A stretch of DNA of 64,000 nt from a virus: positions 180,406 through 244,405 of the IMG/VR virus record IMGVR_UViG_3300044712_002679; one strand, 5' to 3'. The notes below the pieces were generated by a model, which worked only from the letters and a program-made list of their open reading frames with translations, ran no database searches and was not told the origin of the DNA. This document shows positions 1-64,000 of this stretch, piece after piece. The translations under genes and the position numbers were made by a program. Each line of letters begins with the position of its first letter. Positions within the stretch are counted from its first letter, which is position 1.

Positions 1-156
1 GATAATATATCAACTTTAGATCATGAATATTATGTTTTAAATAAAAAATATTTAAATATAATAACCGATGATAATATTGAAAAATATGCAGAATGGATAG
101 AAGCAAATAAATTAACTGATGAATATTTTTTATTGGAAAACGTGGTTGATGATTAA
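1..156 (+). CDS. 3' end of an upstream ORF (partial). It probably encodes the C-terminal end of a split-intein N-fragment fused to the N-extein of GMP reductase/IMPDH
   Basis: Frame-1 ORF runs from the window edge to TAA at 154-156. Its tail ...[12 protein letters not shown] resembles the end of DnaE-type split N-inteins. It lies immediately upstream of the endonuclease and C-intein genes. Confidence 0.35.
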
Positions 157-204
157 CGAAAAAAAATGAGTTAAACATATTTATATATACAATAAAAAAT
201 AAAT

Positions 205-1230
205 ATGTTAAAAAATAAATTTTTAAAAACAAAAGAATGTGAAATATGTGGAAAAAATTTTAATGGTATTAGTGAAAATTCTGATTATAGGTTATTTTTA
301 AGTCACTTAAAAAATGAACACAATATATCATATGAAGATTATTATACTAAATATTATTTGAATGGTATTAAGCCGAAATGCGAATGTGGGTGTGGTAACG
401 TTACAAAATATTATAAAGGTGAATTTAATAAATATTATGGTGATCATAAAAATAAAACTTTACCAAAAAATAGTTCTATTAATAAAATAAAAGAAAAATT
501 AAAAATTGTAAATAATTTAGAAAATAGATTAATAAAATTAAATTTAACAATTAATGATATCGAAGATGCTTGGGATGATTTTATAAATTTAAATAAATCT
601 ATGTCAATGATTTCAAAAGATTTATCTATTGATTTTAGAACACTTAAAAGTTATTGGTTTGAATTGAAATTAATAGATAATAAAGAAGTTTTTAAGAGAT
701 TTACGTTAAAATCAAAAACAAAATGGTTAAATAAAATAGTTGAACCAAATGATGATAAAAAAGAATATTTAAAAAGTTTAATTCCAAATATTCATAAATA
801 TTTGGAAAATAGAAATAATGTTACAATTGATGAATTAGTTAAGTTTTTTAAATTAGATATTAATAAAAATTATTTTTGTTTATTTTTAGATGATCAATTA
901 AATAATAATGAAATATCAAAAATTAAATTTTTCAAATCATCAAATATTGAAATAGAATTTTTTAATGTTTTGCGGTTTTATTTTGGAAATAGTATAATAC
1001 ATAGTTTTGAATTAGAACATAAAATATTTGACTTTAAATTAGGTAAAAAAATTTTAATAGAATTAGATGGAGAATATTGGCATAATTTTGAACAGTCAAA
1101 GATAAATGATAAATTAAAAAATGAAATCGCTTTAAAAAATGGATATGTATTAATACGTATTAGTGATAAAAATATAAATGATTTAGATAATTTAATAAAA
1201 ATAAAAAAATTATATGACAAATTTAAGTAA
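205..1230 (+). CDS. Free-standing homing-endonuclease-like protein: N-terminal Zn-finger-like Cys/His clusters and a C-terminal Vsr/DUF559-like PD-(D/E)xK nuclease domain
   Basis: 341-aa ORF. C-terminal block ILIELDGEYWHNFEQSKINDKLKNEIALKNGYVLIRISD matches the E-DG-WH..R pattern of Vsr-like endonuclease domains. It sits between the two halves of a split intein. Confidence 0.6.
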   Translation: MLKNKFLKTKECEICGKNFNGISENSDYRLFLSHLKNEHNISYEDYYTKYYLNGIKPKCECGCGNVTKYYKGEFNKYYGDHKNKTLPKNSSINKIKEKLKIVNNLENRLIKLNLTINDIEDAWDDFINLNKSMSMISKDLSIDFRTLKSYWFELKLIDNKEVFKRFTLKSKTKWLNKIVEPNDDKKEYLKSLIPNIHKYLENRNNVTIDELVKFFKLDINKNYFCLFLDDQLNNNEISKIKFFKSSNIEIEFFNVLRFYFGNSIIHSFELEHKIFDFKLGKKILIELDGEYWHNFEQSKINDKLKNEIALKNGYVLIRISDKNINDLDNLIKIKKLYDKFK

Positions 1231-1348
1231 ATATAAACTTGTTGAAATAAAAACGAAAAAAATCGTAAATGATAAAATTCATAAAGTATATGATTTATCA
1301 GTTGAAGATAATCAGAGTTATACAGCAAATAAAATAATTGTTCATAAT
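1214..1348 (+). other. Split-intein C-terminal fragment (IntC, 45 aa) with its own Met start
   Basis: MTNLSKYKLVEIKTKKIVNDKIHKVYDLSVEDNQSYTANKIIVHN, followed by Cys+1. It is closely patterned on DnaE IntC (VYDIGVE.DHNF..NG.IASN), with the terminal HN and a downstream Cys nucleophile. Confidence 0.7.
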
Positions 1349-1924
1349 TGTCTTACATCAAAAAATGTTGGTGTTGGATATCCAATGGCATCATTAATTA
1401 AAGAATGTTATGATATTAGTTGCACATTAGATAAACCAGCAAAGATTGTTGCTGATGGTGGAATGAAAAATTATTCGGATATCATTAAAGCATTGGGTCT
1501 TGGGGCAGATTATTGCATGGTCGGTTCAATTTTTAATCGAGCATTAGAAAGTGCAGGTGAAACATATAAAGCAAATGTTAAACACGTGGGTGTTGAAACT
1601 TGGACTGAACCAGGTGAACCAGTTGATCAATTTTCTGACGATGTGAAAAATGCATTTTTAAATGGTGCTAAATATTTCAAAAAATTTAGGGGTATGAGCA
1701 CAAAAAGTGTTCAAAAATTGCTTGGGAATAAGGTTTTAACGACTTCAGAAGGTGTTACACGTATGAACCAAGTAGAATATACCCTTGAAGGTTGGACTGA
1801 AAATTTTACCCATTATTTGGCTTCTGCAATGTCATATTCAGGTGCTAAAACATTAGATGATTTTATTGGTAAAGCTGATTTTGTTAAAATAACACAGAAC
1901 AGTTTTAATAGATTTAATAAGTAA
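1214..1924 (+). CDS. C-intein plus C-extein of a GMP reductase / IMPDH-family enzyme (C-terminal half of a fractured gene)
   Basis: After VHN|C the extein reads CLTSKNVGVGYP...IVADGG...GADYCMVGS...FRGMSTKS.... This matches the GuaC/IMPDH catalytic-Cys segment (GSxCTTR..GVGYPQ..DGG..GAD.VMLG..YGMSS). Confidence 0.7.
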   Translation: MTNLSKYKLVEIKTKKIVNDKIHKVYDLSVEDNQSYTANKIIVHNCLTSKNVGVGYPMASLIKECYDISCTLDKPAKIVADGGMKNYSDIIKALGLGADYCMVGSIFNRALESAGETYKANVKHVGVETWTEPGEPVDQFSDDVKNAFLNGAKYFKKFRGMSTKSVQKLLGNKVLTTSEGVTRMNQVEYTLEGWTENFTHYLASAMSYSGAKTLDDFIGKADFVKITQNSFNRFNK

Positions 1925-2069
1925 TTGAAATGGATAAATATAATTATATTCCCGATTGGATGATATACACTGATTCAGAAAACGATTCAGAAAAAGAATC
2001 CGACAAAGAATCTGACACAAACCTAAATATGGATGAATATACTATAACTTTTGATTCATATTATTTTTA

Positions 2070-2897
2070 ATGAAAGATTTTTATAATTCATATTTTAGTA
2101 ATGATTGTATATCAGAAATATCTATTGTTAATAATGGTAAAACTATTATATCTAGAGAATTATTTTATGTAGAATTTTCTGATTTTGCTAAAAATACACT
2201 AAATTGTAAAAATGGCTTTTTTGTTGATAATAATAATTATCTAGAAAATATTTATAATAAAACTATTCGATCATCTAATAAAGAAAAAATATTTCTAGAT
2301 AATTCAGATAATAATATTGTGAATATACAATATACTAAAAATTATTATTGTTACATTAAAGTACTTAATGATTATATTAATCCACAATTAAATGGTAAAT
2401 TATTAATTTTTAAATTTGGTTTTTCTATATTACAAAAATTTTTAGAATATTACAATAATATTACGAATATTACAAATATTAATGTAACAGATTTATATTT
2501 TAAACATTCTTTTATTATTAGTAAGTTGCCTACACCACAAAATAGTCTACCTACACCACAAAATAGTCAATATAAAATAATTAAATGTGATTTTACAAAC
2601 AATGAAATTAATTTATATGATGAAAAATTAAATTTAGATAATGTAATATCATTTCCAAAAATTAATATAAATTCTTTAATGCGAAGATATAAATTATCCC
2701 ACCTTAAAGAAATATCAATTGGTAATATAATAATTGAATTAATAAATGATGGTTGGGATATAAATCTAATCAATAAAGATGAAAAAAAAACTTGGATTGC
2801 AAAAAAAGATAATATAAATCTTACTTGTAATGTCGAATTTGATAAACCTGTCGATTGTATACAAAATATGTACGAAACAATTATAAAAAATGAATAA
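2070..2897 (+). CDS. Hypothetical protein with a tandem LPTPQNS duplication
   Basis: 275-aa ORF. In-frame 21-nt tandem repeat at 2523-2564. Confidence 0.5.
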   Translation: MKDFYNSYFSNDCISEISIVNNGKTIISRELFYVEFSDFAKNTLNCKNGFFVDNNNYLENIYNKTIRSSNKEKIFLDNSDNNIVNIQYTKNYYCYIKVLNDYINPQLNGKLLIFKFGFSILQKFLEYYNNITNITNINVTDLYFKHSFIISKLPTPQNSLPTPQNSQYKIIKCDFTNNEINLYDEKLNLDNVISFPKININSLMRRYKLSHLKEISIGNIIIELINDGWDINLINKDEKKTWIAKKDNINLTCNVEFDKPVDCIQNMYETIIKNE

Positions 2898-2949
2898 AAA
2901 ATGAATAAAAAATGAATATATTTGAAATAGGAAATAAAATAACAATAAA

Positions 2950-3366
2950 ATGAGTATACAAGAAACAATAAAAAATGACTTAGTGGTAGCCATGAAGTCT
3001 AAAAATGTAGAAACAACATCTTTATTGAGAGTTGTTTTAGGTGAATTCAGTACTGTAGCTAGTCGAATGCCAAATAATTCTGAAAAAGTATTATCTGATG
3101 ATTTAGCACTTAAAGAAATCCGAAGAATGTATGAAAATGCGAAAATGATGCAAAACCAATTCGAAATTGATACATTAGATAAATATCTTCCTAAAATGCT
3201 TTCCGAAGACCAAATCAAAAATATTATAGTAACTATAATATCTGAAAAAAATATTTCAGGTATACAAAATATGGGTAAAGTTATGGGTGAAATTAAACTT
3301 CTTCCTACTGCTAGTATGATAGATAACAAAATCGCCAGTAATATAGTTAAAGAACTATTAAAATGA
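2950..3366 (+). CDS. GatB/YqeY-domain protein
   Basis: MSIQETIKNDLVVAMKSKNVETTSLLRVVLGEF... resembles the YqeY/GatB C-terminal domain N-terminus (MSLKEQIKEDMKTAMKAKD..L..IR). Confidence 0.5.
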   Translation: MSIQETIKNDLVVAMKSKNVETTSLLRVVLGEFSTVASRMPNNSEKVLSDDLALKEIRRMYENAKMMQNQFEIDTLDKYLPKMLSEDQIKNIIVTIISEKNISGIQNMGKVMGEIKLLPTASMIDNKIASNIVKELLK

Positions 3367-3605
3367 AACCAAACCCTAAATTTAAAAAAGGTGATAGATG
3401 TGTTTTTGTTTATCCTGTGGGTAAAGGTAAAAATAAAAAATGGGAAGTTTTAGATGATAATATGATTATAAATAGTGAACCATTTTGGTATGAAAGGGAT
3501 TGGTATTATAATATAGTCGGAAAAGCAAATCCATGTAATGATGCGTATTTAATTTTATATACAGATTTAAAAAATGACATACTTAACTGCTTGGAGAAAA
3601 GGTGA
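3363..3605 (+). CDS. Hypothetical protein
   Basis: 80-aa ORF. ATGA start/stop overlap with the upstream gene. Confidence 0.4.
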   Translation: MKPNPKFKKGDRCVFVYPVGKGKNKKWEVLDDNMIINSEPFWYERDWYYNIVGKANPCNDAYLILYTDLKNDILNCLEKR

Positions 3606-3825
3606 TTTAGTTAGATTACCAAATGGTGATGAGTTTCGATTAACTTCTGATGGTTATGAAAAACGACCATATCCGTATTGCCAAACCTTTGAGTCGTGGG
3701 AGTTGACCCTCAAATGGGCATTGAACCTGTTCATTACAAAGATGGTAGGTTTTACATTGATGGGCCAACATGGACAGAACAACGTGTGGAATATTAAAAA
3801 CAGGAATAGTGCTAGAGACAAATAA
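3574..3825 (+). CDS. Hypothetical protein
   Basis: 83-aa ORF overlapping the previous gene by 32 nt. Confidence 0.3.
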   Translation: MTYLTAWRKGDLVRLPNGDEFRLTSDGYEKRPYPYCQTFESWELTLKWALNLFITKMVGFTLMGQHGQNNVWNIKNRNSARDK

Positions 3826-3895
3826 ATCATCGTTATGAAATGACACCAGGTAAACAAAAAGAATTTTAGGGTGGATTTTTTATATATAAAAGAAA

Positions 3896-4369
3896 ATGAT
3901 GAAAGATTTGAAAAAGTTTATAGCAACTACTATACGAGAGTATTTGAATGAAAGTATTAATAATATTTTACAAAATTCATTAAAAATTATAGGTGATAAA
4001 TATTCAAAAGAACATAATAAAACACCACAAGAATTAAATAGTGGAGATTGTGAAGATATTGCTTATGATGTTATTGAAAATATTGGTGGTGAAACATCTA
4101 ATACATACATTATAGATGATGGATGGTTTTGGAATATTGACATAAAAAGTAAATATAAAACAGAAAGTGGTGAGTATTGGAATGTGAAAAATTTAAAAAA
4201 ATATGGAGAACCACCATTTGGTTATGACAAGTTAAATAAATTAGATTTAAAAGGTCATGTTTGGATATTTTCAAAAGGAAAACATTATGATGTTGAAACA
4301 TTACAAGGTGTTGATAATTTTTGGTATTTACCAATATACCAAAGACAACTTGCCAACTTGATAATTTAA
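3896..4369 (+). CDS. Hypothetical protein with a CTS-like N-terminus (MKDLKKFIATTIRE)
   Basis: 157-aa ORF. Confidence 0.5.
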   Translation: MMKDLKKFIATTIREYLNESINNILQNSLKIIGDKYSKEHNKTPQELNSGDCEDIAYDVIENIGGETSNTYIIDDGWFWNIDIKSKYKTESGEYWNVKNLKKYGEPPFGYDKLNKLDLKGHVWIFSKGKHYDVETLQGVDNFWYLPIYQRQLANLII

Positions 4370-4380
4370 TATCTTTGTGC
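4362..4380 (+). promoter_or_regulatory. Candidate promoter -7 box TATCTTTG upstream of the 4484 gene
   Basis: aatatctttgtgcg matches TAnnTTTG. Confidence 0.3.
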
Positions 4381-4483
4381 GTTGGGTAAATTCTTTTTGT
4401 TTTTCAATACAAAACACAAATCGAAGAACTGATACTGATAAATACGGTCACCCAATATTAGCAATATTTAAATTTAAATAATA

Positions 4484-4987
4484 ATGAAAAAAACATATCA
4501 AACAATAATAGAAAAAGGTAATGGTAATTGTATGCAAGCCGCATTAGCATCATTATTTAATCTTGAATTAACTGATGTACCACATTTTCTTAGTTATGGT
4601 GAAGATTGTTTTAAAGTGTGGCACGATTTTATAAAAAATCATGGGTATGAACAAACTGGTGTATTATTTAATAAAAACTATAATAGATTATTAGCACCAA
4701 CTGCGTGTTGTTTTAAAAAAGAAGCTTGGTATAGACCTGGACTATTAAGTATAACAAATCTTAAAAAACATGGTGGTGTTGATGGTTTCTTTTATGCAAG
4801 TGTATATTCACCAAAATATTTTAACTATAAAGATGGTTTTATGAATACACACGCTGTTATTGTTGATATTAATTGTAATGTTGTTCATGATCCAAATCCT
4901 GAATATGAAAAAATAATAAAATACCCATTAGCAGACTTACTCAAATTTAATGGTATTCTTGATGTAACATTAATAAAAAAATTGTAA
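4484..4987 (+). CDS. Hypothetical protein, possibly a papain-like Cys peptidase. Its N-terminus MKKTYQTIIEKG is T4-CTS-like
   Basis: 167-aa ORF. GNCMQAALASLF Cys and a downstream NTHAVIVD His give a Cys...His arrangement. Weak evidence. Confidence 0.4.
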   Translation: MKKTYQTIIEKGNGNCMQAALASLFNLELTDVPHFLSYGEDCFKVWHDFIKNHGYEQTGVLFNKNYNRLLAPTACCFKKEAWYRPGLLSITNLKKHGGVDGFFYASVYSPKYFNYKDGFMNTHAVIVDINCNVVHDPNPEYEKIIKYPLADLLKFNGILDVTLIKKL

Positions 4988-5134
4988 ATATGTCTAAATG
5001 TGTAAATGAAAAATGTATCGGAAATGATACGTTTTTTAATAATTGGTTGAAAATATAAAAAATTAAATAATTAAATTTAAACACATTACAAAAAAAAACT
5101 TTATTTTTTTAAAAAACGTGTAAAAAAGTTTTTT

Positions 5135-5166
5135 TAATCAAAATAAAGTTTTTATATTTGCATCAT
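5135..5166 (+). promoter_or_regulatory. Candidate promoter, copy 1 of a repeated upstream element carrying a TAnnTTTG -7 box
   Basis: caaaataaagtttttatatttgcatc is repeated at 5371-5400. TATATTTG matches the Bacteroidetes -7 consensus. It lies about 17 nt before the ATG at 5181. Confidence 0.4.
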
Positions 5167-5180
5167 AATTAATCAGAATA

Positions 5181-5348
5181 ATGGAAAATATAAATAATGT
5201 ATTGACAGAATTGCAAGAAAGACAAAATGATTTTGAAAACCCAAGTTCATATCAAGAATCAGAATGGTATGTGAAATGTAGGGCAAAAGCAGAAGCATTT
5301 GAAGAAGCAATTAACATTGTGAAAAGACATTTTTCAATAAAAGATTAA
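5181..5348 (+). CDS. Small hypothetical protein (56 aa)
   Basis: ATG at 5181 and TAA at 5346-5348. Flanked by repeated promoter-like elements. Confidence 0.25.
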   Translation: MENINNVLTELQERQNDFENPSSYQESEWYVKCRAKAEAFEEAINIVKRHFSIKD

Positions 5349-5370
5349 AAAAAGTGCAAAAAAATTTTTT

Positions 5371-5400
5371 TATTCAAAATAAAGTTTTATATTTGCATCG
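5371..5400 (+). promoter_or_regulatory. Candidate promoter, copy 2 of the repeated element
   Basis: ttcaaaataaagttttatatttgcatcg, about 17 nt before the ATG at 5418. Confidence 0.4.
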
Positions 5401-5417
5401 AAATTAAAACAACAAAA

Positions 5418-5615
5418 ATGAAAACAATAACAATTTGGTTTATGATAATTGCTCTTAAAAAAGCAATCGAAACAAAAGAAAAAGAAACAAATTCTATCTT
5501 AATTAGTGCTTATGAAATATTGATTAAAAATTATAGTGATACAATTATGTTGCTTAAAGCAGAAAGAACAGCTAAAATAGGAAAAATAAAAAATAAACTT
5601 TTTAAAACAAAATAA
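5418..5615 (+). CDS. Small hypothetical protein
   Basis: 65-aa ORF. Confidence 0.3.
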   Translation: MKTITIWFMIIALKKAIETKEKETNSILISAYEILIKNYSDTIMLLKAERTAKIGKIKNKLFKTK

Positions 5616-5760
5616 CTAAAAGAAAATAAATATTTAATTGGTGGTGTAGGGTTAGATTCAAACTCTAAACAATTAAATATTTATTTTAAAAATGGAAAAA
5701 AATGAGTTTTTTATTAAAATATATAATAAAAAATAAACTTTTTAAAACAAAATAACTAGA
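5583..5760. repeat. 33-bp direct repeat (ataaaaaataaactttttaaaacaaaataacta) at 5583-5618 and 5728-5760
   Basis: Identical copies about 145 bp apart. Confidence 0.5.
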
Positions 5761-5942
5761 AATAACAGAAACAAAAATTAATTATTAAAAAAGCAAACAG
5801 AGATGAACCGAAATTATATATATAACGAATGTAACGAAGATATGAATGAAGAAATTTATATCATTGATGATAATTCGATTCAATTTGACTGTGGATGTGG
5901 ATGTATGATATTAGGCTAAATAAAAAAGCAAAATAAAAACAG

Positions 5943-5976
5943 AAAACCCAGTCAACAAAAAAGGCTGGGTTTTTTA
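5943..5976. terminator. Rho-independent terminator-like hairpin
   Basis: aaaacccagtcaacaaaaaaggctgggtttttt. Confidence 0.5.
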
Positions 5977-5979
5977 ATT

Positions 5980-6198
5980 ATGAAAAAAGAAGAAGAAAAA
6001 GAAGTTGTAGAATTAATAGATAAACAAGAAAATTACGAACAACTAAAAAAACAATCAGAATTAACTGAAAAATTTATAAGGTTAGCTGATAATTTGAAAA
6101 TTGATGATAAAGAAATTCCAAAAACTGAAAAAGGTTTGACAACAAAAGCAAAAGAGTTATTGGAAAAAGTTCAAAAAAAGATTGAAAAAGAAATTTAA
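5980..6198 (+). CDS. Small Lys/Glu-rich hypothetical protein
   Basis: 72-aa ORF. Confidence 0.35.
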   Translation: MKKEEEKEVVELIDKQENYEQLKKQSELTEKFIRLADNLKIDDKEIPKTEKGLTTKAKELLEKVQKKIEKEI

Positions 6199-6204
6199 AG
6201 ATAT

Positions 6205-6294
6205 TGCGGTGTGGAGAAGTTGGTCATCTCACCTGTCTCATAAGCACGGAGTCCCTAATAAGGTTTAACACAGGTTCAAATCCTGTCGCCGCTA
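6205..6294 (+). pseudogene. Diverged copy of the initiator tRNA gene (anticodon loop CTCATAA) with a broken anticodon stem and about a 21-nt insertion
   Basis: Shares TGCGG.G...CGCCGCTACA ends and the D-arm GAGAAGTTGGTCATCTC with the adjacent tRNA-fMet. T-arm ACAGGTTCAAATCCTGT. The 3' strand of the anticodon stem does not pair. Confidence 0.3.
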
Positions 6295-6308
6295 CAAATA
6301 TCAAACAT

Positions 6309-6381
<73 letters not shown>

Positions 6382-6514
6382 CAAAAATAAATAAAAGTAA
6401 AACGATGAAAAATTGTATGAACATATGTAATTATTGCAACATTAATATTATTAATGATGATGAACGTATGGATTATAGTTTACATTGGATTGGATAAATT
6501 ATACTTAGATGAGT

Positions 6515-6550
6515 AAAAAAGCCAATCCTTAAACAAGATTGGCTTTTTTT
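6515..6550. terminator. Rho-independent terminator-like hairpin
   Basis: aaaaaagccaatccttaaacaagattggcttttttt. Confidence 0.55.
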
Positions 6551-6597
6551 ATTAAAATTGTTCTTTGACATATTGGGAAATAAAATAAAATGATGTA

Positions 6598-6660
6598 ATT
6601 AATCGTCCGATTATCGGATGATTGTTCAAAAAATCGGATGATTTTCGGGCGATTAATTAA
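6598..6660. repeat. Long inverted repeat (taattaatcgtccga ... tcgggcgattaattaa) enclosing direct repeats of atcggatgatt
   Basis: A 14-15-bp stem with one mismatch. Located between tRNA genes. Confidence 0.4.
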
Positions 6661-6662
6661 AT

Positions 6663-6748
6663 GTTGCGGTATGCAAATGGCCTAAGCGAACAGACTTTCA
6701 TTCTGTACTTCTGAAAAGAAGTTGCGGGTTCGACTCCCGTCCGCAATA
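6663..6748 (+). tRNA. Type-II (long variable arm) tRNA with anticodon UUC (Glu), which is non-canonical. Discriminator A73
   Basis: Acceptor GTTGCGG/CCGCAAT, 3-bp D-stem, anticodon stem ACAGA/TCTGT with loop CTTTCAT, variable hairpin ACTTC-TGAAAA-GAAGT, T-arm GCGGGTTCGACTCCCGT. Confidence 0.5.
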
Positions 6749-6756
6749 CTTTTTTA

Positions 6757-6830
6757 TGCTGCTTTCGTATAATTGGAATAGTACCTCAGACCTCAATCTG
6801 GAAAATACGGGTTCGAGTCCCGCAGGCAGT
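6757..6830 (+). tRNA. tRNA-like sequence with a good T-arm. The acceptor and anticodon could not be resolved
   Basis: T-arm CGGGTTCGAGTCCCG at 6806-6822. Confidence 0.2.
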
Positions 6831-6836
6831 ACATTT

Positions 6837-6908
6837 GGCGCATTCGTCTAACGGTTAGGACGTTTGGTTTTCAACCAAAAAATGGGATTTCGATTATCCC
6901 ATGCGCTA
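6837..6908 (+). tRNA. tRNA-Glu (TTC)
   Basis: Acceptor GGCGCAT/ATGCGCT, D-arm GTCTAACGGTTAGGAC, anticodon stem TTTGG/CCAAA with loop TTTTCAA, T-arm GGGATTTCGATTATCCC. Confidence 0.8.
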
Positions 6909-6984
6909 CTAATGAATAAAGAAAACATTCAGCAAACAAAAATTGACTGCAAATCAAACAAAACCGTTTTCTGTTTCATATTTT

Positions 6985-7068
6985 GGTCTCGGGGGCTGCT
7001 TGGTGTGGCCGCCTGCCTGTCACGCAGGAACCGTAAGGATCAGGAGGGTTCGAATCCCTTCGGGACCG
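6985..7068 (+). tRNA. tRNA-Asp (GTC) with an unusual 15-nt variable region
   Basis: Acceptor GGTCTCG/CGGGACC, anticodon stem CCTGC/GCAGG with loop CTGTCAC, insert AACCGTAAGGATCAG before the T-arm GAGGGTTCGAATCCCTT. Confidence 0.55.
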
Positions 7069-7079
7069 CATTTAAATTG

Positions 7080-7170
7080 GGGTGCGTTGCTTCATGGGGT
7101 CTGTAAAACCCTTCTGCGTTAACAAAATAGAAGCTGGTGGCAGTTTTGAGGTTCAATTCCTTCGTATCCC
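7080..7170 (+). tRNA. D-arm-less tRNA-like gene with a Tyr-type anticodon hairpin (GTA)
   Basis: Acceptor GGGTGCG/CGTATCC, a 9-nt linker, hairpin GGGGT-CTGTAAA-ACCCT, a 35-nt region with a D-loop-like GCTGGTGGC, T-arm GAGGTTCAATTCCTT. Confidence 0.35.
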
Positions 7171-7192
7171 ACAAATTGAACGCAAATTATAT

Positions 7193-7265
7193 GGTGAAGA
7201 AGCTAGTATGGTACAGCTACGGTCTGTTAAACCGAGGATAGTGGGATCGTTACCCACCTTCACCG
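7193..7265 (+). tRNA. tRNA-Asn (GTT)
   Basis: Perfect acceptor GGTGAAG/CTTCACC, D-arm GCTAGTATGGTACAGC, anticodon loop CTGTTAA, T-arm GTGGGATCGTTACCCAC. Confidence 0.75.
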
Positions 7266-7322
7266 CAATATACTGTACTTCGAGAAGAAGGTAATGATAA
7301 GAATCATTCAGTACTATTTTTT

Positions 7323-7398
7323 GGTGCGTTGAGCGTACATGAGTACGAACCTGGCTGTCACCCAGGTAAAACTAGGGGTTCGATACCCCTACGCACCG
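7323..7398 (+). tRNA. tRNA-Asp (GTC)
   Basis: Perfect acceptor GGTGCGT/ACGCACC, anticodon stem CCTGG/CCAGG with loop CTGTCAC, T-arm AGGGGTTCGATACCCCT. Confidence 0.75.
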
Positions 7399-7403
7399 CA
7401 AAC

Positions 7404-7485
7404 TGTGGTGTATTCAGCCGATCCTGATAAGATCGAGAACTTGTAATTGGTATTGTAAATGTGGGTTCAAGTCCCACCACCACAA
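7404..7485 (+). tRNA. D-arm-less tRNA-like gene with an Ile-type anticodon hairpin (GAT)
   Basis: Perfect acceptor TGTGGTG/CACCACA, an 8-nt linker, hairpin CGATC-CTGATAA-GATCG, a 25-nt region containing GTAATTGGTAT, T-arm GTGGGTTCAAGTCCCAC. Confidence 0.45.
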
Positions 7486-7650
7486 CATTTAGACAACAAC
7501 GGGGGACTTTAGTTATCTCAATGGTTATCAGCATGAGGTATCTAAAATAGTTTAGTGATATTTTTTCGTAAATATTAAAACCTATTTGAAATCTTATTCG
7601 TATTAATAAACAACTTAGAAAATAAGAAAAATTAAATAAAGCTGATTTAT

Positions 7651-7735
7651 GGAAGTATTGGGCAACTGGTTGCCTAGCGGGCCGTAACCCCGTGATCTTA
7701 CGATATTGGGGGTTCGAATCCCTCTGCTTCCACCA
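7651..7735 (+). tRNA. tRNA with a 13-nt variable region, anticodon probably GTA, CCA encoded
   Basis: Acceptor GGAAGTA/TGCTTCC then ACCA. D-arm GGGCAACTGGTTGCC, anticodon stem GCGGG/CCCGT with loop CCGTAAC (C33 is unusual), T-arm GGGGGTTCGAATCCCTC. Confidence 0.5.
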
Positions 7736-7788
7736 TCGAAAATAACAAAAAATGACTTTATTTATTTAATATATAGAATAAAAACTAA

Positions 7789-8494
7789 TATGAAAAATAA
7801 ATGGTCAAAAAATAACTTATTTGATGTTATTAATACATCAAATAATAAAATTGAAGTTTTAACAAAACTTAAATTAACAATATTTACGGGAAATTATGAT
7901 ACATTAAATAAATACATTAAAAAATATAATATAGATATATCACACTTTAAACGAAATCATAATATAGATAATTTAAATAATTTTAAAAAAATTGATTTAA
8001 AAAATATATTAGTAGAAAATTCAACCTATAGTCGATCTAAATTAAAAGAAAGATTATATAAAGAAGGTTTAAAAGAAAGAAAATGTGAAAAATGTGGGCA
8101 AGATGAAGAATGGAATGGTGATCATATTAGTTTAATTCTAGATCACATCAATGGTATTAATGATGATAATAGAATAGAAAATTTAAGAATACTTTGTCCA
8201 AATTGTAATGCTACATTAGACACACATTGTGGAAAAAATGTTAAAGATAAAAGCAAAACAAATATAACTATCAAAACAAAAAATGACAAATATTGTTTAT
8301 GTGGTAAGAATATAGACAAAAGATCAAAAAAATGCAAATCTTGTAATAACATAGAATTATCTATATTGCAACGTAAAGTTGAAAGACCAACATATGATAC
8401 ATTATTAAAAAATATTGAAGATTTTGGATATTCTGGTACAGGAAGAATATATAATGTAAGTGATAATACAATACGAAAATGGATAAAAAAATAA
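7789..8494 (+). CDS. HNH homing endonuclease, paralogous to 25232-26077
   Basis: CEKCGQDEEWNGDHISLILDHINGINDDNRIENLRILCPNCNATLDTHCGKN is an HNH/Zn motif. The likely start is MKNKWS at 7789, downstream of the tRNA at 7651-7735. It is embedded in the tRNA cluster, like segB in the T4 tRNA region. Confidence 0.7.
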
Positions 8495-8495
8495 A

Positions 8496-8580
8496 GGGGG
8501 TATCGCATAGCGGCAATTGCAATTGACTGTAAATCAATCGTCTTATGGCTTCGTAGGTTCGAGTCCTACTACCCCCACCA
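8496..8580 (+). tRNA. tRNA-Tyr (GTA), bacterial type II with a long variable region, CCA encoded
   Basis: Acceptor GGGGGTA/TACCCCC then ACCA. Anticodon stem ATTGA/TCAAT with loop CTGTAAA, a 14-nt variable region, T-arm GTAGGTTCGAGTCCTAC. Confidence 0.75.
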
Positions 8581-8584
8581 AATT

Positions 8585-8656
8585 GGAAGTGTAGCTCAGA
8601 GGCAGAGCGTTTGCCCGTTAAGCAAGGGGTCGAGATTTCGAAATTCTCCATTTCCG
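8585..8656 (+). tRNA. tRNA, anticodon probably GTT (C33 in the loop CCGTTAA is unusual)
   Basis: Acceptor GGAAGTG/CATTTCC, D-arm GCTCAGAGGCAGAGC, T-region GAGATTTCGAAATTCTC. Confidence 0.5.
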
Positions 8657-8660
8657 CAAT

Positions 8661-8733
8661 GGTGTTGTAGTTCAGTGTGTAGAATAAGGCGTTGTCTGCG
8701 CCAAGGTCGTGAGTTCGAGTCTCATCAGCACCG
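8661..8733 (+). tRNA. tRNA, anticodon unresolved (loop TTGTCTG)
   Basis: Acceptor GGTGTTG/CAGCACC, T-arm GTGAGTTCGAGTCTCAT. Confidence 0.5.
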
Positions 8734-8738
8734 CATAA

Positions 8739-8812
8739 GGTAGTGTAGCTCAGTTGGTTAGAGCGGCGGACTGTTAATCCGTAGGTCGGGGGATCGTAAC
8801 CCTCCACTACCG
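8739..8812 (+). tRNA. tRNA-Asn (GTT)
   Basis: Perfect acceptor GGTAGTG/CACTACC, D-arm TAGCTCAGTTGGTTAGAGC, anticodon region GGCGGACTGTTAATCCGTA identical to E. coli tRNA-Asn. Confidence 0.8.
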
Positions 8813-8822
8813 CAAAATTATT

Positions 8823-8906
8823 GCACAATTGGTCGAGTGGCTTAGGCAACGGTCTGCAAAATCGTAACGGAGAAATCCTACGGGGGTTCGAATCCCTCAT
8901 TGTGCT
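8823..8906 (+). tRNA. tRNA with anticodon GCA (Cys) and discriminator U73, but a Leu/Ser-type D-arm and a 15-nt variable arm
   Basis: Perfect acceptor GCACAAT/ATTGTGC, D-arm GTCGAGTGGCTTAGGC, anticodon stem ACGGT/ATCGT with loop CTGCAAA, variable hairpin GGAGAAATCC, T-arm GGGGGTTCGAATCCCTC. Confidence 0.55.
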
Positions 8907-8950
8907 CTTTTTAAATAAAAACAAATTCAAATTATTTATATGTTAAAAAT

Positions 8951-9034
8951 ATCGTAGTGCGCAGAGTTGGTCTATTGCAGTGGGCTCATATCCCACCATC
9001 TTTGATATCGTGAGTTCGAATCTCACCTACGATA
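8951..9034 (+). tRNA. tRNA with a CAT anticodon (elongator Met or Ile2 type) and a 13-nt variable region
   Basis: Perfect acceptor ATCGTAG/CTACGAT, anticodon stem GTGGG/CCCAC with loop CTCATAT, T-arm GTGAGTTCGAATCTCAC. Confidence 0.55.
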
Positions 9035-9047
9035 CGGTAAATTTAAT

Positions 9048-9124
9048 GGGAATCTAGCTCAATTGGTCAGAGCATCTCGCTGATACCGAGAAGGTTGCAG
9101 ATTCGAGTTCTGCGTTTCCCACCA
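9048..9124 (+). tRNA. tRNA-Ile (GAT), CCA encoded
   Basis: Acceptor GGGAATC/GTTTCCC then ACCA. D-arm TAGCTCAATTGGTCAGAGCA, anticodon stem CTCG/CGAG with loop CTGATAC, T-arm GCAGATTCGAGTTCTGC. Confidence 0.8.
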
Positions 9125-9127
9125 AAT

Positions 9128-9205
9128 ATCGGTGTATCTCAACTGGCTTATACCCAGGCATAACTGAGTAATTGGTGTATGTGGGTTCGAGTCCCACCTC
9201 CGATA
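9128..9205 (+). tRNA. D-arm-less tRNA-like gene with an anticodon hairpin TAT (Ile-AUA type)
   Basis: Acceptor ATCGGTG/CTCCGAT, an 8-nt linker, hairpin CTGG-CTTATAC-CCAG, a 23-nt region containing GTAATTGGTGT (same motif as 7404-7485), T-arm GTGGGTTCGAGTCCCAC. Confidence 0.4.
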
Positions 9206-9243
9206 CAAATCCATTATAATAAGGCAAGTAAAAAATCTTGTAA

Positions 9244-9310
9244 TCATAGGGTAGCGTGTCCGCAGCTAATTGGGGATAAGTTGGTGATAATCCCAATCAC
9301 GTCCTATGAT
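9244..9310 (+). ncRNA. Structured RNA-like element (function unknown), possibly a T-arm-less tRNA-like fold
   Basis: Outer helix ATCATAGG/CCTATGAT, D-arm-like AGC-GTGTCCGCA-GCT, and a 6-bp hairpin TTGGGG...TCCCAA with a 15-nt loop. Confidence 0.2.
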
Positions 9311-9319
9311 GGGTTTTAT

Positions 9320-9394
9320 AGTGCTGTAGTTCAGATTGGTTAGAATACTAGACTGTCACTCTAGTGGTCACGGGTTCGAATCCCGCCAGCACTG
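9320..9394 (+). tRNA. tRNA-Asp (GTC)
   Basis: Perfect acceptor AGTGCTG/CAGCACT, D-arm TAGTTCAGATTGGTTAGAATA, anticodon stem CTAGA/TCTAG with loop CTGTCAC, T-arm CGGGTTCGAATCCCG. Confidence 0.75.
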
Positions 9395-9403
9395 CAATAA
9401 TTT

Positions 9404-9541
9404 GGGGAAGATGGCAATGGTTTACATTATTATGATAATTCTAATAAAAATGTACAATTTATTAATCATGATATGTAAATTGGCAAGCAAGGAAGGCTCG
9501 TACACCTTCTACCTGAAAAGGTTACTGTTGGTTCGAATCCA
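9404..9541 (+). tRNA. tRNA-like gene interrupted by about a 70-nt structured insertion (intron-like or pseudogene)
   Basis: Acceptor GGGGAAG...TCTCCCC, T-arm GTTGGTTCGAATCCAGC. The insert tttacatt...atgtaaa carries inverted repeats. Confidence 0.4.
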
Positions 9542-9557
9542 GCTCTCCCCACAAAAT

Positions 9558-9719
9558 AATTTTATTTGGAGAAATAGCTCAGTTGGTAGAGCAACGTAAA
9601 AAGAAAAAAACGTAATTTGTATTTGATATTCGAAGTCAAAAAATTAAAAATTATGTACAGCAAACCAAAATCTAAGCATGTAAAGCCGTGTGTCGGGGGT
9701 TCAAGTCCTTCTTTCTCCA
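9558..9719 (+). tRNA. tRNA-like gene with about a 95-nt insertion between the D-arm and T-arm
   Basis: Perfect acceptor GGAGAAA/TTTCTCC, canonical D-arm TAGCTCAGTTGGTAGAGCA, T-arm GGGGGTTCAAGTCCTTC. Internal candidate anticodon hairpin TTGAT-ATTCGAA-GTCAA (TCG). Confidence 0.4.
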
Positions 9720-9738
9720 CGAATATGTTTTTAAAATT

Positions 9739-9814
9739 GGGGTATGGCTTAGTCGGGTCTAAAGCAACTGTGACTGATGTGCAGGAGATCATTGGTTCGA
9801 ATCCAGTTGCCCCT
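9739..9814 (+). tRNA. tRNA, anticodon unresolved
   Basis: Acceptor GGGGTAT/TTGCCCC, D-arm GCTTAGTCGGGTCTAAAGC, T-arm ATTGGTTCGAATCCAGT. Confidence 0.5.
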
Positions 9815-9857
9815 ACAAAATGATAACTTATCAGATTTATATATACAAATAAAAAGT

Positions 9858-10811
9858 ATGTACGACAAAAACAATAAAGAGACAATATGGCAAAGAACGG
9901 AAGAAAATATGTTTACAGATATTCTTTTCGATTTTATACCATTTAAGCATGATGCATGTGAAGAAACGTGGGAAGCATATTATACTTATGGTGATCCTTG
10001 TTTTATTGAAGGTTTAAAAAATTGCATTAAAAAAGTTTATAGAACAGGTTGGAAAGCTAAAATATTTGGTGAATATTATTATCAGCTACAAAGGTGGCCG
10101 ACATCATATGAAAATATGATAGGAATGTCGAGGGATCATTTGATTTATGTATTTTCTGCATTATACAAATATGGGATATCTTCAGATGAATTACACGAAT
10201 ATGTTTCACATTTAAGACCTGTTGTTAGTACGACAATTGGGATGCATATGACATTTGAACTTTGGTTATGGTTAAAATTGATATCAAAACGGAAAATAGG
10301 TATTTTATATTATCCTTGGCGATTGGTTGGTTCGACTTTAAATATGTTGTGGACTAAGTTAATTTACAAATTAGCAAATTGGCCAGAAGAATTATCATTA
10401 GATGAATATTGGCCTCGTAGAGATGAAAGACTTAATAAATCATTTAAGGATAGGATATTTTCATCGTTGGTAGCACCTGTATATTCTAGAAAATTGACTT
10501 CGACAAAAGTAAGTTTATTACCTGATAATTGGTGGACAAAATCAATTAAAAAGATTGAATTAATGACAACGACAAGATATAATTATGTTTTGCGAATGTT
10601 GAATGGTGATAAAACAGTTAAAAGGGAAGATATTGAAGCATATCATTCTATTCTATATTATAGATGGTCTGATTCATTTGAACCATGGCGAACAGTCCGT
10701 TGGATGACAGAGATTCCCAAAGATCGTGGATATGATTTAGTTAATATATATCATATAAATCAAATAGATAGGGATTATGCATTAAAAATATATGATGAAT
10801 TAATAGGATAA
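9858..10811 (+). CDS. Hypothetical protein
   Basis: ORF 9777-10811 trimmed to Met at 9858 (MYDKNNKETIW), downstream of the tRNA ending at 9814. Confidence 0.55.
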   Translation: MYDKNNKETIWQRTEENMFTDILFDFIPFKHDACEETWEAYYTYGDPCFIEGLKNCIKKVYRTGWKAKIFGEYYYQLQRWPTSYENMIGMSRDHLIYVFSALYKYGISSDELHEYVSHLRPVVSTTIGMHMTFELWLWLKLISKRKIGILYYPWRLVGSTLNMLWTKLIYKLANWPEELSLDEYWPRRDERLNKSFKDRIFSSLVAPVYSRKLTSTKVSLLPDNWWTKSIKKIELMTTTRYNYVLRMLNGDKTVKREDIEAYHSILYYRWSDSFEPWRTVRWMTEIPKDRGYDLVNIYHINQIDRDYALKIYDELIG

Positions 10812-10895
10812 AAATATTTGCATCGGAAGGTGTAATTTGCCTTTATGTAAAAGTGTAATAATTACGTAATAAAAGCACATAATGTAATAAGGGTA

Positions 10896-10965
10896 CGTGA
10901 CATAGGTCAGGGGTAGACCGCTGGTGCGAAACCAGAAGTCGGTGGTTCGAGTCCATCTGTCGCAA
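10896..10965 (+). tRNA. tRNA, anticodon unresolved (loop TGCGAAA)
   Basis: T-arm GGTGGTTCGAGTCCATC, acceptor CGTGACA/TGTCGCA, D-arm GGTCAGGGGTAGACC. Confidence 0.45.
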
Positions 10966-10966
10966 C

Positions 10967-11114
10967 GAAGATTCCTGGCAGTGGTGATGTCAGCTACACA
11001 GGTAGGTGTGGTGTCTTAACAGACTAAGTTAATGTAAAAATTTAAAATTAGTTGAATAATATTGCGCATAAAAATTTAATGAAATTAAATTAGGTTCGAA
11101 TCCCTTGATCTTCA
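10967..11114 (+). tRNA. tRNA-like gene with about a 75-nt insertion
   Basis: Acceptor GAAGATT/GATCTTC with a T-loop GGTTCGAATCCCTT. The ends are 148 nt apart. Confidence 0.35.
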
Positions 11115-11119
11115 CGATT

Positions 11120-11190
11120 GGTAATATAGTTTAACGAATAGAATGGCTGCGAGTCAGCAGTTGATGGTGGTTTGATTCCATCTGTTACCG
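11120..11190 (+). tRNA. tRNA, anticodon unresolved
   Basis: Acceptor GGTAATA/TGTTACC, T-arm GGTGGTTTGATTCCATC. Confidence 0.45.
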
Positions 11191-11193
11191 CAA

Positions 11194-11264
11194 AATAATA
11201 TAGCTTAATTGGATAGAGTTGCCGTATTAGCGGTATGGTGTTGGTTCGAATCCTTCTATTATTA
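11194..11264 (+). tRNA. tRNA-like, anticodon unresolved, with an all-A/T acceptor stem
   Basis: Acceptor AATAATA/TATTATT, D-arm TAGCTTAATTGGATAGAGT, T-loop GGTTCGAATCC. Confidence 0.4.
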
Positions 11265-11282
11265 CAAAAAAACACAATTATT

Positions 11283-11504
11283 ATGGAAAAGACAGCATTT
11301 CAATCACGTATTGAAAAGGAAAATGAAGTTTTAAAATTTTTAAATCGTGAAATTTTAAAAAGTGCAAAGAAAGGTGATTATCATTATTATTGGGATATCA
11401 CAGGGTTGAGTGATTATATGATAAAAGGTATAATTGCAACATTAGAAAAGGAAGGTAAATTCATTAAAAGTAAAGGAACAAATTTCAAAATTATACATTG
11501 GTAA
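11283..11504 (+). CDS. Hypothetical protein
   Basis: ORF trimmed to MEKTAFQ at 11283, after the tRNA at 11194-11264. Confidence 0.4.
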   Translation: MEKTAFQSRIEKENEVLKFLNREILKSAKKGDYHYYWDITGLSDYMIKGIIATLEKEGKFIKSKGTNFKIIHW

Positions 11505-11519
11505 TTTAATATATAATGT

Positions 11520-12146
11520 ATGATAAAATTATTTGAAGAATATACAAAAATAGATAAAATTGATACATTTATTAATTTTATGAAACAATATAAATTAACA
11601 GAAATTATAATTGATTCTGAACTTGATAAATATATTATTAATAGTATCAAATTTAATAAGAGATATGATAAATATGTGTTAAATTATCAAGCTATTAATA
11701 GACCATATATTGAAGTTGAATTATCAAGTTTATCATCATCATTTATAGATAATTTGTATGTTTTATGTAAAACTGAAGATTTATTCAATATAGAAAATCA
11801 ATTAAATTCGACTTCGATTGATTTTGATAATTTTGTTAACATCTTAAAAAATTGCAAAGAAAAAATTAATTTTAATAAAGATATGTTTACATCATTATGT
11901 GATTCAGGATGGGTTGAAGATATTAATAAATTTAACTTTCAAGATATATTATTTTCAACACATCCAGAATCATATAAACCATTTTTGGATGAATGTTTTT
12001 TACACTTAGAATACAAAAATGATGATCCAACATTAGAAGAAATGGTTTTACATCCAAAGATTTTAATTAAGTATAATTCATTATTGGGTGATTATTATAA
12101 ACAAAAATTAATGGAACAAAAAGCAAAAAAATACAATATAATTTAA
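11520..12146 (+). CDS. Hypothetical protein of the CTS-like family (N-terminus MIKLFEEY, C-terminus KKYNII)
   Basis: 208-aa ORF. The N- and C-termini are shared with the 34172-37318 array. Confidence 0.55.
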   Translation: MIKLFEEYTKIDKIDTFINFMKQYKLTEIIIDSELDKYIINSIKFNKRYDKYVLNYQAINRPYIEVELSSLSSSFIDNLYVLCKTEDLFNIENQLNSTSIDFDNFVNILKNCKEKINFNKDMFTSLCDSGWVEDINKFNFQDILFSTHPESYKPFLDECFLHLEYKNDDPTLEEMVLHPKILIKYNSLLGDYYKQKLMEQKAKKYNII

Positions 12147-12473
12147 AAATTAAAAAACTTACGAAATGGACACAATGATGATTGACACAGAGTATAAAAC
12201 CGAATTCATTAGAATAATGGATGAAGTTTTCGAAGATTTTGATTTTGATTTTGAATTGGATTTTAGTATATTTAGTATATTTAAATCAAAAAAATCAAAA
12301 GAATAAAAACACTAAAATTGCTGAAAAGAAAAACCAAGAATATTATTTGGGGTATAATTGGAATTGTTTTTTGTGTATTATTTTTACCAATACTGTTTCC
12401 AATATATATTATCTTATTTATATTTATTGCGATATTTGATAATAAAGAATAATTTTATTTCCCAATATAAAAT

Positions 12474-12554
12474 GCCTCAGTATTAGCACTGTCTTCGAAA
12501 CAGTAGTCGTATAGCGGATAATGAAAAACGTGGGTTCGAATCCCTCCTGGGGTA
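12474..12554 (+). tRNA. D-arm-less tRNA-like gene with an Arg-type anticodon hairpin (TCG)
   Basis: Acceptor GCCTCAG/CTGGGGT with two G:U pairs, a 7-nt linker, hairpin ACTGT-CTTCGAA-ACAGT, a 25-nt region with ATAGCGGATA, T-arm GTGGGTTCGAATCCCTC. Confidence 0.4.
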
Positions 12555-12664
12555 CGATGTAAAAGGGTTAAATGATGATTAATAGGGTCTATTTTTAAAT
12601 CTAGATTAATAAATAAGACTATTGATATGTAATTTTTCGTGACAGTTCAAATCTGTCTACATCA
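12555..12664 (+). tRNA. tRNA-like gene with an internal insertion
   Basis: Acceptor CGATGTA/TACATCA (6 of 7 pairs) and T-arm GACAGTTCAAATCTGTC. The ends are about 110 nt apart. Confidence 0.3.
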
Positions 12665-12682
12665 CAAATATATTTAAATGAT

Positions 12683-12756
12683 GTGCTTATGGTGTAAATG
12701 GAAACATACCTGAATACGAATCAGGCGACTTGAAGGTTCGAATCCTTCTAGGCATA
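12683..12756 (+). tRNA. tRNA-Arg (ACG)
   Basis: Acceptor GTGCTTA/TAGGCAT, anticodon stem CCTGA/TCAGG with loop ATACGAA, a 5-nt variable region, T-arm GAAGGTTCGAATCCTTC. Confidence 0.75.
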
Positions 12757-12854
12757 CAAAAGTTCAGAAACAGGAAGATATTTTGTTACTGATATTAAAA
12801 GTGATAGAAAATAAATTCGATAATTTGATGACCCGCTTAATTTTTTAACAAATT

Positions 12855-13709
12855 CTAATAATTAATTAATTTCATTATCAAATTATCATCAATCTTTAAT
12901 TTTTTAATTTTATCAAGAATAATTTCATATTCATCTTCATTAAATATAAAATCATAAAAAATTCTTGACTGACTTTTTATTTCAAGGTATGTTGTTTCAG
13001 ATTCAATATTTTTAATTATGTATTCAAATATAGTTTTTATATATGAATTATATTTATCATTATTAATAAATCTAATTGTGAATATTTGTTCAAATATATT
13101 ATATCCAAATTTTGATTTTTTATTTCTATTATCATTCTTAAAAATAGGTATAATACATATTATTTCTTTTCTAATTTTATTATTTACAATTTTTACGTGT
13201 GTTATTTGTGGACGAATACTTATTTTAGCTTCATAATATTCTATGCCACTTTGAGGTAAAATATCAACAATTTTATTTAAAAAATTATATAAAGCATCAT
13301 TTAATTTTGATATAGTATATGGATTTGGTTTTTCAATTTTTTCTGACTTAACCATTTTTGGTTTTTCAATTTTTTCTGACTTAACCATTTTTGGTTTTTC
13401 AATTTTTTCTGACTTAACCATTTTTGGTTTTTCAATTTTTTCTGACTTAACCATTTTTGGTTTTTCAATTTTTTCTGGTTTTATATTATTTTTATAATAA
13501 TCATCATATGCTTTTTTAGCATCTTCCTTATTAATATGTTGAGATATTGTTGTTATATTACCATGATTAATATTTCTTACTCTAACTTGCCATTTATTAT
13601 TTTTACCTAAAAATATACCATCAATATTTGGTCTATTATTATTCCAAGACATCCTATAAGATGGTTTTTTAAAATTAATATAATCTTCAAAAATATTAAT
13701 ATGTTTCAT
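12855..13709 (-). CDS. AP2-like DNA-binding protein with five tandem 11-aa repeats (EKIEKPKMVKS). Its N-terminus MKHINIFEDY is CTS-like
   Basis: KWQVRVRNINHGNITTISQHINKEDAKKAYDDY resembles the AP2 fold seen in phage HNH-AP2 proteins. Confidence 0.5.
   Translation of the reverse strand: MKHINIFEDYINFKKPSYRMSWNNNRPNIDGIFLGKNNKWQVRVRNINHGNITTISQHINKEDAKKAYDDYYKNNIKPEKIEKPKMVKSEKIEKPKMVKSEKIEKPKMVKSEKIEKPKMVKSEKIEKPNPYTISKLNDALYNFLNKIVDILPQSGIEYYEAKISIRPQITHVKIVNNKIRKEIICIIPIFKNDNRNKKSKFGYNIFEQIFTIRFINNDKYNSYIKTIFEYIIKNIESETTYLEIKSQSRIFYDFIFNEDEYEIILDKIKKLKIDDNLIMKLINY
13325..13478. repeat. 33-bp tandem repeat x about 4.7 (ttggtttttcaattttttctgacttaaccattt), in frame within 12855-13709
   Basis: Direct reading of the sequence. 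Confidence 0.8.
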
Positions 13710-13740
13710 ATGATATATATAAATATTTTATTAGATAAAT

Positions 13741-13769
13741 AAAAAAGATGATCAATGATCATCTTTTTT
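13741..13769. terminator. Rho-independent terminator-like hairpin
   Basis: aaaaaagatgatcaatgatcatctttttt. Confidence 0.55.
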
Positions 13770-13789
13770 ATTTATAATCTTTATTTTAT

Positions 13790-14560
13790 TTATTTGTTAT
13801 AAAATTTATCGAATTCTCGCATCACATCAACATTTGATAGTGCATAATCCCTGAAATCCATATAAGTATCTTTTATATACATTTTGAATTTGGTGATAGC
13901 ATTTCCAAGTTCAGCACCAGTTAAATTTGGATATTTTGTCATTACCATATTACCATTAAATCGACTAGCAATGATTTTATTTTCTTCGATTGTTTTTTTG
14001 TAGTCTGAAATTTGTTTATTAAGTTTAGATAAATCCAACACCGGTTTGACATCCAAACTACAACCGCCAAAATCAGCACTATTAAATTTAAGTAAATAAT
14101 TGAAATATTGATGTTCAACGAATGTGATTTTGTTTGGTAATCTAATTTCGTTTAGATATTTTATCCTCATATGATTTTGTACAACATATAAAACAATATC
14201 CACATCACCACCCATTTGAATAATCCAATTTTTGAATTCAATAACAAAGATTGATGAAACGTCTTCATGTCCAGGCGCAGTCCAAGATTGTTTAGTAATA
14301 TCCCATTTGGTTGTTTCTGCTTTACCTAAATCGTGAAAAAACCCACTTAAATCCAAGTTAATGTCATTATAAGCATTATGTAATCTATTTGTTACAAGCT
14401 TTATATGAATTAAAGTGTTTCCTTCGCTATGCCAAGTTTTATCTTGGTGTGCATATTCGGTAGAATCAACAAGCATTTTTAGTTTGCTTGGTGCTTTATC
14501 GTATAGATATGTGAACATATCGAAATATTCCATTATTTGTTGTTTTAAATGATGGTGCAA
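13790..14560 (-). CDS. HD-domain phosphohydrolase (paralog 1 of 3)
   Basis: HSEGNTLIHIKLVTNRL (H..G...H...V) and FFHDLGK motifs. Confidence 0.6.
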   Translation of the reverse strand: MHHHLKQQIMEYFDMFTYLYDKAPSKLKMLVDSTEYAHQDKTWHSEGNTLIHIKLVTNRLHNAYNDINLDLSGFFHDLGKAETTKWDITKQSWTAPGHEDVSSIFVIEFKNWIIQMGGDVDIVLYVVQNHMRIKYLNEIRLPNKITFVEHQYFNYLLKFNSADFGGCSLDVKPVLDLSKLNKQISDYKKTIEENKIIASRFNGNMVMTKYPNLTGAELGNAITKFKMYIKDTYMDFRDYALSNVDVMREFDKFYNK

Positions 14561-14613
14561 AGATATAAAAAATTTTTCATTAATTAAAATAATATATATT
14601 AAAAATAATATTA

Positions 14614-15267
14614 ATGATGATTAAATTATTTAAAGAGTATGTGAATATTGGGAATGAAAATATGACCCAAGAAATGATAATAAAATTGATGAGAAAAAAT
14701 TCTAGACTTGGCATGTCACCTAGTGAAACATTTAAAGAATTATTTGGTGATGAATCATATGAAAATTTTTTTAAAAGTTTAAGAATAATTGATCGGGGGG
14801 TTTTACAATCATATGAAAATGGTATAAATAAAAAAAGGATTATAGTAAATACAATTATGGATGGTTTAAAAAATGGTATATTATTGAAAGATATAATTAA
14901 ATCGGCCAAAATTACCATTAATGATATATTCGATTTAAGATATATAACGGATGAAGAAAAAAATGAAATTGTAGTAAAAACAATTATAAATGGATTAAAA
15001 AATGAAATATCATTAAAAGATATAATTAAAACAGAATTTAAAGGTATTTATATTGATGATATATTAAATTTTCTAACTGATGATGATAAAAAACTTATAA
15101 ATCAATATAATTTAGAAATTAGTAATTCACCTGAAAATGCTAACCAATATAACAAATTAGGAAAAACAAAAAAATATAAAAATAACGTAGTTGATCCATA
15201 TGAAGATTTCATAGATTCATATCCATATATTCAATATAGCAATAAGATTAGGCAACTAAAACATTAA
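14614..15267 (+). CDS. Hypothetical protein with internal approximately 35-aa repeats (N-terminus MMIKLFKEY)
   Basis: IMDGLKNGILLKDIIKS... repeats again as IINGLKNEISLKDIIKT... Confidence 0.5.
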   Translation: MMIKLFKEYVNIGNENMTQEMIIKLMRKNSRLGMSPSETFKELFGDESYENFFKSLRIIDRGVLQSYENGINKKRIIVNTIMDGLKNGILLKDIIKSAKITINDIFDLRYITDEEKNEIVVKTIINGLKNEISLKDIIKTEFKGIYIDDILNFLTDDDKKLINQYNLEISNSPENANQYNKLGKTKKYKNNVVDPYEDFIDSYPYIQYSNKIRQLKH

Positions 15268-15590
15268 TCTTCAGGTTTAAATGCTTCGGGATATTGTTTT
15301 TTTGCAAGATTGAACCAAGTATTAAATTTTTCGTGTTCGGTTTTATCCATCATTGCAATTTGTACAGTTAGTGACATTTCAAACCAACCTTTTCCAATAA
15401 GAAAACTGCAATAATTATTTTCATCTGATTTATCTATGTAAACTTCTTGCCTATAACCTTTACAACTATCATAGGCATCTTTCAAAACAACATTCGGAAA
15501 TGCGATTTTTACTTCTTCAATAAAATCTTTTTCATATTCGGTTGAATTGTCATCGTACCCGAAATATATTAAATCCATTATTTTATCCAC
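15264..15590 (-). CDS. Hypothetical protein
   Basis: 108-aa ORF, first of three overlapping minus-strand ORFs. Confidence 0.45.
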   Translation of the reverse strand: MDKIMDLIYFGYDDNSTEYEKDFIEEVKIAFPNVVLKDAYDSCKGYRQEVYIDKSDENNYCSFLIGKGWFEMSLTVQIAMMDKTEHEKFNTWFNLAKKQYPEAFKPED

Positions 15591-15867
15591 GATATCTATA
15601 TTTATTAAGTATTGTTGTAATGGTCGTTAAATCTGATTTTGTAGAATTATATGCGTTTTTATATGAATCGAGTTCTTTTTGTAAAGTTTTAATATGTTCT
15701 TCATAAAAACTTTCACTTATAGAAAAAGCGACATCAGCACCAACATTGAAACTTTCTTTATTTTCAGTTTCAGAATAACCTACGGTATCTTTAACTTTTT
15801 GTTTTATATTTTTTGGTATTTCCATTAGTGATTTTTTAAACTGTTCAAAAAATCTTCTTTCGTACAA
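15583..15867 (-). CDS. Hypothetical protein
   Basis: 94-aa ORF. Confidence 0.4.
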   Translation of the reverse strand: MYERRFFEQFKKSLMEIPKNIKQKVKDTVGYSETENKESFNVGADVAFSISESFYEEHIKTLQKELDSYKNAYNSTKSDLTTITTILNKYRYRG

Positions 15868-16115
15868 ATATCGTATTCAACATATTCATCAACATAATGC
15901 CACCAACCTTCAGGTTTATATGTCCAAATTGCAGTTAATGCATTTTTAACATCACATTGTTTAAGACAAGGATATACGTTATTTTGTTTAAGATCGAATC
16001 CACGATTTGATAGAAATGATCTTTGGGTTGTCATTTGGCATAAATCACCCCTTAGAAAGAAAGAATAATCTTTATTACTTTCATTATTTATTGCGGAACT
16101 AAGTAAATTAAACAT
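15825..16115 (-). CDS. Hypothetical protein
   Basis: 96-aa ORF. Confidence 0.4.
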   Translation of the reverse strand: MFNLLSSAINNESNKDYSFFLRGDLCQMTTQRSFLSNRGFDLKQNNVYPCLKQCDVKNALTAIWTYKPEGWWHYVDEYVEYDICTKEDFLNSLKNH

Positions 16116-16210
16116 ATTATTCGGTTTTAATTTGTGAACTTAAAATTCTTATTAATAATTTTATTTTTAAATATTCGACAAATATACTAAAAATTATTTA
16201 TATTTCAAAT

Positions 16211-16678
16211 TTATTTTTTTGCTTTATCATCCAATACCATAAATATTCTTAAATCTTTTTGAAATTCAATAGGAAAGGAATTATATGTATCAATCATATC
16301 ATTAACTGATTGTTTTGTTATTGGATCACCATTAGATGAATTTTTTCCAATTTTCAATTTTTCGGAATCTTTTATAATTCTTCTTCTTAAATAATGATAT
16401 CGTACAATATTTTTAGTATAGTCTGATATAAATGGAATATTTTTGATCATTTGATATGATTTTTCTTCGTGATTAGTAAAAGAATACCCATCTTCATCTT
16501 CATCTTTTGCTGCTACAAAAGGCTTACCAATATCGTGAAGTATTGCAGCTAAATAAAATTTAGGTTTATTAGATAATATTGAATACCATAACACTAATAA
16601 TGTGTGTATTAATACTGAATGTTTATGATATTTATTTTGTTTCCAAAACAATGTAATGAAAAAAATTTTGAAATTCAT
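16211..16678 (-). CDS. HD-domain phosphohydrolase (paralog 2 of 3)
   Basis: HKHSVLIHTLLVLWYS and AILHDIGKPF motifs. Confidence 0.6.
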   Translation of the reverse strand: MNFKIFFITLFWKQNKYHKHSVLIHTLLVLWYSILSNKPKFYLAAILHDIGKPFVAAKDEDEDGYSFTNHEEKSYQMIKNIPFISDYTKNIVRYHYLRRRIIKDSEKLKIGKNSSNGDPITKQSVNDMIDTYNSFPIEFQKDLRIFMVLDDKAKK

Positions 16679-16680
16679 AT

Positions 16681-17043
16681 TTATAATTTTAATTTTTCAA
16701 TGATTGGTAATATTATATTTGAATGTTCGATATAATATTTACTTAATGTATTTCTTGCATTAAGTGGTTTATCTTTTTTTGAAAATCTAGCACATTCCCA
16801 ATCAATAATCATTTGAATATAATTTTTTTCTGATTTGATTTTAGTGTTTACGTGGTGATATGAATTTTTTCTATGTATTTTAGATATTTTTTTTAATGGT
16901 ATTGGGAAAAAAATATACATAAGCAATTTGTCTAAATCGTGTGTTAATCCTAACCAAGATATTTTACCTGTTAATTTTTTTTCAACAACTAAAAAATAAT
17001 ATTTGTGTTTAAGTGTATATATGATATGATTTAATCTTTTCAT
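16681..17043 (-). CDS. Hypothetical protein. It may be an N-terminal module of the adjacent HD protein (it contains LTHDLDK)
   Basis: 120-aa ORF separated from 16211-16678 by a single stop codon. Confidence 0.35.
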   Translation of the reverse strand: MKRLNHIIYTLKHKYYFLVVEKKLTGKISWLGLTHDLDKLLMYIFFPIPLKKISKIHRKNSYHHVNTKIKSEKNYIQMIIDWECARFSKKDKPLNARNTLSKYYIEHSNIILPIIEKLKL

Positions 17044-17094
17044 TTGTCATTTTTATTTTTTGCAAATATAAACAAAAAAATTAATATATAATGT

Positions 17095-17475
17095 ATGAAA
17101 CATTTAAAAATATTTGAAAGGTTCAAAAAAGAACTTATAATAACAGAAGATGAATTTGATGAACAATATAATTTGGTTTTGAATCATTTTTATGATAATC
17201 CAGAAGATTGTGCATTTAGTGGATATATGTTTGAAACATATGGAAAAGAATATGAATATATAATTTCTTTGGTTGAAAATCCTGAAACAGCTAATACAGT
17301 TTGGACAATAATTGAAGATGATGATCTTGATGAAAACATATATGTTAGTGGGTTTTATAATCATCAGATGGTTTTTGGATATTTGGTTACAGAAGAAAAA
17401 GTTCCTGATAATGTAAGAATTACAGTTGGTGATGATTTAGATTTAAGACGTAAAATGAAAAAATACAATATATGA
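17095..17475 (+). CDS. Hypothetical protein, CTS-like family (MKHLKIFERF ... KKYNI)
   Basis: 126 aa. ATGA overlap with the next paralog. Confidence 0.5.
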   Translation: MKHLKIFERFKKELIITEDEFDEQYNLVLNHFYDNPEDCAFSGYMFETYGKEYEYIISLVENPETANTVWTIIEDDDLDENIYVSGFYNHQMVFGYLVTEEKVPDNVRITVGDDLDLRRKMKKYNI

Positions 17476-17927
17476 AACATTTAAAAATTTTTGAAGAATA
17501 TATTTCACCTGAAGATTGTATATTTTCAGATGCATCAAGATTAGATGCGATGCAAGAAGTTTTAGATTCAATTGAAAATGGTGATTATGATAATGTTGAT
17601 GAACCTGAATATGATTGGTTATTGGATCCATATGATGGTTATGAAAAACAAACTTACATTCAATATAATCCTGATGAAGGTATTATTACATATTGGGAAG
17701 GATGGTCAAAATTATGTTGGGATGCATTATTTAATAAAAAAGGTTATAACGGATTAAGTAAAGAAGAAGCTACAAAAAATGTAGTAGAAAATAGGATAAT
17801 ACCATCAATTAAAAATGAATTTAAAAATTTAGAACTTATTGAATATAAAAACTTTTGGCATGAAACCTGGGATGATGATATTGAAGATGGTTGGATAACT
17901 AAAATTGATTTTAAAATTATTGCCTAA
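17472..17927 (+). CDS. Hypothetical protein, CTS-like family (MKHLKIFEEY)
   Basis: 151 aa. Confidence 0.5.
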   Translation: MKHLKIFEEYISPEDCIFSDASRLDAMQEVLDSIENGDYDNVDEPEYDWLLDPYDGYEKQTYIQYNPDEGIITYWEGWSKLCWDALFNKKGYNGLSKEEATKNVVENRIIPSIKNEFKNLELIEYKNFWHETWDDDIEDGWITKIDFKIIA

Positions 17928-17950
17928 TTCTCCCAATCAATTTCAGTATC

Positions 17951-18493
17951 TTAATATTTTAGTTTTTTTAATTCTTTATTTAAAATGTTATCTTTTTGAT
18001 TTAATTCTTTTTTTAATTTTTGTGCTGTTTTTGGGGACAATACCCATTGAATTTTATTTTCTATATATTTTGGCATTTTTTTGATTTCTGCATTAACTTC
18101 GATATTTTTAAAATAATACATATGATCTATTGCAAACCAAATTATATCATCATAATTGAATCCACTAGCCATTCCTAATAATATTTGATATTTTGTATCA
18201 TTTGATAATGATTCAATTCCTTTAAGTGGAAAATAGGAATAATTTAAATTTTTTAGTATATTATCAAATTCATTACAATTTTTATTATCTATACAATCAA
18301 CATGAATTGCCCAAACTTCATCATCTGTTAAACCAAATGGAAATTTATATTTTTGGGATAGGTTTGTACCAAAATATTCATCAAAATCAACAGCAGGTTT
18401 ATAATTGGTTGTTCTAGTTCTAGTATATTCAAAAACAAATTCAGTAAAATTTGTTTTATCATCTTTAATAAATTCAATAAAATTTGTTTTCAT
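17951..18493 (-). CDS. Hypothetical protein
   Basis: 180-aa ORF. Confidence 0.5.
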   Translation of the reverse strand: MKTNFIEFIKDDKTNFTEFVFEYTRTRTTNYKPAVDFDEYFGTNLSQKYKFPFGLTDDEVWAIHVDCIDNKNCNEFDNILKNLNYSYFPLKGIESLSNDTKYQILLGMASGFNYDDIIWFAIDHMYYFKNIEVNAEIKKMPKYIENKIQWVLSPKTAQKLKKELNQKDNILNKELKKLKY

Positions 18494-18507
18494 ACCTTAT
18501 ATATTAA

Positions 18508-18532
18508 AATTTTTTTGTATCTTTGTCCAAAA
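18508..18532 (+). promoter_or_regulatory. Candidate promoter TTTTTGTATCTTTGT about 45 nt upstream of the 18577 gene
   Basis: The same box precedes many minus-strand genes. It contains TAnnTTTG. Confidence 0.4.
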
Positions 18533-18576
18533 TTAAAACAACTTTACATCATAGAAACATTTAAAACTTACAAATC

Positions 18577-18873
18577 ATGACAACTTCACAATTTGACGCA
18601 AAAACAGGCAGCATGTTTACAACTGAAATCACTGATTTTAGCCATTCGAATAGAATAATCGGCGAAGGTTATTTTGTTATAATTAACCCAGATTCAAAAC
18701 ATGTTTCATTCTCAAAAGCTAAACATGATATTTGTCTTGGTGATATCGTAAGCGACATTATTCCTAATTATACAAATCAACAATATGCTAACGATTATGG
18801 TGATAGGCTAACTGGCATGGGTTTGACGGTAAGGGAATTTATGCAAAAAAATTGTAGAATGAACATTTTGTAA
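18577..18873 (+). CDS. Hypothetical protein
   Basis: 98-aa ORF. Confidence 0.45.
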   Translation: MTTSQFDAKTGSMFTTEITDFSHSNRIIGEGYFVIINPDSKHVSFSKAKHDICLGDIVSDIIPNYTNQQYANDYGDRLTGMGLTVREFMQKNCRMNIL

Positions 18874-18894
18874 TTATCGCTTAGAGTCTAAACA

Positions 18895-19167
18895 GTGCAA
18901 CAATTTATTAGTGAAATGAATACGAAATACACAAAGATAGAATTGCCTAATTTTGATTACGAATTTGAAAATTATTGGTATTATCGAAGAGGTGGATATA
19001 AGATAGACAAGAGAACAAGAGAAGGTAAGTCTATTGTTGATTTTGTAACAAGTATCAATCCATCAAGATGTATAGAAATCGGAAATATGTATAATATTCA
19101 TCCTGCAATGATCTACACATCTATTCGTGTAAGAAATGAATTGTTTACTTTTCCGTTTATAAATTAA
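18895..19167 (+). CDS. Hypothetical protein
   Basis: 90-aa ORF. Confidence 0.4.
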   Translation: MQQFISEMNTKYTKIELPNFDYEFENYWYYRRGGYKIDKRTREGKSIVDFVTSINPSRCIEIGNMYNIHPAMIYTSIRVRNELFTFPFIN

Positions 19168-19177
19168 ATAAAACCTA

Positions 19178-19930
19178 ATGAAAAAATTATTAGAAATATT
19201 GCGAACAAGTAAAGAACCTTGGATTGAAATTCAAGGGTTATTTGATAATGGTGAATTAAAAATAATTTGTCCAATATTGTATGATTTATCTAATACAGAA
19301 GATGGTCATAAAAATAATTTTTTGCATACCTTAAAAGTATTAAAAAATACTTGTGACAATAATTTTTCTTTTGAAATGAAAGTTACTGCATTATTTCACG
19401 ATATTGGTAAGCCAATTACAAAACGTAAAATTGGAAATGACTGGGCTTTTCATAATCATGAAATTGTTGGTGCAAATATGTTTCTTAAAATGTGTAAAAC
19501 TGAAAATATTGATGATATAAATATTGATTATATTTACCGAATGATTTTACATCATGGTAGAATTAAGATGCATAGGGATGTAACAGAATCTGCAATAAGA
19601 AGATTAAATAAAGAAGTTGGACCAGATATAATATTTGATGTCATCAATTTTAGTGAATGTGATATTACTACTAGAAATCAAGCTAACAGGGAAAGAATTG
19701 TGTCGGGGCTTAATGTTATCAAAAATAGAATTGTTGAAGTTTGTGAAAAAGATGAATATGATTCTTGGAGATCACCATTAACTGGACACGTTATTATGGA
19801 ATTGTTCGATAATAAAATAGAAGGTAGAAAGATTGGTGAAATAAAACGTGCATATGATGATATTCTCAGAAATGAAAAAATGACATTAAATGAAGTAATT
19901 AATGATATAAAGAATAAATATTTATTATGA
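19178..19930 (+). CDS. HD-domain phosphohydrolase (paralog 3 of 3). It resembles the HD domain of CCA-adding/tRNA-repair enzymes
   Basis: HKNNFLHTLKVLKNT and ALFHDIGKP motifs. Confidence 0.6.
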   Translation: MKKLLEILRTSKEPWIEIQGLFDNGELKIICPILYDLSNTEDGHKNNFLHTLKVLKNTCDNNFSFEMKVTALFHDIGKPITKRKIGNDWAFHNHEIVGANMFLKMCKTENIDDINIDYIYRMILHHGRIKMHRDVTESAIRRLNKEVGPDIIFDVINFSECDITTRNQANRERIVSGLNVIKNRIVEVCEKDEYDSWRSPLTGHVIMELFDNKIEGRKIGEIKRAYDDILRNEKMTLNEVINDIKNKYLL

Positions 19931-20268
19931 AACAATTAAGATTTACAACAACTGAACCACGTGGTATGTTTAGCATGATAGATACGATAGATACTGAATT
20001 ATTAGTAACAATTGATAATATTGGAACACTCAGTGAATATAAACCAAAAGGCTCCGGAGCATATATTCACGGGGACGCAGAAGAATTAGCTGGGTTTGAC
20101 ATTCCAATTTTTTTAGATGGGGATTATGAACAGCTAGATTTGCCAATCGAAGAACAAGATATTTTAATGATTTTACCATCAGGTAATTATCAATGTGTAG
20201 CTGATTTGTCATATAAAACAATGTTTGCAGATGAAGCGGATAAATATCTTTTAACATTAAAGGTATAA
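19927..20268 (+). CDS. Hypothetical protein
   Basis: 113 aa, ATGA overlap with the upstream gene. Confidence 0.45.
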   Translation: MKQLRFTTTEPRGMFSMIDTIDTELLVTIDNIGTLSEYKPKGSGAYIHGDAEELAGFDIPIFLDGDYEQLDLPIEEQDILMILPSGNYQCVADLSYKTMFADEADKYLLTLKV

Positions 20269-20283
20269 GAAAATAAATACCAA

Positions 20284-20345
20284 TAAAGAAGAATTTAATT
20301 TCTTCTTTATTGATATTTAATTTATTGATATTTAATTTATTAAAA
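20284..20345. terminator. Hairpin (aaagaagaatttaatttcttcttt) followed by the direct repeat ttgatatttaatttat x2
   Basis: Direct reading. Confidence 0.4.
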
Positions 20346-20369
20346 ATACCAAATAGCTTTTTATTTATT

Positions 20370-20897
20370 TTAATCTAAATTTCCATTTAAAAATTTTTCT
20401 TCAACAATTTGCCATTTATTTTTAGGACATGATCCACCATCTTTAAATGTATTTAAAGTGAAAATTTTTCCTTTTAATGCACACCCACAAACAGAACATC
20501 TAACATATAATTCTTGATTAAAAAGTTCTGTAACAGCTTTAAATTCACAAGAATTACAAATTTCTATTCTTTTTGCAGCTAATTTAGATTGATTTAAATC
20601 TGGATTGAAACTAATTTTCCAAGCATTAAAAATTTCTTCAATTTTATTGATAATTTTATTTGTAATATTTGTAGTATCTGGTAAATTAAAAATACTACCT
20701 TCATATACGATTATATTCTTATCATCATCATCATTATAATTATAATTAACTGATAATTTTTTAAAATTGTCGGATTGTTCATCATCATTAAATATACTAT
20801 TATTAACTTCAATAGATAATTTATTATCATTGATTAGTGATGTGAGTATATCAGTCACATCTTTTGTTCCATAAAACGCTGAATTTATTTTTAACAT
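20370..20897 (-). CDS. Hypothetical protein with a C-terminal Cys cluster
   Basis: CNSCEF...CSVCGC...GGSCP. Confidence 0.45.
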   Translation of the reverse strand: MLKINSAFYGTKDVTDILTSLINDNKLSIEVNNSIFNDDEQSDNFKKLSVNYNYNDDDDKNIIVYEGSIFNLPDTTNITNKIINKIEEIFNAWKISFNPDLNQSKLAAKRIEICNSCEFKAVTELFNQELYVRCSVCGCALKGKIFTLNTFKDGGSCPKNKWQIVEEKFLNGNLD

Positions 20898-21922
20898 ATT
20901 CTATTATTATTTTTTTTAATATTTCTACTATATCCATTATTTAGATGATTTTTAAATAATTCATCCATAAATTTTTTATTTTTAGCAACGTTAAAATGAT
21001 TAGGATCACATTTTCTAAAATCTTTACGGGTTGCATATTTATTTGCTTCTTCTTGTAATATATCAATTGTCCAATAATTCATTTTTTTCTTGTTTTCGTT
21101 ATATCCATTATTTGGATGATTTTTAAACAATTCATTTAATATCTTTTTGCTAGATGCAATTATATATGCTGACATATTATTTATCATAAAATCATTTCGA
21201 TTTTGATATTTATTTGCTTCTTCTTGTAATCTTTTTTTGCTCCATTTTTTTATAGCACCACCTAAATTTCCAGGTTTCATTCTATTTAGTAATTCCCATT
21301 GATTATTCTTATAATAATTTACCCAATATATTTCTTGTGATCTAGCATTATTAGAATCTAAATTATCCTTTAATATTTTATAATTTGGACAGGATATATT
21401 ATATTCTTTTGTAAATTTAAACAATGGATCTCTATCATCAAATATATGTTCAGTGTCCCGTCTTTTGATATTATTGGTTAATCCAATATAGACTTTATTA
21501 TATTGTGGCAATTCGTATGCATATACGACATAACGATTTTCTATCCATTTATCATCAAGATATCCGAAATTGATATGATTTTTAAATAGTTCATCTAATA
21601 TTTTATATTTACAAGCATATTCATATGCTGCGTAATAATATTTTTTAAATTCAATTCTTGTTTTACATTTATTTGCTTCTTCTTGTAATTTTTCTTTAGT
21701 CCAATATCCAATTGGCTTTTTATTTGAATATCCACAATTATTATGATTTTTAAATAGTTCATCCATTAATTTATTTTTTAAAGCAATATTCGCACAAGAT
21801 GCATTATTTTTCCAAAATTCCCCTCTTGTTTTATATTTATTGGCTTCTTCTTGTAATTTTTCTTTTGTCCAATATCCATTTGGTTTCTTCATAATATAAT
21901 TTCTTTTTTTAAAAGTCCACAA
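20891..21922 (-). CDS. GIY-YIG nuclease flanked by four copies of an approximately 40-aa repeat (WTKEKLQEEANKY.R.EF)
   Basis: VVYAYELPQYNKVYIGLTNNIKRRDTEH is a GIY..YIG..R..E core. Confidence 0.65.
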   Translation of the reverse strand: MWTFKKRNYIMKKPNGYWTKEKLQEEANKYKTRGEFWKNNASCANIALKNKLMDELFKNHNNCGYSNKKPIGYWTKEKLQEEANKCKTRIEFKKYYYAAYEYACKYKILDELFKNHINFGYLDDKWIENRYVVYAYELPQYNKVYIGLTNNIKRRDTEHIFDDRDPLFKFTKEYNISCPNYKILKDNLDSNNARSQEIYWVNYYKNNQWELLNRMKPGNLGGAIKKWSKKRLQEEANKYQNRNDFMINNMSAYIIASSKKILNELFKNHPNNGYNENKKKMNYWTIDILQEEANKYATRKDFRKCDPNHFNVAKNKKFMDELFKNHLNNGYSRNIKKNNNRIC

Positions 21923-22171
21923 TCTTTCATATCTTTATATATTAAATATTCAACATATTTAGATTTATTTTCGAATTTTTCTTCAAGGAAATCATAGACT
22001 TTAGTATCCAATGATATTGATACTTTTCTTTTTGTTATTGGTTTTTTCATTTATTTGGTATTTTTATAGTATATATAAATAAAATAAAGTCATATTTTGC
22101 TATTTTTTAAAAAAATTTTATCTATCTTTGTGCTTTATTTAAATCATTAATAACAATTAAAATTAACAACT

Positions 22172-22843
22172 ATGAAGAAACTTATTATTTTTATGATGTT
22201 ACTGATTTGTGCAGTCAGTCTAAACGCACAACAACAAATTAGTGGATTTGGAAAATTGAAATTGGGAAATCCAATAGGATCATTCGTTGATACTATAAAT
22301 ATTAAAAAAATATTCACAAGAGATGAATATTTTGATAATTTATATCTTCATCCTACTTCTGTTCCAATTGAATTTGTTTCAGATACAATTACTGGTTATG
22401 TAGAAACTGATTGTTATCTTAATAAAAATGTTAAAACTATATATTTGCCAAAATTTCAAATACTTGAAAATTTAATTCTTAATAATGTTTATTTATCATT
22501 TTATAATGATAGCTTATTTGCTATTTCTGCTGAAAGAAATCAAGATTTGGAAGATGCGTTAAAATTAAAATATGGAACACCGAAAGAAGATGTATCTGAA
22601 AAATATGGAAATTATGGTAAAAATCAATTTTTTTTAACAACATACGAAAACGATGATTTTGTATATTGTCGTAGTTCAATTTACAAATATTTTGATAAAA
22701 ATTATGAAGCAAATTTCATTACAAATATTAAATTAAATAATAAAATAATAACAAATATTGTTGAAAATGAAGAAAATATAATTAAAAATAGAATAACAAA
22801 ACGTATCGACGATCAGAAAAAACAACAATTAAAAGATTTATAA
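22172..22843 (+). CDS. Secreted or lipoprotein-like hypothetical protein
   Basis: N-terminal signal peptide MKKLIIFMMLLICAVSLNAQ. Confidence 0.55.
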   Translation: MKKLIIFMMLLICAVSLNAQQQISGFGKLKLGNPIGSFVDTINIKKIFTRDEYFDNLYLHPTSVPIEFVSDTITGYVETDCYLNKNVKTIYLPKFQILENLILNNVYLSFYNDSLFAISAERNQDLEDALKLKYGTPKEDVSEKYGNYGKNQFFLTTYENDDFVYCRSSIYKYFDKNYEANFITNIKLNNKIITNIVENEENIIKNRITKRIDDQKKQQLKDL

Positions 22844-22860
22844 TTTGATTCGAAAATAAT

Positions 22861-22893
22861 AAAAAAAGTCCAAATTTATTTGGACTTTTTTTA
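22861..22893. terminator. Rho-independent terminator-like perfect palindrome
   Basis: aaaaaaagtccaaatttatttggacttttttt. Confidence 0.6.
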
Positions 22894-22939
22894 TTTTAAA
22901 CAATATCTATTTAATATAATATATAAAAAGAAAAACCTG

Positions 22940-23101
22940 ATGGGAAGACCTACAATAACAGATAAAAAGAAAACATTATCACTTTCTATAAATATTGAAT
23001 TGGATGAATTGTTAGATAAAGTTTGTGAAGAAAAAAATATCAATAAATCTAAATATATTGAATATTTGATTAAAAAAGATATTGAAGAACGTGAAAGATA
23101 G
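22940..23101 (+). CDS. Small ribbon-helix-helix (Arc/CopG-like) DNA-binding protein
   Basis: MGRPTITDKKKTLSLSINIELDELLDKVCEE...YIEYLIKKDIE. Confidence 0.4.
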   Translation: MGRPTITDKKKTLSLSINIELDELLDKVCEEKNINKSKYIEYLIKKDIEERER

Positions 23102-23489
23102 ATTATTTTTCAATAGTAAAATCGAATTGCGGAAATCACCAATTCATGGGTGGGGTGTTTTTGCAAAGGATGATATTGAAATAAATGAAATATTAGAAGA
23201 AGTACCATATTTAATTGTACCAATGAAAAAAGGTGAATTATCATCAATTTTTATTGATTATAGGTTCAATTTTCCAAGTGGTGATTGGAAATATCAAGTA
23301 TTGCCAGGTGGATTTGGTTGTTATTATAATCATTCAAATAATCCAAATGCATATTGGATAACTGATGAAGAAAATGATATTTTTTTATTTATTACATCAG
23401 CAAAAATTAATAAAGATGATGAAATATTCGTATATTATGGTGATGTAAATTATTGGCAAGATGGAAGAATAAATACTAATGTCAAATAA
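23082..23489 (+). CDS. SET-domain protein-lysine methyltransferase (vSET-like, minimal)
   Basis: KSPIHGWGVFA, YNHSNNPNA and EIFVYYGDVNYW align with Chlorella-virus vSET (KSPLGGYGVFA, FNHSKDPNA, ITISYGDDYW). Confidence 0.7.
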   Translation: MKNVKDRLFFNSKIELRKSPIHGWGVFAKDDIEINEILEEVPYLIVPMKKGELSSIFIDYRFNFPSGDWKYQVLPGGFGCYYNHSNNPNAYWITDEENDIFLFITSAKINKDDEIFVYYGDVNYWQDGRINTNVK

Positions 23490-23882
23490 TTATTCTATAT
23501 CATTTTCTGAAATTCTAATATTATCATTATAAATAATACACCCACAAATATTAAGACAATCTTTCCAAGTTTGATCTGATTTTTCCCATTTTTCCCAAAT
23601 TTTTTTACCCGATTTACCTAGTACCATTGTTATTGGTTCTTCTAAAGATGGATAATCAATTTCAAATTTGGATTGATCAAATTTGGAAAATGGTTTTTTT
23701 ATTATTATTGGTTCACCACCAATATCTTCTATGACTTCTATCGAATAATATTCAGCCATTTCTTTGATATTTGTCCAATAGCTAGGGGAATTTATACCAT
23801 TTTCAAACATTTTATCTAAATTTTTATCACTTGTGCCATGATATAAATAATATTCGGGAAAAGAATTAAAATCAGTTATCAT
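23490..23882 (-). CDS. Hypothetical protein
   Basis: 130-aa ORF. Confidence 0.45.
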   Translation of the reverse strand: MITDFNSFPEYYLYHGTSDKNLDKMFENGINSPSYWTNIKEMAEYYSIEVIEDIGGEPIIIKKPFSKFDQSKFEIDYPSLEEPITMVLGKSGKKIWEKWEKSDQTWKDCLNICGCIIYNDNIRISENDIE

Positions 23883-23914
23883 TATTTAATATTTTCTTGT
23901 ATATATTAAAAATG

Positions 23915-23930
23915 TTTTATATATTTGTAA
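23915..23930 (+). promoter_or_regulatory. Candidate promoter -7 box TATATTTG
   Basis: About 14 nt upstream of the ATG at 23942. Confidence 0.35.
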
Positions 23931-23941
23931 AAAATAAAAAT

Positions 23942-24220
23942 ATGAATATATTAAACAAAAGTGGGTTTTTAACCGATGAAGACAGAAAAGAACCATTAGA
24001 ACGTGGATGTGAATATTTTACGTTTAAAACTAATTTGGATTTATCTATACCAATTAAAGTAATTCCACATGGAATCAGAAATGAATATAGCATAGATCAA
24101 TATAGCAAAGATTTGGCTTCATTTATTTCATTTTGGACTCATTTTATTGCTAAAGATCTAAATGGATTTTCAGGGTTTAATAATGTTAAATTTGAATTAA
24201 TTGGATTTAAAATAATATAA
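23942..24220 (+). CDS. Hypothetical protein
   Basis: ORF 23897-24220 trimmed to MNILNK. Confidence 0.4.
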   Translation: MNILNKSGFLTDEDRKEPLERGCEYFTFKTNLDLSIPIKVIPHGIRNEYSIDQYSKDLASFISFWTHFIAKDLNGFSGFNNVKFELIGFKII

Positions 24221-24222
24221 TT

Positions 24223-24699
24223 ATGATGGGTCCTTGGAATACACGTAATGTGCCACCATTGAAAACATTGATAATACTTGGTGATGATGATTTCCAAAAA
24301 TTGATTAATGGTGAAGTTGTTGAAAAAGCTGGTGTTAAAATTGCATTGTCAGATATTGGATTTTTACGAATGCAAGAAATTATAGATAAAAATTATAATA
24401 AATCATTAAATGAAACTTATCCTAAACAACAGAAGCAATATGCTGATGTAGATTTTATTGAATATACCGACAATGATGATAATTACGTTGAACCCGAACG
24501 GAATTGTTCTGATTGGGTTGATATGAGGTTATATTGCCTATACAAAGGATGTAAACAATATATTAAAGGCAAGGAAGGTTATAATGGACTTTTTGTGACT
24601 GAAAATGGGAAACAAGCAGATTTAAGAAATCAATGTTGGATTTGTAAAAAACACGATCACGAAAATGAAACATTTGTAGATTTTAATGGAAAAAAATAA
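24223..24699 (+). CDS. Hypothetical Cys-rich protein
   Basis: 158 aa with CSDW...CLYKGC...CWICKKHDH. Confidence 0.45.
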   Translation: MMGPWNTRNVPPLKTLIILGDDDFQKLINGEVVEKAGVKIALSDIGFLRMQEIIDKNYNKSLNETYPKQQKQYADVDFIEYTDNDDNYVEPERNCSDWVDMRLYCLYKGCKQYIKGKEGYNGLFVTENGKQADLRNQCWICKKHDHENETFVDFNGKK

Positions 24700-24734
24700 A
24701 ACTTTTTAAAAATAATTTGCTAAGTATAAAAAGT

Positions 24735-24750
24735 TTTTCTATATTTGTAC
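24735..24750 (+). promoter_or_regulatory. Candidate promoter -7 box (ctatatttgtac) ahead of a short leader ORF and the tRNA-Gln trio
   Basis: TAnnTTTG match. Confidence 0.3.
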
Positions 24751-24848
24751 AGAATTAGAAAAAAGTGGAAAAAAAAGAAATATATATAATACGAAATGAA
24801 AAATTTATCTAATAATATTATGATTCAACAACAACAACAGATTACGGT

Positions 24849-24930
24849 CTGATTGGGAAGAATCATGTCTTTTTTTTACCCAATCAGTGATGGTTGGGTT
24901 TTTTATTGCCCAAATTTATTTGGGTTTTTT
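24849..24930. terminator. Two consecutive hairpin/T-run elements
   Basis: ctgattggg...cccaatcag, then gcccaaatttatttgggtttttt. Confidence 0.4.
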
Positions 24931-24943
24931 ATTGATTTTTTAT

Positions 24944-25015
24944 TGCTTTTTAATGTAATGGTTAGCATATAACACTTTGACTGTTAGAGTCTTGGTTCGA
25001 ATCCAAGGGAGGCAA
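24944..25015 (+). tRNA. tRNA-Gln-like (TTG) with a G:U-rich acceptor
   Basis: Acceptor TGCTTTT/GGAGGCA, D-arm ATGTAATGGTTAGCAT, anticodon stem TAACA/TGTTA with loop CTTTGAC, T-arm CTTGGTTCGAATCCAAG. Confidence 0.5.
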
Positions 25016-25027
25016 CAAAACAAAAAT

Positions 25028-25098
25028 AGCCTTGTAGCATAATGAAGTGCTCCATCCTTTGAAGATGTAAGGTATCGGTTCAAGTCCGATCAAGGCTT
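25028..25098 (+). tRNA. tRNA-Gln (TTG)
   Basis: Perfect acceptor AGCCTTG/CAAGGCT, D-arm GCATAATGAAGTGC, anticodon stem CATC/GATG with loop CTTTGAA, T-arm ATCGGTTCAAGTCCGAT. Confidence 0.75.
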
Positions 25099-25099
25099 C

Positions 25100-25171
25100 A
25101 ATCTTTTGGTGTAATGGTCAGCATATAATTTTCTGAAATTTAAGATATTGGTTCGATTCCAATAAAGATTA
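25100..25171 (+). tRNA. tRNA-Gln (CTG), probable
   Basis: Perfect acceptor AATCTTT/AAAGATT, D-arm GTGTAATGGTCAGCATAT, anticodon loop TTCTGAA, T-arm ATTGGTTCGATTCCAAT. Confidence 0.55.
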
Positions 25172-25231
25172 CAAATGTCCATAGTGGTATTTTTTCGATA
25201 TTTTTTATTTATATATAAATAAAAAAACACT

Positions 25232-26077
25232 ATGGACAAAATTTTAAAACAATTTGGAAAAGATAAACTTATAGAAGCAGTAAACGAATCTAATTCTTTT
25301 GTTGAAGCAACATCTTTTTTAGGATTAGATGCAAAAAATACTAACATTAAAAAGAATGTGGAAAGATCAATTAAAAGATTAGGATTATCCACAGAACACT
25401 TTGAAAGTGTCAAACGAGTAAAAGATGCTAAAACTAGATACACAAAAGAAAAATTAGAATCGCTTGTTATAAAATGTAAAAATTATAAAGAAATTTTAAT
25501 TGAATTGGATGTTTTACCTATTGATAATAATTATAAAAAATTAAAATCTGAATTATATCGTTATAAAATTGATTTTTCACATTTAAAAAATCAAAAAATA
25601 TCAACAATTAAAGTAAATTGGGCAAAAGAAGTTTTGGAACCAATATTTAAAAAATCATTATCCCAAAAAGAAGTTTTAGAAAAATTAGGATTAAGATCTG
25701 CTGGTGGTAATTTTAATACTTTACGAAAATATATAAAATTATATAATTTAGATAGTTCTCATTTTATTAAAAATTATGATTCTATGTGCAATGTTAGTAA
25801 AAATAAAAAAATTCCTTTAGATCAAATTTTAGTTGAAAATTCGACATATGATAGAACACATCTTAAAGATAGATTATATAAAGAAGGATTAAAAGAAAGA
25901 AAATGTGAAATGTGTGAACAAGATGAAAATTGGCATGGTAAACGTATGAGTTTGATTATTGATCACATAAATGGTATTCATAATGACAATAGATTAGAAA
26001 ATTTAAGAATTATTTGTCCTAATTGTAATGCAACATTAGACACACATTGTGGAAAAAATAATAAAAAAGCCAGATAA
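25232..26077 (+). CDS. HNH homing endonuclease, paralog of 7789-8494
   Basis: CEMCEQDENWHGKRMSLIIDHINGIHNDNRLENLRIICPNCNATLDTHCGKN. Shares ILVENSTY..LK.RLYKEGLKERKCE with the paralog. Immediately downstream of the tRNA-Gln genes. Confidence 0.7.
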   Translation: MDKILKQFGKDKLIEAVNESNSFVEATSFLGLDAKNTNIKKNVERSIKRLGLSTEHFESVKRVKDAKTRYTKEKLESLVIKCKNYKEILIELDVLPIDNNYKKLKSELYRYKIDFSHLKNQKISTIKVNWAKEVLEPIFKKSLSQKEVLEKLGLRSAGGNFNTLRKYIKLYNLDSSHFIKNYDSMCNVSKNKKIPLDQILVENSTYDRTHLKDRLYKEGLKERKCEMCEQDENWHGKRMSLIIDHINGIHNDNRLENLRIICPNCNATLDTHCGKNNKKAR

Positions 26078-26089
26078 CCTGGCTTTTTT
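26063..26089. terminator. Rho-independent terminator-like hairpin
   Basis: aaaaaagccagataacctggctttttt. Confidence 0.6.
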
Positions 26090-26158
26090 ATTATTTTTTG
26101 ATAAATTTAGTTATTAAAAATTTATCGTCAGTTCAATTTTATGTTTATAAATTTCCCT

Positions 26159-26449
26159 TTATTTAAAATCTGGTTCATAACCTTTAATTATAGGCTTTTG
26201 TGTTTTTGTGTGAACTTCATGACCGCATAATGTACATTTTTTTGTCCACCTATCAACTTGAACATCACGATAACCAGCATAATCCCACCAAGGATCAGAA
26301 CCACTTCCTACTTGAACACTACCATAACCTTCTTTAACTGTTTCAGGATTAAAATATGGTTCACCATAAGTATGTTTGCAATTTGCAATTTTATACTTTT
26401 CTGCTTCAATTTGATTTTGAAGTTCTTTTATTTTATCGCTTGAATTCAT
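26159..26449 (-). CDS. Hypothetical Zn-ribbon-like protein
   Basis: 96 aa with CKH...CTLCGH. Confidence 0.4.
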   Translation of the reverse strand: MNSSDKIKELQNQIEAEKYKIANCKHTYGEPYFNPETVKEGYGSVQVGSGSDPWWDYAGYRDVQVDRWTKKCTLCGHEVHTKTQKPIIKGYEPDFK

Positions 26450-26453
26450 ATTT

Positions 26454-26672
26454 TTATATTAAAACCATTGTGTGACCATTTGTATTCCATTCTTCATTTG
26501 GGTTTATTTGAATACAATTAATATTACTCTTAAAAAAATCATACCCAAAATATGAATATACTTCACATTCACCATCATTTTTCACATTTTGTATTGTACA
26601 TATGTTACCAACCCAATCTCTATCACCTGAAGTAATTTTTACTTTAATTCCTTCAAAATCTTTTATTTCCAT
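26454..26672 (-). CDS. Hypothetical protein
   Basis: 72 aa. A 41-aa upstream ORF (26655-26777) lies between it and the promoter. Confidence 0.4.
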   Translation of the reverse strand: MEIKDFEGIKVKITSGDRDWVGNICTIQNVKNDGECEVYSYFGYDFFKSNINCIQINPNEEWNTNGHTMVLI

Positions 26673-26784
26673 AAATCTAAATTTGGTTGAAGACTAGTTG
26701 AAAGATTGATACCAAGATTGATACCTGTTAGGGACATTTCATTTAACATTTCATCAGTTAATTCTACAGTATTCATTTTTTATA

Positions 26785-26822
26785 GTTTTAATGATTAACG
26801 ATACAAAGATACAAAAATTTTT
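26785..26822 (-). promoter_or_regulatory. Conserved promoter box (minus strand reads TTTTTGTATCTTTGTATCGTTAATCAT)
   Basis: Member of a promoter family of at least 8 copies containing TATCTTTG (TAnnTTTG). Confidence 0.45.
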
Positions 26823-26834
26823 TGAATTAAAAAA

Positions 26835-27410
26835 CTAAATCGTTTTCATTTTCATATATTGCCTAACATATTCAACACTTTTATTTAAAAATGGTGTCAA
26901 ATCAACAATATGATGTTCTGTATTACTATACATTTCCGATTCTGAAAATTCTGCAACTATATTGTTAGCAGAATAAAATATAATACTAGGTTCAATATCT
27001 TTTAAATTTGGTCTTAATTGTGTGAGTATTTTTGCTTTTGTTACCAGTTCAGAAAATACAGAAGATAATACATCACTATTAATTTGGTCAGAATTAGAAA
27101 AACTGGTAGTTACATTTTCATTTTTAGTTGATCTATTTTTTACATTTTCATGTATATATTCTATAACATACCAAAGTGATTTACCATAACTTGGTGAATT
27201 CATTCTGAACATCTTAGTTGTATTTTTTTCATTGATATCATTGATTGGTAAATCAATCCACAATCTAAAAGATTCTTCGTGTGTATCGTTTTCGATGATA
27301 ACTATATGACCCCTGAATAATACTTCCGAAAATGTTTCACTATCGTTGATAAACCGACTAGCAACATAATCTCTTAGTTCAATCCAATCATTCGAATTAA
27401 TTTCTTTCAT
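26835..27410 (-). CDS. Hypothetical protein
   Basis: 191-aa ORF. Confidence 0.5.
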   Translation of the reverse strand: MKEINSNDWIELRDYVASRFINDSETFSEVLFRGHIVIIENDTHEESFRLWIDLPINDINEKNTTKMFRMNSPSYGKSLWYVIEYIHENVKNRSTKNENVTTSFSNSDQINSDVLSSVFSELVTKAKILTQLRPNLKDIEPSIIFYSANNIVAEFSESEMYSNTEHHIVDLTPFLNKSVEYVRQYMKMKTI

Positions 27411-27411
27411 A

Positions 27412-27452
27412 ATATTTTGTAATGATTAACGACAAAGATACAAAATTTTTTG
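27412..27452 (-). promoter_or_regulatory. Conserved promoter box (minus strand AAATTTTGTATCTTTGTCGTTAATCATTAC) directly upstream of the 27410 start
   Basis: Same family. Confidence 0.45.
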
Positions 27453-27478
27453 GATAAAAAAAATAATATATAAACAAT

Positions 27479-28084
27479 ATGAAAACAAAATTTGCAGAAT
27501 TTATAATTGAATCAAAAACGTATAATTTATATAAAGGGGTCACTAGATTGGACGAAATATTAAAAAGTGGTAAACTTAAATATGATAATAATTGGGAAAC
27601 AACTATAAGACAAAATATGGGTATAATGGGTATTGGAATATCAGCTACTCGTGTTTTTTCAACAGCATTAAAATATGGTGAAGCAATTATAGAATTTGAT
27701 ATCGAAAAATTGAGTGCCAAATATAGAATTATACCATTTTCGGAAAATCCAGATTATTTTATTTGGTATAAAAAACATTTTTCACCACCAGACAGTTATA
27801 ATTATGTAAAAACTGGAATTAGTGATAATCAATATAATGATATTTTTTGGGATTATAAAACAAATAAATATGATCCGGATTTTAATATTGCAGAAGAAAT
27901 TATTTTAACAAAAGAAATACCTATAAAATATTTCAAAAAGGTGTATCTCAACACAGATAATATACTATTACTTAAATTATTAAAATCTAAAAATATTCCA
28001 TATGAAATTGTTGATAATGAACATTTATCTGAAATAAGACATAAAAATAAGAAGAAAAATAAAAAAAATTTATTAGATTTTTGA
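27479..28084 (+). CDS. Hypothetical protein
   Basis: 201-aa ORF. Confidence 0.5.
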   Translation: MKTKFAEFIIESKTYNLYKGVTRLDEILKSGKLKYDNNWETTIRQNMGIMGIGISATRVFSTALKYGEAIIEFDIEKLSAKYRIIPFSENPDYFIWYKKHFSPPDSYNYVKTGISDNQYNDIFWDYKTNKYDPDFNIAEEIILTKEIPIKYFKKVYLNTDNILLLKLLKSKNIPYEIVDNEHLSEIRHKNKKKNKKNLLDF

Positions 28085-28270
28085 TATTTTTTGAATTTTG
28101 TTATCATCAAATCTAATTTCTAAATTTTTTGAAAAAATAGAATCAACTTTATTATCATACATTACAACATAATCATTATCTGATGGTAACCAACCATTCA
28201 ATTCCTTATTTAGTCTACAAACCTTTTTTAGTTTTAGTTGTAATATATCATTTAATTCGCTAAATTTCAT
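28073..28270 (-). CDS. Small hypothetical protein
   Basis: 65-aa ORF. Confidence 0.3.
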   Translation of the reverse strand: MKFSELNDILQLKLKKVCRLNKELNGWLPSDNDYVVMYDNKVDSIFSKNLEIRFDDNKIQKISKI

Positions 28271-28283
28271 TATTTTAAATATT

Positions 28284-28308
28284 AAAAAAGGGGATTAAAT
28301 CCCCTTTG
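28284..28308. terminator. Rho-independent terminator-like hairpin overlapping the stop codon of 28295-28843
   Basis: aaaaaaggggattaaatcccctttg. Confidence 0.5.
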
Positions 28309-28843
28309 CCATTTTATTTTTGATTTCATTTATTTTCAATTGGGCATCTTCTTTATTTTCAAAATAATTTCCTGTTGCTTTACGATAATGATAAGCAAAT
28401 TCATTTATGTGTGTTTCGGTTGTTACCATATGTTGAATGATGCCCTTTGAACTGATAAAGAAGTATATTTTACCATCATAAATATCTTTATCGGTTACTG
28501 TATAACTTACTTTATTGATTTCAATTGTATATTTTGCTCTTGTTTCGGTAACTGATTGTGCAGTTAAAACTGTTGCAGGAACTTTTACTGACAATCCACG
28601 ATGTTTTACTGACAATCCACGATGAGATTTTGCAAATTTTTCAGTAATATAAACCACATCCCCTGGTTTGAAATATGTTTCATATTCAACTTTGAAGAAA
28701 TCTGGTTCTTTTTCAGGATTATAAATACAAACTTGACCACCATCAAATACCCATTGTCCATTAATGAATTTAACACCGGTTCCAATTTTAATTCCACCAG
28801 GAAGAATTTTTGTAGTTACATAATAAGTTGCTTTCATATTCAT
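28295..28843 (-). CDS. Hypothetical protein with an in-frame 21-nt tandem duplication (HRGLSVK x2)
   Basis: 182 aa. DNA repeat at 28591-28632. Confidence 0.5.
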   Translation of the reverse strand: MNMKATYYVTTKILPGGIKIGTGVKFINGQWVFDGGQVCIYNPEKEPDFFKVEYETYFKPGDVVYITEKFAKSHRGLSVKHRGLSVKVPATVLTAQSVTETRAKYTIEINKVSYTVTDKDIYDGKIYFFISSKGIIQHMVTTETHINEFAYHYRKATGNYFENKEDAQLKINEIKNKMAKGI

Positions 28844-28882
28844 TTGTTGTTTTAAATTCGATACAAAGATACGAATTATTTT
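28844..28882 (-). promoter_or_regulatory. Conserved promoter box (minus strand AATTCGTATCTTTGTATCGAATTTAAAACAACAA) upstream of the 28843 start
   Basis: Same family. Confidence 0.45.
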
Positions 28883-28967
28883 TTAAATGAACAAACTTTA
28901 TTTGTGATATTCTTCTTTATATTTCATATTGGTTTCCAATCGGGTCTAAAACATGAAATTAGTTTTT

Positions 28968-29004
28968 AAAAAAAGTGGGTCTAATAATTAGACCCACTTT
29001 TTTT
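28968..29004. terminator. Rho-independent terminator-like hairpin
   Basis: aaaaaaagtgggtctaataattagacccacttttttt. Confidence 0.6.
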
Positions 29005-29211
29005 CACTTTATAATATTGTTTTTTCATATTAATTAATGCATTTAATATTTTTCCAACAACTTCAACCACTTCGTTATCATCAGTGACTTCAACCACTTC
29101 GTTATCATCAGTGACTTTCAAATCACCCAATTCTAACTCTAACGCATTAATCATATCTTCTAAAGATATATATGGTTTATTATTACTACCAGTTATTGTT
29201 TCAATTAACAT
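28981..29211 (-). CDS. Small protein with a TDDNEVVEV tandem repeat
   Basis: 76 aa. The start overlaps the terminator hairpin. Confidence 0.3.
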   Translation of the reverse strand: MLIETITGSNNKPYISLEDMINALELELGDLKVTDDNEVVEVTDDNEVVEVVGKILNALINMKKQYYKVKKSGSNY

Positions 29212-29329
29212 ACTTTTAATTTTTATTGTTTATATTTAAGCAATATACTAATTATTTTTTATTTAAGCAATATACTAATTATTTTTTTATGATTAAATAA
29301 TTAATTTCAAATATGATATAAAATTACAT

Positions 29330-29779
29330 TTAATCATTTTTATTCCTTATTTCTTTTAGTTCATACAATTTTAACATTCGTATTAATTGAAGGGAATTTT
29401 TATATTTTGCGTTACTTTTTGGTATATTTTGATTTATATACAAAGTAGAATCTGAAAAATATTGAATAGAATCACAAACAATTTTTATTTTTTTTCCACA
29501 CAGTTTTGGTTGTTCACCAAATTTGCCAAAAAAATTATCAATTGGTGTAGAAAATTTACAATTCTTGTATAACATAATATTGTTTGATTTGTGTTTCATT
29601 TGCCAAACAATATCTAATCTATATTTATTTTTTTCACAATCTTCGATTTTTTCAAGAATCTGATTAAGAATAATATCATCTGTAATAACTAACTCAAAGC
29701 TTTTATCGGCTCGATTAATCATTTTTACGTTATTTTTATCTTTCTTATAAAATATTAAGAATTTTTTCATATTTTGCAC
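29330..29779 (-). CDS. Hypothetical protein
   Basis: 149-aa ORF. Confidence 0.45.
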   Translation of the reverse strand: MQNMKKFLIFYKKDKNNVKMINRADKSFELVITDDIILNQILEKIEDCEKNKYRLDIVWQMKHKSNNIMLYKNCKFSTPIDNFFGKFGEQPKLCGKKIKIVCDSIQYFSDSTLYINQNIPKSNAKYKNSLQLIRMLKLYELKEIRNKND

Positions 29780-29822
29780 AATAAAATAAAACTATTTTGC
29801 ACAATAAAACTATTTTGCACAT
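29762..29822. promoter_or_regulatory. Three direct repeats (TTTTGCACAATAAAA core, about 19-bp period) in the divergent intergenic region. Operator-like
   Basis: gcacaataaaataaaactattttgcacaataaaactattttgcaca. Confidence 0.45.
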
Positions 29823-29883
29823 TCAACAAAAGTAAAAAATAAATTTCAAACAAAAAAATAATTGTAAAAAATATATATAGATT

Positions 29884-30630
29884 ATGATTACTAATTTTAA
29901 AAATTTTAAGAATAAAAAAGAATATATTTTATTAGTCGGACCACCTGGTAGTGGAAAATCGACATATATATCTAAATTACAAAGGTTTGGAAAAAAATAT
30001 GACATTATAAATCGTGATGATATTGTTATTGATATTGCTGAAAAAAATGGACTTACATATAAAGAAATGTTTAGTAGACCAAATAATATTTTTTTAAAAA
30101 ATGGTAAACATTTTATTCCAAATTCTTCTGATTTTTATGTTGAAAATGGTAAGAAATATTTAAAAAACTTTGAATATTTGGGTGATATAATTGAAGTTAC
30201 TGATGGTGAATATAAAAGTAGAATATCACCTGAAATATTTACAAAATTATCAGAATTAAATAATGTAGTTGAAGATACGCTTAATAAAAATATAGAACAT
30301 GCAATAAGGAAAAAACACAATATTATTATTGATATGACTAATAATAATAGGTATTATAGACAATTTTTCATTAATAAATTAAAAACACATAAACAATATT
30401 ATAAAATTATTGCTGTGATATTTAATGATGGTGGTAAAGGAATGGAAGATGTCTTAATAAATGTTAACAAAAGAAGAGATTTAGAATTAGCAAAAAGTGG
30501 AAGAAATAAAGCAATACCTGAAGATATTATTAGAAAATTTATTAGCAGTTATGAACCACCAACAAAATCAGAAGGAATTGACAAAATTATACATATTGAT
30601 ACTAAGAAAAAATTGGAAAAAATAATCTAA
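29884..30630 (+). CDS. Polynucleotide 5'-kinase (T4 Pnk kinase-domain-like, P-loop)
   Basis: Walker A LVGPPGSGKST, DMTNNNRYYRQ and RNKAIPEDIIRKF parallel T4 Pnk (GCPGSGKST, SDTNLNPERR, GTKAVPIDVLRSM). No HAD phosphatase domain. Confidence 0.6.
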   Translation: MITNFKNFKNKKEYILLVGPPGSGKSTYISKLQRFGKKYDIINRDDIVIDIAEKNGLTYKEMFSRPNNIFLKNGKHFIPNSSDFYVENGKKYLKNFEYLGDIIEVTDGEYKSRISPEIFTKLSELNNVVEDTLNKNIEHAIRKKHNIIIDMTNNNRYYRQFFINKLKTHKQYYKIIAVIFNDGGKGMEDVLINVNKRRDLELAKSGRNKAIPEDIIRKFISSYEPPTKSEGIDKIIHIDTKKKLEKII

Positions 30631-30674
30631 ACAATATTCGATTCTTAATCTATAATAAGAAAAAAATATGATAA

Positions 30675-31862
30675 ATGGTTTCAAAAACTGCTGAAGATTT
30701 TATTTTACAATTTGTAAGTAGAGATTTTCAATATTTAACACAACAATCAAAAATTTCATATAAACGAATCAACTTAAAATGTTCTTATTTGATCAACATT
30801 ATACACGAATTACTGATCAAATATTATTTTAGTAACAATATTGATACTAAATTTAATTTATCTTCAATTATCCTTAAAAAGAAATATGGTGAATTTTATA
30901 ATTATTATATAGAATATCTATGTGATAATGGTTTTATGAGCTTGGTATCGAATTATTATGTTGGTAAAAAAACAAAATCATATAAATTAGACACAAAATA
31001 TGTCTATGATACAATACGATATAAAAATACAGATAAATTCATTTTAAAAAAATCAAAAAATAGATATGAAACTACGATTTCTGAAATGAATCAAAGTTCA
31101 ATTTTGCCTGGTGTTCGAACAAAATTAATTCAATCATTGGATAGCATTAAAATTGATTATGATGGTGCTAATAAATTTCTTAATGAATTGATGGATAATA
31201 ATATTATAGATGATTCAAAATATAAACGAAACCAAATATCAATAGAAAATATAAGGGATGGTAACATATATTTTAACTTTGATGATTATGGTAGATTTCA
31301 TACAAATTTTACAATTTTAAGAAAAGAAATCCGTAATCAATTTTTATCAATAAACAATGAAATGTTAGCAGAAGTTGACATTAAGAATTCTCAACCATTG
31401 TTTTTTGGTGTTTTGCTAAAAAATGCATTACCACATATAAATGGGGACACTGAACGATATTTTGATTTAATAGTATCTGGTTTATTATATGAAGATATTG
31501 TGGAAAAATCAACAATTTCAAGTAGGAAGGATGCAAAAATGCTAATGTATAAAATATTATTTGGTGATAACATTAATGATAATAAGAAATTAAATAAAGT
31601 TTTCAAAAAGTTATATCCTTCTGTACACGAATATATTTTAGAATTTAAGGAAGAAAAAAAGAATTATAAAGAATTAGCATACAAATTACAGAAAATGGAA
31701 AGTAATTTCTTGTTTAATACTGTAATAAAAGAAATTTATCAAACTTATCCTGAAATTGTATTGTTTACTGTTCATGATTCGATAATGTTTCCAAAATCAT
31801 ATCAAGAAAGAGTTGAAGCGATATTTTATAAGCATTTTAAAAAACTAATCAGTGTGTTTTAG
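30675..31862 (+). CDS. Hypothetical protein
   Basis: 395-aa ORF. No ligase KxDG motif found. Confidence 0.5.
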   Translation: MVSKTAEDFILQFVSRDFQYLTQQSKISYKRINLKCSYLINIIHELLIKYYFSNNIDTKFNLSSIILKKKYGEFYNYYIEYLCDNGFMSLVSNYYVGKKTKSYKLDTKYVYDTIRYKNTDKFILKKSKNRYETTISEMNQSSILPGVRTKLIQSLDSIKIDYDGANKFLNELMDNNIIDDSKYKRNQISIENIRDGNIYFNFDDYGRFHTNFTILRKEIRNQFLSINNEMLAEVDIKNSQPLFFGVLLKNALPHINGDTERYFDLIVSGLLYEDIVEKSTISSRKDAKMLMYKILFGDNINDNKKLNKVFKKLYPSVHEYILEFKEEKKNYKELAYKLQKMESNFLFNTVIKEIYQTYPEIVLFTVHDSIMFPKSYQERVEAIFYKHFKKLISVF

Positions 31863-31890
31863 ATTACCATTTATCATTAATTTTCGGAAA

Positions 31891-32241
31891 TTATTTATAT
31901 ATTTTCCAAATCATTATGTAAGGCATATCTTTTTCGGATTCACTTTTTGTTTTTAATGATTCTAAAGCAAGTACAGGACTTTCAGTTCCAGAAGCAAACT
32001 TTCCTTTCCCTTGAAATAGTGGCATCATAGCAGCTTCATAATACTTCAAACAAGAAGGATGTATTTGTGCAATTTTTGATGCTTTCGTATAGGTTAATTT
32101 TTCAATTTCCCCTTTGTAATAAGGTTCACCTTCAATTTGATAGTAAGCCTGTTCTAATTCTCCTTCTGATTCAAAGAAAGCAATTGCATAATGCCAAATT
32201 GTTTTAAACTTTACCACAATTTTAATATTTTGAAAGTTCAT
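31891..32241 (-). CDS. Hypothetical protein (start uncertain)
   Basis: ORF 31891-32331 trimmed to an internal Met to limit overlap with 32222-32464. Confidence 0.35.
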   Translation of the reverse strand: MNFQNIKIVVKFKTIWHYAIAFFESEGELEQAYYQIEGEPYYKGEIEKLTYTKASKIAQIHPSCLKYYEAAMMPLFQGKGKFASGTESPVLALESLKTKSESEKDMPYIMIWKIYK

Positions 32242-32464
32242 CAAAATCAAATATTCTACCATTCCAACTGTGCAAATCATCAATTCGATTGTCAGTTTTA
32301 TCAGCAACAAAATAGATTGTAGGGGTTTCACCTATATCATTTTTTAATTCTTCAATCGTATTGTATTGCCGTGAATGTGAACCCAATATTCTGTCTAACA
32401 GTATAACCATTGGGGTTTCACCAATTCCAAGATAATATGTTACCGAAAATTTAATTGTTTCCAT
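32222..32464 (-). CDS. Hypothetical protein
   Basis: 80-aa ORF. Confidence 0.35.
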   Translation of the reverse strand: METIKFSVTYYLGIGETPMVILLDRILGSHSRQYNTIEELKNDIGETPTIYFVADKTDNRIDDLHSWNGRIFDFDELSKY

Positions 32465-32776
32465 TTATTTATATTTAATGGTGTTAAGTGAAGATTCAGA
32501 CCATGCGATAAAATAATTACTTTTTTCGATGTTTTTGACAACATTCATAAAGTTATCATCATCCGGAATAGTCACAAAATCTTCTTTAATTGAATTATTA
32601 TCAGGTGAATATTTTTTTAATTCTTCTGAATATGTAATTTTTTGAAGATTGTATGTGTCAAGGATATCATCAATTGACATATTTGGATTTTCACTTTGTA
32701 TTTTTTCGTATGATGGTTCAATTGGTTTTGAATTACATCTTGTGAAATAGAGTACTATATCAAAATTTCCGTTCAT
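32465..32776 (-). CDS. Hypothetical protein
   Basis: 103-aa ORF. Confidence 0.45.
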   Translation of the reverse strand: MNGNFDIVLYFTRCNSKPIEPSYEKIQSENPNMSIDDILDTYNLQKITYSEELKKYSPDNNSIKEDFVTIPDDDNFMNVVKNIEKSNYFIAWSESSLNTIKYK

Positions 32777-32777
32777 A

Positions 32778-32818
32778 ATTGTTGTTTAAATGATAGGTCA
32801 AAGATACAAAAAAATAAT
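32778..32818 (-). promoter_or_regulatory. Conserved promoter box (minus strand TTTTTGTATCTTTGACCTATCATTTAAACAACAAT) upstream of the 32776 start
   Basis: Same family. Confidence 0.45.
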
Positions 32819-32994
32819 GATTAATCCAAATTAAATGATAGCTAATTCAACATCAGATTCAGTTAATTTAGTTGAATATTCATCGTGATTTAAATTGATA
32901 TTCATCCCATTTTCGATTTTATCAATCATTCGTTCACCTTTAGAAGTCACATCTAATCTTTTTACAACTTCGTTGGTTTTATCTTTTATGATTT

Positions 32995-33378
32995 CTAAAT
33001 ATTTGTACATATTTTTTCGTTTTTCTTTAATGTCTTATTAATTTTGATATTTGCAATTTGCATTTCTTCAACAATTTTTCTCAACTTATGATATAATTCT
33101 TTAGCATCATAATTTTGATCAAATTCAATTGCCTTTAAAATTAAATTTAAATCGCTGAATGATAAATCCCAATTGTATGCATAGTCAGGTGAATCACTTG
33201 TTTTTTCCCAATCCCGTCTATTTTTCATTCCATACAAAAATGCACCATATCCTGGAATTGTTGTAGATTTAACTTTTGAATCATAGTGGTGTGCAGCATC
33301 ATTGTAGATGATATTGAATTCTTCTTCTGTAAATTCAACATTTAATTTTAATTCGGCACAAAAACAATATTTATTCAT
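32995..33378 (-). CDS. Hypothetical protein
   Basis: 127-aa ORF. Confidence 0.45.
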   Translation of the reverse strand: MNKYCFCAELKLNVEFTEEEFNIIYNDAAHHYDSKVKSTTIPGYGAFLYGMKNRRDWEKTSDSPDYAYNWDLSFSDLNLILKAIEFDQNYDAKELYHKLRKIVEEMQIANIKINKTLKKNEKICTNI

Positions 33379-33406
33379 AGTTTTAATTTTTAATTAAATT
33401 TTTTAA

Positions 33407-33664
33407 TTAATTCATAAACATAGGTTTATACCAAGCCATAGGGATATTTTCTTCAATCCACTTTAACGCTATTGGCTTAATATGCATAAAAAGTAAGGAA
33501 TAAATTACATTAGGATATTCTGATGCTGGTCTATCAAAAGTAAAATTGTAGTCATCTAATATGTTATTTAATTCAGGAATAGCAATATCTATTACTATTT
33601 TTGCTTGTGATTCAAACATTCCGTTATTAACAAGCATAGTTTCTAATTTTTCCCTAGAAGTCAT
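33407..33664 (-). CDS. Hypothetical protein
   Basis: 85-aa ORF. Confidence 0.4.
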   Translation of the reverse strand: MTSREKLETMLVNNGMFESQAKIVIDIAIPELNNILDDYNFTFDRPASEYPNVIYSLLFMHIKPIALKWIEENIPMAWYKPMFMN

Positions 33665-33665
33665 A

Positions 33666-33718
33666 ATTGTGTTGTTTTAATGTTGTTTTAAATTATAGAA
33701 CAAAGATATGAATAATTA
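33666..33718 (-). promoter_or_regulatory. Conserved promoter box (minus strand ATTATTCATATCTTTGTTCTATAATTTAAAACAACA) upstream of the 33664 start
   Basis: Same family. Confidence 0.45.
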
Positions 33719-34111
33719 ACGATTAAACCAAATAATTTGATCAAAATCTTTGCGAACTTTACCACATTTTATGTCACTCGGAAATATATCAATGTCACTC
33801 ATTTTGCCATCTTTAATATAATTTCCGGAACCATCATAATCAATAAATCCACCACATTTGCAATTAGATACAAATTCTTTAAGTGTCATAATATCACCAA
33901 AATCTGGTAATTCTTGATATGTTGGGGTTTTTACCAAGCGATACAATCTTGATATGGTGCAAGATTTTTCTGATGCTTTTCGCATATATTCTTGAAATTC
34001 TTGATATGATAAATTAAGTGGTATATTTTTATACCATTCATCATATTCTTTATCGGCTAATTCAAGTGCGATTTTTAATTCTGCTTCAGTTTTTTTCGTA
34101 ATTTTAGCCAT
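33716..34111 (-). CDS. Hypothetical protein
   Basis: 131-aa ORF. Confidence 0.45.
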   Translation of the reverse strand: MAKITKKTEAELKIALELADKEYDEWYKNIPLNLSYQEFQEYMRKASEKSCTISRLYRLVKTPTYQELPDFGDIMTLKEFVSNCKCGGFIDYDGSGNYIKDGKMSDIDIFPSDIKCGKVRKDFDQIIWFNR

Positions 34112-34150
34112 ATTGTTGTTTTAAATGATGGTACAAAGATACGAATAATT
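34112..34150 (-). promoter_or_regulatory. Conserved promoter box (minus strand AATTATTCGTATCTTTGTACCATCATTTAAAACAACAAT then ATG)
   Basis: Same family. Directly abuts the ATG at 34111. Confidence 0.45.
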
Positions 34151-34171
34151 ATTTAATTTACAAAGATTTAT

Positions 34172-34489
34172 TTATAAAATATTATATTTTTTTGCATTTA
34201 TTTTTATATCAAACGGTTTCCAAAAATCAGATGAAACTATTATTTTTGTAGTTACACAATTACCATATGTTGATTTAATATCAATATCATAATCTTTAAA
34301 AGTTTCTAATATTTTTTTTAAATTTTCTTTATATATAACACGATATTTAAGATTAATACTAAATGAATCCACATATTCATCAACAATAGTAATTATCATA
34401 GCATCATCAAATATTTCATATAAATATGGTAAATATTTATCAGTATCTTTATCTCTTCTTTTAACTTCAAATGTTTTTACGTATTTCAT
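34172..34489 (-). CDS. Cassette-array member 6 (MKYVKTFEV ... INAKKYNIL)
   Basis: 105 aa with the conserved termini. Confidence 0.55.
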   Translation of the reverse strand: MKYVKTFEVKRRDKDTDKYLPYLYEIFDDAMIITIVDEYVDSFSINLKYRVIYKENLKKILETFKDYDIDIKSTYGNCVTTKIIVSSDFWKPFDIKINAKKYNIL

Positions 34490-35694
34490 AATATATTATA
34501 TTTTTTTGCTTTGGTTTTTATTTCATATTGTTTTCTATCTTCAGATGTTATTATTAAATTTCCCATATTAGTCCATTCTGGATTATTTATAATTGAATCG
34601 TGTGCAAATCTCCAATTCCACCCCACCAATGAATTAAATCCAAAATTTGTTATTAATATTTCATCATTTAAATTCATATGATTGTCGATCCCAGATTGTT
34701 TCATTGTCATTCGTCGTTGATTTGGTATATTTAATTTATCCATTGCAACATCAAAATCAGAGTATAATATTTTCCAATATTTTTTTGTGTTAATGTTGGT
34801 TTCGTTACTTTCAAATTTTTTGGTTTCATATTTTTCTTTCAATTTTATAAATAAGTCATACATTCTCTTATCGTAATGTTTTTTAAATCTTGTTGTTTTT
34901 CCATAAAAATCGAAATTTCTTAATGATAACATTGTAAAAAATTCTTTAAATGTATTAAACGAATTTATTTGATTCCATTTAATATCACCATTTTTTAATT
35001 TTATTATTAATTTATCAACTGCTGCCAAAAAAAATGCATTATATTCTGTTGTTAAATTTGCATAAACTTTATCATATTCATCTATAAAATTTGGATCCAA
35101 TTTGGCATTATATTCAGGATCATTAGCCAATCCAGCATCACAAATATCATATAGTTTTGATTTACTACAAGCTTTTATTAATTCTTTAAATAAATCGAAT
35201 TTCATATCATCTGTGGCATGAATTAATTCGTGAAATATTATCTGTTTTTCTTTATTTTCTAATTTATATCTTGCAATATCTTTTTTAATTTTTTGCAATT
35301 CTTGATTGTTGTTACTTGTAAATATTTTTCTGATTAATTCATAAAATTTATCTAAAGGTATAGTTAATATATATTTATTGCCATTTTTTTCATATGATCC
35401 AGCGATTTTATCCGCTTTACCTTTAACATTACTATCATATTTTTTTATTTTGATAATAAATTTGAAATTTTTAAGGGGAATTTCAAGTGTTTTTGGATAA
35501 AATTCAAAATTTTCATATGTTGTTGAAAAAATATAATCAATATAATGATTTTTGTTGGTTAATATATTATCAGCAATTGTTACAAAATGATTTCGAATAA
35601 GAATCATAATATCGTTCATCATATCACGAATTTCTTCTCTTTTTTCTAAATCTTTACGTTCTATTATAAATTTATATTTCTTTAAATATTTCAT
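34486..35694 (-). CDS. Cassette-array member 5: HExxH zincin-like metallopeptidase candidate (MKYLKKYKFIIER ... KAKKYNIL)
   Basis: 402 aa with IFHELIHATDD. ATGA overlap with both neighbours. Confidence 0.55.
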   Translation of the reverse strand: MKYLKKYKFIIERKDLEKREEIRDMMNDIMILIRNHFVTIADNILTNKNHYIDYIFSTTYENFEFYPKTLEIPLKNFKFIIKIKKYDSNVKGKADKIAGSYEKNGNKYILTIPLDKFYELIRKIFTSNNNQELQKIKKDIARYKLENKEKQIIFHELIHATDDMKFDLFKELIKACSKSKLYDICDAGLANDPEYNAKLDPNFIDEYDKVYANLTTEYNAFFLAAVDKLIIKLKNGDIKWNQINSFNTFKEFFTMLSLRNFDFYGKTTRFKKHYDKRMYDLFIKLKEKYETKKFESNETNINTKKYWKILYSDFDVAMDKLNIPNQRRMTMKQSGIDNHMNLNDEILITNFGFNSLVGWNWRFAHDSIINNPEWTNMGNLIITSEDRKQYEIKTKAKKYNIL

Positions 35695-35996
35695 AGAATA
35701 TTATATTTTTTTCCTTTTTTGATTATTGCTTTATTTTTTATATAATCAAAATATTCATCAGGTGACATCCATTTTGGTGCATAATTTTTTTCACTACAAT
35801 CATCGCATACCCATTCAGGTGGTTGCATACCACCTCTTGCTGTTGGTGTTAATTTATAACTATCACAGTTAGAACAAATATAAAATCTATCACCAAACCC
35901 ATTATCATATAAATAATCATTAAAATTATTTTTAGGTTGATCTTGTTTGGTTAAATAATTACCTTTATGTTTTTCAAAATTTTTTAAATATTTCAT
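35691..35996 (-). CDS. Cassette-array member 4: Zn-ribbon protein (MKYLKNFEKH ... KKGKKYNIL)
   Basis: 101 aa with CSNCDS...CDDCSEK. Confidence 0.5.
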   Translation of the reverse strand: MKYLKNFEKHKGNYLTKQDQPKNNFNDYLYDNGFGDRFYICSNCDSYKLTPTARGGMQPPEWVCDDCSEKNYAPKWMSPDEYFDYIKNKAIIKKGKKYNIL

Positions 35997-36576
35997 AGAA
36001 TATTATATTTTTTTCCTTTTTTCCAAATGTTATATTTTTCAATATCTTTTGGTGTGATTTCAATTTCACCCATATATGTATATTTTTGTGATGATAAAAA
36101 ATCTTCATCAGTAGTATATCCCCAAGGATTATATTATCGAAATCCGTATTTTCTTTTCTAATCTTTCTAATATTTGAAAATTCGTGTGACCAATTACCAG
36201 ATAATAATTCATAAGATTTACATCCTCTAGTATAAATCATCTTTGTTATTTCATCTAATGTTGCTTTAATTCTATCATTTCTTTGCCATTTAGTATTTCC
36301 GAAATCATCATCTAATATTTGTATATATGTTTCAATATAATAATCATTATTATATGAAAAAACAATAAATATTCTATTCTTACCAACCGAAATTATTAAT
36401 GTGTTTTTATTTTTCTTTATTGTTAAAATAAAGTCTTTTTTATATTTTATTTGTTGCCATTGTGCATTACCTGAAATTGAATAATCTCGTTGGACTTGTT
36501 TCATAACAACGAATGGTACACTTAAATTGATAAGTGATGTTTTTTCAAATAATTTATATGTTTTCAAAAATTTCAT
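35974..36576 (-). CDS. Cassette-array member 3 (MKFLKTYKLFEK...). The C-terminus is frame-shifted relative to family members at a poly-A tract
   Basis: 200 aa. Ends ...FGKKEKNIIFYEIFKKF instead of ...KKYNIL, and reads 23 nt into the next gene. Confidence 0.5.
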   Translation of the reverse strand: MKFLKTYKLFEKTSLINLSVPFVVMKQVQRDYSISGNAQWQQIKYKKDFILTIKKNKNTLIISVGKNRIFIVFSYNNDYYIETYIQILDDDFGNTKWQRNDRIKATLDEITKMIYTRGCKSYELLSGNWSHEFSNIRKIRKENTDFDNIILGDILLMKIFYHHKNIHIWVKLKSHQKILKNITFGKKEKNIIFYEIFKKF

Positions 36577-36974
36577 AATATGTTATATTTAGTTGCTTTT
36601 TTGTTGATTAAAAATTTTTCATATTCATCTTCTGATAAATGTTTTTTTAGATAATTATCTAATTCTATTTCATTTGGTTTTTCTAACTTTCTTTTTGGAA
36701 GTATTGCTTCATATTTTTCGACACCCCTTAATATATGATTTGGAAATAGTCTTGGTACATTTTCAAAAAATTGAACCGTAAATTTATAATCATCATAATT
36801 TTTATTATTTATATCAATTATTTTTCCAAATACACCCTTTTTGCAAAATTCAATAGTTGGTGGATCCAAAAGTTCATTATAATTAATTTTAATATAATCA
36901 CCAATGTTAAAATCGTCTTCATCTTTATCGTTATCGTATTTTTCAAATAATTTATATGTTTTCAAAAATTTCAT
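36573..36974 (-). CDS. Cassette-array member 2 (MKFLKTYKLFEKYDND ... KKATKYNIL)
   Basis: 133 aa. Confidence 0.5.
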   Translation of the reverse strand: MKFLKTYKLFEKYDNDKDEDDFNIGDYIKINYNELLDPPTIEFCKKGVFGKIIDINNKNYDDYKFTVQFFENVPRLFPNHILRGVEKYEAILPKRKLEKPNEIELDNYLKKHLSEDEYEKFLINKKATKYNIL

Positions 36975-37318
36975 AATATATTATATTTAGCTGCTTTTTT
37001 GTTGATTAAAAATTTTTTATATTCTTCTTTAGATAAATGTTTTTTTAAATAATAATCTAATTCTATTTCATTTGGGGGTTCTAATTCATCTAAATTTACA
37101 CTAAAAATATATGAACCATTACCTAATGGGACTTTTTTAAAAAATTTAATATCATATGGATATTCTGTTCCAACTTTTATATCTTCTATTTTACCTATTT
37201 CAGATTTAAAAAAAATAAGATGGGATTGATCAAAATAATCTCCAACAATTTTAACATAGTCACCCACATTAAATTCTTGATTATTTTCAAATAATTTATA
37301 TGTTTTCAAAAATTTCAT
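36971..37318 (-). CDS. Cassette-array member 1 (MKFLKTYKLFENNQEF ... KKAAKYNIL)
   Basis: 115 aa. Its C-terminal 40 aa are nearly identical to member 2. Confidence 0.5.
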   Translation of the reverse strand: MKFLKTYKLFENNQEFNVGDYVKIVGDYFDQSHLIFFKSEIGKIEDIKVGTEYPYDIKFFKKVPLGNGSYIFSVNLDELEPPNEIELDYYLKKHLSKEEYKKFLINKKAAKYNIL

Positions 37319-37442
37319 ATTTTATAATTTATATATATAAAAAAAGAAATTTTTTTTTAAGAAAAAACAGTTTTAAATATTAATATATAAAAAAGTAAAA
37401 TTTTATTTTAATATATAAACATAAAAAATAAATAAATTAATC

Positions 37443-37700
37443 ATGAGAAGAAAACAAAACATACAAGATGCTTTCCATAGTGTTATTCCAGTTGGTACTG
37501 CTGGTCCATGGAGTGTAGGATATTCAGGACATACTGATGATTCAGCAGATTTTGCTGCACCTGATTTTATAATTACAGGCATTAGGAATATTACCGATCA
37601 ACATGTACCAGGAACATCAGATCATATTATGAATGATGTTTATATTGATTATTCTGGTTCAACAATATCTGGAACAACTAGTATATATTCATATATTTAA
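37443..37700 (+). CDS. Small hypothetical protein
   Basis: 85 aa. Confidence 0.3.
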   Translation: MRRKQNIQDAFHSVIPVGTAGPWSVGYSGHTDDSADFAAPDFIITGIRNITDQHVPGTSDHIMNDVYIDYSGSTISGTTSIYSYI

Positions 37701-37762
37701 TATTCTATATTTATTTGTTGATAATTGGTAGTATTTTCTATTGATTATTATATTATGTTAGA

Positions 37763-37793
37763 AAAAAAAGATCATTTATTGATCTTTTTTTGT
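37763..37793. terminator. Rho-independent terminator-like hairpin
   Basis: aaaaaaaagatcatttattgatctttttttg. Confidence 0.55.
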
Positions 37794-37850
37794 TTTTAAT
37801 AGTCTTTTGACTTTACTTTCACTATATATAAATAAAAAATATTTTTCCAA

Positions 37851-40800
37851 ATGTTATGGACAATATTACTGATTAAAAAAAATAATAATGGTTGGTATAT
37901 TAACTACATTGAAAACAAGTTAATTAATCAAATAAACAAATTGAAATTAGAAAAGTTTGTTGAAGTTCTTGTATTTGAACCCAATTTACAAATTTTTGCT
38001 AATTATATAAGTGTTGTAGATAAAGTTGAAATATCTGATAATTTTGTGGAAATAATTTACAATAAATTAAAAAATTGTAAAAAAGATTGCATTAGATTAA
38101 CCGCCATAAGTTATATGGATAATGTTCCAATAGAAATAGTCTTACCAATATCAAAATTAAATCCAATAAAAATAGATAATATATTCGAATTACAAGACAT
38201 TAATTATTATATTAATAGTGAAAATCTTTCAAGTATAGTTAAAACGATAGACACAATAAACATTCCAGTTATTTATTATGAAGATTTGAATAAAATACCA
38301 TTCAGTATCATTATATCAGCATATAAATCACAAAAATATATTGAAGAATGTTTAGATTCAATTGAAAATCAAACATACTTTAAAGATAATGATAATTATG
38401 AAATATTAGTTGGTGTTGATGGTTGCCAGGACACCTTAGATAAATTACAAGAAATCAAGGATAAATACAGAAATCTTCATATTTATATGATGACTGAAAA
38501 TAAAGGCACATATATCTGTTGTAATACATTGATTGATTTAGTGAAAAATGAAAATGTTATTAGGTTTGATTCTGATGATGTTATGACACCTAATTTTATT
38601 AGAGAAGTTGTTAGAAATATTAATGATAACGATATTATGATATTGGGTTCATTGGATTTGACAAATGGTATTGTTGGCACAAAATTTTTATTAACGGAAG
38701 GAATCATTTATTTTAGAAAAAGTGTAATGGATAATATTGCTGGGGGATATCAACCTTGGATATGTTCGGCTGACACAGAATTAATCAAAAGATTAATGAA
38801 TAAAGTAAAAATTATGCAATTAAAAAAAGCATTATTTCACAGAAGATTGCATAGTGAAAGTTTAACACAGAAAGATGGTACACGATATAGATCAGAACTC
38901 AGGGAAGGTTATAAAAAATTGATTAAACCATATTATAAAGATAATGAAATTAAAATTGAACGGGTTGTTAATATAATATTAGAAGAAGAAAAATTAGAAG
39001 AAAAATTAGAAGAAAAATTAGAAGAAAAATTAGAAGAAAAATTAGATATAATTTTAGAAAATAACATTCCAAAGATTCCAAAAAAGATGTTTTTTTATTG
39101 GAGTGGTGGCAAATTATCATGGATGAGATATATGACAATATATTCATTTAGAAAATTTAATCCTGATTGGGAAATAACATTATGTTTATCTAATAACAAA
39201 AGTACTTATAATAATTGGAAACATAATAAACAAGATTTTATTGAATATAATGGTGATGATTATTTTAAAAAATTAAAAAAATTAAATATCAATATTAAAG
39301 ATGTCAAATTTTCAGATGAATTATCAAATAATTCATGTTTTAAAAAATTATCACCTATTCACGAAAGTGATTTATATAGATATTATGAACTGTATAAATC
39401 TGGTGGATTTTATTGTGATAGTGATGTTATATTTTTTAGGTCTATTGATAAATTTTACAATGAAATTATTTCTGGTCAATATGATACTGTTGTTCACGAA
39501 TATTATAATTCTGAATCAGACAAATATCAAACAATAGGGTTTTTGGGTTCTTCTATAAATAACCAATATTATAAAGATTTATTTAATTATGCGGTCCATC
39601 ATATTTTAAAAAACAACATATCCAATGATGATTATCAATCATTGGGTGTCAATTTAATTTATAATTATTTTAATAAATTACCAAAATTATTACCAAATAT
39701 TAAAGAAAAATATAAAGATTTAAAATTTATGAATATACCAAACAATTTAATATACAAATATGATTGGAAGTGTATAGAAAATTGTTTTGAAATTGGTAAA
39801 ACAATAAACGATTTTGATATATATTCTATTGGTTATCATTGGTATGGTGGACATAAAATATCACAAAAATATAATAATATTTTAAATGAAAAAAATTATA
39901 AAAAATATAATACGACAATAAGTAATATTGCTAAATTCATTTATGATAAAAAAGAAAAAATATTACCAACAATTTCTATTATTATGACTTATTATAATAG
40001 AAAAACATTATTATACAATACGTTAAAAAGTATAAATACATCATCTGTAAAAAATATAGAAGTTATTGTTGTTGATGATGGTAGTTCGGAAGATCAAAGA
40101 ATAGAAGAATATAAAAATGAATTTTCATTTTTAAAAATAATTAGATTAAATCCTGAAAATAAATGGTATCTTAATCCATGTATACCATTTAATATTGGAA
40201 TAAGATATGCAAGTTCGGATAAAATAATATTACAGAATTCGGAATGTGTATATGTTGATGATATATTAAAATATGTTAATGATAATTTAGATGATTTTAA
40301 ATATATATCATTTTCAACATATTCTATTGATGAAGAATCCAATAATTTAATATCTAAAAATTTAAAAAATGACACATTAAAAGAATTTCTTAAAAAATTT
40401 CCACAACAAACAATAATGGGCAATAGACCAATTGGGTGGTATAATCATTCACAATATAGATCGACATATTATCATTTTTGTGCTGCAATAACTAAGAAAA
40501 ATTTAGATTTAATTGGTGGTTTTGATGAAAGATATGCTAATGGCATTGGATTTGATGATGATGATTTTATAGAAAAAATAAAAAATTTGAATTTAAATAT
40601 GTTGATAGTGGATAATTATTCTGTTATCCATCAGTGGCATGATAGTTATTATTATAATATTCCAAATTTTATGAATTATCATAATAAAAATAAAAATATA
40701 TTTAATTCAATATATAAAAATAAGAAAATATCAGTAGCAATATGCTATTATAATCGTAAGCAACATTTAATTAATACATTAATGAGTATGACTAAAAGTT

Positions 40801-43109
40801 TATATAAAAATTTTGAAGTTATCGTTGTTGATGATTGTAGTGATGATGAACATAGAATCGAATATTTAGAAGAAAAATTTAATTTTTTGAAAGTTGTTCG
40901 TATAAATAAACAAGAAAAAAAACATATTAATCCTTGTTATCCACTTAATTTAGCAATAAGTAAAACTGTTGGTGATATAATCATATTACAAAATCCAGAA
41001 TGTTATCATTATGATGATATATTTTCACAAGTTATAAATAAAATCGAAAAAAATAAATATTTAGCTTTCTCAACAGTAAATATTGATATTGTTGATAACC
41101 TATCTAAAATAAATTATAATAATTATGAATCTGAAATAAAAAATGTAATAAATATTGATATAAATGAACCTAATGATTCTAAAAAGTTTTGGTACTGTCA
41201 TGAAAAATTTAGACCAGAAGCATATAATTTTTGTACAGCAATAACAAAAAATGATTTAATTCAATTAAATGGATTTGATGAAAGATATGCAGATGGTATA
41301 GAAAGAGATGATGTTGAATTTTTAACAAGAATAAAAAGGATGTTAATGACTATATCATTTGAACCATCTATTGTAATACACCAAAGTCATACACAATTTT
41401 ATTATAATGATAAAAAAACAAAAGAATTAAAACAAAAAAATCATGAATTATTTGCAAAAACGACAGCTATTGAAAAAAACATAAAAGTAAATACAAATAA
41501 AAATATTATAAATATGACAAGCAAAAAAATTGGAATTTTAGTAGTAAATTTAAATAATTTAGATTTTACAAAAAAATGTATAAATGATTTAAAAAAACAA
41601 ACAAATCAAAATTTTATAATTTATTTAGTTGATCAAAATTCTGATGAAATAGGTACAATTGAATATCTAAATGAATGTAAAAATGATTATAACATAAAGA
41701 TAATTCAAAATAATGATAATATACCACTCAATTATATTTGGAATAATTTTAAAAATATTTGTAATTGTGAATATTTATGTTTTTTAAATAATGATGTTGA
41801 ATTATCTAATATGTATGTCGATGATACAATTAAAGTATTAGATAAAGAATCATCAGTAGGTATTGTTTTACATATTACTAACAATCCAGAATATATTAAA
41901 TCTAGTATACATTTAAAATATGATATTTTTGATGAACCATTACGTCAAGGTTGGGATTTCACTATTAGACGACATATAATGCCAAATATACCATTAGGTT
42001 TAAAACTTTTTTATGGTGATGATTATATATTTTCAAAAGTTAATTCATTAGGTTATAAATATGCTGTTGTATATAGTTCACCAATAATTCACTATTTGAG
42101 TCAAACTTGTAAAAAATTAAAAAATCTCGATAATTATGCGGATGAAGATGAGATAGTATTTCAAAAAATAATGAATGATGAAAAACTAAAACCGATTTTA
42201 TATTCATCTTGTGGAAAAATTGAAAATAGACAAATTATAGGATCAGGATTATGTAAACTAAAACCAAATAAAAATATGATGGTAATTGATGAAATTAAAA
42301 AAATATTAGTAGTAATTGTAAATTATAATTCAGATCAACTTAATCACTTAAATGCAGTAATTGATGAATTTAATAAATTTGATAAAAATAAATATAAAAT
42401 TGATATTTTTGTACATAGTAATATATCAATTAATAGAAATGATGTAACTACAATAATACATAATATGCCAGAAAAAGGTTGGAATTGGCTTCCTTGGGAA
42501 TGTCGAAAAACAATTTATAAAAATAAAGATTATTATGATTTATATTTATATACAGAAAATGACCATCTATATAAAGAATCACATATAGATTCATTTTTTA
42601 AAATAACAAATATTTTACCAGAAAATTTAATTGCTGGATTTATTCAATATGAAGATTTTCCAGATAAGAATAAAGATAAATTTTATCCAGCTTATCATGC
42701 AAATTATGATTGGGATTTTGATTCTATACAAATAATTGATAATTATATTGTAGCAAAATTTAAAAATCAACATCATGCTGGTTTTTTATTAACTAATAAT
42801 CAATTAAATAAAGTTATAAATGTAATGAAAGATGATTTCTTAATTGATATGGATCGTGGAAAATATATTGATGAATTACCTGGATATGATTCACCAAAAG
42901 TTAGATGTTGTACTGATGTTTATACACATTGTGGTATGAATAAAGTTATACCAATATCACATTTTAATGATTTCTTAATCCACCATTTACCTAATAAATA
43001 TATAAATTTAAATTGTATTAATGGTCATTGGATTTCAATAGAAAATAAAGAAAATCCAAATTATGATAAAATGTCAGATGCAATTAAAAAAATGTTAAAA
43101 ATTAAATGA
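37851..43109 (+). CDS. Giant multi-domain glycosyltransferase (1752 aa): GT2, GT32-like (Och1/DXD), then GT2 x3, plus a C-terminal domain
   Basis: FSIIISAYKSQKYIEECLDSIENQ...VGVDGC. IPKKMFFYWSGGKLSW...YCDSDVIFF. ISIIMTYYNRKT...VIVVDDGS. ISVAICYYNRKQ...VIVVDDCSDD. IGILVVNLNNLDF...IIYLVDQNSDE. Also an (EEKL)x5 linker. Confidence 0.75.
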   Translation: MLWTILLIKKNNNGWYINYIENKLINQINKLKLEKFVEVLVFEPNLQIFANYISVVDKVEISDNFVEIIYNKLKNCKKDCIRLTAISYMDNVPIEIVLPISKLNPIKIDNIFELQDINYYINSENLSSIVKTIDTINIPVIYYEDLNKIPFSIIISAYKSQKYIEECLDSIENQTYFKDNDNYEILVGVDGCQDTLDKLQEIKDKYRNLHIYMMTENKGTYICCNTLIDLVKNENVIRFDSDDVMTPNFIREVVRNINDNDIMILGSLDLTNGIVGTKFLLTEGIIYFRKSVMDNIAGGYQPWICSADTELIKRLMNKVKIMQLKKALFHRRLHSESLTQKDGTRYRSELREGYKKLIKPYYKDNEIKIERVVNIILEEEKLEEKLEEKLEEKLEEKLDIILENNIPKIPKKMFFYWSGGKLSWMRYMTIYSFRKFNPDWEITLCLSNNKSTYNNWKHNKQDFIEYNGDDYFKKLKKLNINIKDVKFSDELSNNSCFKKLSPIHESDLYRYYELYKSGGFYCDSDVIFFRSIDKFYNEIISGQYDTVVHEYYNSESDKYQTIGFLGSSINNQYYKDLFNYAVHHILKNNISNDDYQSLGVNLIYNYFNKLPKLLPNIKEKYKDLKFMNIPNNLIYKYDWKCIENCFEIGKTINDFDIYSIGYHWYGGHKISQKYNNILNEKNYKKYNTTISNIAKFIYDKKEKILPTISIIMTYYNRKTLLYNTLKSINTSSVKNIEVIVVDDGSSEDQRIEEYKNEFSFLKIIRLNPENKWYLNPCIPFNIGIRYASSDKIILQNSECVYVDDILKYVNDNLDDFKYISFSTYSIDEESNNLISKNLKNDTLKEFLKKFPQQTIMGNRPIGWYNHSQYRSTYYHFCAAITKKNLDLIGGFDERYANGIGFDDDDFIEKIKNLNLNMLIVDNYSVIHQWHDSYYYNIPNFMNYHNKNKNIFNSIYKNKKISVAICYYNRKQHLINTLMSMTKSLYKNFEVIVVDDCSDDEHRIEYLEEKFNFLKVVRINKQEKKHINPCYPLNLAISKTVGDIIILQNPECYHYDDIFSQVINKIEKNKYLAFSTVNIDIVDNLSKINYNNYESEIKNVINIDINEPNDSKKFWYCHEKFRPEAYNFCTAITKNDLIQLNGFDERYADGIERDDVEFLTRIKRMLMTISFEPSIVIHQSHTQFYYNDKKTKELKQKNHELFAKTTAIEKNIKVNTNKNIINMTSKKIGILVVNLNNLDFTKKCINDLKKQTNQNFIIYLVDQNSDEIGTIEYLNECKNDYNIKIIQNNDNIPLNYIWNNFKNICNCEYLCFLNNDVELSNMYVDDTIKVLDKESSVGIVLHITNNPEYIKSSIHLKYDIFDEPLRQGWDFTIRRHIMPNIPLGLKLFYGDDYIFSKVNSLGYKYAVVYSSPIIHYLSQTCKKLKNLDNYADEDEIVFQKIMNDEKLKPILYSSCGKIENRQIIGSGLCKLKPNKNMMVIDEIKKILVVIVNYNSDQLNHLNAVIDEFNKFDKNKYKIDIFVHSNISINRNDVTTIIHNMPEKGWNWLPWECRKTIYKNKDYYDLYLYTENDHLYKESHIDSFFKITNILPENLIAGFIQYEDFPDKNKDKFYPAYHANYDWDFDSIQIIDNYIVAKFKNQHHAGFLLTNNQLNKVINVMKDDFLIDMDRGKYIDELPGYDSPKVRCCTDVYTHCGMNKVIPISHFNDFLIHHLPNKYINLNCINGHWISIENKENPNYDKMSDAIKKMLKIK
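38984..39049. repeat. 12-nt tandem repeat x5 (gaagaaaaatta), encoding (EEKL)5
   Basis: Direct reading. Confidence 0.8.
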
Positions 43110-44167
43110 AAATATTAACAATAGTTGGAACTAGACCCGAATTAATTAGATTGAGTGTTATAATTGAAAAATTAGATCAATTAGTTGAACACATTTTGGT
43201 ATATACAAATCAAAATTATGATTATAATTTGAGTGGTAGATTTTTTGATGATTTAAAAATAAGAAAGCCTAATTATTATTTTTCAAAAGAAGCTAAAACA
43301 TTTCCAGATTTTTTAAGTAATGCTATATTAGAATTTGAAAAAATTTTAAATGATGAAAAACCAAATAAAATACTTATTCTTGGTGATACAAATTCAGGTT
43401 TATTATCAATAATTGCTGAACGATATAAAATTCCAATATATCATATGGAAGCAGGAAATCGGTGTTATGACAGTAGGTTACCAGAAGAAGCAAATAGAAA
43501 AATTATTGATAGTGTTTCTACATACAATTTACCATATACAGAAAATAGTAAACAAAATTTATTATCAGAGGGTTATCATAAAAATTATGTATTTAAAACT
43601 GGAAATCCAATTTATGAAGTATTAAATAAATTTATTATTGAAATACATAATAGTAAAATACTATCAGAATTAAATCTTGAAAAATATGTTTTAGTCACTG
43701 TACATAGAACCGAAAATGTTGATAATGAGGATTCGTTACGAAGCATAATTTATGCTATAAATACTATTTCCGAACAGTTCACAGTTGTACTTTCTCTACA
43801 TCCACGAACAAAAAATAAAATTGAAGAATTTGGCATTAATTTTAATAATAATGTAATTGTTTCTAATCCTTTTGGATTTTTTGATTTTATAAAATTAGAA
43901 AAAAATGCCAAATGTGTCATAAGTGATTCTGGAACAGTTCAGGAAGAGGTATGTATATTTGGTGTACCATCTTTAACAATTAGAGAAAGTACTGAAAGAC
44001 AAGAAACAATTGAATGTGGATCAAATATTCTATGTGGTACAAAAACACAAAATATAATAAATGCTTTTAATATTGCAATTAAGAGAAATAATAAATGGAA
44101 TGTTCCAGAAGAATATTTGAATAAAAATGTTTCAGATACAATAATTAATATATTATTAGGAAAATAA
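43106..44167 (+). CDS. UDP-N-acetylglucosamine (or UDP-L-RhaNAc) 2-epimerase, WecB/WbvD family
   Basis: MKILTIVGTRPELIRLSVII... matches the WecB N-terminus MKVLTVFGTRPEAIK. 353 aa. Confidence 0.75.
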   Translation: MKILTIVGTRPELIRLSVIIEKLDQLVEHILVYTNQNYDYNLSGRFFDDLKIRKPNYYFSKEAKTFPDFLSNAILEFEKILNDEKPNKILILGDTNSGLLSIIAERYKIPIYHMEAGNRCYDSRLPEEANRKIIDSVSTYNLPYTENSKQNLLSEGYHKNYVFKTGNPIYEVLNKFIIEIHNSKILSELNLEKYVLVTVHRTENVDNEDSLRSIIYAINTISEQFTVVLSLHPRTKNKIEEFGINFNNNVIVSNPFGFFDFIKLEKNAKCVISDSGTVQEEVCIFGVPSLTIRESTERQETIECGSNILCGTKTQNIINAFNIAIKRNNKWNVPEEYLNKNVSDTIINILLGK

Positions 44168-44176
44168 AAATAAAAT

Positions 44177-44821
44177 ATGAAAGAATTAAAAGAACAAATG
44201 ACAAATTTTTGGGAAGAACAGCATAAAAATGAATATAAGCCATGTTTAAGTGGAAGTGAATATGAACAAACAATTAATTGGTTAAAAATCAATGATATTA
44301 TAAAGCCAAATTTAAATATATTGGAAGTTGGTGTTGGATTGGGTTATGTTACAAAAAAACTTTTTGAAAATAAATTAAATGTGAGTTCAGTTGATATATC
44401 AGAAATTGGATTAGAACGAGTAAAACCATATTGTGAAAAAACATATAATATAAATAATATTTCTGAATTACCATCAAATTATTTTGATATTATAATATGC
44501 AATCTTGTTGTTCAGCATATTTCAACAGAAATTCTTATACAAGAATTAAAAGAATTTATGAGATCATTAAAAAAAGATGGAGTTTTTTCAATACAGTTTG
44601 TTTCATCTGATAATTTTGATGATAATGGAATTAACGCATCATTTGATGATTCACAAGCAGGAAGATTATGTCGAACACCAGAAGTCATGAAAACCATATT
44701 TAAAAAATTTGGTGGAAAATGCGAAATTGTAAATGAATCACCACTCACATCTGCTTGGTTAACACGAAGTTATGTTTTCCATGTAACAAAAATACAAAAT
44801 ACAATATATGCAAAATACTAA
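44177..44821 (+). CDS. Class I SAM-dependent methyltransferase
   Basis: Motif I ILEVGVGLGYVTKKL. Confidence 0.6.
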   Translation: MKELKEQMTNFWEEQHKNEYKPCLSGSEYEQTINWLKINDIIKPNLNILEVGVGLGYVTKKLFENKLNVSSVDISEIGLERVKPYCEKTYNINNISELPSNYFDIIICNLVVQHISTEILIQELKEFMRSLKKDGVFSIQFVSSDNFDDNGINASFDDSQAGRLCRTPEVMKTIFKKFGGKCEIVNESPLTSAWLTRSYVFHVTKIQNTIYAKY

Positions 44822-45362
44822 TTTTAATGATATTAGCCAATTAATATCAAAATATGTAAATTTGGATATAGATAAACTTTTAGTTTTAGGTTGTGGTGAA
44901 TTAAGATATGAATTAAATTTAAATGCAAATCACATATTGGGTATAGATTGGTCTGATGAACAATTAGATAAAGCAAAAAATAAATCTAATGTAATTGTAA
45001 TAAAATATGATATTACTGAAATTAAAAACATCCTTCGTGATAAAAGTTTTGATAGTGTTGTATTAATTGATGTTTTAGAACATCTCGAAAAAAAAGATGC
45101 ATTAAATATATTAATAGATTTAGAAAAAATTGTTAAAGATCAAATAATATTATTTGTACCAATTCAAGAAAAAATAGAAAATTTAGAAAAATTTATAAAA
45201 TATCAAAAAGATCGTAAATTAAATAATCTTTCTATGGGTTATCATTTATCAAATTGGACACCTCAAGAATTAGAATTATTGGGTTTTATTGGTGAGTATT
45301 CAGAAAAATATCACATAGAAAAAAATATGGGTGCAATATTCTGTGTAAAAACAATATTATAA
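44808..45362 (+). CDS. SAM-dependent methyltransferase-like protein
   Basis: LVLGCGELRYELN and VVLIDVLEHL motifs. Confidence 0.5.
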   Translation: MQNTNFNDISQLISKYVNLDIDKLLVLGCGELRYELNLNANHILGIDWSDEQLDKAKNKSNVIVIKYDITEIKNILRDKSFDSVVLIDVLEHLEKKDALNILIDLEKIVKDQIILFVPIQEKIENLEKFIKYQKDRKLNNLSMGYHLSNWTPQELELLGFIGEYSEKYHIEKNMGAIFCVKTIL

Positions 45363-45364
45363 GT

Positions 45365-45928
45365 ATGGATTATCTAAAAATATATGAAGGAATTTTTAAT
45401 GAATATGAAAATTATGATAACCATATTGGTTATATTGATAGATATAATTATATAATAAAAGAAATATCTAAATATTCATATAAAAAAATAATAGATATTT
45501 CATCTGGTCGTGGTGTTTTAATTAAATTATTGCAAAATAAATTTTCAGATATTAAAATATGCACTACTGATATTAAAAAATTCAATGATATAGATGTTGA
45601 TTTTATAAAATTAGATTTAACAAATAAAATCGAATATAATAATATAATAGATAAATATGATTTATTGTTGTGTTTAGATGTATTAGAGCACATTGAAGAA
45701 GAATATATAGATGATGTATTAAATTTCTTATCATCAATATCAGAAAATTTTTGTTTTTCAATTGCAAATCATTCTGATATAAAAAATAATTATGAATTAC
45801 ATTTAATTCAGAAAAACAAAAAATGGTGGAATACAAAATTAAAAAAATATTATAAAATAATAAAAACATTTAATAAATATGATAACAAATTATATTGTTA
45901 TATTTTAACAAAAAAAAATAAATTATGA
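45365..45928 (+). CDS. SAM-dependent methyltransferase-like protein
   Basis: IIDISSGRGVLIKLL and LLLCLDVLEHI motifs. Confidence 0.5.
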   Translation: MDYLKIYEGIFNEYENYDNHIGYIDRYNYIIKEISKYSYKKIIDISSGRGVLIKLLQNKFSDIKICTTDIKKFNDIDVDFIKLDLTNKIEYNNIIDKYDLLLCLDVLEHIEEEYIDDVLNFLSSISENFCFSIANHSDIKNNYELHLIQKNKKWWNTKLKKYYKIIKTFNKYDNKLYCYILTKKNKL

Positions 45929-46644
45929 AAATACTTATATTAGGACATAATGGATTATTGGGAAATACTGTTTTAAAATATTTTAAATCAAAAAAATATG
46001 AAATAATAATAACAGATTTAAGGTGGCCTGATAATGATTTTAAATCATTTATATCAGAACAAAAAGTTGATTATATTATCAATTGTATTGGTGTTATACC
46101 ACAAAAGAAGCCAAATGATGAACTTTATGATTTAGTTAATTATCAACTACCTGTTTGGTTAGATAGTTTAAATATTAAAGTTATACACCCAGATACTGAT
46201 GAACCTGATGATAATCCATATGGTTTAGCAAAAAGAAAAGCACGGGAAGATATAAATAAAAATACTAAAATACTAAAAGCATCTATTATTGGATTTGAAA
46301 AAAATACACAATTTTCATTTTTAGAATGGTTTTTACATTCTGAAAAATCTGTTAGTGGATATACAAATCAATATTGGAATGGTATTACAACATTAGAATG
46401 GGCAGAATGTGCAGAAGAATTAATGAATAATTGGGATAAATTTAATAATGTTACAATATTATCTAATCCAGATTGTTTATCTAAGTATGAAATATTATTG
46501 ATGTTCAAAAAAGTATTTAATAAAAATATTGAAATTATACCAACTGAAGCAACATTAAGTAAAAATAATTGTATGAAAGCTGATTATGTATTAGAAAAAT
46601 TGGAAGCACAATTATATGAAATGAAAAAATTTTATGAAAGATAA
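45925..46644 (+). CDS. RmlD/WbvR-like NAD(P)-dependent sugar 4-reductase (short)
   Basis: MKILILGHNGLLGNTVLKYF Rossmann N-terminus, typical of dTDP-4-dehydrorhamnose-reductase-like enzymes. Confidence 0.55.
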   Translation: MKILILGHNGLLGNTVLKYFKSKKYEIIITDLRWPDNDFKSFISEQKVDYIINCIGVIPQKKPNDELYDLVNYQLPVWLDSLNIKVIHPDTDEPDDNPYGLAKRKAREDINKNTKILKASIIGFEKNTQFSFLEWFLHSEKSVSGYTNQYWNGITTLEWAECAEELMNNWDKFNNVTILSNPDCLSKYEILLMFKKVFNKNIEIIPTEATLSKNNCMKADYVLEKLEAQLYEMKKFYER

Positions 46645-47575
46645 ACGAATATTTATAACTGGTGGTGCCGGGTATTTAGGTACTAATATAATTAAACGAT
46701 ATTATAATGATAATGAAATATCAGTTTATTCAAGAGATGAAGTTAAACATTATTATCTTAAAAAACAATACCCAAAAGTCAATTGTATAATTGGTGATGT
46801 TCGTAATTTTGATTTATTAAGCAGATCATCAAAAAATCATAATATTGGAATATTTGCAGCATCCCTTAAACAAATTGGTGCTGTTGATCAAAATCCAGAG
46901 GAAAGCGTTCGTGTAATAATTGATGGTGCAATAAATTCAAGAAGATGTGCAGAAGAAAACAAATTTGAATCTGCGTGTTTTATATCATCAGACAAATCTA
47001 GAGCAGCAACCACTTTATATGGTGCAATGAAATTTGTTGCTGGTGAATTGTTTATAGTTAATGCGGATAGAAGTTCAACTATGCTATCATCTGCAATATA
47101 TGGTAATGTTACTAATTCTACTGGTAGTATAATTCCTTTAATTTGGGATAGTATTAATAAAAAATATGAATTAATATTATATTCAGATCAAATGACAAGA
47201 TTTATGTTAGATGTTGAAGATGCAATTGATGTTATTGAAAATGCACTACAAGTTAATGGATATAATGTTATACCAAATGTTAAAAGTATTAAAATAAAAG
47301 ACTTATTTGATGTATATCAAGAAAAATTTGGATTAAAATATAAATTGGGTGAACCTAGAATATCAGAAAAAATTCATGAAATTATGATCGCCAAAGAAGA
47401 ATTACCAAGAACATACTATTCAAAAGATAAAAATATGTATTTTATGCATTATCAAAATATTCAAAAAGATAGTATGATTGGAAATTTTATAAATAATGAG
47501 TATAATTCGGGTGATTATACCTATTCAAAAGAAGAATTAATACGATTATTAGAAAAAAATAATTATTATAAATGA
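46634..47575 (+). CDS. UDP-GlcNAc 4,6-dehydratase (5-epimerase), PseB/CapD/WbvB family
   Basis: RIFITGGAGYLG...ISVYSRDEVKHYYL...IIGDVRNFDLL and YGAMKFVAGELF parallel H. pylori PseB (ILITGGTGSFG...IIVYSRDELKQ...FIGDVRD, YGATK). Confidence 0.75.
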   Translation: MKDKRIFITGGAGYLGTNIIKRYYNDNEISVYSRDEVKHYYLKKQYPKVNCIIGDVRNFDLLSRSSKNHNIGIFAASLKQIGAVDQNPEESVRVIIDGAINSRRCAEENKFESACFISSDKSRAATTLYGAMKFVAGELFIVNADRSSTMLSSAIYGNVTNSTGSIIPLIWDSINKKYELILYSDQMTRFMLDVEDAIDVIENALQVNGYNVIPNVKSIKIKDLFDVYQEKFGLKYKLGEPRISEKIHEIMIAKEELPRTYYSKDKNMYFMHYQNIQKDSMIGNFINNEYNSGDYTYSKEELIRLLEKNNYYK

Positions 47576-48150
47576 AATTATTAATAAAAATATACATTCG
47601 AGAAATGAATCCTTATGATTTATTACAAATTTTAGGTGCATTAGAATCTGTTGTCTGTGAAAAAGATAATACCAAAATTGTTATTATGACAAATGATTCA
47701 ACATTTGATTTTGACCATTATGAATATTATTATTCATCCGATACAAATATCCAAAAAATGATAAATTATAAACTAGATGAATTGGAATGGGATATCATTC
47801 TACCAATATTTAGGCCATTTATCGCAACCCGTAATTTTGATTCAATTATAAAAAAATTATATGAAGAATATTTTAAAAATTTAGATGGTGTATTATGGGT
47901 AAACGATAATGTACAACATGAAGTTGCAACATTTCCAATCATTGGTAGAAAATATTATGAAAAATTTGGATATGTTTTCAATTCAATTTATAATAAAAAG
48001 AATTTCGAAGAAGAATTTACGGAAATTTTAAAACTTAATAAAAAATATCATTATTATGATAAAACTACAATGTTCAAAATATTACCATTAAAGTTGGATG
48101 ATGATAATATTTTTGATTTTAGAAAAAAAATAAATTTTTGTTATTTATAA
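47572..48150 (+). CDS. Hypothetical protein
   Basis: 192-aa ORF. Confidence 0.4.
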   Translation: MKLLIKIYIREMNPYDLLQILGALESVVCEKDNTKIVIMTNDSTFDFDHYEYYYSSDTNIQKMINYKLDELEWDIILPIFRPFIATRNFDSIIKKLYEEYFKNLDGVLWVNDNVQHEVATFPIIGRKYYEKFGYVFNSIYNKKNFEEEFTEILKLNKKYHYYDKTTMFKILPLKLDDDNIFDFRKKINFCYL

Positions 48151-48209
48151 TATTCAAAAAATTATAATTAGTTTTACCAATATTTAGAATTACAGAAAAT
48201 ATAGAAATA

Positions 48210-49508
48210 TCAAAATTGATAAATATCACACATTCTAACTTTTTTCCTAAAAACATTATAATGATTTACATCATTTAATGAAACCCGATAATTCATTTTC
48301 GAATTTTTTATTAAATCAAATAATTCTTTCCAATTATCAGGTATATCATTAACCGTTTCCTTCCATTGGTGTATTAATGATTGTTTTAACCAAACTGTTG
48401 GATAAAATTTATTTGATTTTTTAATTATTATTTCATAACCCCTACGGGCAATTTCCATACTTGAATTGACAGGATCAACTTTATCATACATACAATTACC
48501 AATAAAAGAACTATATGCTGGATTGATCTTATATAATTTTTGACCATTGATATTACATCGTTTTTGTAAATTATCTATGAATTTATTTCTTTTCCATAAA
48601 TTCTTGGTCAACCTATTAAATGCTTTACCTTTACTATTATTTGGTTTAAAATCCAAATCTTCAATGAATATAAATTTACATTTATAATGCTTTGATATTT
48701 CTGATATCCGTTTACTTACATTTAAGATTTCATAATCAAGTTTGTTGTTTAAATATTTAACTTCCTTTGAATCACTTGATTTATTTGTTTTCTTAATCTT
48801 GTTTATGATTTCACTGAATTCAAAATCATAACTGTCAATCAATTCCATATCTTTATTGCAAACCGATATACCAATATTGGTTGGGTTTAAATCAATACCA
48901 ATAAACCTATTTTCTTTTAAATCAGCTACTTCATTTTTAATTTCATCGAAACTGATATTAATTTCAGATTCATTTAATATCACAGTAAATTTATGTTTCT
49001 TTTGTTGGCATAAATCCTGGATTTCAAGCAATTGTTTTAATTGATTTTTTGATGGATTAACATTTAAATCATAATGATGATCTTTATCGTATTTGAATGT
49101 GATAACGTTATTTAAAATATCTAAATTAAAATTCCTGTTACCATTTCTTGCTGTTTCACCTTGAAGACATAACGGAATTAAACGTTTTGCTGTAAATTGT
49201 TCTTTTGTTATTTTTTCCTTACATCTTTGATTGAAGTTATATTTTCCACCAAAAATTGATCTATGGTTGTTAACTTTGTCCTTTTCATATAACCTGTTTG
49301 TAAAGTCAATACAATCATTGATTAATCGACCTTTAATCAAGTTTACACCATTTAAATTTGGTATTAATGAATAGATTTCTTTTTTTGTTAACCCATCATA
49401 TAAACGATTATAACCGTATCTATAAACACACGAATATTGCTTCCTCATTTTTAATAAAAAATAATGATATTCTTTGGTGGAATTATATTTTAATTTAATC
49501 GTTATCAT
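48210..49508 (-). mobile_element. tnpB: IS200/IS605-family TnpB (OrfB) RNA-guided nuclease-like gene. Solo, with no adjacent tnpA
   Basis: 432 aa. RuvC-I IGIDLNPTNIG and a C-terminal RuvC-III/Zn-finger region CNINGQKLYKINPAYSSFIGNCMYDK. Confidence 0.75.
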
Positions 49509-49658
49509 TGAAGTATATATAAAAAAATCAAAGTCTTTTTTATAAACTTTATTGATATATTTTTATATGTTATGATAACATATTTGATTTTAGGAAAAAT
49601 AAATTTTTGTTTGAATGAAATAGATTATTACGATTTAAGAAAAATAAAACTTTGATAT

Positions 49659-50504
49659 ATGAATAAAATAAAAATTGGCATAATTGGTGTTGGGTTTGTG
49701 GGAAATGCAGTATATTCTTTTTATAAAAAAAATAAAATAAATGTTATTAGATTAGATTTAGATAAAAATAAAGCAGATTTCGACAATTTAGATTTATTTT
49801 TAAATGAAAATCCTGATTATATTTTTATTTGTGTTCCAACACCACAAAAATTAAATGATTGTGATTTTAATATTGTTAAAAATACATGTTTAGATATTGA
49901 AGAAATATCTAAAATAAATAATGTTTCTTATAATATTATTATCAAATCAACAGTATCACCAATATTTTTATCAGAATTAAAAAAATCAATAAATAATTGT
50001 GTTTTAATTACATCACCAGAATTTTTAACACAAAGAACAGCAAATGAAAATTTTGAAAATAGTCAATTATTTATATGGGGGTGTGAAAATAATGATATCT
50101 TAGATAAAATAATCAATGATTTATGTTGGTCTGTAAATTTTCCACAGTTAAAAAAAGTATATAGATTTAATGATATTGAAATGCCAATGAAATTTAAATA
50201 TGCACACAATGTAATGGGTGCATTAAATGTTCTTATATCTAATGTAATGTTTGATTATATTAATGATAATGATATATATAAAAATAATTTTAAAGAATTT
50301 TTAGTACTAACAGAACATTTTACCGATACATATTTAACTGTTCCTGGATATGATGATAAACGTGGTTTTGGTGGAGCTTGTTTCCCAAAAGATTTGAATA
50401 GTTTTATTTATCAAATCAATAATAATTTAAATATAACAAAAGAAGAAATAAAATTTATCAAATCAGCACAAAAACTAAATAATAAATTAAGGAACAAAAA
50501 ATGA
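49659..50504 (+). CDS. Nucleotide-sugar dehydrogenase (UDP-glucose/UDP-ManNAc dehydrogenase family), short form
   Basis: IGIIGVGFVGNAV NAD motif, IFICVPTP, and catalytic GFGGACFPKD. Only 281 aa. Confidence 0.6.
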   Translation: MNKIKIGIIGVGFVGNAVYSFYKKNKINVIRLDLDKNKADFDNLDLFLNENPDYIFICVPTPQKLNDCDFNIVKNTCLDIEEISKINNVSYNIIIKSTVSPIFLSELKKSINNCVLITSPEFLTQRTANENFENSQLFIWGCENNDILDKIINDLCWSVNFPQLKKVYRFNDIEMPMKFKYAHNVMGALNVLISNVMFDYINDNDIYKNNFKEFLVLTEHFTDTYLTVPGYDDKRGFGGACFPKDLNSFIYQINNNLNITKEEIKFIKSAQKLNNKLRNKK

Positions 50505-51448
50505 TTTTAAGCATTATAATACCATATCACGAAGAAGGATTAGATTTTATTACAACAACAATAAATCAGATAAAAGACACAATTGATGTTGAACCATATG
50601 AAATAATTATTGTTGATGACAAATCAGAAATACCATTAGATAATATTGATGGTGTTACTATTGTTAGACATACAGAAAATTTAGGTGTTGGTGCAGCATT
50701 TGATACAGGTGTAAAGTATGCACAATCTGAAAATATTTTTTTGATGGGGTCAGATATCCGGTTTATCAAAAATAAATGGGCTAGTCAAATAGTAAAAGAA
50801 ATCGAAAATCATCCAAAATCATTTACCTGCACTTCATGTGTCGCTTTAAGCCAAAAAGAATTAGATATAGAAAAAAGAAGATTGATAAATGTTGTAAATG
50901 GTGCAACCATATTAATGTTTCATGATAAGTTGTCAAATCCAAAACAATCTGACACGTTTAGAGGCATAATAGAAGCCCAATGGTTGAATCGGGTTAAAAG
51001 TCGAGATATTGATAGCTTTGAAATACCTTGTATCCTTGGTGCTGCTTATGGGGTCAAAAAACAATGGTATGAATATGTTGATGGTTGGGTTGGACACAAA
51101 AAATGGGGTACTTTAGAACCAATGATTTCACTTAAAAGTTGGTTATTTGGTGGTAGTTGTCGGGTTGCACCAAGAATAGAAACAGGTCATATATTTAAAG
51201 TACAGGGAACACATGGGATTACCCAGGAAAAACTAATATACAACAAGTTTTTAGTTGCAACATTATTATTTGATGATTATCAAAGATTAATTAATTTTTT
51301 AGGAACTAATGATACAGTTGAACGTGCTAGATTATTATATAATGAAAATTTAGATTTCATTTTGATAAAGAAAGAAGAATACAAAAATAAAACAGTTTAT
51401 AATTATTTAGATTTTTTTAAAAAATTTAATATTGATTACAGATTATAA
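50501..51448 (+). CDS. Family 2 glycosyltransferase
   Basis: LSIIIPYHEEGLDFITTTINQI...YEIIIVDDKSE. Confidence 0.6.
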   Translation: MILSIIIPYHEEGLDFITTTINQIKDTIDVEPYEIIIVDDKSEIPLDNIDGVTIVRHTENLGVGAAFDTGVKYAQSENIFLMGSDIRFIKNKWASQIVKEIENHPKSFTCTSCVALSQKELDIEKRRLINVVNGATILMFHDKLSNPKQSDTFRGIIEAQWLNRVKSRDIDSFEIPCILGAAYGVKKQWYEYVDGWVGHKKWGTLEPMISLKSWLFGGSCRVAPRIETGHIFKVQGTHGITQEKLIYNKFLVATLLFDDYQRLINFLGTNDTVERARLLYNENLDFILIKKEEYKNKTVYNYLDFFKKFNIDYRL

Positions 51449-51880
51449 AATATTATATTTTTTTGCAGTTCTGTTTATTTCTATATTTTTATAATTTTCT
51501 GGATATTTTTTTATTAATCCATTAAATACGTCAGCAATTTCAATATAATTATTATTACCACCACTTATAAAATTCCATAAACTGTCAAAATGATCTTTTG
51601 AATTTTCTTTCCACCAAATATAGGTTTCAGCACCATTTTTATGTAAATGATCAATTGTATTGCTACCAATACTTATTTTATGTTCAATTTTATAATATGT
51701 TTTATTATAACCTGGTATATTAATAATTATTTTTTTCTTATTTATGTTATCTAATAATTGTACAATAAGTTGGACCAATTCTTTAGCATCTTTATTTAGG
51801 CTATTTTGTGTTACCTCTATAAATTTTTTAGCTTTTTCTAATTCATCAATTTTATCTTTAAATGATTTTAAAAAATTCAT
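51443..51880 (-). CDS. CTS-like family member (MNFLKSFKDKIDELE ... RTAKKYNIL) embedded in the glycan locus
   Basis: 145 aa. Confidence 0.5.
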   Translation of the reverse strand: MNFLKSFKDKIDELEKAKKFIEVTQNSLNKDAKELVQLIVQLLDNINKKKIIINIPGYNKTYYKIEHKISIGSNTIDHLHKNGAETYIWWKENSKDHFDSLWNFISGGNNNYIEIADVFNGLIKKYPENYKNIEINRTAKKYNIL

Positions 51881-51942
51881 ATGTTTATTTTTATTTTAAC
51901 ATATATATTAAAACATAAAGTTAAAAATGTAATATATAAATT

Positions 51943-52773
51943 ATGAACATTCTTGTATATGATAAATATAACAATCCTCGTGATCTTGCTCAAATGGATA
52001 TGTATTACGCATTAGAAGAAAAACACAATCTTATTTATGCAAATTCAACTAACTTAATTTCCCTTATAACTGAAGGAAATTATGATATTTTATATTTGGG
52101 AATTCTTCATCCATGGCATGGTAATATTAATTGGGAACAAGCTTTAAATATAAATAGAAAACCAATACTTATAGATCAAGCAGATAATGAAGGTTTTATG
52201 GCACGTAGTAATTCTAAATATATTTATAATGAAAGTAACTGTATATTATTGAGTCGTTATTTGCCTAATAGATTGACTAATGTGTGGAAAGGTAAACTAT
52301 GTTTGTTACCATGGTACATTAATCCAGATCGGTTTATACCCCAAGAAAAAATAATAGATGTCTCTTTTGTTTGTATGATAAATATTAAACGATTGGGTTC
52401 TGATAGAAAACAAATGAGTCAAGATATTTTAAAATATTGTGAAGAAAATGAATTAAATTATATCATAGGTGAATATTTTGGTGATACTTATAGAAAGATT
52501 ATAACATCATCTAAAGCTATGGTAGTCGATGGTAGTAGATTGTGCTTAACACAAAAATATATAGAAGCATCATTGAGTAATTGTATAATTATTGGGGAAC
52601 ATCCTACAAGTCCAGAAAATGAAATTAAAACAATAGAATTGAATATGATCAATTTTAAAAACATAAATGATTTTAATGAAAATGTCCAATATAATAGAAA
52701 TTATATATTGGACACTTTCGCAAACAAAGATAAGTTCTTAAAAACTTTCGATGATATTATATCAAATTTTTAA
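51943..52773 (+). CDS. Hypothetical protein (possible glycosyltransferase)
   Basis: 276-aa ORF. Context only. Confidence 0.4.
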   Translation: MNILVYDKYNNPRDLAQMDMYYALEEKHNLIYANSTNLISLITEGNYDILYLGILHPWHGNINWEQALNINRKPILIDQADNEGFMARSNSKYIYNESNCILLSRYLPNRLTNVWKGKLCLLPWYINPDRFIPQEKIIDVSFVCMINIKRLGSDRKQMSQDILKYCEENELNYIIGEYFGDTYRKIITSSKAMVVDGSRLCLTQKYIEASLSNCIIIGEHPTSPENEIKTIELNMINFKNINDFNENVQYNRNYILDTFANKDKFLKTFDDIISNF

Positions 52774-52799
52774 TTTGAAAACACTATCACTAAACAATA

Positions 52800-53162
52800 T
52801 TAATACAGATTCTCCGATATTAATATTGATCCACTTTCATTTTCTGTGGCAGCCAATCCGAACAGGATTTGATTGTTTGCTTTTGCGATAATCCAACCTT
52901 CTTTTCTATCAACATATCTATCGAAAGATGTCATAAATCCTTGATAATTTCTATAACTATCTTCTGATATATCCAAACTCTTAAAATATGTGTTTACATC
53001 CCCCTTTAGGTCTTTAATCGTCTGATAACAATTGTGATGCCTTCTGCCACAAACAACGAATCCAATTTCAATATTTTCAGGCTGTTGTTCGTGTTTTTTA
53101 CCATCATTAATCCAAATAGCGGCACATAAAATAAATTCTTTATTCATGTAGTATCTTTGCAA
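52800..53162 (-). CDS. Hypothetical protein
   Basis: 120-aa ORF. Confidence 0.4.
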   Translation of the reverse strand: MQRYYMNKEFILCAAIWINDGKKHEQQPENIEIGFVVCGRRHHNCYQTIKDLKGDVNTYFKSLDISEDSYRNYQGFMTSFDRYVDRKEGWIIAKANNQILFGLAATENESGSILISENLY

Positions 53163-53164
53163 AT

Positions 53165-53758
53165 TTAAATTGTGTTATATTCAAAATCTAAATCTGTACA
53201 TTTTACTAATAATTTTTCATTATTTGAAGTTTTTATTTCCACCGAATGAAAATAATTTGGTGAATGAATTCCTTCTGATTCAAAATTGGTTTTAATTATA
53301 TCAACATATTCACCATTATATAATGCTTTTTTGTGCAAAATTTGTGTGTTATATTCAATCTTGTAAGTATTTGGAATATCTTCATCCAAACAAGATATAA
53401 TATCGACATGGATCGCATATTCTTCAGGGTCTAATAAAGACACTAAATAATTTTTTACTTTTTCAGCAATTTCAGTTGAAACAAATTCAAATTCTTCTGG
53501 CCATTTTCTACCATTTTGATTAGAAACTGCAACAAATTCACCATCTAAAAAATACGCTTTAATACCAACAAAACTATCAGTACAATGATGAACTTTAATA
53601 AAATAAGATTTTAATCTAGTATCATCAGACCAATCTAAATTAATATTAAATTCAGATGATAAATTTGTCCAATCAGGACAATCTTCCAATTTTTTATTCG
53701 TAAAATCTATTTCTGAAATTAATTTTCTTAATGTTGTCATAATTATAATTTTTGACAA
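53165..53758 (-). CDS. Hypothetical protein
   Basis: 197-aa ORF. Confidence 0.45.
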   Translation of the reverse strand: MSKIIIMTTLRKLISEIDFTNKKLEDCPDWTNLSSEFNINLDWSDDTRLKSYFIKVHHCTDSFVGIKAYFLDGEFVAVSNQNGRKWPEEFEFVSTEIAEKVKNYLVSLLDPEEYAIHVDIISCLDEDIPNTYKIEYNTQILHKKALYNGEYVDIIKTNFESEGIHSPNYFHSVEIKTSNNEKLLVKCTDLDFEYNTI

Positions 53759-53772
53759 AGATAATAAAAAAA
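53740..53772 (-). promoter_or_regulatory. Promoter box of the same family (minus strand TTATTATCTTTGTCAAAAATTATAATT then ATG)
   Basis: TATCTTTG. Confidence 0.4.
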
Positions 53773-54309
53773 TTAATCTCTTGTTGTTTTGTATGCTGGA
53801 ATTAATAAAAAAATTCTTTTATCAACATTATTATCAACAATTTCTAATTTCCAATTAGCTGATAATAAACTAACTTTAGGCTTATTAAAAGTGCAAATAA
53901 GATTTCCTGATAGATCATTAATATGAAACAACGATGTTTGTCCCAATTGTATCTTGTCTGATATTGCAAATAATTTATAGTTTTTGTCATAAATTTTATA
54001 TAAAGCGTATGGTGAAAAAACATTTGATATTACGGTTTCTTCGAGAAATCCTATTTTATTATTATTTTCATCGAAGAATGTCACTTTTGTTATGCCAATA
54101 TATACTTCTTTCTTCAAATATGCTTGTAATATATTTTTATTATCAAACATTTTAAAATTTATAATTTTACCAATTTTACCTTTTTCTGTTACAATTTCAA
54201 ATGAATCAGTTTTTTGTTCTAAAATAAATGTATTTATTTGCATATCAGATTTAATTGCATTTGAACAAAAAAACATTATAAGTATTAAGGCCAATAAAAA
54301 TTTTTTCAT
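53773..54309 (-). CDS. Secreted hypothetical protein
   Basis: Signal peptide MKKFLLALILIMFFCSNAIKS. Confidence 0.5.
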   Translation of the reverse strand: MKKFLLALILIMFFCSNAIKSDMQINTFILEQKTDSFEIVTEKGKIGKIINFKMFDNKNILQAYLKKEVYIGITKVTFFDENNNKIGFLEETVISNVFSPYALYKIYDKNYKLFAISDKIQLGQTSLFHINDLSGNLICTFNKPKVSLLSANWKLEIVDNNVDKRIFLLIPAYKTTRD

Positions 54310-54333
54310 ATGTTTTTTAATATATATATTATT

Positions 54334-55152
54334 ATGATTACAAAATTAAATGAATTTGTTGAAAAATTATACGAATATTATAATTCAGATGATTATTTTG
54401 AAATTGAAGATAGGATTAGACATAAAATGTTTAATGATTTTCTTTATAATAACAATGAAAAATTTACAAAAAATATTTATTGGACGGTAATACCATTTCC
54501 AAGATTAAAGAAAATTTGGGAAGATTATATAAATGTGGGTATTGTTAGAGACACTAAAGGTCTAGATATGATTAAATCTATAATGATTGGCAATACGATT
54601 AAAGTTAATATATTTACCGAATTAGCTGGTCACACTGAAGTAAATACTGATGAATATTACGAAGACACAATAGGATATTTTGTTGATGACCAACTTAACT
54701 GTTATTTACCAATAAATAAAAATGAATGTACTGTTAAAAAACACCCATTTATAGAAGAATTATTAATAAATAAATTTGATGAAAATTACGAAGAAGATTA
54801 TAATAAAGGTAGATTAGATCGTAATATTGTTAAATCATTTTTATTTGATGAAATGTTAGATTTATTTATTTGGAATTATATGAATGATTCTAAAAATGAA
54901 TTGGGTGGATTTGTATCAGATTATGGATTACGACCATTAATGAAATTACTGTATAAGTTATTAAATTCAGATGAACCTGAAGAAACATTAACAATTATTG
55001 ATAAAATGTTGAATGTTATACATCAAAGATCGGACATCGCTGCGTGGTTTGTTCAAGGTGGTTCAAATTCATTAGATAAATTAAGTGGTTATTATGATGA
55101 AACAGGAGACAGTAAAATTTCTGGAAAATACAGAATGGCAGATTATAGATAA
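54334..55152 (+). CDS. Hypothetical protein (MITKLNEF family)
   Basis: Start trimmed to MITKLNEF. Its first 30 nt are identical to those of the next gene. Confidence 0.45.
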   Translation: MITKLNEFVEKLYEYYNSDDYFEIEDRIRHKMFNDFLYNNNEKFTKNIYWTVIPFPRLKKIWEDYINVGIVRDTKGLDMIKSIMIGNTIKVNIFTELAGHTEVNTDEYYEDTIGYFVDDQLNCYLPINKNECTVKKHPFIEELLINKFDENYEEDYNKGRLDRNIVKSFLFDEMLDLFIWNYMNDSKNELGGFVSDYGLRPLMKLLYKLLNSDEPEETLTIIDKMLNVIHQRSDIAAWFVQGGSNSLDKLSGYYDETGDSKISGKYRMADYR

Positions 55153-55162
55153 AAATATTATT

Positions 55163-55732
55163 ATGATTACAAAATTAAATGAATTTATCAGTGAAAAAAC
55201 AACAAACATTTTTAATAAATATTTGTATTATATAGAAGCACCAGGTATTAGGGGTGTTAATATAAATAAAGTATTAAATTTGGTTAATGATTCAGAAACT
55301 AGGTATTTGTTTTTCAAAGACCCAACAATTGAAGATGTAGATTTTTTACAAAAATATCTTAAATCAAATAAATTCAATTTGATTGAATTATATCATGGAA
55401 CATCATCTGATCATAATATTTTGGATGATGGTTTATTAACAACAAAATTATCTACAAAAAAATCAATGCAATCTGAAATTGGGTATGTTTATTTGTCAGT
55501 ATTTGATAGTATGGCAAAAACATTTGGTTCATTTGCATATCCAAAAAATGACATTTCGGTATATAAAATAACTGTGCCAGTTTATTTTCTTGAACCTGAT
55601 TTAGATCAATTACGAAATCAAAGATATTATGCAGGAAATAATGTTAATAATACATTAGCTGAATCAGCATTATTTGGACATGGATTTAGAATAAAGGGTA
55701 ATATTCCACCGTATATGATAAAAATGTTATAA
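55163..55732 (+). CDS. Hypothetical protein (MITKLNEF family paralog)
   Basis: Start trimmed to MITKLNEF at 55163. Confidence 0.45.
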   Translation: MITKLNEFISEKTTNIFNKYLYYIEAPGIRGVNINKVLNLVNDSETRYLFFKDPTIEDVDFLQKYLKSNKFNLIELYHGTSSDHNILDDGLLTTKLSTKKSMQSEIGYVYLSVFDSMAKTFGSFAYPKNDISVYKITVPVYFLEPDLDQLRNQRYYAGNNVNNTLAESALFGHGFRIKGNIPPYMIKML

Positions 55733-55788
55733 TAACACCACAAGGAAAAATTCTTATATTGTAGATTATGGTATTGTAGATATTTAAG

Positions 55789-56058
55789 TTATAATCTTAT
55801 TTTGTTATCCCTTGCAAATTCTTCAATATATTTTTTTAAACTAAAAAGTACTTCTTTTTTTGTTAATTCACTACTATTTAATTCTATTTTTACAGATGAA
55901 TAAATTTCACGAAGAAATTCAATCAATTCTGTTTGTTTATTATATTTAAGATCAAATGTTAAATCAATTATTTTTGATTTAAGTTCTTCATTTTCATCTT
56001 CTAATTTTTTTATTTTTTCTAATATTTCTTCTTCTTCGGTCATCGTTCTTTCAAGCAA
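55789..56058 (-). CDS. Small coiled-coil protein
   Basis: 89 aa, Glu/Lys-rich heptads. Confidence 0.35.
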   Translation of the reverse strand: MLERTMTEEEEILEKIKKLEDENEELKSKIIDLTFDLKYNKQTELIEFLREIYSSVKIELNSSELTKKEVLFSLKKYIEEFARDNKIRL

Positions 56059-56237
56059 GTTATTAAAAATTCTAATTCATTAATGTCTTTTTCCATATTT
56101 TTGCGATGTTGTGGTTCTTTAGAATTATCACCACCTAAAACATTTATTAAGTCTTCATATTGATAACTTACATTTATAGTATATTTGCTTTCTGCAAGTC
56201 TTTTTTTGAGCATTCTTAATACTGTTATTCTTTTCAT
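56040..56237 (-). CDS. Small hypothetical protein
   Basis: 65 aa. Confidence 0.3.
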   Translation of the reverse strand: MKRITVLRMLKKRLAESKYTINVSYQYEDLINVLGGDNSKEPQHRKNMEKDINELEFLITCLKER

Positions 56238-56324
56238 ATATTATTTATAACAAATGTATTTTTTTTATTGGATAATACAAAAAAATTACTTTAAAATTTT
56301 AATATATACAGAAAAAATAAAATT

Positions 56325-56534
56325 ATGATAGAAAAACTTAAAGCAATTTGGGAAAAACTTAAAGTCTGGTTTAAGAAAAATTGGATGATAGTTGTAAATT
56401 ATTTAGTAATATTCTTGGCATATTCAATATGTTATGGAAAAGATGGTGTAGTTGGTGCTGATACTTTATTAGGACTTTGGTTATTTGCATCTGCTGCTTA
56501 TGGTGCATATAAATGGTTTATTAAGAAAAAATAA
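56325..56534 (+). CDS. Small two-TM membrane protein (holin-like architecture)
   Basis: 69 aa with hydrophobic segments MIVVNYLVIFLAYSI and LLGLWLFASAAYGAY and a basic C-terminus. Confidence 0.35.
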   Translation: MIEKLKAIWEKLKVWFKKNWMIVVNYLVIFLAYSICYGKDGVVGADTLLGLWLFASAAYGAYKWFIKKK

Positions 56535-56565
56535 AAAAAGCCACTTTTTCAAGTGGCTTTTTTGT
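56534..56565. terminator. Rho-independent terminator hairpin GCCACTTTTTCAAGTGGC, copy 1
   Basis: aaaaaaagccactttttcaagtggcttttttg. Confidence 0.6.
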
Positions 56566-58474
56566 TTATCATTTCAAATTTATATTGTCCACAATCATAT
56601 ATTCTTGGTATATTTAATTTTGACATAATATTTTTTTCGGTATCATTGCATTTTAATTTCTTTTTAGTGAAATGTTGTTTATTTATTCTTTTATTATTTA
56701 CAATATATTTGTAATTTATTTTACTTTCATAAAGTAAATTGAATCCTAGCATATAATATAATTTACCATCACTCCAGGCTTTGTCTGAATATGAAATAAT
56801 TCGATTGGATTCATAGTTTTTTATAAAATAAGACAACAATTTGGAAGCAGCACCAATAACATTAGTATCTAATTTATTACAAAATCTACTTAAATTCCAT
56901 TCATTTTGTTGTAATTTTTTCCTACCTTCCATTTTATCAAATGTCATTATTGAAACTAATTCGTTATTATAAAATAATCCTATTTTTTTAACTGAATGTA
57001 TAAATCCTTGGATATGATTATTATTAAGAAATTGTCTAATAATATTTATATCATCAATTTCTTTAATTTGACATTTTCTCGCAAATATTTTATTTTCTGT
57101 TAAATTAAGCCAATTTTTTATTTGACTTTTCAATATATCTGACCTAAAATCCCAATCATCTTCCCAAATATAAATAATTCGAATTCCTTTTTCTTTAAAA
57201 TAATTTAGTTTTTTTAAATGCTTATCTTTTTCAATATATTTATCACTATGCCAATATAACCCATTAAATTCAAACCCAATTTTGATGTCAGGTAAAAATA
57301 CATCTATTTCATAATGATCTCTATAATTTTCAATAATTGTTCCATCATATATATTTTGAATAAAATTTTTCAATTCTTTTTCTTTTATTGACACATTAGC
57401 ATCAATTGGATAACATACAGTACAAATTTTGCAATTTCTATATTTTCTTTGAAAATAATTATTTGTAGCAATTTCATAAATATGATCCTTTCCACAGTCA
57501 CATTTAAATTGTGACATTAAACCACCAACATATTGAATATAATTAGAATCTTTTGCTATTATGTAATTATATTTTCTAAAATCTTCTAGAAACATAATAT
57601 TATCAACATCATATCTTTCTTTAAATGTGTTTTTTATTTTATTTTTTATTTCATTATTTTGTGTTGGTCTTTCGAATCCATATTTTATTAAATTAGTATC
57701 TTTAATTTTTGTTTGTATTCCAAATAATGATGCAATGTTAGTTGTACCATATTTTTCTAATAATGTAATATTGACTTTATCTGAAAGTTCTTTTGAACTA
57801 TAAGTAAATCCACTATATTTCATATCAAAAGTTTGTTTCTTTTTTTCTTTCACATCAATATCTTGGGATATATTTTTTAGATTGTATATTTTTAGTGTTG
57901 TATTTTCACGAATATTATTTATTTTTTGTATTTCTTCTGTTGTTTTATTATTCCAAGTGTTTTTAATTTTTAATGATATTTCTTCTTTATTTAAATCATA
58001 TTTAATTTTTTTCGAATCTTTAACATTTTGTATTTGCGAAACATGTTCTACACCATATTTTATTAAATTGGTTTTTTTTATTTTTTCTTTAACATCAGAT
58101 AATTCAAATGTTGATTCTACACCATATTTTAAAAAATTGTTTTCTTTTAACTTTAATGCACCACATTTATATGAACAAGAGTATTTATTAGTTTTTTTAA
58201 TGTTTTCATTATATGTTTTCATTGATACAATTTTTTCGTTACCACAATAATCACATATTACAGGTATTTCTATATGTGAACCCTTTGGTATGTCTGAAAT
58301 TTTCACTATTATACTATCATTATCAGTATTATATCCTAATTTTTCATAGTATTTTTTATTAGAATGATTTATATTTACAATTACATTTTCACAATTTATC
58401 ATAGTTTTATTTTTATTTTTATTGGCAAACAATGTAATATGTTTGATTAAGTATATATAAATACAAAATATCAA
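56549..58474 (-). CDS. Large nuclease-like protein: KYGx repeat modules, a Vsr/DUF559-like PD-(D/E)xK domain, and a C-terminal domain
   Basis: IGFEFNGLYWHSDKYIEKDKHLKKLNYFKEKGIRIIYIWEDDW is homologous to the C-terminus of ORF 205-1230. There are about 5 repeats of LIKYGVE...K.KIKKT. Confidence 0.6.
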   Translation of the reverse strand: MIFCIYIYLIKHITLFANKNKNKTMINCENVIVNINHSNKKYYEKLGYNTDNDSIIVKISDIPKGSHIEIPVICDYCGNEKIVSMKTYNENIKKTNKYSCSYKCGALKLKENNFLKYGVESTFELSDVKEKIKKTNLIKYGVEHVSQIQNVKDSKKIKYDLNKEEISLKIKNTWNNKTTEEIQKINNIRENTTLKIYNLKNISQDIDVKEKKKQTFDMKYSGFTYSSKELSDKVNITLLEKYGTTNIASLFGIQTKIKDTNLIKYGFERPTQNNEIKNKIKNTFKERYDVDNIMFLEDFRKYNYIIAKDSNYIQYVGGLMSQFKCDCGKDHIYEIATNNYFQRKYRNCKICTVCYPIDANVSIKEKELKNFIQNIYDGTIIENYRDHYEIDVFLPDIKIGFEFNGLYWHSDKYIEKDKHLKKLNYFKEKGIRIIYIWEDDWDFRSDILKSQIKNWLNLTENKIFARKCQIKEIDDINIIRQFLNNNHIQGFIHSVKKIGLFYNNELVSIMTFDKMEGRKKLQQNEWNLSRFCNKLDTNVIGAASKLLSYFIKNYESNRIISYSDKAWSDGKLYYMLGFNLLYESKINYKYIVNNKRINKQHFTKKKLKCNDTEKNIMSKLNIPRIYDCGQYKFEMINKKAT

Positions 58475-58521
58475 AAAAAAGCCACTTTTTCAAGTGGCTT
58501 TTTCAAGTGGCTTTTCTTTTT
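58473..58521. terminator. Terminator hairpin GCCACTTTTTCAAGTGGC, copy 2, plus a partial third copy
   Basis: aaaaaaaagccactttttcaagtggctttttcaagtggcttttc. Confidence 0.6.
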
Positions 58522-58534
58522 AAACAAGATAATT

Positions 58535-59467
58535 TTAATTACCATCAATTTCGAAGAAATTACCAGCATCATCATCTTCACCAAAAACTGCACTACTATC
58601 TTCTTTAGTTGATATATTATCAAAGCTTGAACCTGATGCCTGTTTTTCTGTAAGATTAATTTCATTTCCACTAAGAATTTCGAGTATCTGAGAAGCTTTA
58701 TATGCTTCTTCGGCTGTCCATTGTTTAGCTTGATGATCTTCCAAATCAACTGTACGATCAAGTAAGAATTGTCTAACTTTTTCTTTAACTTTAGGATTAG
58801 TAATTTTGTTTTTACCTTTTTCATCTACTGTAACCGGAGCTTTTTGTCCTTGGATTGAAATAGGTGATACAGCTAAAAATGTTGATGAATCATAATTAGG
58901 AAATTCACCTAATTGTTTGATTACAAGACGGAAATCTTTTCCGTTAGCTAAGTCGAATACGTTACAAGGTTCACCTGCTGTACCTTCTTTTTGGTCTTTG
59001 ATTTTTTCCTTGATTTTATAACCATAAGGATAAATCATAATTTTACCTTCAAGATCACGGTTTTGCTCATCTTCGATCACTAAGATGTAAGAATAATACT
59101 TTGTATTTCTACTAATCAATTCTGCTTTTTCAACATCTGAAGCATTTTTTGAATTTTTTAATTTCCAATACATTGTACAGAAATCACACTTGTCAGTGAA
59201 ATTCTTCAAACAATCATAATAACCTGAAAGTTCTGGGTGATTTTTAAAATCAACGTAGTGTTGATGTTTTTCAATAGCTGCTTGCAAAACTTTACCATCT
59301 TTCGATAGGTTAGGGAGAAATCTAATTGTTGCAGTATAACCTTTTTTCTTATCGGTTATTTTTGGGCGATAGATACCATCTAACGCACCAGCTTTTTTGT
59401 CTAGAAAATCTAGCGTTTCATTACCTTCGTCAACATCAAAAATGTCAACATTTTCAAATTCTTTCAT
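58535..59467 (-). CDS. T4 gp32-like single-stranded DNA-binding protein
   Basis: YTATIRFLP matches gp32 VIRFLP. H...C-x9-C-x2-C (HYVDFKNHPELSGYYDCLKNFTDKCDFC) matches the gp32 Zn site. Acidic C-tail EDDDAGNFFEIDGN. Confidence 0.7.
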   Translation of the reverse strand: MKEFENVDIFDVDEGNETLDFLDKKAGALDGIYRPKITDKKKGYTATIRFLPNLSKDGKVLQAAIEKHQHYVDFKNHPELSGYYDCLKNFTDKCDFCTMYWKLKNSKNASDVEKAELISRNTKYYSYILVIEDEQNRDLEGKIMIYPYGYKIKEKIKDQKEGTAGEPCNVFDLANGKDFRLVIKQLGEFPNYDSSTFLAVSPISIQGQKAPVTVDEKGKNKITNPKVKEKVRQFLLDRTVDLEDHQAKQWTAEEAYKASQILEILSGNEINLTEKQASGSSFDNISTKEDSSAVFGEDDDAGNFFEIDGN

Positions 59468-59578
59468 TGCCTTTAAATTATTTTTATGAAGCCTTTTAAG
59501 CCTTAAAATATTGCAAAACCTATAAAGCCTTGTAACATTTTATGATATTTATATTATGATATATAAAAAAAGTTTAAA

Positions 59579-60004
59579 TTATTTATCATAATTGTTTTTA
59601 AATATTAATTTTATCCAAGCATAAGGTTTTCTTGATTTTAAATAATTATTATTTAAATCATTATTATATGCTTCTCTTTCAAATGATATATTTCTATATG
59701 CATCTTTAAAAAAAAACAATTTAATTAACCATTCAATAAAATACCAAATATAAAATGGTAGTATAAACAATTCTAATTGTTGTTGCCAATGAATTTTTTC
59801 ATGATTTATAACCGATATAGATTTGATGTTTTTGACATAAATACCAAATGGGCATAGTGTTATACCTGTAACATATTTACCACAAACAAATTTTAAAAAA
59901 TTAGTAAAGATTTTAATTTTTGGTTCAAACATCCTTTTTTTTCTTTTTTGGTTTAAACGATGAAGATTTTTTATAAAATAAATCACGATCAACACCAACT
60001 TCAT
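59579..60004 (-). CDS. Small hydrophobic protein with an HExxH motif (possible Zn-metallopeptidase)
   Basis: INHEKIHWQQQLE. Confidence 0.35.
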   Translation of the reverse strand: MKLVLIVIYFIKNLHRLNQKRKKRMFEPKIKIFTNFLKFVCGKYVTGITLCPFGIYVKNIKSISVINHEKIHWQQQLELFILPFYIWYFIEWLIKLFFFKDAYRNISFEREAYNNDLNNNYLKSRKPYAWIKLIFKNNYDK

Positions 60005-60293
60005 CCAATTTTTTATTGATCATATTCTGCAAATTATATAAATTAAATTTCCAGAAGTTGTCATAAAATTGTCCAAATTCATCAACATCAAAAATATCTA
60101 CATCTTCAATAGTATTAAGGGTTTGATTTAAAAAATCAATACAAAATTCATCATATGTATATTTGAAATCAATTTTGACTTTTTTTAAATCTTTGTTCAA
60201 TAACGATATCGTATATTTATAATCTTTGTAGTCATTAACAAACGATGTTGTTAATGCTTCTTTCATTACATTTTTTCTTTCTTCTAAATCCAT
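59925..60293 (-). CDS. Hypothetical protein
   Basis: 122 aa, basic C-tail. Confidence 0.4.
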   Translation of the reverse strand: MDLEERKNVMKEALTTSFVNDYKDYKYTISLLNKDLKKVKIDFKYTYDEFCIDFLNQTLNTIEDVDIFDVDEFGQFYDNFWKFNLYNLQNMINKKLDEVGVDRDLFYKKSSSFKPKKKKKDV

Positions 60294-60310
60294 TATATTT
60301 CTTTCTATTT

Positions 60311-61159
60311 TTATAAAATGTTATTTTCTAAATAATTATAAATATATAAAAACGGTTCATAATATTTTTTTGCGATTTCAAAATTATCTTTTATAGCATC
60401 TAACATAGTATTATATTTTTCTATTGTTAAATTATTTAGTATGTCATTTAAATCATCAATATTATCAAATGTTATTATACCATTAATATTAAAAAAATTC
60501 CCAATTGATGGACAACCCCAATATATCGGAACTGTTCCAGTAACAAAACAATCCACAATTTTTTCTGTCCAATAATAATCTTCTTTTGTGTTTTCAGTTA
60601 CAATAGAAAAACAATAATTTTTTAAACCAGTCAATTTGTCAGCTATTGGATTATATCCATTTGTTGATATATCATCGCATCTAGCATTATCACCAAAATT
60701 TCCACCATAAATATCTAATAAATAAGAATATTTATTTATAATAGAATGCCTTAATTTATGACCCACAAGAAAATTTCTAGTAGATGCAATAATTGATATT
60801 AATTTATTTTTTTTATGAATATCTCTATTATAAGTACCAATACGGCTTCCTGAATTTGGACAATATATATAATTTTCACCTTTATCCAATAATTTTTTTA
60901 AATGTGTAAAAACATATAAAAAATTATTATTATTTTTTTCAATCCAATTATAATCGTTAATATTTATCATTGGTGATTCTAAAATCCAAGCTATTGATTG
61001 GTTATTTATATTTGTATTTTGCAAATTATTATCAATATAAATAACAATATCATTTGGATTAATATCAGATTCAAGAATTAATTCAGAAAAATTTTGTAAA
61101 ATGTGCCAATCACTTTTTAATATCAAATTATTTTTACCAATATTAATTCTAAAATACAT
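60311..61159 (-). CDS. Alpha-1,3-fucosyltransferase-like glycosyltransferase (GT10)
   Basis: YCFSIVTENTKEDYYWTEKIVDCFVTGTVPIYWG matches the FucT motif F.FENS...Y.TEK....G.VP. Confidence 0.6.
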   Translation of the reverse strand: MYFRINIGKNNLILKSDWHILQNFSELILESDINPNDIVIYIDNNLQNTNINNQSIAWILESPMININDYNWIEKNNNNFLYVFTHLKKLLDKGENYIYCPNSGSRIGTYNRDIHKKNKLISIIASTRNFLVGHKLRHSIINKYSYLLDIYGGNFGDNARCDDISTNGYNPIADKLTGLKNYCFSIVTENTKEDYYWTEKIVDCFVTGTVPIYWGCPSIGNFFNINGIITFDNIDDLNDILNNLTIEKYNTMLDAIKDNFEIAKKYYEPFLYIYNYLENNIL

Positions 61160-61226
61160 ATTTTTAATTTTATTTTTAATTTGACCTATTGTTAATATAT
61201 ATATATAATTAAAACACGATCATTTT

Positions 61227-62096
61227 ATGAAAATAATACAATCTTTTGCACAATTTGATGATGGTAATTTTTATGTTAATGGTAAATTGAATTATACTGA
61301 AATATATTTAAATTTTTATGTATTTTTATTGTCATTTTTAACATTAAAAAAATATTATAATAATGTTACAATGTATTGTAATAAAAAAGCATATGAAACA
61401 TTTGTAAAATATATTCCATACGACAGAATAATATTGAAAGAAAATAAATATTCACAAAAATATTGGAGTGCATATAAATTAGATGTAATAGAAAATATAA
61501 ATGAACCATTTATACATGTTGATAATGATGTATTTATATTTAATGATTTGTTTAGACCATTTATTGATAATGTAAATAAATATGATTTAATGATTCAATT
61601 TGTAATGGATTGTGATGTTCCAGTAATAGAAAATGTTTGTCCAAAAGAAAAATTTGATTATAAATCTTTTACATGTGGTGTATTAGGAATTAATAATGTA
61701 AAAATTAAAAACAATTATATAAATGACACGAAAAAAATATTTAATCTAATTGAAAATAATATTATTGTAGGTGATTCAGCAAAAATAGGATTTATATTAG
61801 AAGAATTTACATTATATTTAAATACGTGTAAAAATGATTTAAAATACTATGAAGTTATACCATATAATGAAATTAAAAAATATGGAATATATGAATGTTG
61901 TGATAAATATAAATATACACATATGTGGTTTCAAAGTAAATTTACAGAAAATAATATAAAATTAATTAAAAATAAAATAAAAAAGGATTTTCCAGGATAT
62001 TATAATATAGTCGAAAAATATGATTTATTAATATCAGAATCAAATATTGATATTAAATATTATCCAGAATCAAATGTTATTAAAAAAAATGTATAA
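61227..62096 (+). CDS. Hypothetical protein (paralog of the partial ORF at 63825)
   Basis: 289 aa. Shares MYCNKKAYETFVKYIPYD with the 63825 ORF. Confidence 0.45.
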   Translation: MKIIQSFAQFDDGNFYVNGKLNYTEIYLNFYVFLLSFLTLKKYYNNVTMYCNKKAYETFVKYIPYDRIILKENKYSQKYWSAYKLDVIENINEPFIHVDNDVFIFNDLFRPFIDNVNKYDLMIQFVMDCDVPVIENVCPKEKFDYKSFTCGVLGINNVKIKNNYINDTKKIFNLIENNIIVGDSAKIGFILEEFTLYLNTCKNDLKYYEVIPYNEIKKYGIYECCDKYKYTHMWFQSKFTENNIKLIKNKIKKDFPGYYNIVEKYDLLISESNIDIKYYPESNVIKKNV

Positions 62097-62964
62097 ATTA
62101 TCCTTTTGTATAACTTGTATGAATAGATTAAGTTTTTTAGAAAAAACTTTATTATATAATTTAAAATTAATTTATCAATTAAAAGAAAAATATAATATCG
62201 AATTAATTTTAATTAATTATGATAGTAAAGATGAAATGGATATTTTTTTAAATAAAAATGTGTTTAATATGTTTATTGATAAAAAATATTTGATATACAA
62301 AAGAATTTATGATAAAGAGTTTTTTCATCGTTCAAACGCAAAGAACATTGCACATTTAACTGCTACTGGTGATATATTATGTAATTTAGATGTGGATTGT
62401 TATTTATCCGAAGAACTAATAAAAGAAACATATGATACATTTATTGAATATGGTTTAAATATTATTATTCATGGTGTAATTAATTATAATTTTGGATATA
62501 TTTGTTTAAGTAAATATAATTTTAATTTAATTGAAGGTTATGATGAAAATTTATATTATTATGGTTTAGAAGATTATGATATATTAATTAGATTATGTAT
62601 AAAGACAAATTGTAAAATAAAACATTTAAAACAGAATTATTTAAATTTATTGATAGATCATAACGACTCATTAAGAATGACAAATCATTATAATAAATAT
62701 TTTACATCATTTATAAATGCAATTATTGTCAATTATAATTTAAATAATAATATAACAAATCCAAATAATGGTATTTTTGGTATCGAAAATAACAATTTTA
62801 AATTTAAAGAATTATTCGATTATCATTTTTTTACAAAATATATTTTAAATGATGATTATATTTTAAATATATGTAAAGAAAATTATAATAACAAAAAAAT
62901 ATGGTTAGATGAAAAAATATTATCAAATTTTGATATATTTTTAAAAAAATATACAATAAAATGA
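62089..62964 (+). CDS. GT2-like glycosyltransferase
   Basis: Start trimmed to MYKLSFCITCMNRLSF. DxD-like LDVDC. Confidence 0.45.
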   Translation: MYKLSFCITCMNRLSFLEKTLLYNLKLIYQLKEKYNIELILINYDSKDEMDIFLNKNVFNMFIDKKYLIYKRIYDKEFFHRSNAKNIAHLTATGDILCNLDVDCYLSEELIKETYDTFIEYGLNIIIHGVINYNFGYICLSKYNFNLIEGYDENLYYYGLEDYDILIRLCIKTNCKIKHLKQNYLNLLIDHNDSLRMTNHYNKYFTSFINAIIVNYNLNNNITNPNNGIFGIENNNFKFKELFDYHFFTKYILNDDYILNICKENYNNKKIWLDEKILSNFDIFLKKYTIK

Positions 62965-63800
62965 AAAAATTGATATATTACAGTGTTAATTATAAATATA
63001 ATAATTTATTGAAATTATCATTATTTACATTAAGATTACATTATAATGGTGATATTTTAATTATTACTGATTATGATAATTCATTAATATTAAAGAAAGA
63101 TTTAAATGTGTTAAATTTAACTTTTTTGATTGTTGATAATACCAATGAAAAGTTTACATTAGCTTTAAATAGATATAAAATTTTTGAATATGATAAAATT
63201 TTTGAATATGATTCGATACTATATTTAGATTGCGATACATTGATTATTAATGATTTAGATGATATTTTTAAATATACTATTGAACAAAATGGTATTGGTG
63301 TTGTTTGTGAAAATGATGAAAATGGTTATCCCAAATTAATGAATTCTGATAATTTTTTTGGTGTACATTTATTTAATGATATTGAATTAAAATTATATAA
63401 TAATATGATTGGTTTAAATAGTGGAGTATTTTGTTTTTCTCCAACAAAAACATCAAACAAAATTTTCAAAAAAATATATGATTATGCAATAAAAGATTTT
63501 AATAATTTGAATATGCGGGATATATGTAATGCTTGGGGGGATCAACCATATTTCGATTATATATTAATTATTAATAATTGTTATTATTCAATAAATAATT
63601 TTTGTCATATAATTGATTTAAGATTTGATATATTCGAAGCAATAATAACGAATAAAAAAGATTATAATAATTCTAATTTTAAAAAACAAATAAAAGATTA
63701 TAGTATTATACATTTAATTGGTCCAGCTTGGGGAAGTTTTGATAAAAAAATTGAAAAAATATTAAAAGCATTTCCAAAAAAAATAATTAAAGATTTATGA
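62961..63800 (+). CDS. Family 8 glycosyltransferase (LgtC/glycogenin-like)
   Basis: LDCDTLIINDLDDIF (DxD) and NSGVFCF motifs. Confidence 0.6.
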   Translation: MKKLIYYSVNYKYNNLLKLSLFTLRLHYNGDILIITDYDNSLILKKDLNVLNLTFLIVDNTNEKFTLALNRYKIFEYDKIFEYDSILYLDCDTLIINDLDDIFKYTIEQNGIGVVCENDENGYPKLMNSDNFFGVHLFNDIELKLYNNMIGLNSGVFCFSPTKTSNKIFKKIYDYAIKDFNNLNMRDICNAWGDQPYFDYILIINNCYYSINNFCHIIDLRFDIFEAIITNKKDYNNSNFKKQIKDYSIIHLIGPAWGSFDKKIEKILKAFPKKIIKDL

Positions 63801-63824
63801 AAATTGTCCAATCTTATATTCAAT

Positions 63825-64000
63825 CAAAAAATTTTAAAAATAAAAAATTTTATACTTTTTTATTAAATTATTTAGTGTTAAAAAAGAATTATGGTTATGT
63901 TGTTATGTATTGTAATAAAATTGCATATGATAGTTTTATAAAATATATACCTTATGATGAAATAATATTACTAGAAAATAAAAGTTCAATATTATCATAT
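63825..64000 (+). CDS. 5' part of a paralog of 61227-62096 (partial at the window edge)
   Basis: MKIVQSYIQS...VVMYCNKIAYDSFIKYIPYD. Confidence 0.35.

Follow-up and report, generated by a model that had tools for sequence, protein, structure and literature searches.

Boxes of the Bacteroidota sigma-A type, very likely read by the host RNA polymerase, precede small genes of a predicted ~500-kb megaphage

A promoter-like box used about 18 times in the window, the stretch of 64,000 nucleotides of viral DNA that was analyzed, matches the promoter consensus of Bacteroidota. The boxes are very likely promoters read by the primary RNA polymerase holoenzyme of the host, of the sigma-A(Bfr) type, in a ~500-kb megaphage infecting Bacteroidota. 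In support of this reading, the motif exceeds chance expectation, has the position and orientation of a promoter, and matches the consensus; it also recurs in relatives, among them a Prevotella phage, and takes a promoter-like position in the genomes of Bacteroidota. As the box is a standard promoter signal of Bacteroidota and is used this often, the virus would be a phage of Bacteroidota and not a eukaryotic giant virus.

The preliminary description had listed eight copies of the box, with coordinates denoting the ATG-proximal box ends, and all eight are present. The core GTATCTTTGT(A/C) proposed there applies strictly to five copies, at 18517(+), 26803(-), 27432(-), 28863(-), and 34133(-), but only loosely to the three at 32798, 33701, and 53755, which are one base off the 10-mer GTATCTTTGT; TATCTTTG is kept in all eight, with 15-51 nt between the box G and the ATG. 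Exact GTATCTTTGT occurs five times in the window compared with 0.15 expected, a count reached by none of 100 shuffles. The second element, described at 5135 and 5371, is likewise real; its copies are one T apart and belong to a direct repeat of ~70 nt, which also carries AAAA(C/A)GTG(T/C)AAAAAA. Beyond the listed copies, ten further sites of the same type were found (Table 1). The gene served by the box at 26804-26811 is the 37-codon ORF and not a larger one located beyond it.

In the output of a repeat finder, the box makes up the two largest families (D1 and D2), in intergenic DNA only, and de novo enrichment of 8-mers upstream of genes led to TATCTTTG, nine of whose 16 copies are located upstream of genes. 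The motif TAHHTTTG, taken a priori from the literature, was searched in the last 70 nt before those genes preceded by 40 nt or more of non-coding DNA (n = 50). It was present in sense orientation ahead of 14 of them, compared with a mean of 3.0 (sd 1.7, maximum 12) in 2000 dinucleotide shuffles, and the distances from its G to the ATG were 13-56 nt, clustered at 19-25 nt. Gene calls were crude, i.e., the longest ATG ORFs, chosen greedily without a gene finder. In DNA of 24% GC, TAnnTTTG alone is frequent (152 copies in the window, 114 of them within coding DNA), so that the weak single sites at 4370, 29827, and 16179 could be due to chance.

Table 1. Positions of the -7 boxes and of the candidate tRNA-Gln attenuator in the window.
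Feature	Position	Strand	Site	Context
-7 box TATCTTTG	4370..4377	+	further	106 nt upstream of ORF 4484-4987; weakest by distance
-7 box TATATTTG	5153..5160	+	further; second element, copy 1	20 nt upstream of 55-codon ORF 5181-5348
-7 box TATATTTG	5388..5395	+	further; second element, copy 2	22 nt upstream of ORF 5418-5615
-7 box TATCTTTG	14558..14565	-	further	24 nt upstream of ORF 13790-14533; leader CATCATTTAAAACAACAA
-7 box TATATTTG, -33 TTTG, 19-nt spacer	16179..16186	-	further	63 nt upstream of ORF 15825-16115
-7 box TATATTTG	17063..17070	-	further	19 nt upstream of ORF 16681-17043; TAATATATA motif, arranged back to back with the box, serves divergent gene 17095-17475
-7 box TATCTTTG	18518..18525	+	listed, 18508	51 nt upstream of ORF 18577-18873
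-7 box TATCTTTG	22123..22130	+	further	41 nt upstream of ORF 22172-22843
Promoter TTTG-N20-TATATTTG	24716..24747	+	further, box at 24740	ahead of leader ORF and tRNA-Gln genes
-7 box TATCTTTG	26804..26811	-	listed, 26785	27 nt upstream of 37-codon ORF 26663-26776
-7 box TATCTTTG	27433..27440	-	listed, 27412	22 nt upstream of ORF 26835-27410; AATAATATATA, arranged back to back with the box, serves 27479-28084
-7 box TATCTTTG, -33 TTTG, 20-nt spacer	28864..28871	-	listed, 28844	20 nt upstream of ORF 28295-28843
-7 box TACTTTTG	29827..29834	-	further	56 nt upstream of ORF 29330-29770; then three GTGCAAAATA repeats
-7 box TATCTTTG, -33 TTTG, 20-nt spacer	32799..32806	-	listed, 32778	22 nt upstream of ORF 32465-32776
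-7 box TATCTTTG, -33 TTTG, 20-nt spacer	33701..33708	-	listed, 33666	36 nt upstream of ORF 33407-33664
-7 box TATCTTTG, -33 TTTG, 19-nt spacer	34134..34141	-	listed, 34112	22 nt upstream of ORF 33716-34111
-7 box TATCTTTG	53756..53763	-	listed, 53740	15 nt upstream of ORF 53165-53740
-7 box TACATTTG, -33 TTTG, 19-nt spacer	56251..56258	-	further	13 nt upstream of ORF 56040-56237
Leader ORF MKNLSNNIMIQQQQQITV, 18 codons	24796..24852	+		five Gln codons at 24826-24840
Five consecutively complementary segments	24849..24925	+		folding of leader
Segment 1	24849-24857	+		overlaps UGA stop at 24850
Segment 2	24879-24887	+		
Segment 3	24891-24899	+		plus T run
Segment 4	24908-24914	+		
Segment 5	24919-24925	+		plus T run
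Three tRNA-Gln genes (UUG, UUG, CUG)	24944..25172	+		downstream of leader and terminators

Promoters of Bacteroidetes consist of a -33 TTTG and a -7 TAnnTTTG element, the latter refined to TAHHTTTG on the basis of 241 F. johnsoniae promoters, and in this species the -33 element is weak (PMC6847099). The assignment of TAnnTTTG in the boxes to the sigma-A -7 consensus was borne out: every near-invariant position, i.e., T-12, A-11, T-8, T-7, T-6, and G-5, is matched in all of the 18 sites. At -10 there are 16 T and two C, at -9 there are 11 C, six A, and one T, and neither position has a G. TTTG is found upstream of the -7 element at a spacer of 19-20 nt in seven of the 18 sites, the others being merely T-rich at -35 to -30, and an A stands at the predicted transcription start. 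As a negative control, E. coli-type sigma-70 sites showed no enrichment in the window (185 compared with 181 expected).

The boxes share with the sigma-A(Bfr) promoters of Bacteroidota the -7 consensus positions with nn free of G, AT-rich tracts one and two helical turns upstream, the TTTG at about -33, here in a minority of sites, and predicted leadered mRNAs with A-rich initiation regions and without Shine-Dalgarno sequence. They differ in that they are carried by a phage, that nn is strongly biased to TC or TA, that the -13/-4 positions are biased (G...T), resulting in the longer GTATCTTTGT core, and that many copies are followed by TTTAAAACAACA, a leader motif specific to the phage. In the Bacteroides phage Bf12P1, host-type promoters were assigned by the same -7 and -33 TTTG-containing elements, located in intergenic DNA ahead of co-expressed gene blocks; that phage is small and cultured with transcript-supported promoter calls, whereas here an uncultured ~500-kb megaphage is described from sequence evidence only (PMC13139388).

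According to the proposed mechanism, a promoter would be composed of the -7 element TA(T/C)(C/A)TTTG, preceded by a T-tract (-19 to -14), an A-tract (-24 to -20), and, near -33, TTTG or a T-rich stretch. Transcription would start ~5 nt past the box G, resulting in A-rich leaders of 10-50 nt that lack a Shine-Dalgarno sequence and often contain TTTAAAACAACA. The boxes would drive short units of small genes of no known family, and one box would drive the leader ahead of the tRNA-Gln cluster. Among ten box-downstream gene products tested, none had a Pfam family above threshold. By analogy to the early promoters of T4, the promoters for the host RNA polymerase probably act early and the small genes driven by them are most likely early host-takeover genes.

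The box was also found outside the window. The 14-mer TTTTGTATCTTTGT has at least 120 matches in bacterial genomes, and 38 of the first 80 listed are from Bacteroidota, which constitute about a tenth of the species in that genome collection. Among these listed matches, the start of an ORF in sense orientation follows within 100 nt in 30 of the 38 Bacteroidota cases compared with 11 of the 42 from other phyla (Fisher p = 2e-6). The Prevotella phage Lak-A1 has the same promoter core as the window, with GTATCTTTGT occurring four times in 40 kb compared with 0.09 expected, and similar boxes lie 19-25 nt upstream of ATGs in IMG/VR relatives and in LR756501. In the promoters orthologous to 24716-24747 from four to seven diverged relatives, the -33 TTTG and TA.ATTTG are invariant, while nn and the flanks vary. 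In the L007 orthologue of ORF 53165-53740 (89% amino acid identity), TATATTTG is present at the corresponding place.

The preliminary description had argued for a phage of a Bacteroidetes-type host and against a eukaryotic giant virus, and both points are upheld. That the virus is a phage and not a eukaryotic giant virus is indicated by a T4 gp32-type single-stranded DNA-binding protein (SSB), HNH and GIY-YIG homing endonucleases, 25 bacterial-type tRNAs, and the location of the window within a 501-kb contig; an identical protein was found on a JGI contig of 501,337 bp. For the host, the translation starts, the closest relatives, and the preference of the 14-mer for Bacteroidota genomes and for promoter position there are three independent lines that agree, and it can probably be placed in Bacteroidota, at the level of the phylum. 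Shine-Dalgarno motifs (GGAG, GAGG, or AGGA at -20 to -4) precede two of 88 genes compared with 2.3 by chance, and between -18 and -3 the fraction of A is 0.50-0.67 and that of G 0.02-0.09; translation starts in Bacteroidetes likewise have an A-rich initiation region and no Shine-Dalgarno sequence (PMC6847099). The best matches of gp32 and a homing endonuclease are LR756504, LR756501-3, LR745206, and LR756502 (42-48% identity), then Lak-A1. The gp32-type protein is closest to huge phages of 634-735 kb, for which replication in Bacteroidetes was predicted (PMC7162821), and more distant from Lak-A1. These two protein types point to a ~500-kb T4-related megaphage allied to Mahaphage/Lak, the terminase and capsid genes lying outside the window. 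The Mahaphage/Lak megaphages share the size of several hundred kb (Al-Shayeb et al., 2020; PMC7162821); unlike these, the present phage has a GC content of 24% and apparently uses the standard genetic code (86% coding with code 11).

Upstream of ~23 other genes lies a second class of promoter-like motif, [AT]ATATATA. It is a bare TATA-like 8-mer that occurs on both strands without a -35 element and down to 4 nt from the ATG. In T4, late promoters are TATA boxes of 8 bp, placed roughly one turn ahead of the start site (PMC2988020). One host-like and one TATA-like class in a gp32-encoding T4-related phage resemble the early/late division of T4. In contrast to T4, the host-type class conforms to the consensus of Bacteroidota and not to that of sigma-70, and the second motif, unlike T4 late promoters, reads (A/T)ATATATA and may be located 4 nt from the ATG.

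Three other explanations of the boxes were considered. Recognition of the promoters by a phage-encoded sigma factor or RNA polymerase instead of host sigma-A is unlikely; in that case, the resemblance to the host consensus would say less about the host. Huge phages can encode sigma factors of their own, and the window covers 64 of ~501 kb. Moreover, the clearly non-host motif [AT]ATATATA suggests that the phage redirects transcription, and the transcription and translation repertoires of huge phages are large (PMC7162821). However, the host consensus is matched at all near-invariant positions, the identical 14-mer is in promoter position in many Bacteroidota chromosomes, and the core is shared by Lak-A1, whose host is from another order of Bacteroidota; even a phage sigma factor copying the specificity of sigma-A(Bfr) would point to the same host phylum.

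A role of the conserved unit at the RNA level, for instance in processing, translational enhancement, or binding of a regulator, with an incidental match to TAnnTTTG, is very unlikely. The conserved block does run beyond the box into the leader, with TTTAAAACAACA and an A at +8 and +9 in 17 and 15 of the 18 sites, and AAAACAAC is itself enriched upstream of genes. Yet the information content across the sites is highest at the DNA-level -7 positions, orthologous promoters hold the consensus positions fixed while neighboring bases drift, and an A-rich translation initiation region of the Bacteroidetes type, accompanying the promoter, accounts better for the leader motif (PMC6847099). That the boxes are functionless products of composition or chance, i.e., of AT-rich intergenic DNA and a few recent duplications, is close to refuted and retains hardly any probability. 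The abundance of TAnnTTTG, mainly in coding DNA, and the 30-50 nt common to several copies, which could be duplications, fit this explanation, but none of the 2000 shuffles reached the observed upstream count, and neither the orientation nor the distance of 19-25 nt to the ATG is random. Furthermore, the similarity between boxes ends at the ATG, with unrelated proteins downstream, and the box is kept in relatives at orthologous and non-orthologous positions.

Under the preferred reading as host-read promoters, one box precedes a leader that may act as attenuator. The element at 24740-24943 is a candidate for a glutamine-sensing switch ahead of the tRNA-Gln genes of the phage. The Q5 of the leader ORF is the only run of at least four Q in the six frames of the 64 kb. 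Pairing of segments 2:3 and 4:5 forms two terminators, while pairing of 1:2 and 3:4 forms a read-through fold. Minimum free energy (MFE) folding with masked bases yields the two terminators if the ribosome is at the stop codon, and 1:2 and 3:4 without a terminator if it is at Gln codons 2-3; this ribosome-dependent switch was seen in L156, L163, and L164, and in the window with the 3' tail not yet transcribed. In four sequences, 94-96% of cells pair in both folds, and the stems are nearly invariant, hence no double-sided changes occur.

In analogy to the trp, his, leu, and pheA attenuators, the element combines a short ORF containing a run of one codon family with a protector hairpin, T runs, and mutually exclusive antiterminator and terminator folds. 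Unlike these, it is phage-borne and has two tandem terminators that five complementary segments link in a chain. The genes downstream encode tRNA-Gln and not a biosynthetic operon supplying the amino acid, as is the case for classical targets; with the same logic but another target class, it would be a variant and not a classical member of the attenuators. The arrangement of leader, terminators, and tRNA-Gln genes is conserved in four relatives, with a Q4 run in three relatives and two to three tRNA-Gln genes downstream in every relative.

All eight gene-proximal copies of the box listed in the preliminary description, and the repeated pair at 5135 and 5371, are present in the window. The common core ascribed to them holds in part: GTATCTTTGT occurs exactly five times (0.15 expected), whereas the other three listed copies are one base off and still retain TATCTTTG. 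The box makes up the two largest families returned by a repeat finder and is found in intergenic DNA only. Motif discovery by an unbiased 8-mer test of the 80 nt upstream of the window's genes likewise returned TATCTTTG, nine of whose 16 copies lie upstream of genes, and also yielded AAAACAAC, a leader word, as well as the second motif TAATATAT. A search of both strands with the literature motif added ten further gene-proximal sites, resulting in a total of 18. As TAnnTTTG is common in AT-rich DNA (152 copies in the window, 114 of them within coding sequence), the a-priori form TAHHTTTG was tested only at expected promoter positions. Of the 50 genes having at least 40 nt of non-coding upstream DNA, 14 carry it in sense orientation no more than 70 nt before the ATG, compared with a mean of 3.0 (sd 1.7, maximum 12) in 2000 dinucleotide-preserving shuffles, and the distances from its G to the ATG are 13, 19, 20, 22, 22, 22, 22, 24, 25, 34, 36, 41, 51, and 56 nt. 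E. coli-type -35/-10 sites, examined as a control, were not enriched (185 vs. 181 expected).

The 18 sites were aligned on the box and numbered according to Baez et al. (T-12 to G-5). T is found at -10 in 16 sites, and C (11 sites) or A (six) at -9; G is absent from both positions throughout. Upstream lie a T-tract (-19 to -14), an A-tract (-24 to -20) and a T-rich stretch from -35 to -30, with a literal TTTG at a 19-20-nt spacer in 7/18 sites; +1 is A in 11 sites, and A is found at +8 in 17 and at +9 in 15, within TTTAAAACAACA. This anatomy matches the Bacteroidetes promoter, described as -33 TTTG and -7 TAnnTTTG and refined to TAHHTTTG, whose AT-rich motifs are located around -18 and -28; in Flavobacterium its -33 element is weak (PMC6847099). 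The -7/-33 consensus has already been used for calling promoters on Bacteroides phages (PMC13139388). A Shine-Dalgarno (SD) core was found at -20 to -4 in 2 of 88 genes vs. 2.3 by chance, A accounts for 50-67% of the bases over -18 to -3 of the starts, and G is depleted. SD absence and A enrichment upstream of starts are characteristic of Bacteroidetes (PMC6847099), and the translation starts fit the same phylum as the promoter type. In ten tested proteins encoded downstream of boxes no Pfam family scored above threshold; products without a known family are typical of phage early genes.

The window has a GC content of 24%, a coding share of about 86% under the standard bacterial code and 25 tRNA genes grouped in two clusters. 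Besides a T4 gp32-type single-strand DNA-binding protein (Table), it encodes HNH and GIY-YIG homing endonucleases, nucleotide-sugar enzymes and a 1752-aa multi-domain glycosyltransferase. By tblastn, gp32 and a 641-aa endonuclease are nearest to uncultured huge phages (42-48% identity), with Prevotella phage Lak-A1 as a remoter relative. Al-Shayeb et al. (PMC7162821) united these huge phages and the Lak phages as the "Mahaphage" clade and predicted Bacteroidetes as the host of all genomes larger than 634 kb. The product of 24223-24699 has an identical counterpart encoded by a 501,337-bp JGI contig, and 30 IMG/VR contigs of up to 330 kb each share 73-88% gp32 identity. Taken together, these relatives identify the window as a piece of a T4-related megaphage of about 0.5 Mb and not of a eukaryotic giant virus, against which the preliminary description had already argued; the gp32-type protein, the homing endonucleases and the tRNAs likewise favour a phage. 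A 20-kb part of the window had no megablast match among 50,697 phage records, and no IMG/VR relatives were found for the early-region proteins 33716-34111 and 28295-28843 or for the 158-aa protein 24223-24699. The gp32-neighbourhood loci of the relatives contain no tRNAs. Homing-endonuclease-like genes (GIY-YIG-like, HNH, DUF7487/HNH) are dense in the 64 kb, one lying directly 3' of the tRNA-Gln cluster and another adjoining gp32.

The box recurs in these relatives. In 40 kb of Lak-A1, GTATCTTTGT occurs 4 times vs. 0.09 expected, each copy being preceded by a TTTTTTTATTTCA-like stretch and lying 30-40 nt upstream of an ATG, and TTTTTTATT(C/T)AA-N~12-TAT(C/A)TTTG is found 19-25 nt before ATGs in the huge phage LR756501 and in eight non-redundant IMG/VR relatives. 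In one of the latter, L007, the orthologue of gene 53165-53740 (89% aa identity) has the box as well, with A replacing C at an n position; for the genes next to the 56251 and 53756 boxes L007 was the only relative with orthologues, so that these footprints have n = 1. Alignment of the promoter at 24716-24747 covers seven relatives (four complete, three partial), in which the flanking protein has no more than 58-68% identity; -33 TTTG and TA.ATTTG are invariant, and the n position and -14/-13 vary. When 185,579 species genomes were scanned for TTTTGTATCTTTGT, at least 120 matches were obtained, and the 80 titled matches listed include 38 from Bacteroidota and one from Ignavibacteriales. Bacteroidota make up about a tenth of species representatives. 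Among the matches listed, 30/38 from Bacteroidota vs. 11/42 from other phyla have a sense ORF beginning no more than 100 nt downstream (Fisher p = 2e-6); this metric, an ORF starting downstream, was used as "box inside any stop-to-stop ORF" proved uninformative.

Four independent lines assign the host to the phylum Bacteroidota: promoter type, translation starts without SD, the relatives of the phage, and the distribution of the box among genomes. They support the Bacteroidetes sigma-A-type reading of the preliminary description, and it is highly probable that the boxes are Bacteroidota-type promoters for the host sigma-A, most likely the early class of the phage. As such they belong to a well-known kind and are no surprise to specialists. 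They would nevertheless provide a culture-free, sequence-intrinsic host assignment at phylum level for an uncultured phage of about 500 kb, would indicate that the Mahaphage/Lak group begins infection using the host's own phylum-specific promoter type, and would mark out a probable early set of small genes without known family, setting it off from a second, phage-specific promoter class.

Several further repeats accompany individual boxes. AAAA(C/A)GTG(T/C)AAAAAA is kept about 25 nt upstream of both TATATTTG boxes of the 5135/5371 repeat (5113-5127 and 5349-5363, plus strand), and boxes of two IMG/VR relatives (L007 and L011) are preceded by similar CGTGT-containing stretches; the element may be a regulator site or UP-like element. 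The 29827 box is separated from the ATG of 29330-29770 by a stretch with three copies of GTGCAAAATA(GTTTTAT), which may be operator sites (29770-29820, minus strand). Upstream of gene 28981-29211, AATAATTAGTATATTGCTTAAATA is present in two tandem copies (29233-29283, minus strand), and the gene itself contains an exact 27-nt tandem duplication (29060-29113; VTDDNEVVE twice).

The second class is formed by [AT]ATATATA, often TTTAATATATA, which is found no farther than 40 nt from the ATG in 23 genes vs. 2.3 expected from its overall density, 4-25 nt before it. An approximately tenfold excess is also present in 14 related loci, including the LR7565xx genomes and Lak-A1; the motif is likewise found in L002-L032. 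The genes behind it have recognizable functions, such as HNH endonucleases, a P-loop kinase and glycosyltransferases, or belong to a six-gene paralogue array. The motif is similar to T4 late promoters, which consist of an 8-bp TATA box, lack a -35 element and occur on either strand (PMC2988020). In six genes only 4 nt separate its end from the ATG, and their mRNAs would then be leaderless or almost so. [AT]ATATATA is probably a second, phage-specific promoter-like class, and the two classes would be a first step to a transcription map of megaphages. In four short divergent intergenic regions (14534-14613, 17044-17094, 18494-18576, 27411-27478) it directly adjoins a host-type box that faces the other way, which is why some copies of the box seem 30-35 nt long. 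A duplicated gene cassette as source of the shared 30-35 nt was rejected: the similarity stops at the ATG, and the upstream half in the four divergent regions consists of the TAATATATA motif and the opposite gene's start codon.

The six paralogous genes form a tandem array (34172-37318, minus strand) preceded by a single TATATATA-type motif at about 37330. Neighbors overlap via ATGA stop/start codons, and the products share the N-terminus MK(F/Y)(L/V)K(T/K/N)(Y/F) and, in 5/6, the C-terminus K(K)YNIL; a Pfam search with the 402-aa member gave no family.

The tRNA-Gln leader is more unusual than the promoter boxes and is the part deserving follow-up. The box at 24740 is followed by an 18-codon ORF, MKNLSNNIMIQQQQQITV (24796-24852), whose UGA stop sits within the first of five segments (seg1-seg5, Table), each complementary to its successor; downstream of seg5 lie three tRNA-Gln genes. 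The Q run of the leader is the sole run of at least four Q in any frame of the window, in which Gln codons make up 2.3% of all codons and are CAA in 92% of cases. The free RNA folds into a protector hairpin (24819-24868) and both terminators (-34 kcal/mol, z = -2.55). Masking the bases under a ribosome at the stop codon gives both terminators, and masking for a ribosome on early CAA codons gives 1:2 and 3:4 pairing without a terminator, the latter result being obtained in the window with the 3' tail excluded and also in the relatives L156, L163, and L164.

Table. Coordinates of features in the window and of the corresponding loci in relatives.
Feature	Position	Strand	Sequence or remark
seg1	24849-24857	+	CTGATTGGG
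seg2	24879-24887	+	CCCAATCAG
seg3		+	TGGTTGGGT + T run
seg4		+	GCCCAAA
seg5		+	TTTGGGT + T run
Leader arrangement, window	24716-25172	+	variant window (= L159)
Leader arrangement, L156	4667-5149		variant L156/L157
Leader arrangement, L163	1372-1758		variant L162/L163; also in L162
Leader arrangement, L164	2020-2445	-	variant L164
[AT]ATATATA examples	17082-17090, 27464-27472, 37409-37417, 51930-51938, 56300-56308	+
[AT]ATATATA example	18498-18506	-
T4 gp32-type single-strand DNA-binding protein	58535-59467	-
Homing-endonuclease-like genes	205-1230, 25232-26077	+
Homing-endonuclease-like genes	20891-21922, 56549-58474	-
Huge-phage relatives (tblastn)			LR756504 (636 kb); LR756501/3 (735 kb); LR745206 (634 kb); LR756502 (642 kb)

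On balance, we lean toward the view that a ribosome-mediated attenuator is transcribed from the promoter at 24716-24747, senses Gln (CAA) decoding and gates transcription of the phage tRNA-Gln genes. Stalling of a ribosome at the CAA codons of the leader would let seg1 pair with seg2 and seg3 with seg4, neither terminator would form, and RNA polymerase would continue into the tRNA-Gln(UUG/CUG) genes. Upon fast decoding, the ribosome would reach the UGA stop within seg1 and both terminators would form. A phage of 24% GC, with 92% of its Gln codons CAA, would thereby top up tRNA-Gln only under limiting host supply. We know of no leader-peptide attenuators controlling tRNA genes and of none on phages, and a full-text literature search found no attenuator controlling tRNA genes. 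If real, the element would be a new use of attenuation and would give direct access to the question of why tRNAs occur in large phages. No similar codon-run leader precedes other tRNA groups in the window, no Rfam family matches the leader/terminator element, and the window's Rfam matches at gathering score are tRNAs only.

Promoter, leader (Q4 or Q5), segments and two to three downstream tRNA-Gln genes are kept in four distinct variants (Table). Across these, 94-96% of cells are paired in both folds and double-sided compensatory changes are absent; therefore, the support comes from conservation and energetics, not from covariation. The tRNA-Gln sequences behind the kept leader are quite unlike between relatives (L156 4893-5149 vs. 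window 24944-25172; L164), and in L164 the second terminator continues into a truncated tRNA remnant, which suggests that tRNA cargo turns over behind a fixed regulatory module. IMG/VR searches gave no matches to the exact tRNA-Gln piece or to the leader pattern, and distant blastn of the attenuator region returned only unrelated tRNA-Gln genes (coliphages, Acinetobacter phages). As to the other tRNAs, the one at 11120-11190 has an Rfam match and was missed by ARAGORN, and two ARAGORN calls in 6205-12555 (plus strand) carry undetermined anticodons. Further calls in the same stretch are overlong (Met 91 nt, Glu 87, Asp 85, Cys 85, Met 85, Arg 97), these types being normally without a long variable arm.

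Follow-up and report, generated by a model that had tools for sequence, protein, structure and literature searches.

Shared terminal peptides on unrelated gene cassettes of a huge T4-like phage: a candidate protein-handling signal

Diverse, non-essential internal proteins of phage T4, namely IPI, IPII and IPIII, carry a capsid-targeting sequence (CTS) of 10 residues, MKTYQEFIAE, and these internal proteins are highly basic and, when mature, associated with DNA. In giant phages such as phiKZ and SPN3US, the families of head-internal proteins are expanded, and an S80 prohead protease processes these proteins, whose propeptides at the N-terminus are cut off after Glu; the members of their ejection or inner-body families have homologous bodies and have been documented by virion mass spectrometry. 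In T4-type phages, hyperplastic regions are further known in which PeSL (promoter-early stem-loop) cassettes undergo modular shuffling (PMC2839356). ORFans are shuffled in these phages via short conserved flanking sequences, and homology patches of less than 50 bp suffice for T4-type recombination (PMC2839356).

The locus described here is an array of six genes with shared ends from a huge (about 500 kb), T4-like phage of 22% GC, of which a 64-kb window, meaning the whole stretch of DNA that was analysed, was available. Like the T4 internal proteins, its products are small and otherwise diverse, and their very N-terminus is a short peptide with MK at its start and Glu at its end; the clade likewise possesses the scaffold, protease and gp23 of a T4-type head, and the loci are hyperplastic with turnover of the payloads. 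The tagged family differs from the T4 proteins in that it bears a second, equally conserved tag at the C-terminus, without counterpart in T4, and in that its payloads are mostly acidic instead of highly basic (pI without the tag: median 5.6, below 6 in 57% and above 8.5 in 15%). It is also far larger, with 64 payload clusters in the sampled loci and arrays that reach 8-9 genes. The comparison with phiKZ and SPN3US is favoured by a protease-scaffold protein of a related contig, which passes the Pfam cut-off for Peptidase_S80; in contrast to the families of those phages, the tagged bodies are unrelated and the termini alone are shared. With the PeSL cassettes, the array has in common the short conserved flanks of ORFans and the insertion, deletion and replacement differences among related phages. 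Unlike in PeSL cassettes, the conserved sequence of the array lies within the reading frames, where it covers ~6 codons at the end of one gene and ~8-11 at the start of the next, the two genes overlapping by 4 nt; its junctions have no intergenic space, stem-loop or sigma-70-type promoter, and the junction is conserved as protein.

The array, its junctions and its cassettes

ORF calling yields six minus-strand ORFs at 34172-37318 that have MK[FY][LV]K… in common at the start and KKYNIL at the end (Table 1), so that the ATGA-coupled array of six genes with near-identical termini, which had been reported in an earlier note on this DNA, is indeed present. The 4-nt ATGA overlap is found at four of the five junctions in the called frames. 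The junction between ORF3 and ORF4 also reads KKYNIL-stop/ATGA, and as it lies in a frame other than that of the ORF3 body, ORF3 is a frameshifted deletion derivative. The conservation of the junction at the DNA level was confirmed: the pattern AARTAYAAYATHYTATGAAR occurs five times and the N-terminal pattern six times, in both cases against 0.00 occurrences expected from shuffles, and the first three gene starts of the array are without a difference over 35 nt. A direct repeat with 92% identity between its two copies and a spacing of 398 nt spans two junctions, and judged by its length of 146 nt it is long enough for homologous recombination.

The A/T-rich leader of cassette 1 contains the motif TATATATAA. 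Motifs of this class are also found ahead of numerous further genes, among them those for portal and protease in a relative, and by sequence this is a general promoter-like motif. Reading late expression from this upstream motif was tried and dropped, because TATATA[AT]A stands ahead of many gene classes and is therefore uninformative on the timing of expression. In a scan for sigma-70 promoters and terminators, sigma-70-like sites were not above the shuffled background, and the sole terminator-like site falls within a gene and belongs to the other strand. A G+C-rich stretch at 37403-37700 was examined as a candidate for a known or strongly folded RNA; it has no Rfam match, and its fold z-scores are -0.6 and -2.0.

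Table 1. Positions of the array cassettes, dispersed family members and associated elements in the window
Feature	Length	Position	Strand	Description
Cassette 1	115 aa	36971-37318	-	N-tag MKFLKTYKLFE, SH3-like barrel (predicted) and helical hairpin, C-tag KYNIL
Cassette 2	133 aa	36573-36974	-	Paralogue of cassette 1, same tags, flanked by ATGA overlaps
Cassette 3	200 aa as called	35974-36576	-	Deletion-fusion pseudogene
Cassette 4	101 aa	35691-35996	-	CxxC…CxxC zinc-ribbon-like payload, both tags
Cassette 5	402 aa	34486-35694	-	HExxH payload and second module with C-tag
Cassette 6	105 aa	34172-34489	-	Last in array, KKYNIL kept, TAA stop
Dispersed member	208 aa	11520-12146	+	Shortened N-tag MIKLFEEY, end KKYNII
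Dispersed member	126 aa	17095-17475	+	MKHLKIFE…KKYNI, ATGA overlap with 17472-17927
Dispersed member	151 aa	17472-17927	+	N-tag MKHLKIFE alone
Dispersed member	145 aa	51443-51880	-	MNFLKSFK…KKYNIL, solitary
Junction direct repeat, copy 1	146 nt	36541-36686	.	
Junction direct repeat, copy 2	146 nt	36939-37084	.	
A/T-rich leader		37319-37345	-	TATATATAA motif 17-21 nt upstream of cassette 1

The middles of the genes had been described as unrelated, and this does not hold for ORF1 and ORF2, which are paralogues with 57% identity, nor for the C-terminal ~100 aa of the 402-aa protein, which are related to ORF6 and to a 126-aa type of the relatives. An AlphaFold2 model of cassette 1, based on a 112-sequence alignment, reaches a pLDDT of 82.5 overall and ~90 in the core. 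Its top Foldseek matches are PsaE chains and YorP of the B. subtilis phage SPbeta, both SH3-like (TM-score 0.55-0.81 normalised to the target, E~3e-3), and according to the model the payload of cassettes 1 and 2 is SH3-like, a small five-stranded beta-barrel. In cassette 3, a gene of the 236-aa type has kept its 5' two-thirds and runs out of frame into the 3' part of a cassette of the 126-aa type, whose KKYNIL terminus is encoded in a different frame (about 35993-36130). In blastn, window positions 36625-36135 correspond to 515-1002 and positions 36082-35980 to 2014-2113 of the related contig L197, and the homologues of this cassette are intact in L197 and in a second relative, L075. Cassette 4 gave zinc-finger matches in a profile search, all of them weak; it is missing from the syntenic array of L197, where only its junctions align (blastn). 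In cassette 5 a ~281-aa payload, a putative zincin metallopeptidase by its HExxH motif, is fused to a C-tagged module of ~100 aa, with a tag remnant, KKFES, in the linker at residues 292-301. No tagged gene follows downstream of cassette 6, which has an orthologue at 2939-3256 of L197. Pfam and PHROGs searches with ten members of the window returned no significant match.

The syntenic arrays of the relatives L197, L075 and L074 show whole-cassette differences, fusions and one deletion. The predicted exchange of payloads between conserved ends is thereby seen among related phages: the conserved junctions are where cassettes enter or drop out, fuse or are deleted, and on their sequence they double as ATGA translational-coupling sites and as homology patches of 35-146 nt. 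We accept this recombination role of the junction as a secondary function that is compatible with a role of the encoded peptides.

The tags as peptides and the extent of the family

The window contains 9-12 members of the family. Concerning the dispersed copies that had been listed before, both tags are present at 11520, 17095 and 51443, the last of which converges on a glycosyltransferase gene, and the N-tag alone at 17472; the copies at 14614 and 12855 are degenerate. The weaker resemblances claimed at 3896, 4484, 54334 and 55163 had to be given up, as none of these fits the motif, and the latter two have their own common start, MITKLNEF. It could be verified that the tag does not occur on obvious enzymes: in its strict form it is found on none of the Pfam-assigned enzymes and replication proteins of the window.

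Across phages, the N-tag follows the consensus M-K-[YHF]-[LI]-K-x-[FY]-E and the C-tag the consensus K-[FY]-N-[LI]-stop. The DNA pattern of the N-tag recovers more than 118 IMG/VR loci with doubly tagged ORFs, of which 149 are non-redundant and fall into 64 payload clusters, so that at least 64 unrelated types of payload are found between the tags, for example SH3-like, ankyrin (Ank), LRR, Zn-ribbon and HExxH. The contigs that bear them are AT-rich and up to about 700 kb long, and the largest arrays among the sampled loci have 8-9 tagged genes. The SH3-like subfamily gave 131 matches in 5.8 billion proteins, and 2,846 representative clusters at 50% identity were obtained at E<=1e-3, nearly all with end-to-end matches. 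By sequence, the genes of the array thus belong to a very large, unannotated family of huge T4-like phages. Among 50,697 phage records, no match was found with megablast of 20 kb or with tblastn of the 402-aa protein and a typical family member; the exact DNA pattern of the junction occurs at 72 loci in IMG/VR, essentially all by chance in A/T-rich DNA, and no paper came up in a full-text literature search with the tag strings.

The less interesting alternative of the earlier note, that the shared ends are no more than the trace of a junction recently duplicated in tandem at this locus, could appeal to the DNA identity of the first three starts and to the recent paralogy of cassettes 1 and 2. 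It is refuted as a sole explanation by thousands of homologues in other genomes. The same tags also occur on dispersed genes of the window and on orthologous arrays in other assemblies, and they are found with unrelated payloads on many contigs, so that we consider this alternative extremely improbable.

In the sequence logo of 149 proteins, the N-tag shows M1 in 100%, K2 in 97%, K5 in 98%, [FY]7 in 99% and E8 in 92%, and directly after E8 the information content falls from ~3.9 to ~0.9 bits. The N-tag comprises 8-11 residues at the extreme N-terminus, and the variant of the window has 11 residues with an LFE end. This 11-aa tag is kept in orthologues with only 39-49% overall identity. Among orthologues, its codons change synonymously (TTG/TTA, TTA/CTA/TTG, TTT/TTC), and the amino acid substitutions are conservative (Y/H/F, L/I, F/Y). 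Both tags, judging from such sequence patterns, are selected as protein. In AlphaFold models with cores at ~90, both have a pLDDT below 50 (residues 1-12 and the last ~5); predicted to be disordered and outside the confident folds, they look like linear recognition motifs. The idea that the two tags pair as a structural clasp was rejected, as AlphaFold2 leaves both of them disordered beside a confident core. We think that the tags are quite probably recognition motifs at the level of the protein.

An opposing explanation is that the junction is mainly a nucleic-acid element for recombination and for ATGA coupling or initiation, with the peptides as by-products. The 35-nt identical starts and the 92% repeat within the array speak for it, as do the ends of cassette indels, which lie at junctions, the ATGA overlap with the next start in 87 of 176 C-tags, and the precedent of T4-type ORFan shuffling with less than 50 bp of homology (PMC2839356). 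However, the amino acids are kept through synonymous or conservative changes in distant relatives, the G-containing codon of E8 is present in 92% of the members despite a GC content of 22%, and stand-alone members retain both tags. Moreover, 64 of the 176 C-tags (36%) have no tagged gene downstream and stop in TAA, which also weakens the idea that the C-tag is a mere initiation region of the next gene. We therefore regard a predominantly nucleic-acid function as unlikely.

The prohead and other candidate partners

The tagged genes occur in a T4-like context. The gp32 of the window is 73-88% identical to gp32 on contigs with tagged genes, and loci with tagged genes contain T4-like TerL, portal and sheath genes. 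On L201 (IMGVR_UViG_3300009149_000200), the gene order is portal (gp20-like), a tagged gene, a Peptidase_S80/S77 protease-scaffold and Gp23. This protease-scaffold has 794 aa and scores 26.4 bits for Peptidase_S80 (cut-off 23.4) and 23.1 bits for Peptidase_S77 (cut-off 27), and it contains ~14 [YF]-I-A-E repeats. A T4-like head and a prohead protease, which the capsid-targeting proposal of the earlier note called for, are hence found in the clade in the form of a portal, a gp21-type protease and gp23 on contigs with tagged genes, so that the objection of a genome devoid of them does not arise at the clade level. Within the 64-kb window, Pfam detected no head genes; the portal search yielded more than 397 relatives, and the 80 matches listed did not include the source contig of 501,337 bp. 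Near head genes, the positions of tagged genes vary between loci, and a fixed slot for them in the head module was dropped for this reason.

The capsid-targeting idea itself stands in part. By eye, the N-tag and MKTYQEFIAE have M-K, an aromatic/aliphatic pair and the terminal Glu in common, in a peptide too short for statistics and without a significant match, and position, length and predicted disorder of the N-tag agree with a CTS as well; the (L/I)xE motif, the C-tag and the pI do not. The cleavage motif (L/I)xE of gp21 had been proposed as a family feature and turned out to be a minority trait: an [LI]xE ending at positions 6-14 is found in 39% of the ORFs with N-tag against 19% of controls, and residue 6, which would be P3 upon cleavage after E8, is T in 38%, K in 22% and L/I in only 21%. 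The scaffold repeats of the clade itself read [YF]-I-A-E. Within the array, [LI]xE occurs in cassettes 1-3 (LFE) and 5 (IIE), and not in 4 (NFE) and 6 (TFE). Two further proteins of the window, at 27479 (MKTKFAEFIIES) and 17951 (MKTNFIEFIKDD), are closer than the array to the T4 CTS and to the scaffold site, which likewise speaks against capsid targeting of the array.

As a tentative explanation, we propose that the locus is a hyperplastic array of terminally tagged cassettes whose tags hand the payloads to a common partner, with the prohead as leading candidate. Each product consists of a disordered N-peptide, which in this array is mostly MKFLKTYKLFE, an unrelated folded payload, a final helix and a disordered C-peptide K-[FY]-N-[LI](L)-COOH, and both tags would hand every payload to one common phage-encoded partner. 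If this partner were the scaffolding core of the prohead, the N-tag could act like the T4 CTS, with or without removal by the gp21-type protease of the clade, which would cut behind the terminal Glu. In that case the payloads, with their protein-binding ANK, LRR and SH3-like modules and the putative metallopeptidase, would be taken into the head and serve as co-injected effectors. That the partner is the prohead, with packaging and injection as the consequence, is possible by analogy with T4 and still doubtful. With similar reserve, the tags may represent an undescribed bipartite address code that brings dozens of unrelated effectors per genome into the capsid for injection along with the DNA, with the junction as site of payload swapping; such a code might be related to the T4 CTS system, though greatly expanded and different in mechanism, which we regard as conceivable rather than probable.

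As alternative to the prohead, the tags could address a different partner, for example as degrons or adaptor sites for timed proteolysis, or through a phage chaperone or hub protein or a host complex, and the products could be cytoplasmic takeover or anti-defence proteins. Terminal motifs that are disordered and conserved at the protein level are the same evidence for this as for capsid targeting, and mostly acidic payloads with Ank, LRR and SH3-like domains suit cytoplasmic effectors. Free hydrophobic C-termini that follow a helix are a typical trait of docking peptides, and the poor (L/I)xE fit and the unexplained C-tag weaken the capsid model. On the other hand, there is no candidate for such a partner, no match to a known motif library and no concrete precedent, whereas capsid targeting has the T4-like setting and a CTS-like N-tag. 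A partner other than the prohead thus appears possible as well, if doubtful.

If the tags are a code for packaging and delivery, as in the explanation with the prohead as partner, a class of "delivered cargo" would become readable from sequence alone in uncultured huge phages, a large arsenal of injected effectors would be revealed, and large capsids could be loaded with foreign proteins through a portable two-peptide tag, just as T4 capsids are through the T4 CTS. With another partner, one handling signal would be common to thousands of unannotated proteins, and its receptor would point to a shared step of infection. The coding stop-start junction is moreover a compact device for gene shuffling, being coupling site, homology patch and peptide tag at once.

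The chainmail of HK97 is formed with Lys-Asn isopeptide bonds. By analogy, the nearly invariant Lys and Glu of the N-tag together with Lys-x-Asn of the C-tag could support a head-to-tail joining of neighbouring products, for example by a Lys-Asn isopeptide, which we consider very improbable.

The tagged array and the turnover of its cassettes

The tandem array of six genes, which the earlier note had described as cassettes with conserved junctions and unrelated middles, is real and non-random. As called, all six ORFs start with MK[FY][LV]K and five of the six end with KKYNIL, and at four junctions the called frames overlap by ATGA. The junction between ORF3 and ORF4, the third and fourth cassettes, likewise reads …GKKYNIL-stop/ATGA, but in a frame that differs from that of the ORF3 body. 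In the window, a degenerate DNA pattern for the junction occurs five times and one for the N-terminal region six times, each against 0.00 expected. The first three ORFs are identical over 35 nt at their starts, and a 146-nt repeat of 92% identity extends across two junctions. The description needs some corrections: ORF1 is 57% identical to its paralogue ORF2, the 402-aa protein (ORF5) consists of two modules, and ORF3 is a pseudogene. The payloads, meaning the parts between the shared terminal peptides (N-tag and C-tag), include a putative HExxH zincin and a putative Zn ribbon, both assigned by motif. The dispersed genes said to share the N-terminal signature differ: those at 11520, 17095 and 51443 carry both tags and that at 17472 the N-tag only, whereas the "weak" examples at 3896, 4484, 54334 and 55163 do not fit the motif.

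A syntenic array is found on a 10.6-kb JGI contig (L197), in the order ANK(187)-236-ANK(151)-126-281(HExxH)-105, with cassettes named by their length in residues and ANK denoting ankyrin cassettes; the downstream genes are the same as in the window. Relative to L197, about 1 kb is missing from the window: the 236-aa gene has lost its 3' third, one ANK cassette is gone, and so is the greater part of the 126-aa cassette. This loss produced the pseudogene ORF3. The window additionally has the Zn-ribbon cassette (ORF4), and its HExxH gene is fused to a second module of the 126/105 type. At the related locus L074, two cassettes are merged in one ORF whose internal tag is degenerate. The cassettes turn over at their junctions, which at the DNA level act as homology patches too; in T4-type recombination less than 50 bp of homology is sufficient, and the shuffling of ORFans by conserved flanks is known (PMC2839356). 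The syntenic-array contig (L197/L198; JGI 3300037067 and 3300035208; NCBI M0Q97_10845) was assigned on deposition to the genome bin of a 'Candidatus Dojkabacteria bacterium', which is either a mis-binning of a phage fragment or a hint at the host. Samples with members of the clade come from bog, lake hypolimnion and digester (for example JGI 3300029998, 3300037067 and 3300035208).

A scan of IMG/VR with the DNA pattern of the N-terminus gave more than 118 loci among the matches listed, many of them tandem, on contigs of 200-675 kb with about 22-30% G+C. The ORFs at these loci are typically 90-200 aa long, start with MK[YH][LI]K.[FY]E, end with …K[FY]N[LI] and often overlap by ATGA; on one contig of a relative, 8-9 tagged genes stand in an array. 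Across the listed loci there are 149 non-redundant doubly tagged ORFs, the tag-trimmed payloads of which fall into 64 clusters (blastp, 1e-4). Pfam recognised ankyrin repeats in four and leucine-rich repeats in two of 86 family ORFs scanned, and had no match to the rest. Cassettes 1 and 2 belong to an SH3-like 'GDY' subfamily, whose profile matched 131 proteins in a word-indexed search and 2,846 representative clusters at E<=1e-3 (1,839 at 1e-10) in an exhaustive one; nearly all of these clusters aligned end to end, from residue 1 to the last, and none of the matched proteins has a useful name. The cassette proteins were not recognised by the family libraries searched and had no match among the deposited phage genomes searched.

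The window itself has 22% G+C and 25 tRNA genes, and encodes HNH endonucleases, a sugar-nucleotide/glycosyltransferase cluster and a T4 gp32-type SSB; its proteins belong to a JGI contig of 501,337 bp. The best matches of this gp32 in the phage collection are uncultured huge phages of 634-735 kb (42-48% identity), and at least nine tag-bearing contigs in IMG/VR encode a gp32 that is 73-88% identical to it. T4-like TerL, portal and sheath genes occur at tag-bearing loci, whereas the more distant portal lineages L244-L258 are T4-like relatives that lack the tags. The array thus belongs to a very large, unannotated, tag-defined family of huge T4-like phages. Purely local duplication, which the earlier note had considered as the source of the shared ends, is refuted.

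Two terminal peptides conserved at the protein level

The N-tag consists of M1, K2 (97%), [YHF]3, [LI]4, K5 (98%), x6, [FY]7 and E8 (92%), after which the information drops to about 0.7-1 bit per position. The C-tag is [AST]-[NKD]-K-[FY]-N-[LI]-stop, and the residues ahead of it show a weaker, amphipathic pattern. The lineage of the window has an 11-aa N-tag variant (…K-T-Y-K-L-F-E) together with a KYNIL C-tag. Orthologues at the related loci L074 and L075 are only 39-49% identical overall, yet keep all 11 N-tag residues, and the codon differences within the tag are synonymous (TTG/TTA, TTA/CTA/TTG, TTT/TTC). Across the family, substitutions within the tags exchange similar amino acids, and the G-containing codon of E8 is retained despite the 22% G+C of the genome. 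An ATGA overlap with the next ORF is present in 87 of 176 doubly tagged ORFs; a further 64 have no downstream tagged gene and mostly end in TAA, so the C-tag is more than the initiation region of the next gene. From the synonymous and conservative changes, the retained Glu codon and these C-tags without a downstream tagged gene, we take both tags to be under selection as peptides.

In an AlphaFold2 model of cassette 1 (112 homologues, pLDDT 82.5), residues 13-110 form a confident core, an SH3-like barrel with a helical hairpin that resembles PsaE and SPbeta YorP, while residues 1-12 and, on average, the final five-residue block have a pLDDT below 50. The 402-aa model (pLDDT 74.4) is disordered at residues 1-12, at the C-terminal end and in a linker at 292-301. 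As the tag ends are disordered in both models, the predicted folds exclude those residues that the family conserves best, which also led us to reject a clasping together of the two ends. Short linear recognition motifs usually show just this combination of conservation and disorder outside a fold, and we think that the tags probably are such motifs, recognised by one common partner.

Possible relation to T4 capsid targeting

The earlier note had proposed that the tagged proteins are injected effectors with a sequence like the T4 capsid-targeting sequence (CTS). The T4 CTS is a 10-aa peptide, MKTYQEFIAE, that is cleaved once and is carried by diverse, highly basic internal proteins. The N-tag resembles it in where it sits, in its length, in starting with MK and ending with Glu, and in being disordered, and the T4-like setting also stands: a gp21-like prohead protease and a T4-like head module are found in the clade, on the tag-bearing contig 3300009149_000200 (L079/L201). 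There, tagged genes lie on both sides of the portal gene; next comes the gene of a 794-aa protein, in which a Peptidase_S80/S77 protease is joined to a scaffold-like region, and then that of a Gp23 capsid protein. Two large homing-endonuclease-like ORFs lie between portal and protease-scaffold gene, and a further candidate head protein of the clade is small (160 aa) and core-like. In the scaffold-like region the sequence …[YF]-I-A-E-[NH]-[LV]-D… is repeated in tandem about 14 times; the repeats have the look of self-cleavage sites, and because of them the protease probably retains a T4-like (I-x-E) specificity. The (L/I)xE cleavage site that had been read into the tag, however, is not one of its features, as L/I occupies the corresponding position in only 21% of tags. 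Moreover, the payloads are mostly acidic, unlike the highly basic T4 internal proteins, the C-tag is left unexplained by the CTS model, and where tagged genes stand relative to the head module varies among the loci compared. That the common partner is the prohead core, which would take up the tagged payloads so that they are packaged and injected as effectors, is therefore possible but doubtful; recognition by a partner outside the capsid is about equally likely.

Two other window proteins, starting with MKTKFAEFIIES (27479) and MKTNFIEFIKDD (17951), resemble the T4 CTS and the L201 [YF]IAE repeats more than the array tag does, and they may be better candidates than the array for packaged proteins of the CTS type. 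The KTYQ…IIE start of the protein at 4484 is also reminiscent of the CTS, and its GNGNC segment has, by eye only, the look of a cysteine-peptidase active site.

Features of the window and of the protease-scaffold locus
Feature	Coordinates	Strand	Remarks
Array of six ORFs	34172-37318	-	115, 133, 200, 101, 402, 105 aa
CTS-like protein	27479-28084	+	start MKTKFAEFIIES; pI 9.1; no Pfam match
CTS-like protein	17951-18493	-	start MKTNFIEFIKDD; pI 6.7; no Pfam match
167-aa protein	4484-4987	+	start MKKTYQTIIEKGNGNCMQAAL…; no Pfam match
284-aa protein	12855-13709	-	degenerate N-tag MKHINIFE
Adjacent ORFs	54334-55152, 55163-55732	+	common start MITKLNEF
85-aa ORF	37443-37700	+	G/S/T/P/D-rich; in G+C-rich stretch
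432-aa ORF	48210-49508	-	also L074 1234-2532
tRNA genes (25), clustered	6205-12757, 24944-25172
HNH endonuclease ORFs	7790-8494, 25232-26077		inside/adjoining tRNA clusters
236-aa ORF	1214-1924	+	matches middle only of IMP dehydrogenase/GMP reductase
Large glycan-synthesis block	37851-51448		part common to L074
TATATA[AT]A intergenic sites (examples)	3881, 13721, 25210, 27467, 37335, 37823, 49521, 51933
Protease-scaffold fusion, 794 aa	L201 16066-18450 (IMGVR_UViG_3300009149_000200)		gp21/S80-type prohead protease domain and scaffold-like region

Other features of the window

Many start codons in the window have the motif TATATA[AT]A at a distance of 10-30 nt on their upstream side, as do the L201 portal and protease genes; it is likely the main promoter element of the clade. 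As it precedes many differing gene classes, it is uninformative on expression timing. At 11520 and 17095 a related motif (TTAATATATAATGT) abuts the ATG, a placement that hints at near-leaderless transcripts.

The stretch encoding the 85-aa ORF appears markedly richer in G+C than its 22% surroundings, and the predicted protein is identical in L074 (2652-2909); considered as RNA, the stretch had no Rfam match and fold z-scores of only -0.6 and -2.0. The 432-aa ORF appears TnpB-like by eye (GIDLN, an acidic IEDLD segment, NPAYSS); its L074 copy has a precomputed match to PF27229 (SSO2105_N), and our own Pfam scan gave none. In L074 it lies between the 85-aa ORF and a glycosyltransferase gene, in the window about 10 kb away and inverted, and it is probably mobile. 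Among the products of the glycan block are a 1,752-aa multi-domain glycosyltransferase-like ORF, a UDP-GlcNAc 2-epimerase, a UDP-glucose/GDP-mannose dehydrogenase-like protein and a GT2 enzyme.

Several tRNA genes stand out by an unusual length of 84-97 nt or by odd anticodon loops. At its start the 236-aa ORF has the C-terminal end of an intein splicing domain, a sign that it may carry on a gene, split or disrupted by an intein, from the ORF before it (205-1230). The ORF at 55163 has an internal, C-tag-like …KSNKFNL near residue 70 and, behind it, a domain that begins IELYHGTSSD, and may be another tag-module fusion; a weak, non-significant Pfam match to Scabin-like ADP-ribosyltransferases covers residues 14-40, outside that domain. 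The 284-aa protein has a segment that is AP2-like by eye, with no Pfam match, and carries five tandem copies of the 11-aa repeat KSEKIEKPKMV.

Follow-up and report, generated by a model that had tools for sequence, protein, structure and literature searches.

A glycosyltransferase island with a conserved core and an exchangeable sugar-modifying cassette in a very large bacteriophage, and its possible role in virion glycosylation

A two-part glycan island in a very large bacteriophage is organized around a conserved core of four glycosyltransferase (GT) genes, with a defined slot in which related phages carry different sugar-modifying cassettes. The window (the whole 64-kb stretch of DNA analysed, with a GC content of approximately 22%) was covered together with a continuation of about 5 kb; the complete genome spans 501 kb or more. 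Polymorphic glycan clusters in jumbo cyanophages and the sugar nucleotide pathway in giant viruses were already known; profile searches, structure prediction and comparison with related loci establish the gene families, folds, synteny and cassette variability of the island described here. We consider it an even proposition that this is a virion-protein glycosylation island, in which a cassette-swapped core directs the assembly of glycans in the cytoplasm.

The source is a bacteriophage related to the Mahaphage clade. The gp32-type SSB encoded in the window (phrog_224, 4.8e-29; PF08804) is 42-48% identical to gp32 of 'uncultured phage' genomes of 634-735 kb, which constitute that clade (PMC7162821), and a reductase identical to that of the island is encoded on a 501,337-bp contig. 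A T4_Y16D-family gene accompanies gp32, so that T4-like replication genes lie beside the island. The hosts predicted for members of the Mahaphage clade are Bacteroidetes.

The two-part layout proposed in a first-pass annotation of this DNA is real: non-glycan genes, gp32 among them, separate the parts at 52.8-60.3 kb, and the open reading frames had been placed correctly. Part 2 extends approximately 4.4 kb past the window, to a window-equivalent position of about 68.2 kb, bringing glycan-related coding sequence from approximately 16.4 kb within the window to approximately 20.8 kb in all. At least eight GT modules occur in part 1 and about 13 overall. The annotation had staked its reading on domain assignments, and at the family level these hold against Pfam, NCBIfam and PDB profiles. 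Its description of the island as exceptional for a phage is overstated, since the genome spans no less than 501 kb and jumbo cyanophages have clusters of up to 15 genes (PMC7824862). Two stand-alone GTs (192-aa GT-A and 276-aa GT-B), the DUF6734 genes, the continuation past the window and the arrangement of a cassette within a frame were absent from it.

A common frame is found in six relatives (L060, L062 and L066-L069), consisting of the head of a giant GT, a GT-A, a GT2, a GT-B and gp32. In the window phage, the conserved core corresponds to the giant-GT head and GTs of 192 aa (GT-A), 315 aa (GT2) and 276 aa (GT-B), and a second GT group lies beyond gp32. The swap slot, flanked by the giant GT and the GT-A, holds six genes in the window phage; each of the six relatives has a different cassette, and their giant GTs range from 639 to 1185 aa. 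The cassette genes of the window share one strand, with neighbours overlapping by 4-14 nt, and their GC3 of 0.08-0.11 matches that of the other island genes, evidence against recent acquisition from a cellular genome. A 432-aa TnpB-like transposon-associated protein (48210..49508, minus strand; phrog_12300 transposase, 3.5e-5) is inserted in the island. Its gene is missing from L060, and L062 has an unrelated OrfB_IS605/Cas12f-like gene at the same junction. Coordinates below refer to the plus strand unless marked otherwise.

The giant GT is a single open reading frame of 1752 aa (37851..43109), and the five-domain composition first proposed for it, with four GT2 modules and one GT32-type module, is borne out. 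Whole-protein Pfam matches are to Glycos_transf_2 (4.3e-54, in four stretches), Gly_transf_sug (the GT32-type DXD region, 1.1e-09) and Glyco_transf_7C (1.3e-08); segment scans place GT2 matches at approximately residues 152-284, 732-922, 986-1175 and 1247-1350, and the GT32-type match at residues 455-538. The protein can accordingly be divided into an N-domain (1-145), GT2a (146-400), the GT32-type module (401-705), GT2b (706-960), GT2c (961-1225), GT2d (1226-1480) and a C-terminus (1481-1752), of which the first and last had no family match in the Pfam segment scan. GT2b and GT2c form a tandem duplication (41% identity, 1e-54), and a perfect 12-nt repeat in 5.2 copies (38984..39046) encodes an (EEKL)5 linker from GT2a to the GT32-type module. 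The head (residues 1-380) is 49-80% identical across many relatives of 1000-2150 aa, behind which the modules are shuffled; two of these relatives (P0133 and P0143) additionally have methyltransferase domains. A search for transmembrane (TM) segments in the 1752-aa protein found none. Several GT modules in one polypeptide are also known from Chlorovirus PBCV-1 A064R, a three-domain GT/methyltransferase-type protein that builds a defined virion glycan; A064R is much smaller and comes from a eukaryotic virus.

The core has three further GTs. The 192-aa GT-A-fold protein (47572..48150) was missed as a GT by sequence profiles and recognized from its AF2 model (pLDDT 94.9), for which Foldseek returned WrtF (2.7e-7), Leptospira GT 6p61, TarP/TarS and RmlT, with TM scores of 0.6-0.72. 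It is 47-80% identical in relatives, and homologues occur within larger proteins as fusions with GT25, GT4, GT2 and GT9 domains. The 315-aa GT2 (50501..51448; Glycos_transf_2, 3.3e-20) shows the highest conservation among the core genes, at 72-91% identity in relatives. The 276-aa GT-B-fold, GT4-like protein (51943..52773), with 57-84% identity in relatives, had no match in a Pfam search; its AF2 model (pLDDT 90.9) matches BshA (3mbo, 2.6e-6, TM 0.71-0.74), and also MshA, PimA and PglA, in Foldseek.

In the cassette, an epimerase, a reductase and a dehydratase form one overlapping operon with three methyltransferases. The annotation's family assignments for the three enzymes (PseB-like, RmlD-like and WecB/WbvD-like) are supported by Polysacc_synt_2, RmlD 1vl0 and Epimerase_2/CapG matches. 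The 313-aa protein (46634..47575; Polysacc_synt_2, 5.8e-38) is predicted to be an inverting-type, PseB/Mg534-like UDP-GlcNAc 4,6-dehydratase. Its best solved relative is Megavirus Mg534 (4tqg, 4.5e-32), level with the PseB/FlaA1 enzyme FlaA1 (2gn4, 4.3e-31); its active site (SSDKS...YGAMK) is intact, and it scores far under the NCBIfam equivalog cutoffs for PseB and FnlA. In the Tyr...Lys motif the Tyr is retained, as in PseB and Mg534, whereas CapE/FnlA have Met in its place. The 239-aa RmlD-like SDR (45925..46644) is predicted to be a UDP-4-keto-6-deoxy-L-HexNAc 4-reductase, and possibly also a 3-epimerase like Mg535. As a single sequence it matches weakly (RmlD_sub_bind, 0.0043 in Pfam), while its family profile matches RmlD in the PDB (1vl0, 1.6e-7, positions 1-217). 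T91, Y99 and K103 are invariant, the segment from the catalytic Thr to the Tyr lacks a loop of 18 residues, and homologues of 42-46% identity carry PF04321, one of them bearing the name of the Mg535 activity. It is a single-domain RmlD-like protein, unlike the two-domain CapF reductase. The non-hydrolysing UDP-HexNAc 2-epimerase (43106..44167; Epimerase_2, 9.2e-89) is of CapG/WbvD/Mg536 type, with CapG as its best PDB match (7ya2, 3.1e-93, 315 bits). CapG belongs to the class that acts on 2-acetamido-2,6-dideoxy-L-hexoses.

The three methyltransferases of the earlier annotation fall into two that exceed the Pfam cutoff for Methyltransf_11, MT1 (44177..44821; 3.3e-11) and MT2 (44808..45362; 4.1e-09), both of class I and SAM-dependent, and a probable class I enzyme, MT3 (45365..45928), that remains under the cutoff of its own family match (Methyltransf_12, 22.6 bits, cutoff 30) and is weakly similar to MT1 (5.8e-4). 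Their targets are probably the sugars of the glycan chain. A nucleotide-sugar dehydrogenase had also been proposed. The 281-aa protein in question (49659..50504), which belongs to the variable genes, has the N-terminal and central domains of the UDP-glucose/GDP-mannose dehydrogenase family (UDPG_MGDP_dh_N, 6.6e-14; central domain, 7.4e-6) and lacks the C-terminal UGDH domain in Pfam. Its GGACFPKD motif aligns with GDP-mannose dehydrogenase, its match to the NCBIfam UDP-ManNAc dehydrogenase (1e-4) is weak and worse than those to UDP-glucose dehydrogenases, and short homologues occur in eight IMG/VR loci.

A three-enzyme route to UDP-2-acetamido-2,6-dideoxy-L-hexoses is plausible, but not obligate. 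The low equivalog scores of the dehydratase and the missing loop of the reductase count against it. The dehydratase would convert UDP-GlcNAc to UDP-4-keto-6-deoxy-L-HexNAc, the reductase (with 3-epimerization, if it is Mg535-like) would yield a UDP-2-acetamido-2,6-dideoxy-L-hexose such as UDP-L-RhaNAc, and the epimerase may turn part of this into its C-2 epimer, UDP-L-QuiNAc; substrates are assigned here by homology, and the stereochemistry of the product is not readable from sequence. The pair and the epimerase are found separately elsewhere: dehydratase and reductase are adjacent without an epimerase in 39 of 56 IMG/VR loci, while the epimerase, missing in L060, L062, L066, L068 and L069, has a 78%-identical orthologue in L067, which has neither dehydratase nor reductase. 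It follows that the epimerase may do no more than convert UDP-GlcNAc to UDP-ManNAc, in a branch independent of the pair, and the nearby UGDH-family protein might then oxidize UDP-ManNAc in the manner of WecB/WecC. Such a division is possible, though doubtful. The epimerase does exceed the NCBIfam wecB equivalog cutoff (TIGR00236, 259.9 bits against 210), and scores 247 bits against a bona fide archaeal UDP-GlcNAc 2-epimerase; however, canonical WecB enzymes score only 119-156 bits (E. coli WecB, 119), far from the value for CapG, the dehydrogenase-family protein is truncated and matches UDP-ManNAc dehydrogenase worse than UDP-glucose dehydrogenases, and in the window the epimerase shares a tightly overlapping operon with the pair.

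The logic of this route, from UDP-GlcNAc via dehydratase and reductase to 2-epimerase, is shared with V. cholerae O37 WbvB/WbvR/WbvD, P. aeruginosa WbjB/C/D and S. aureus CapE/F/G, among which CapG is closest to the window epimerase. Wzx/Wzy-type export genes accompany the bacterial loci and are absent in the window. WbvD and WbjD are documented C-2 epimerases of 2-acetamido-2,6-dideoxy-L-hexoses (PMC9614988). The resemblance to Megavirus chilensis (mg534-mg539, encoding a UDP-L-RhaNAc/UDP-L-QuiNAc pathway and a multi-domain GT) noted in the annotation stands as far as Mg534 is the closest solved relative of the dehydratase, while the trio is not an obligate unit. In Megavirus, the homologous trio is in use, and fibrils carry L-RhaNAc, 4-O-methyl-L-RhaNAc and L-QuiNAc (PMC9614988; PMC10117803), the methylated sugar paralleling the methyltransferases of the window phage. 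The differences are considerable: Megavirus infects amoebae and the window belongs to a tailed megaphage, identity is about 30% over the HMMER alignment, the reductase has 239 aa against 270 aa with an 18-residue deletion, gene order differs with three methyltransferase genes inside the window operon, and the multi-module GT has at least five modules against three.

Part 2 adds further GTs, for which the proposed GT2 assignment is supported and the GT10 and GT8 assignments are borderline and under cutoff, respectively. The 282-aa GT10-like (fucosyltransferase-family) protein (60311..61159, minus strand) reaches 23.8 bits for Glyco_transf_10 against a cutoff of 23.9 (4e-5); its syntenic counterpart in L060 has FucT_N and Glyco_transf_10 matches on record. 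A 289-aa DUF6734 protein (61227..62096; PF20508, 4.2e-19) has a 61% orthologue in L060 and a paralogue beginning at 63797. The GT2 that follows (62047..62964; Glyco_tranf_2_2, 1.6e-11; Glycos_transf_2, 2.1e-08) likely starts at the ATG at 62089, giving 291 aa, the version called as a gene in L058. The 279-aa GT-A, GT8-like protein (62961..63800; Nucleotid_trans, 21.0 bits against 22; Glyco_transf_8, 18.7 against 24.3) has a 39% orthologue in L060 with a faint GT8 match. The 803-aa fusion of DUF6734, GT2 and radical-SAM/SPASM domains that starts at 63797 (63797..64000 within the window) continues beyond it, and after it come genes for a GT11 and for an SDR of 347 aa.

The annotation left the target of glycosylation open between virion and host surface; the context described here leans towards the virion. 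In the model we favour, soluble GT modules would assemble an oligosaccharide in the cytoplasm, the methyltransferases would O-methylate its sugars, and the acceptor would most likely be phage structural proteins, so that related phages would have glycosylated virions with different types of glycan. No island enzyme has TM segments, and no polytopic membrane protein of flippase, polymerase or phosphoglycosyltransferase type is encoded in the 64-kb window or related loci. The link to the virion comes from gene neighbourhoods in other, unrelated phages. In 16 IMG/VR loci, tail sheath, tube and baseplate genes follow the dehydratase at a distance of 0.3-1.1 kb, and core GT2 orthologues (50-55% identity) occur within virion gene modules. 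In L073 the orthologue follows the genes for the portal and the major head protein, and in L072 it has the terminase/head block on one side and a 1308-aa tail/adsorption protein on the other. For mycobacteriophages it is established that phage GTs glycosylate the virion: the soluble GTs of Che8 (gp110), Corndog (gp38) and Myrna act in the cytoplasm on capsid and tail-tube proteins of the phages themselves (PMC12363180; PMC12619734). The same type of mechanism is proposed here from gene content, although the mycobacteriophages have unrelated hosts, few GT genes and a reliance on host sugar nucleotides, whereas the window phage encodes some 13 GT modules together with sugar-nucleotide and methylation genes of its own.

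The main rival is remodelling of the host surface, in which phage sugars and GT steps would enter the host's undecaprenyl-linked pathway for O-antigen, capsule or protein O-glycosylation, thereby blocking adsorption by other phages or sparing progeny from being trapped on cell debris. We regard this as unlikely, though it has real attractions. Bacterial O-antigen GTs are likewise soluble or peripheral, without TM helices, and the missing TM segments are thus compatible with activity towards lipid-linked intermediates of the host. The neighbours of the island in this lineage are gp32 and small unknown genes rather than recognizable structural genes, and cassette polymorphism among relatives fits diversifying selection on a surface antigen. 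Host modification is also the published reading of the LPS/capsule-type clusters carried by P-SSM2 (15 genes) and other jumbo cyanophages, which are likewise large and polymorphic among relatives, with epimerase/dehydratase paralogues and several GT families (PMC7824862). Those clusters belong to another phage lineage and differ in gene content; the window is set apart by its fixed core of four GTs, the defined slot for cassette exchange, modular GTs of giant size and a cassette for 6-deoxy-L-HexNAc, and genes for sugar kinases or nucleotidyltransferases were not seen in the island. Against host remodelling, no initiating phosphoglycosyltransferase, flippase, polymerase, ABC exporter or ligase is present in the window or any related locus, other phages carry homologues of the dehydratase-reductase pair and of the core GT2 inside virion modules, and the giant soluble GT, with at least five modules, is more like giant-virus fibril GTs than Wzy-type loci (PMC10117803).

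It is very unlikely that the GTs place sugars on modified phage bases, such as hydroxymethylated pyrimidines, to evade restriction in the manner of T4-like phages. The T4-like genes beside the island would suit such a role, and phage GTs that attach diverse glycans to DNA are known (cited in PMC12619734). However, some 13 GT modules, three methyltransferases and a pathway for 6-deoxy-HexNAc go well beyond the known phage DNA modifications with mono- to trisaccharides; no hydroxymethylase-like gene was recognized in the partly annotated window, and the virion-module location of homologues argues against it as well. Origin from a Mimiviridae-like giant eukaryotic virus, or from a misassembled or misbinned bacterial O-antigen locus, might be suggested by the very low GC, the many tRNAs, an Mg534-536-like trio with a GT exceeding 1700 aa, comparable to those of Megavirinae (Ma468, 1666 aa; PMC10117803), and one homologue labelled 'Candidatus Dojkabacteria', but is extremely improbable given the T4-type gp32 and PHROG matches, curated huge phages as nearest genomes, co-directional and tightly overlapping genes, the same frame beside gp32 in relatives, a cassette GC3 that speaks against recent cellular capture, and a Mimiviridae AAAATTGA motif found mostly inside genes and at a frequency only modestly above chance, 45 times against 34 ± 6 expected (1 of 100 shuffles reaches 45).

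Immediately 5' of the giant GT, in the window and in five relatives (61-75% identity), is a gene encoding an 85-aa Gly/Ser/Thr-rich protein (37443..37700) that had no match in a PHROG search. It is only a candidate for an acceptor or accessory protein. Its C-terminal GTTSIY(S/T)Y is invariant in these relatives, and a hairpin with a T-run lies 3' of the gene (z = -4.1).

Seven different gene cassettes are found within one frame in this phage and six megaphage relatives (L060, L062 and L066-L069). The frame runs from a ~87-aa ORF through a giant glycosyltransferase (GT) and a variable slot to genes encoding a GT-A, a GT2, a GT-B and gp32. Identities to the window are 55-63% for the giant-GT head, 47-80% for the GT-A, 73-91% for the GT2 and 59-84% for the GT-B, and gp32 is 79-82% identical in the contigs that reach it. 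In a seventh relative, L070, the GT2, GT-B and gp32 are part of the same frame, and the contig is cut upstream of the slot. The slot is empty in L060 (531-kb contig, giant GT of 1147 aa). It holds a 234-aa ORF, a Methyltransf_24 gene and a Hexapep acetyltransferase in L062 (106 kb, 1069 aa), a 258-aa ORF and a methyltransferase (MT) in L066 (86 kb, 884 aa), and an MT-like gene, a GT2 and an epimerase in L067 (50 kb, 1185 aa). In L068 (19 kb, 639 aa) two small ORFs are joined by Hexapep, GT2, DegT aminotransferase and PglD-like acetyltransferase genes, and in L069 (9 kb, at least 862 aa, cut by the contig end) a rhamnosyltransferase-like gene lies between two MTs. The window (501 kb, 1752 aa) carries an epimerase, three MTs, a reductase and a dehydratase. 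These cassette genes have a GC3 of 0.08-0.11, the same as the surrounding genes, and together with the core genes after the giant GT they lie on the same strand, with overlaps of mostly 4-14 nt.

At the junction between the GT-A and GT2 genes, a TnpB-like gene (48210-49508, minus strand) is present in the window, on the strand opposite to the island genes, and a sequence-unrelated OrfB_IS605/Cas12f-like TnpB (15641-16843, minus strand) is present in L062. Because unrelated TnpB genes occupy the equivalent junction in two phages, an insertion hot spot beside the variable slot is suggested. Elsewhere in the region, a 641-aa DUF7487 protein (56549-58474, minus strand) varies between relatives that are syntenic in other respects: some have it, and in others it is truncated, duplicated or missing, with copies in L068 (10033-11880 and 17143-18018), L060 (15831-16739) and the IMG/VR loci L002, L003 and L055; the gene behaves like a mobile gene.

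The first-pass annotation had described a two-part glycan locus at 37851-63800, and both this layout and the ORF positions are confirmed, the latter by ORF calling and translation. The DNA holding the locus has a GC content of ~22%. The first part ends with the GT-B gene, and genes unrelated to glycans, including a T4_Y16D-like gene, the DUF7487 gene and the gp32 SSB, fill the interval from 52.8 to 60.3 kb. The extent of the locus was underestimated, however: in L058, a second assembly of the same sequence, the island continues past the window end. An 803-aa fusion of DUF6734, GT2 and radical-SAM/SPASM domains (Radical_SAM 7.7e-6, SPASM 4.4e-5) begins at 63797, occupies the last stretch of the window (63797-64000) and continues at L058 8641-11052. 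Next come a GT11 gene and a 347-aa SDR, and the island ends at approximately window-equivalent 68.2 kb. We know of no glycosyltransferase in which this DUF6734/GT2/radical-SAM-SPASM combination occurs. Since part 2 continues beyond the window, glycan-related coding sequence amounts to ~20.8 kb, with ~13 GT modules.

Within the window, part 2 comprises a GT10-like gene (60311-61159, minus strand), a Pfam-supported DUF6734 gene (61227-62096, plus strand), a GT2 gene (plus strand, within 60311-63800) and a GT8-like gene (62961-63800, plus strand). The GT2 call proposed earlier is supported by Pfam, but the GT10 assignment is borderline (23.8 bits against a cutoff of 23.9) and that of GT8 is sub-threshold. 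The part 2 GT2 is listed with a TTG start at 62047; in the Logan assembly the gene is called from an ATG at 62089 (291 aa), which is the more probable start and overlaps the DUF6734 stop by 8 nt.

The giant GT of the window, a 1752-aa ORF at 37851-43109, matches Glycos_transf_2 in four stretches (Pfam, E=4.3e-54), Gly_transf_sug, a GT32-type DXD region (1.1e-09), and Glyco_transf_7C. Separate Pfam scans of seven segments place GT2 modules at approximately aa 152-284, 732-922, 986-1175 and 1247-1350 and the GT32-type module at aa 455-538; no family matched aa 1-145 or aa 1481-1752. Modules 3 and 4 duplicate each other in tandem (41% identity over 260 aa, E=1e-54), and the (EEKL)5 linker after module 1 is encoded by a perfect 12-nt x 5.2 DNA repeat. 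The head (aa 1-380) is common to thirty proteins of 1000-2150 aa at 49-80% identity, in which the modules after it are shuffled or replaced. No full-length equivalent was found among 5.8 billion proteins searched, and an exact look-up of the protein returned no record. A tblastn search of phage records with the giant GT gave single GT2 domains only, and 25 kb of the locus, compared by megablast with 50,697 phage records, had zero matches.

Of the remaining core genes, the 315-aa GT2 (50501-51448, plus strand) is recognized by Pfam. The 192-aa (47572-48150) and 276-aa (51943-52773) ORFs have no family match by sequence, were missed as glycosyltransferases in the original gene list and were recovered by structure prediction from family alignments, with confident models for both. 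The model of the 192-aa protein (pLDDT 94.9) has a GT-A fold and matches WrtF, a Leptospira GT, TarP/TarS and RmlT; in larger proteins, its homologues are fused to GT25, GT4, GT2 and GT9 domains. The 276-aa protein (pLDDT 90.9) is modelled with a GT4-type GT-B fold and matches BshA, MshA, PimA and PglA (TM 0.6-0.74, E ~1e-6). Its family profile found nothing in the PDB by sequence, so that the GT-B relationship was revealed by the predicted fold alone. The island as a whole thus encodes GT2, GT32-type, GT-A, GT-B, GT10-like, GT8-like and GT11 transferases and three SDRs, and it has the features by which polysaccharide-type clusters of jumbo phages are defined, namely several GT families and epimerase/dehydratase paralogs in a clustered and polymorphic arrangement (Iyer et al. 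2021).

The 313-aa dehydratase of the cassette matches Polysacc_synt_2 (Pfam, 5.8e-38). Its top PDB matches are Mg534 of Megavirus chilensis (4tqg, 4.5e-32) and H. pylori FlaA1/PseB (4.3e-31), followed by FnlA and CapE; the match to the retaining-type PglF is far weaker. The active-site string SSDKS...YGAMK is conserved, and aligns with STDKA...YGATK and YGMSK. Because it scores well below the NCBIfam cutoffs for both PseB and FnlA, the dehydratase is an equivalog of neither; at the family level, it appears to be an enzyme of the UDP-2-acetamido-2,6-dideoxy-L-hexose pathway (Mg534/535/536, or WbvB/R/D type). The 239-aa SDR reductase gives weak matches as a single sequence; its family profile matches RmlD (1vl0, 1.6e-7) over nearly the full length. 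Thr91, Tyr99 and Lys103 are invariant, phage forms lack an 18-residue loop, and RmlD_sub_bind is present in homologues at 42-46% identity, one of which is named 'UDP-6-deoxy-4-keto-L-IdoNAc 3-epimerase / UDP-4-keto-L-RhaNAc 4-reductase'. The protein is therefore best described as a probable RmlD-like 4-reductase with an SDR catalytic triad, encoded adjacent to the dehydratase as the pathway calls for; any 3-epimerase activity is only putative. The 2-epimerase matches Epimerase_2 (9.2e-89) and NCBIfam wecB (259.9 bits, above the cutoff), and among PDB entries CapG is best (315.6 bits), ahead of an archaeal UDP-GlcNAc 2-epimerase (4neq, 247) and E. coli WecB (119). WbvD and WbjD are C-2 epimerases of 2-acetamido-2,6-dideoxy-L-hexoses, and Megavirus fibrils carry 4-O-methyl-L-RhaNAc (PMC9614988). 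The analogy drawn in the first-pass annotation between this trio and Mg534-536 or WbvB/R/D is reasonable, given the Mg534/PseB, RmlD and CapG matches, and the predicted product of a pathway of this type is UDP-L-RhaNAc and/or UDP-L-QuiNAc.

The three enzymes are nevertheless separable. Scanning IMG/VR with the dehydratase retrieved 56 loci at 60-81% identity; a reductase homologue adjoins the dehydratase in 39 of them, and the epimerase, MTs and giant GT occur in none. Conversely, an epimerase of 78% identity sits in the equivalent position in L067, where it has no dehydratase or reductase partner. Judged from these gene neighbourhoods, it is the dehydratase and reductase that form a conserved unit; the epimerase may act on the product of the pair or on UDP-GlcNAc. 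The cassette had also been credited with three methyltransferases; two are clear and the third falls below the Pfam threshold. No relatedness is detectable between these free-standing MTs and the MT domains fused in relatives of the giant GT. In L066, a SAM synthetase with an intein (Hint/Intein_splicing domains; 18093-19772, minus strand) lies ~8 kb from the glycan island, and may supply the island methyltransferases.

The proposed nucleotide-sugar dehydrogenase (49659-50504, plus strand) does belong to the UGDH family by its N-terminal and central domains, but the protein ends at residue 281 and, with the C-terminal nucleotide-sugar-binding domain absent, falls short of the three-domain UDP-glucose/GDP-mannose dehydrogenase architecture. 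The catalytic Cys motif is kept. A short UGDH-like gene occurs in 8 of the 56 dehydratase loci. Homologues of 242-281 aa are found in L020, L023, L035, L037, L042, L046, L056 and L057; they retain the catalytic Cys motif and lack the entire C-terminal domain, and in these eight loci the gene is always directly beside a GT gene. No separately encoded C-terminal domain was found in related loci. A neighbouring 125-aa ORF was considered as the missing domain and rejected, as it is hydrophobic and unrelated.

As for the destination of the glycan, no island protein has a TM segment, and the only ORFs of at least 90 aa with more than two hydrophobic segments in the window, L058, L060, L062 and L064 are antisense shadows. 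The initiating phosphoglycosyltransferase, flippase or exporter, and polymerase of Wzx/Wzy- or ABC-dependent loci were found neither in the window nor in related loci. Because it encodes no TM segments and no polytopic membrane proteins, the island is unable to export a polysaccharide alone.

Two signals from gene context, independent of each other, indicate virion proteins as the target. The first is that the dehydratase of 16 IMG/VR loci is followed, 329-1058 bp downstream, by tail sheath (phrog_23, 1.4e-74), tail tube and baseplate hub genes; these loci also hold GT4, GT9, GT2, sugar C-methyltransferase and PIG-L genes. The second signal comes from the core GT2. A single-sequence scan of IMG/VR returned one locus only; an alignment-based scan returned seven full-length orthologues, six of them (L071-L076) outside the megaphage frame. 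Orthologues with 50-55% identity over their full length lie inside virion gene modules of phages that are unrelated and higher in GC: in L073 downstream of portal (1.6e-153) and major head protein (2.2e-123) genes, and in L072 between a terminase/head block and a 1308-aa tail/adsorption protein. The island would, on this evidence, glycosylate phage virion proteins, the reading that we favour, at about even odds. That the island instead remodels the host surface is rather doubtful, since both signals favour virion proteins; it does draw on the published reading of comparable cyanophage clusters as agents of host-surface diversification (PMC7824862) and on the position of the island in the megaphage lineage, where it abuts gp32 and unannotated small genes. 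Glycosylation of DNA by the island GTs is very improbable, as no hydroxymethylated or modified-base acceptor pathway was recognized in the partly annotated 64-kb window. Contigs of L013 (5325-9059) and cluster c6 (17 IMG/VR loci), which are marine and myovirus-like, encode GT4/GT9/PIG-L deacetylase fusions of ~970-1240 aa, and have NDP-hexose C-methyltransferase-like genes as well, beside the dehydratase-reductase pair and tail genes.

Virion glycosylation could be taken further, to an island that is a virion 'serotype' locus of the megaphage lineage, although we hold this to be unlikely. In such a locus, the four fixed core GTs would prime a dedicated phage protein, perhaps the Ser/Thr-rich protein of 85 aa encoded at 37443-37700, perhaps a protein of the fibre or capsid, and the recombination slot, sometimes TnpB-occupied, would swap GT modules as well as cassettes for sugar nucleotides and their modification. 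Surface glycans would then differ from one related megaphage to the next, much as bacteria vary O-antigens, and phages would have in this locus a first equivalent of the fibril glycans that distinguish clades of giant viruses.

The 85-aa protein (plus strand) is rich in Gly, Ser, Thr and Asp, which is unusual in a 22%-GC genome, and could be a glycan acceptor. It is 61-75% identical in five relatives, always just upstream of the giant GT, and all copies end in an invariant GTTSIY(S/T)Y. The gene is followed at ~37763-37791 by a strong hairpin that resembles a terminator (z=-4.1). The 85-aa protein and its 145-aa, 395-aa and 402-aa neighbours match nothing in PHROG and Pfam, and therefore no structural gene is identifiable beside the island in the megaphage lineage. 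Promoter motifs add little. A sigma-70 scan of the window gave 192 sites against 197 +/- 13 by chance, and is thus uninformative on operon structure. The motif TATAAATA, taken here as the late-promoter consensus of T4, has a copy 17 nt before the start of the giant GT and is over-represented across the window (61 against 40 +/- 6), but it is mostly intragenic and hence no indicator of expression timing.

Large polymorphic glycan clusters in jumbo phages (PMC7824862), the three-enzyme pathway and multi-domain GTs in Megavirinae (PMC10117803, PMC9614988) and phage virion glycosylation (PMC12363180, PMC12619734) are already known. In the literature found, only mycobacteriophages have been shown by experiment to glycosylate their virions with enzymes of their own. 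Those systems have a few GTs, whereas the phage described here has ~13 GT modules, its own predicted sugar pathway and methyltransferases. The new elements are a predicted 6-deoxy-L-HexNAc pathway in a tailed megaphage, a GT with five or more modules, an island built of four fixed core GTs and a slot for exchange, and the abundance of the dehydratase-reductase pair near tail genes of uncultured phages. No account of a 6-deoxy-L-HexNAc pathway in bacteriophages turned up in the literature searches, and the main text of the huge-phage paper mentions neither glycosyltransferases nor polysaccharides (PMC7162821). The pathway is environmentally common, as the short pair is widespread near tail genes in uncultured marine phages. 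Giant eukaryotic viruses are characterized by making rare sugars of bacterial type for their virion coats autonomously. A megaphage with its own pathway, MTs and ~13 GT modules would show a convergent or shared strategy across very different viruses, a point strengthened by cassette swapping within a fixed frame. The island also offers a tangible case in which to ask what drives selection for diverse glycans on phage particles or infected cells, be it host receptors, grazing or immune recognition, or competing phages.

The gp32 of the window is T4-type (phrog_224, 4.8e-29). The closest gp32/SSB proteins in the phage collection, at 42-48% identity, are from 'uncultured phage' genomes of 634-735 kb, which form the Mahaphage clade, with predicted Bacteroidetes hosts (PMC7162821); identity to the Lak phage SSB is 27%. 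Within 15 kb of its gp32, the 634-kb Mahaphage LR745206 likewise encodes a GT2, a dehydratase (33%), a reductase (29%), an SDR (54%) and a GT11, and LR756504, which has the closest SSB in INPHARED (48%), has no island-gene homologue within approximately +/-23 kb of gp32. An identical reductase is present on a 501,337-bp JGI contig, and one island gene has an exact copy in IMG metagenome 3300042876, a rice-root iron-plaque sample. The 64-kb window contains neither terminase nor capsid genes, the markers that together with a genome size above 500 kb delimit the Mahaphage clade. A giant-virus origin was considered and rejected, given the overlapping genes, the nearest relatives, which are phages, and the Mimiviridae AAAATTGA motif, which shows only a modest excess (45 observed, 34 +/- 6 expected) and is mostly intragenic.

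Several further features of the window lie outside the island. There are 25 tRNA genes (6205-12757 and 24944-25172), several of them 84-97 nt long, with an HNH-type endonuclease-like ORF (7706-8494) between two tRNA-Tyr copies. ORF 1214-1924, in the region 205-1924, encodes the C-terminal portion of a dehydrogenase resembling IMPDH/GMP reductase (phrog_9582). It starts right after an '...IIVHNC' junction, with an endonuclease-like ORF before it, and the gene looks like one interrupted by an intein or homing endonuclease. Finally, a perfect 33-bp x 4.7 tandem repeat (13324-13477) within ORF 12855-13709 (minus strand) encodes PKMVKSEKIEK repeats in a 284-aa protein.
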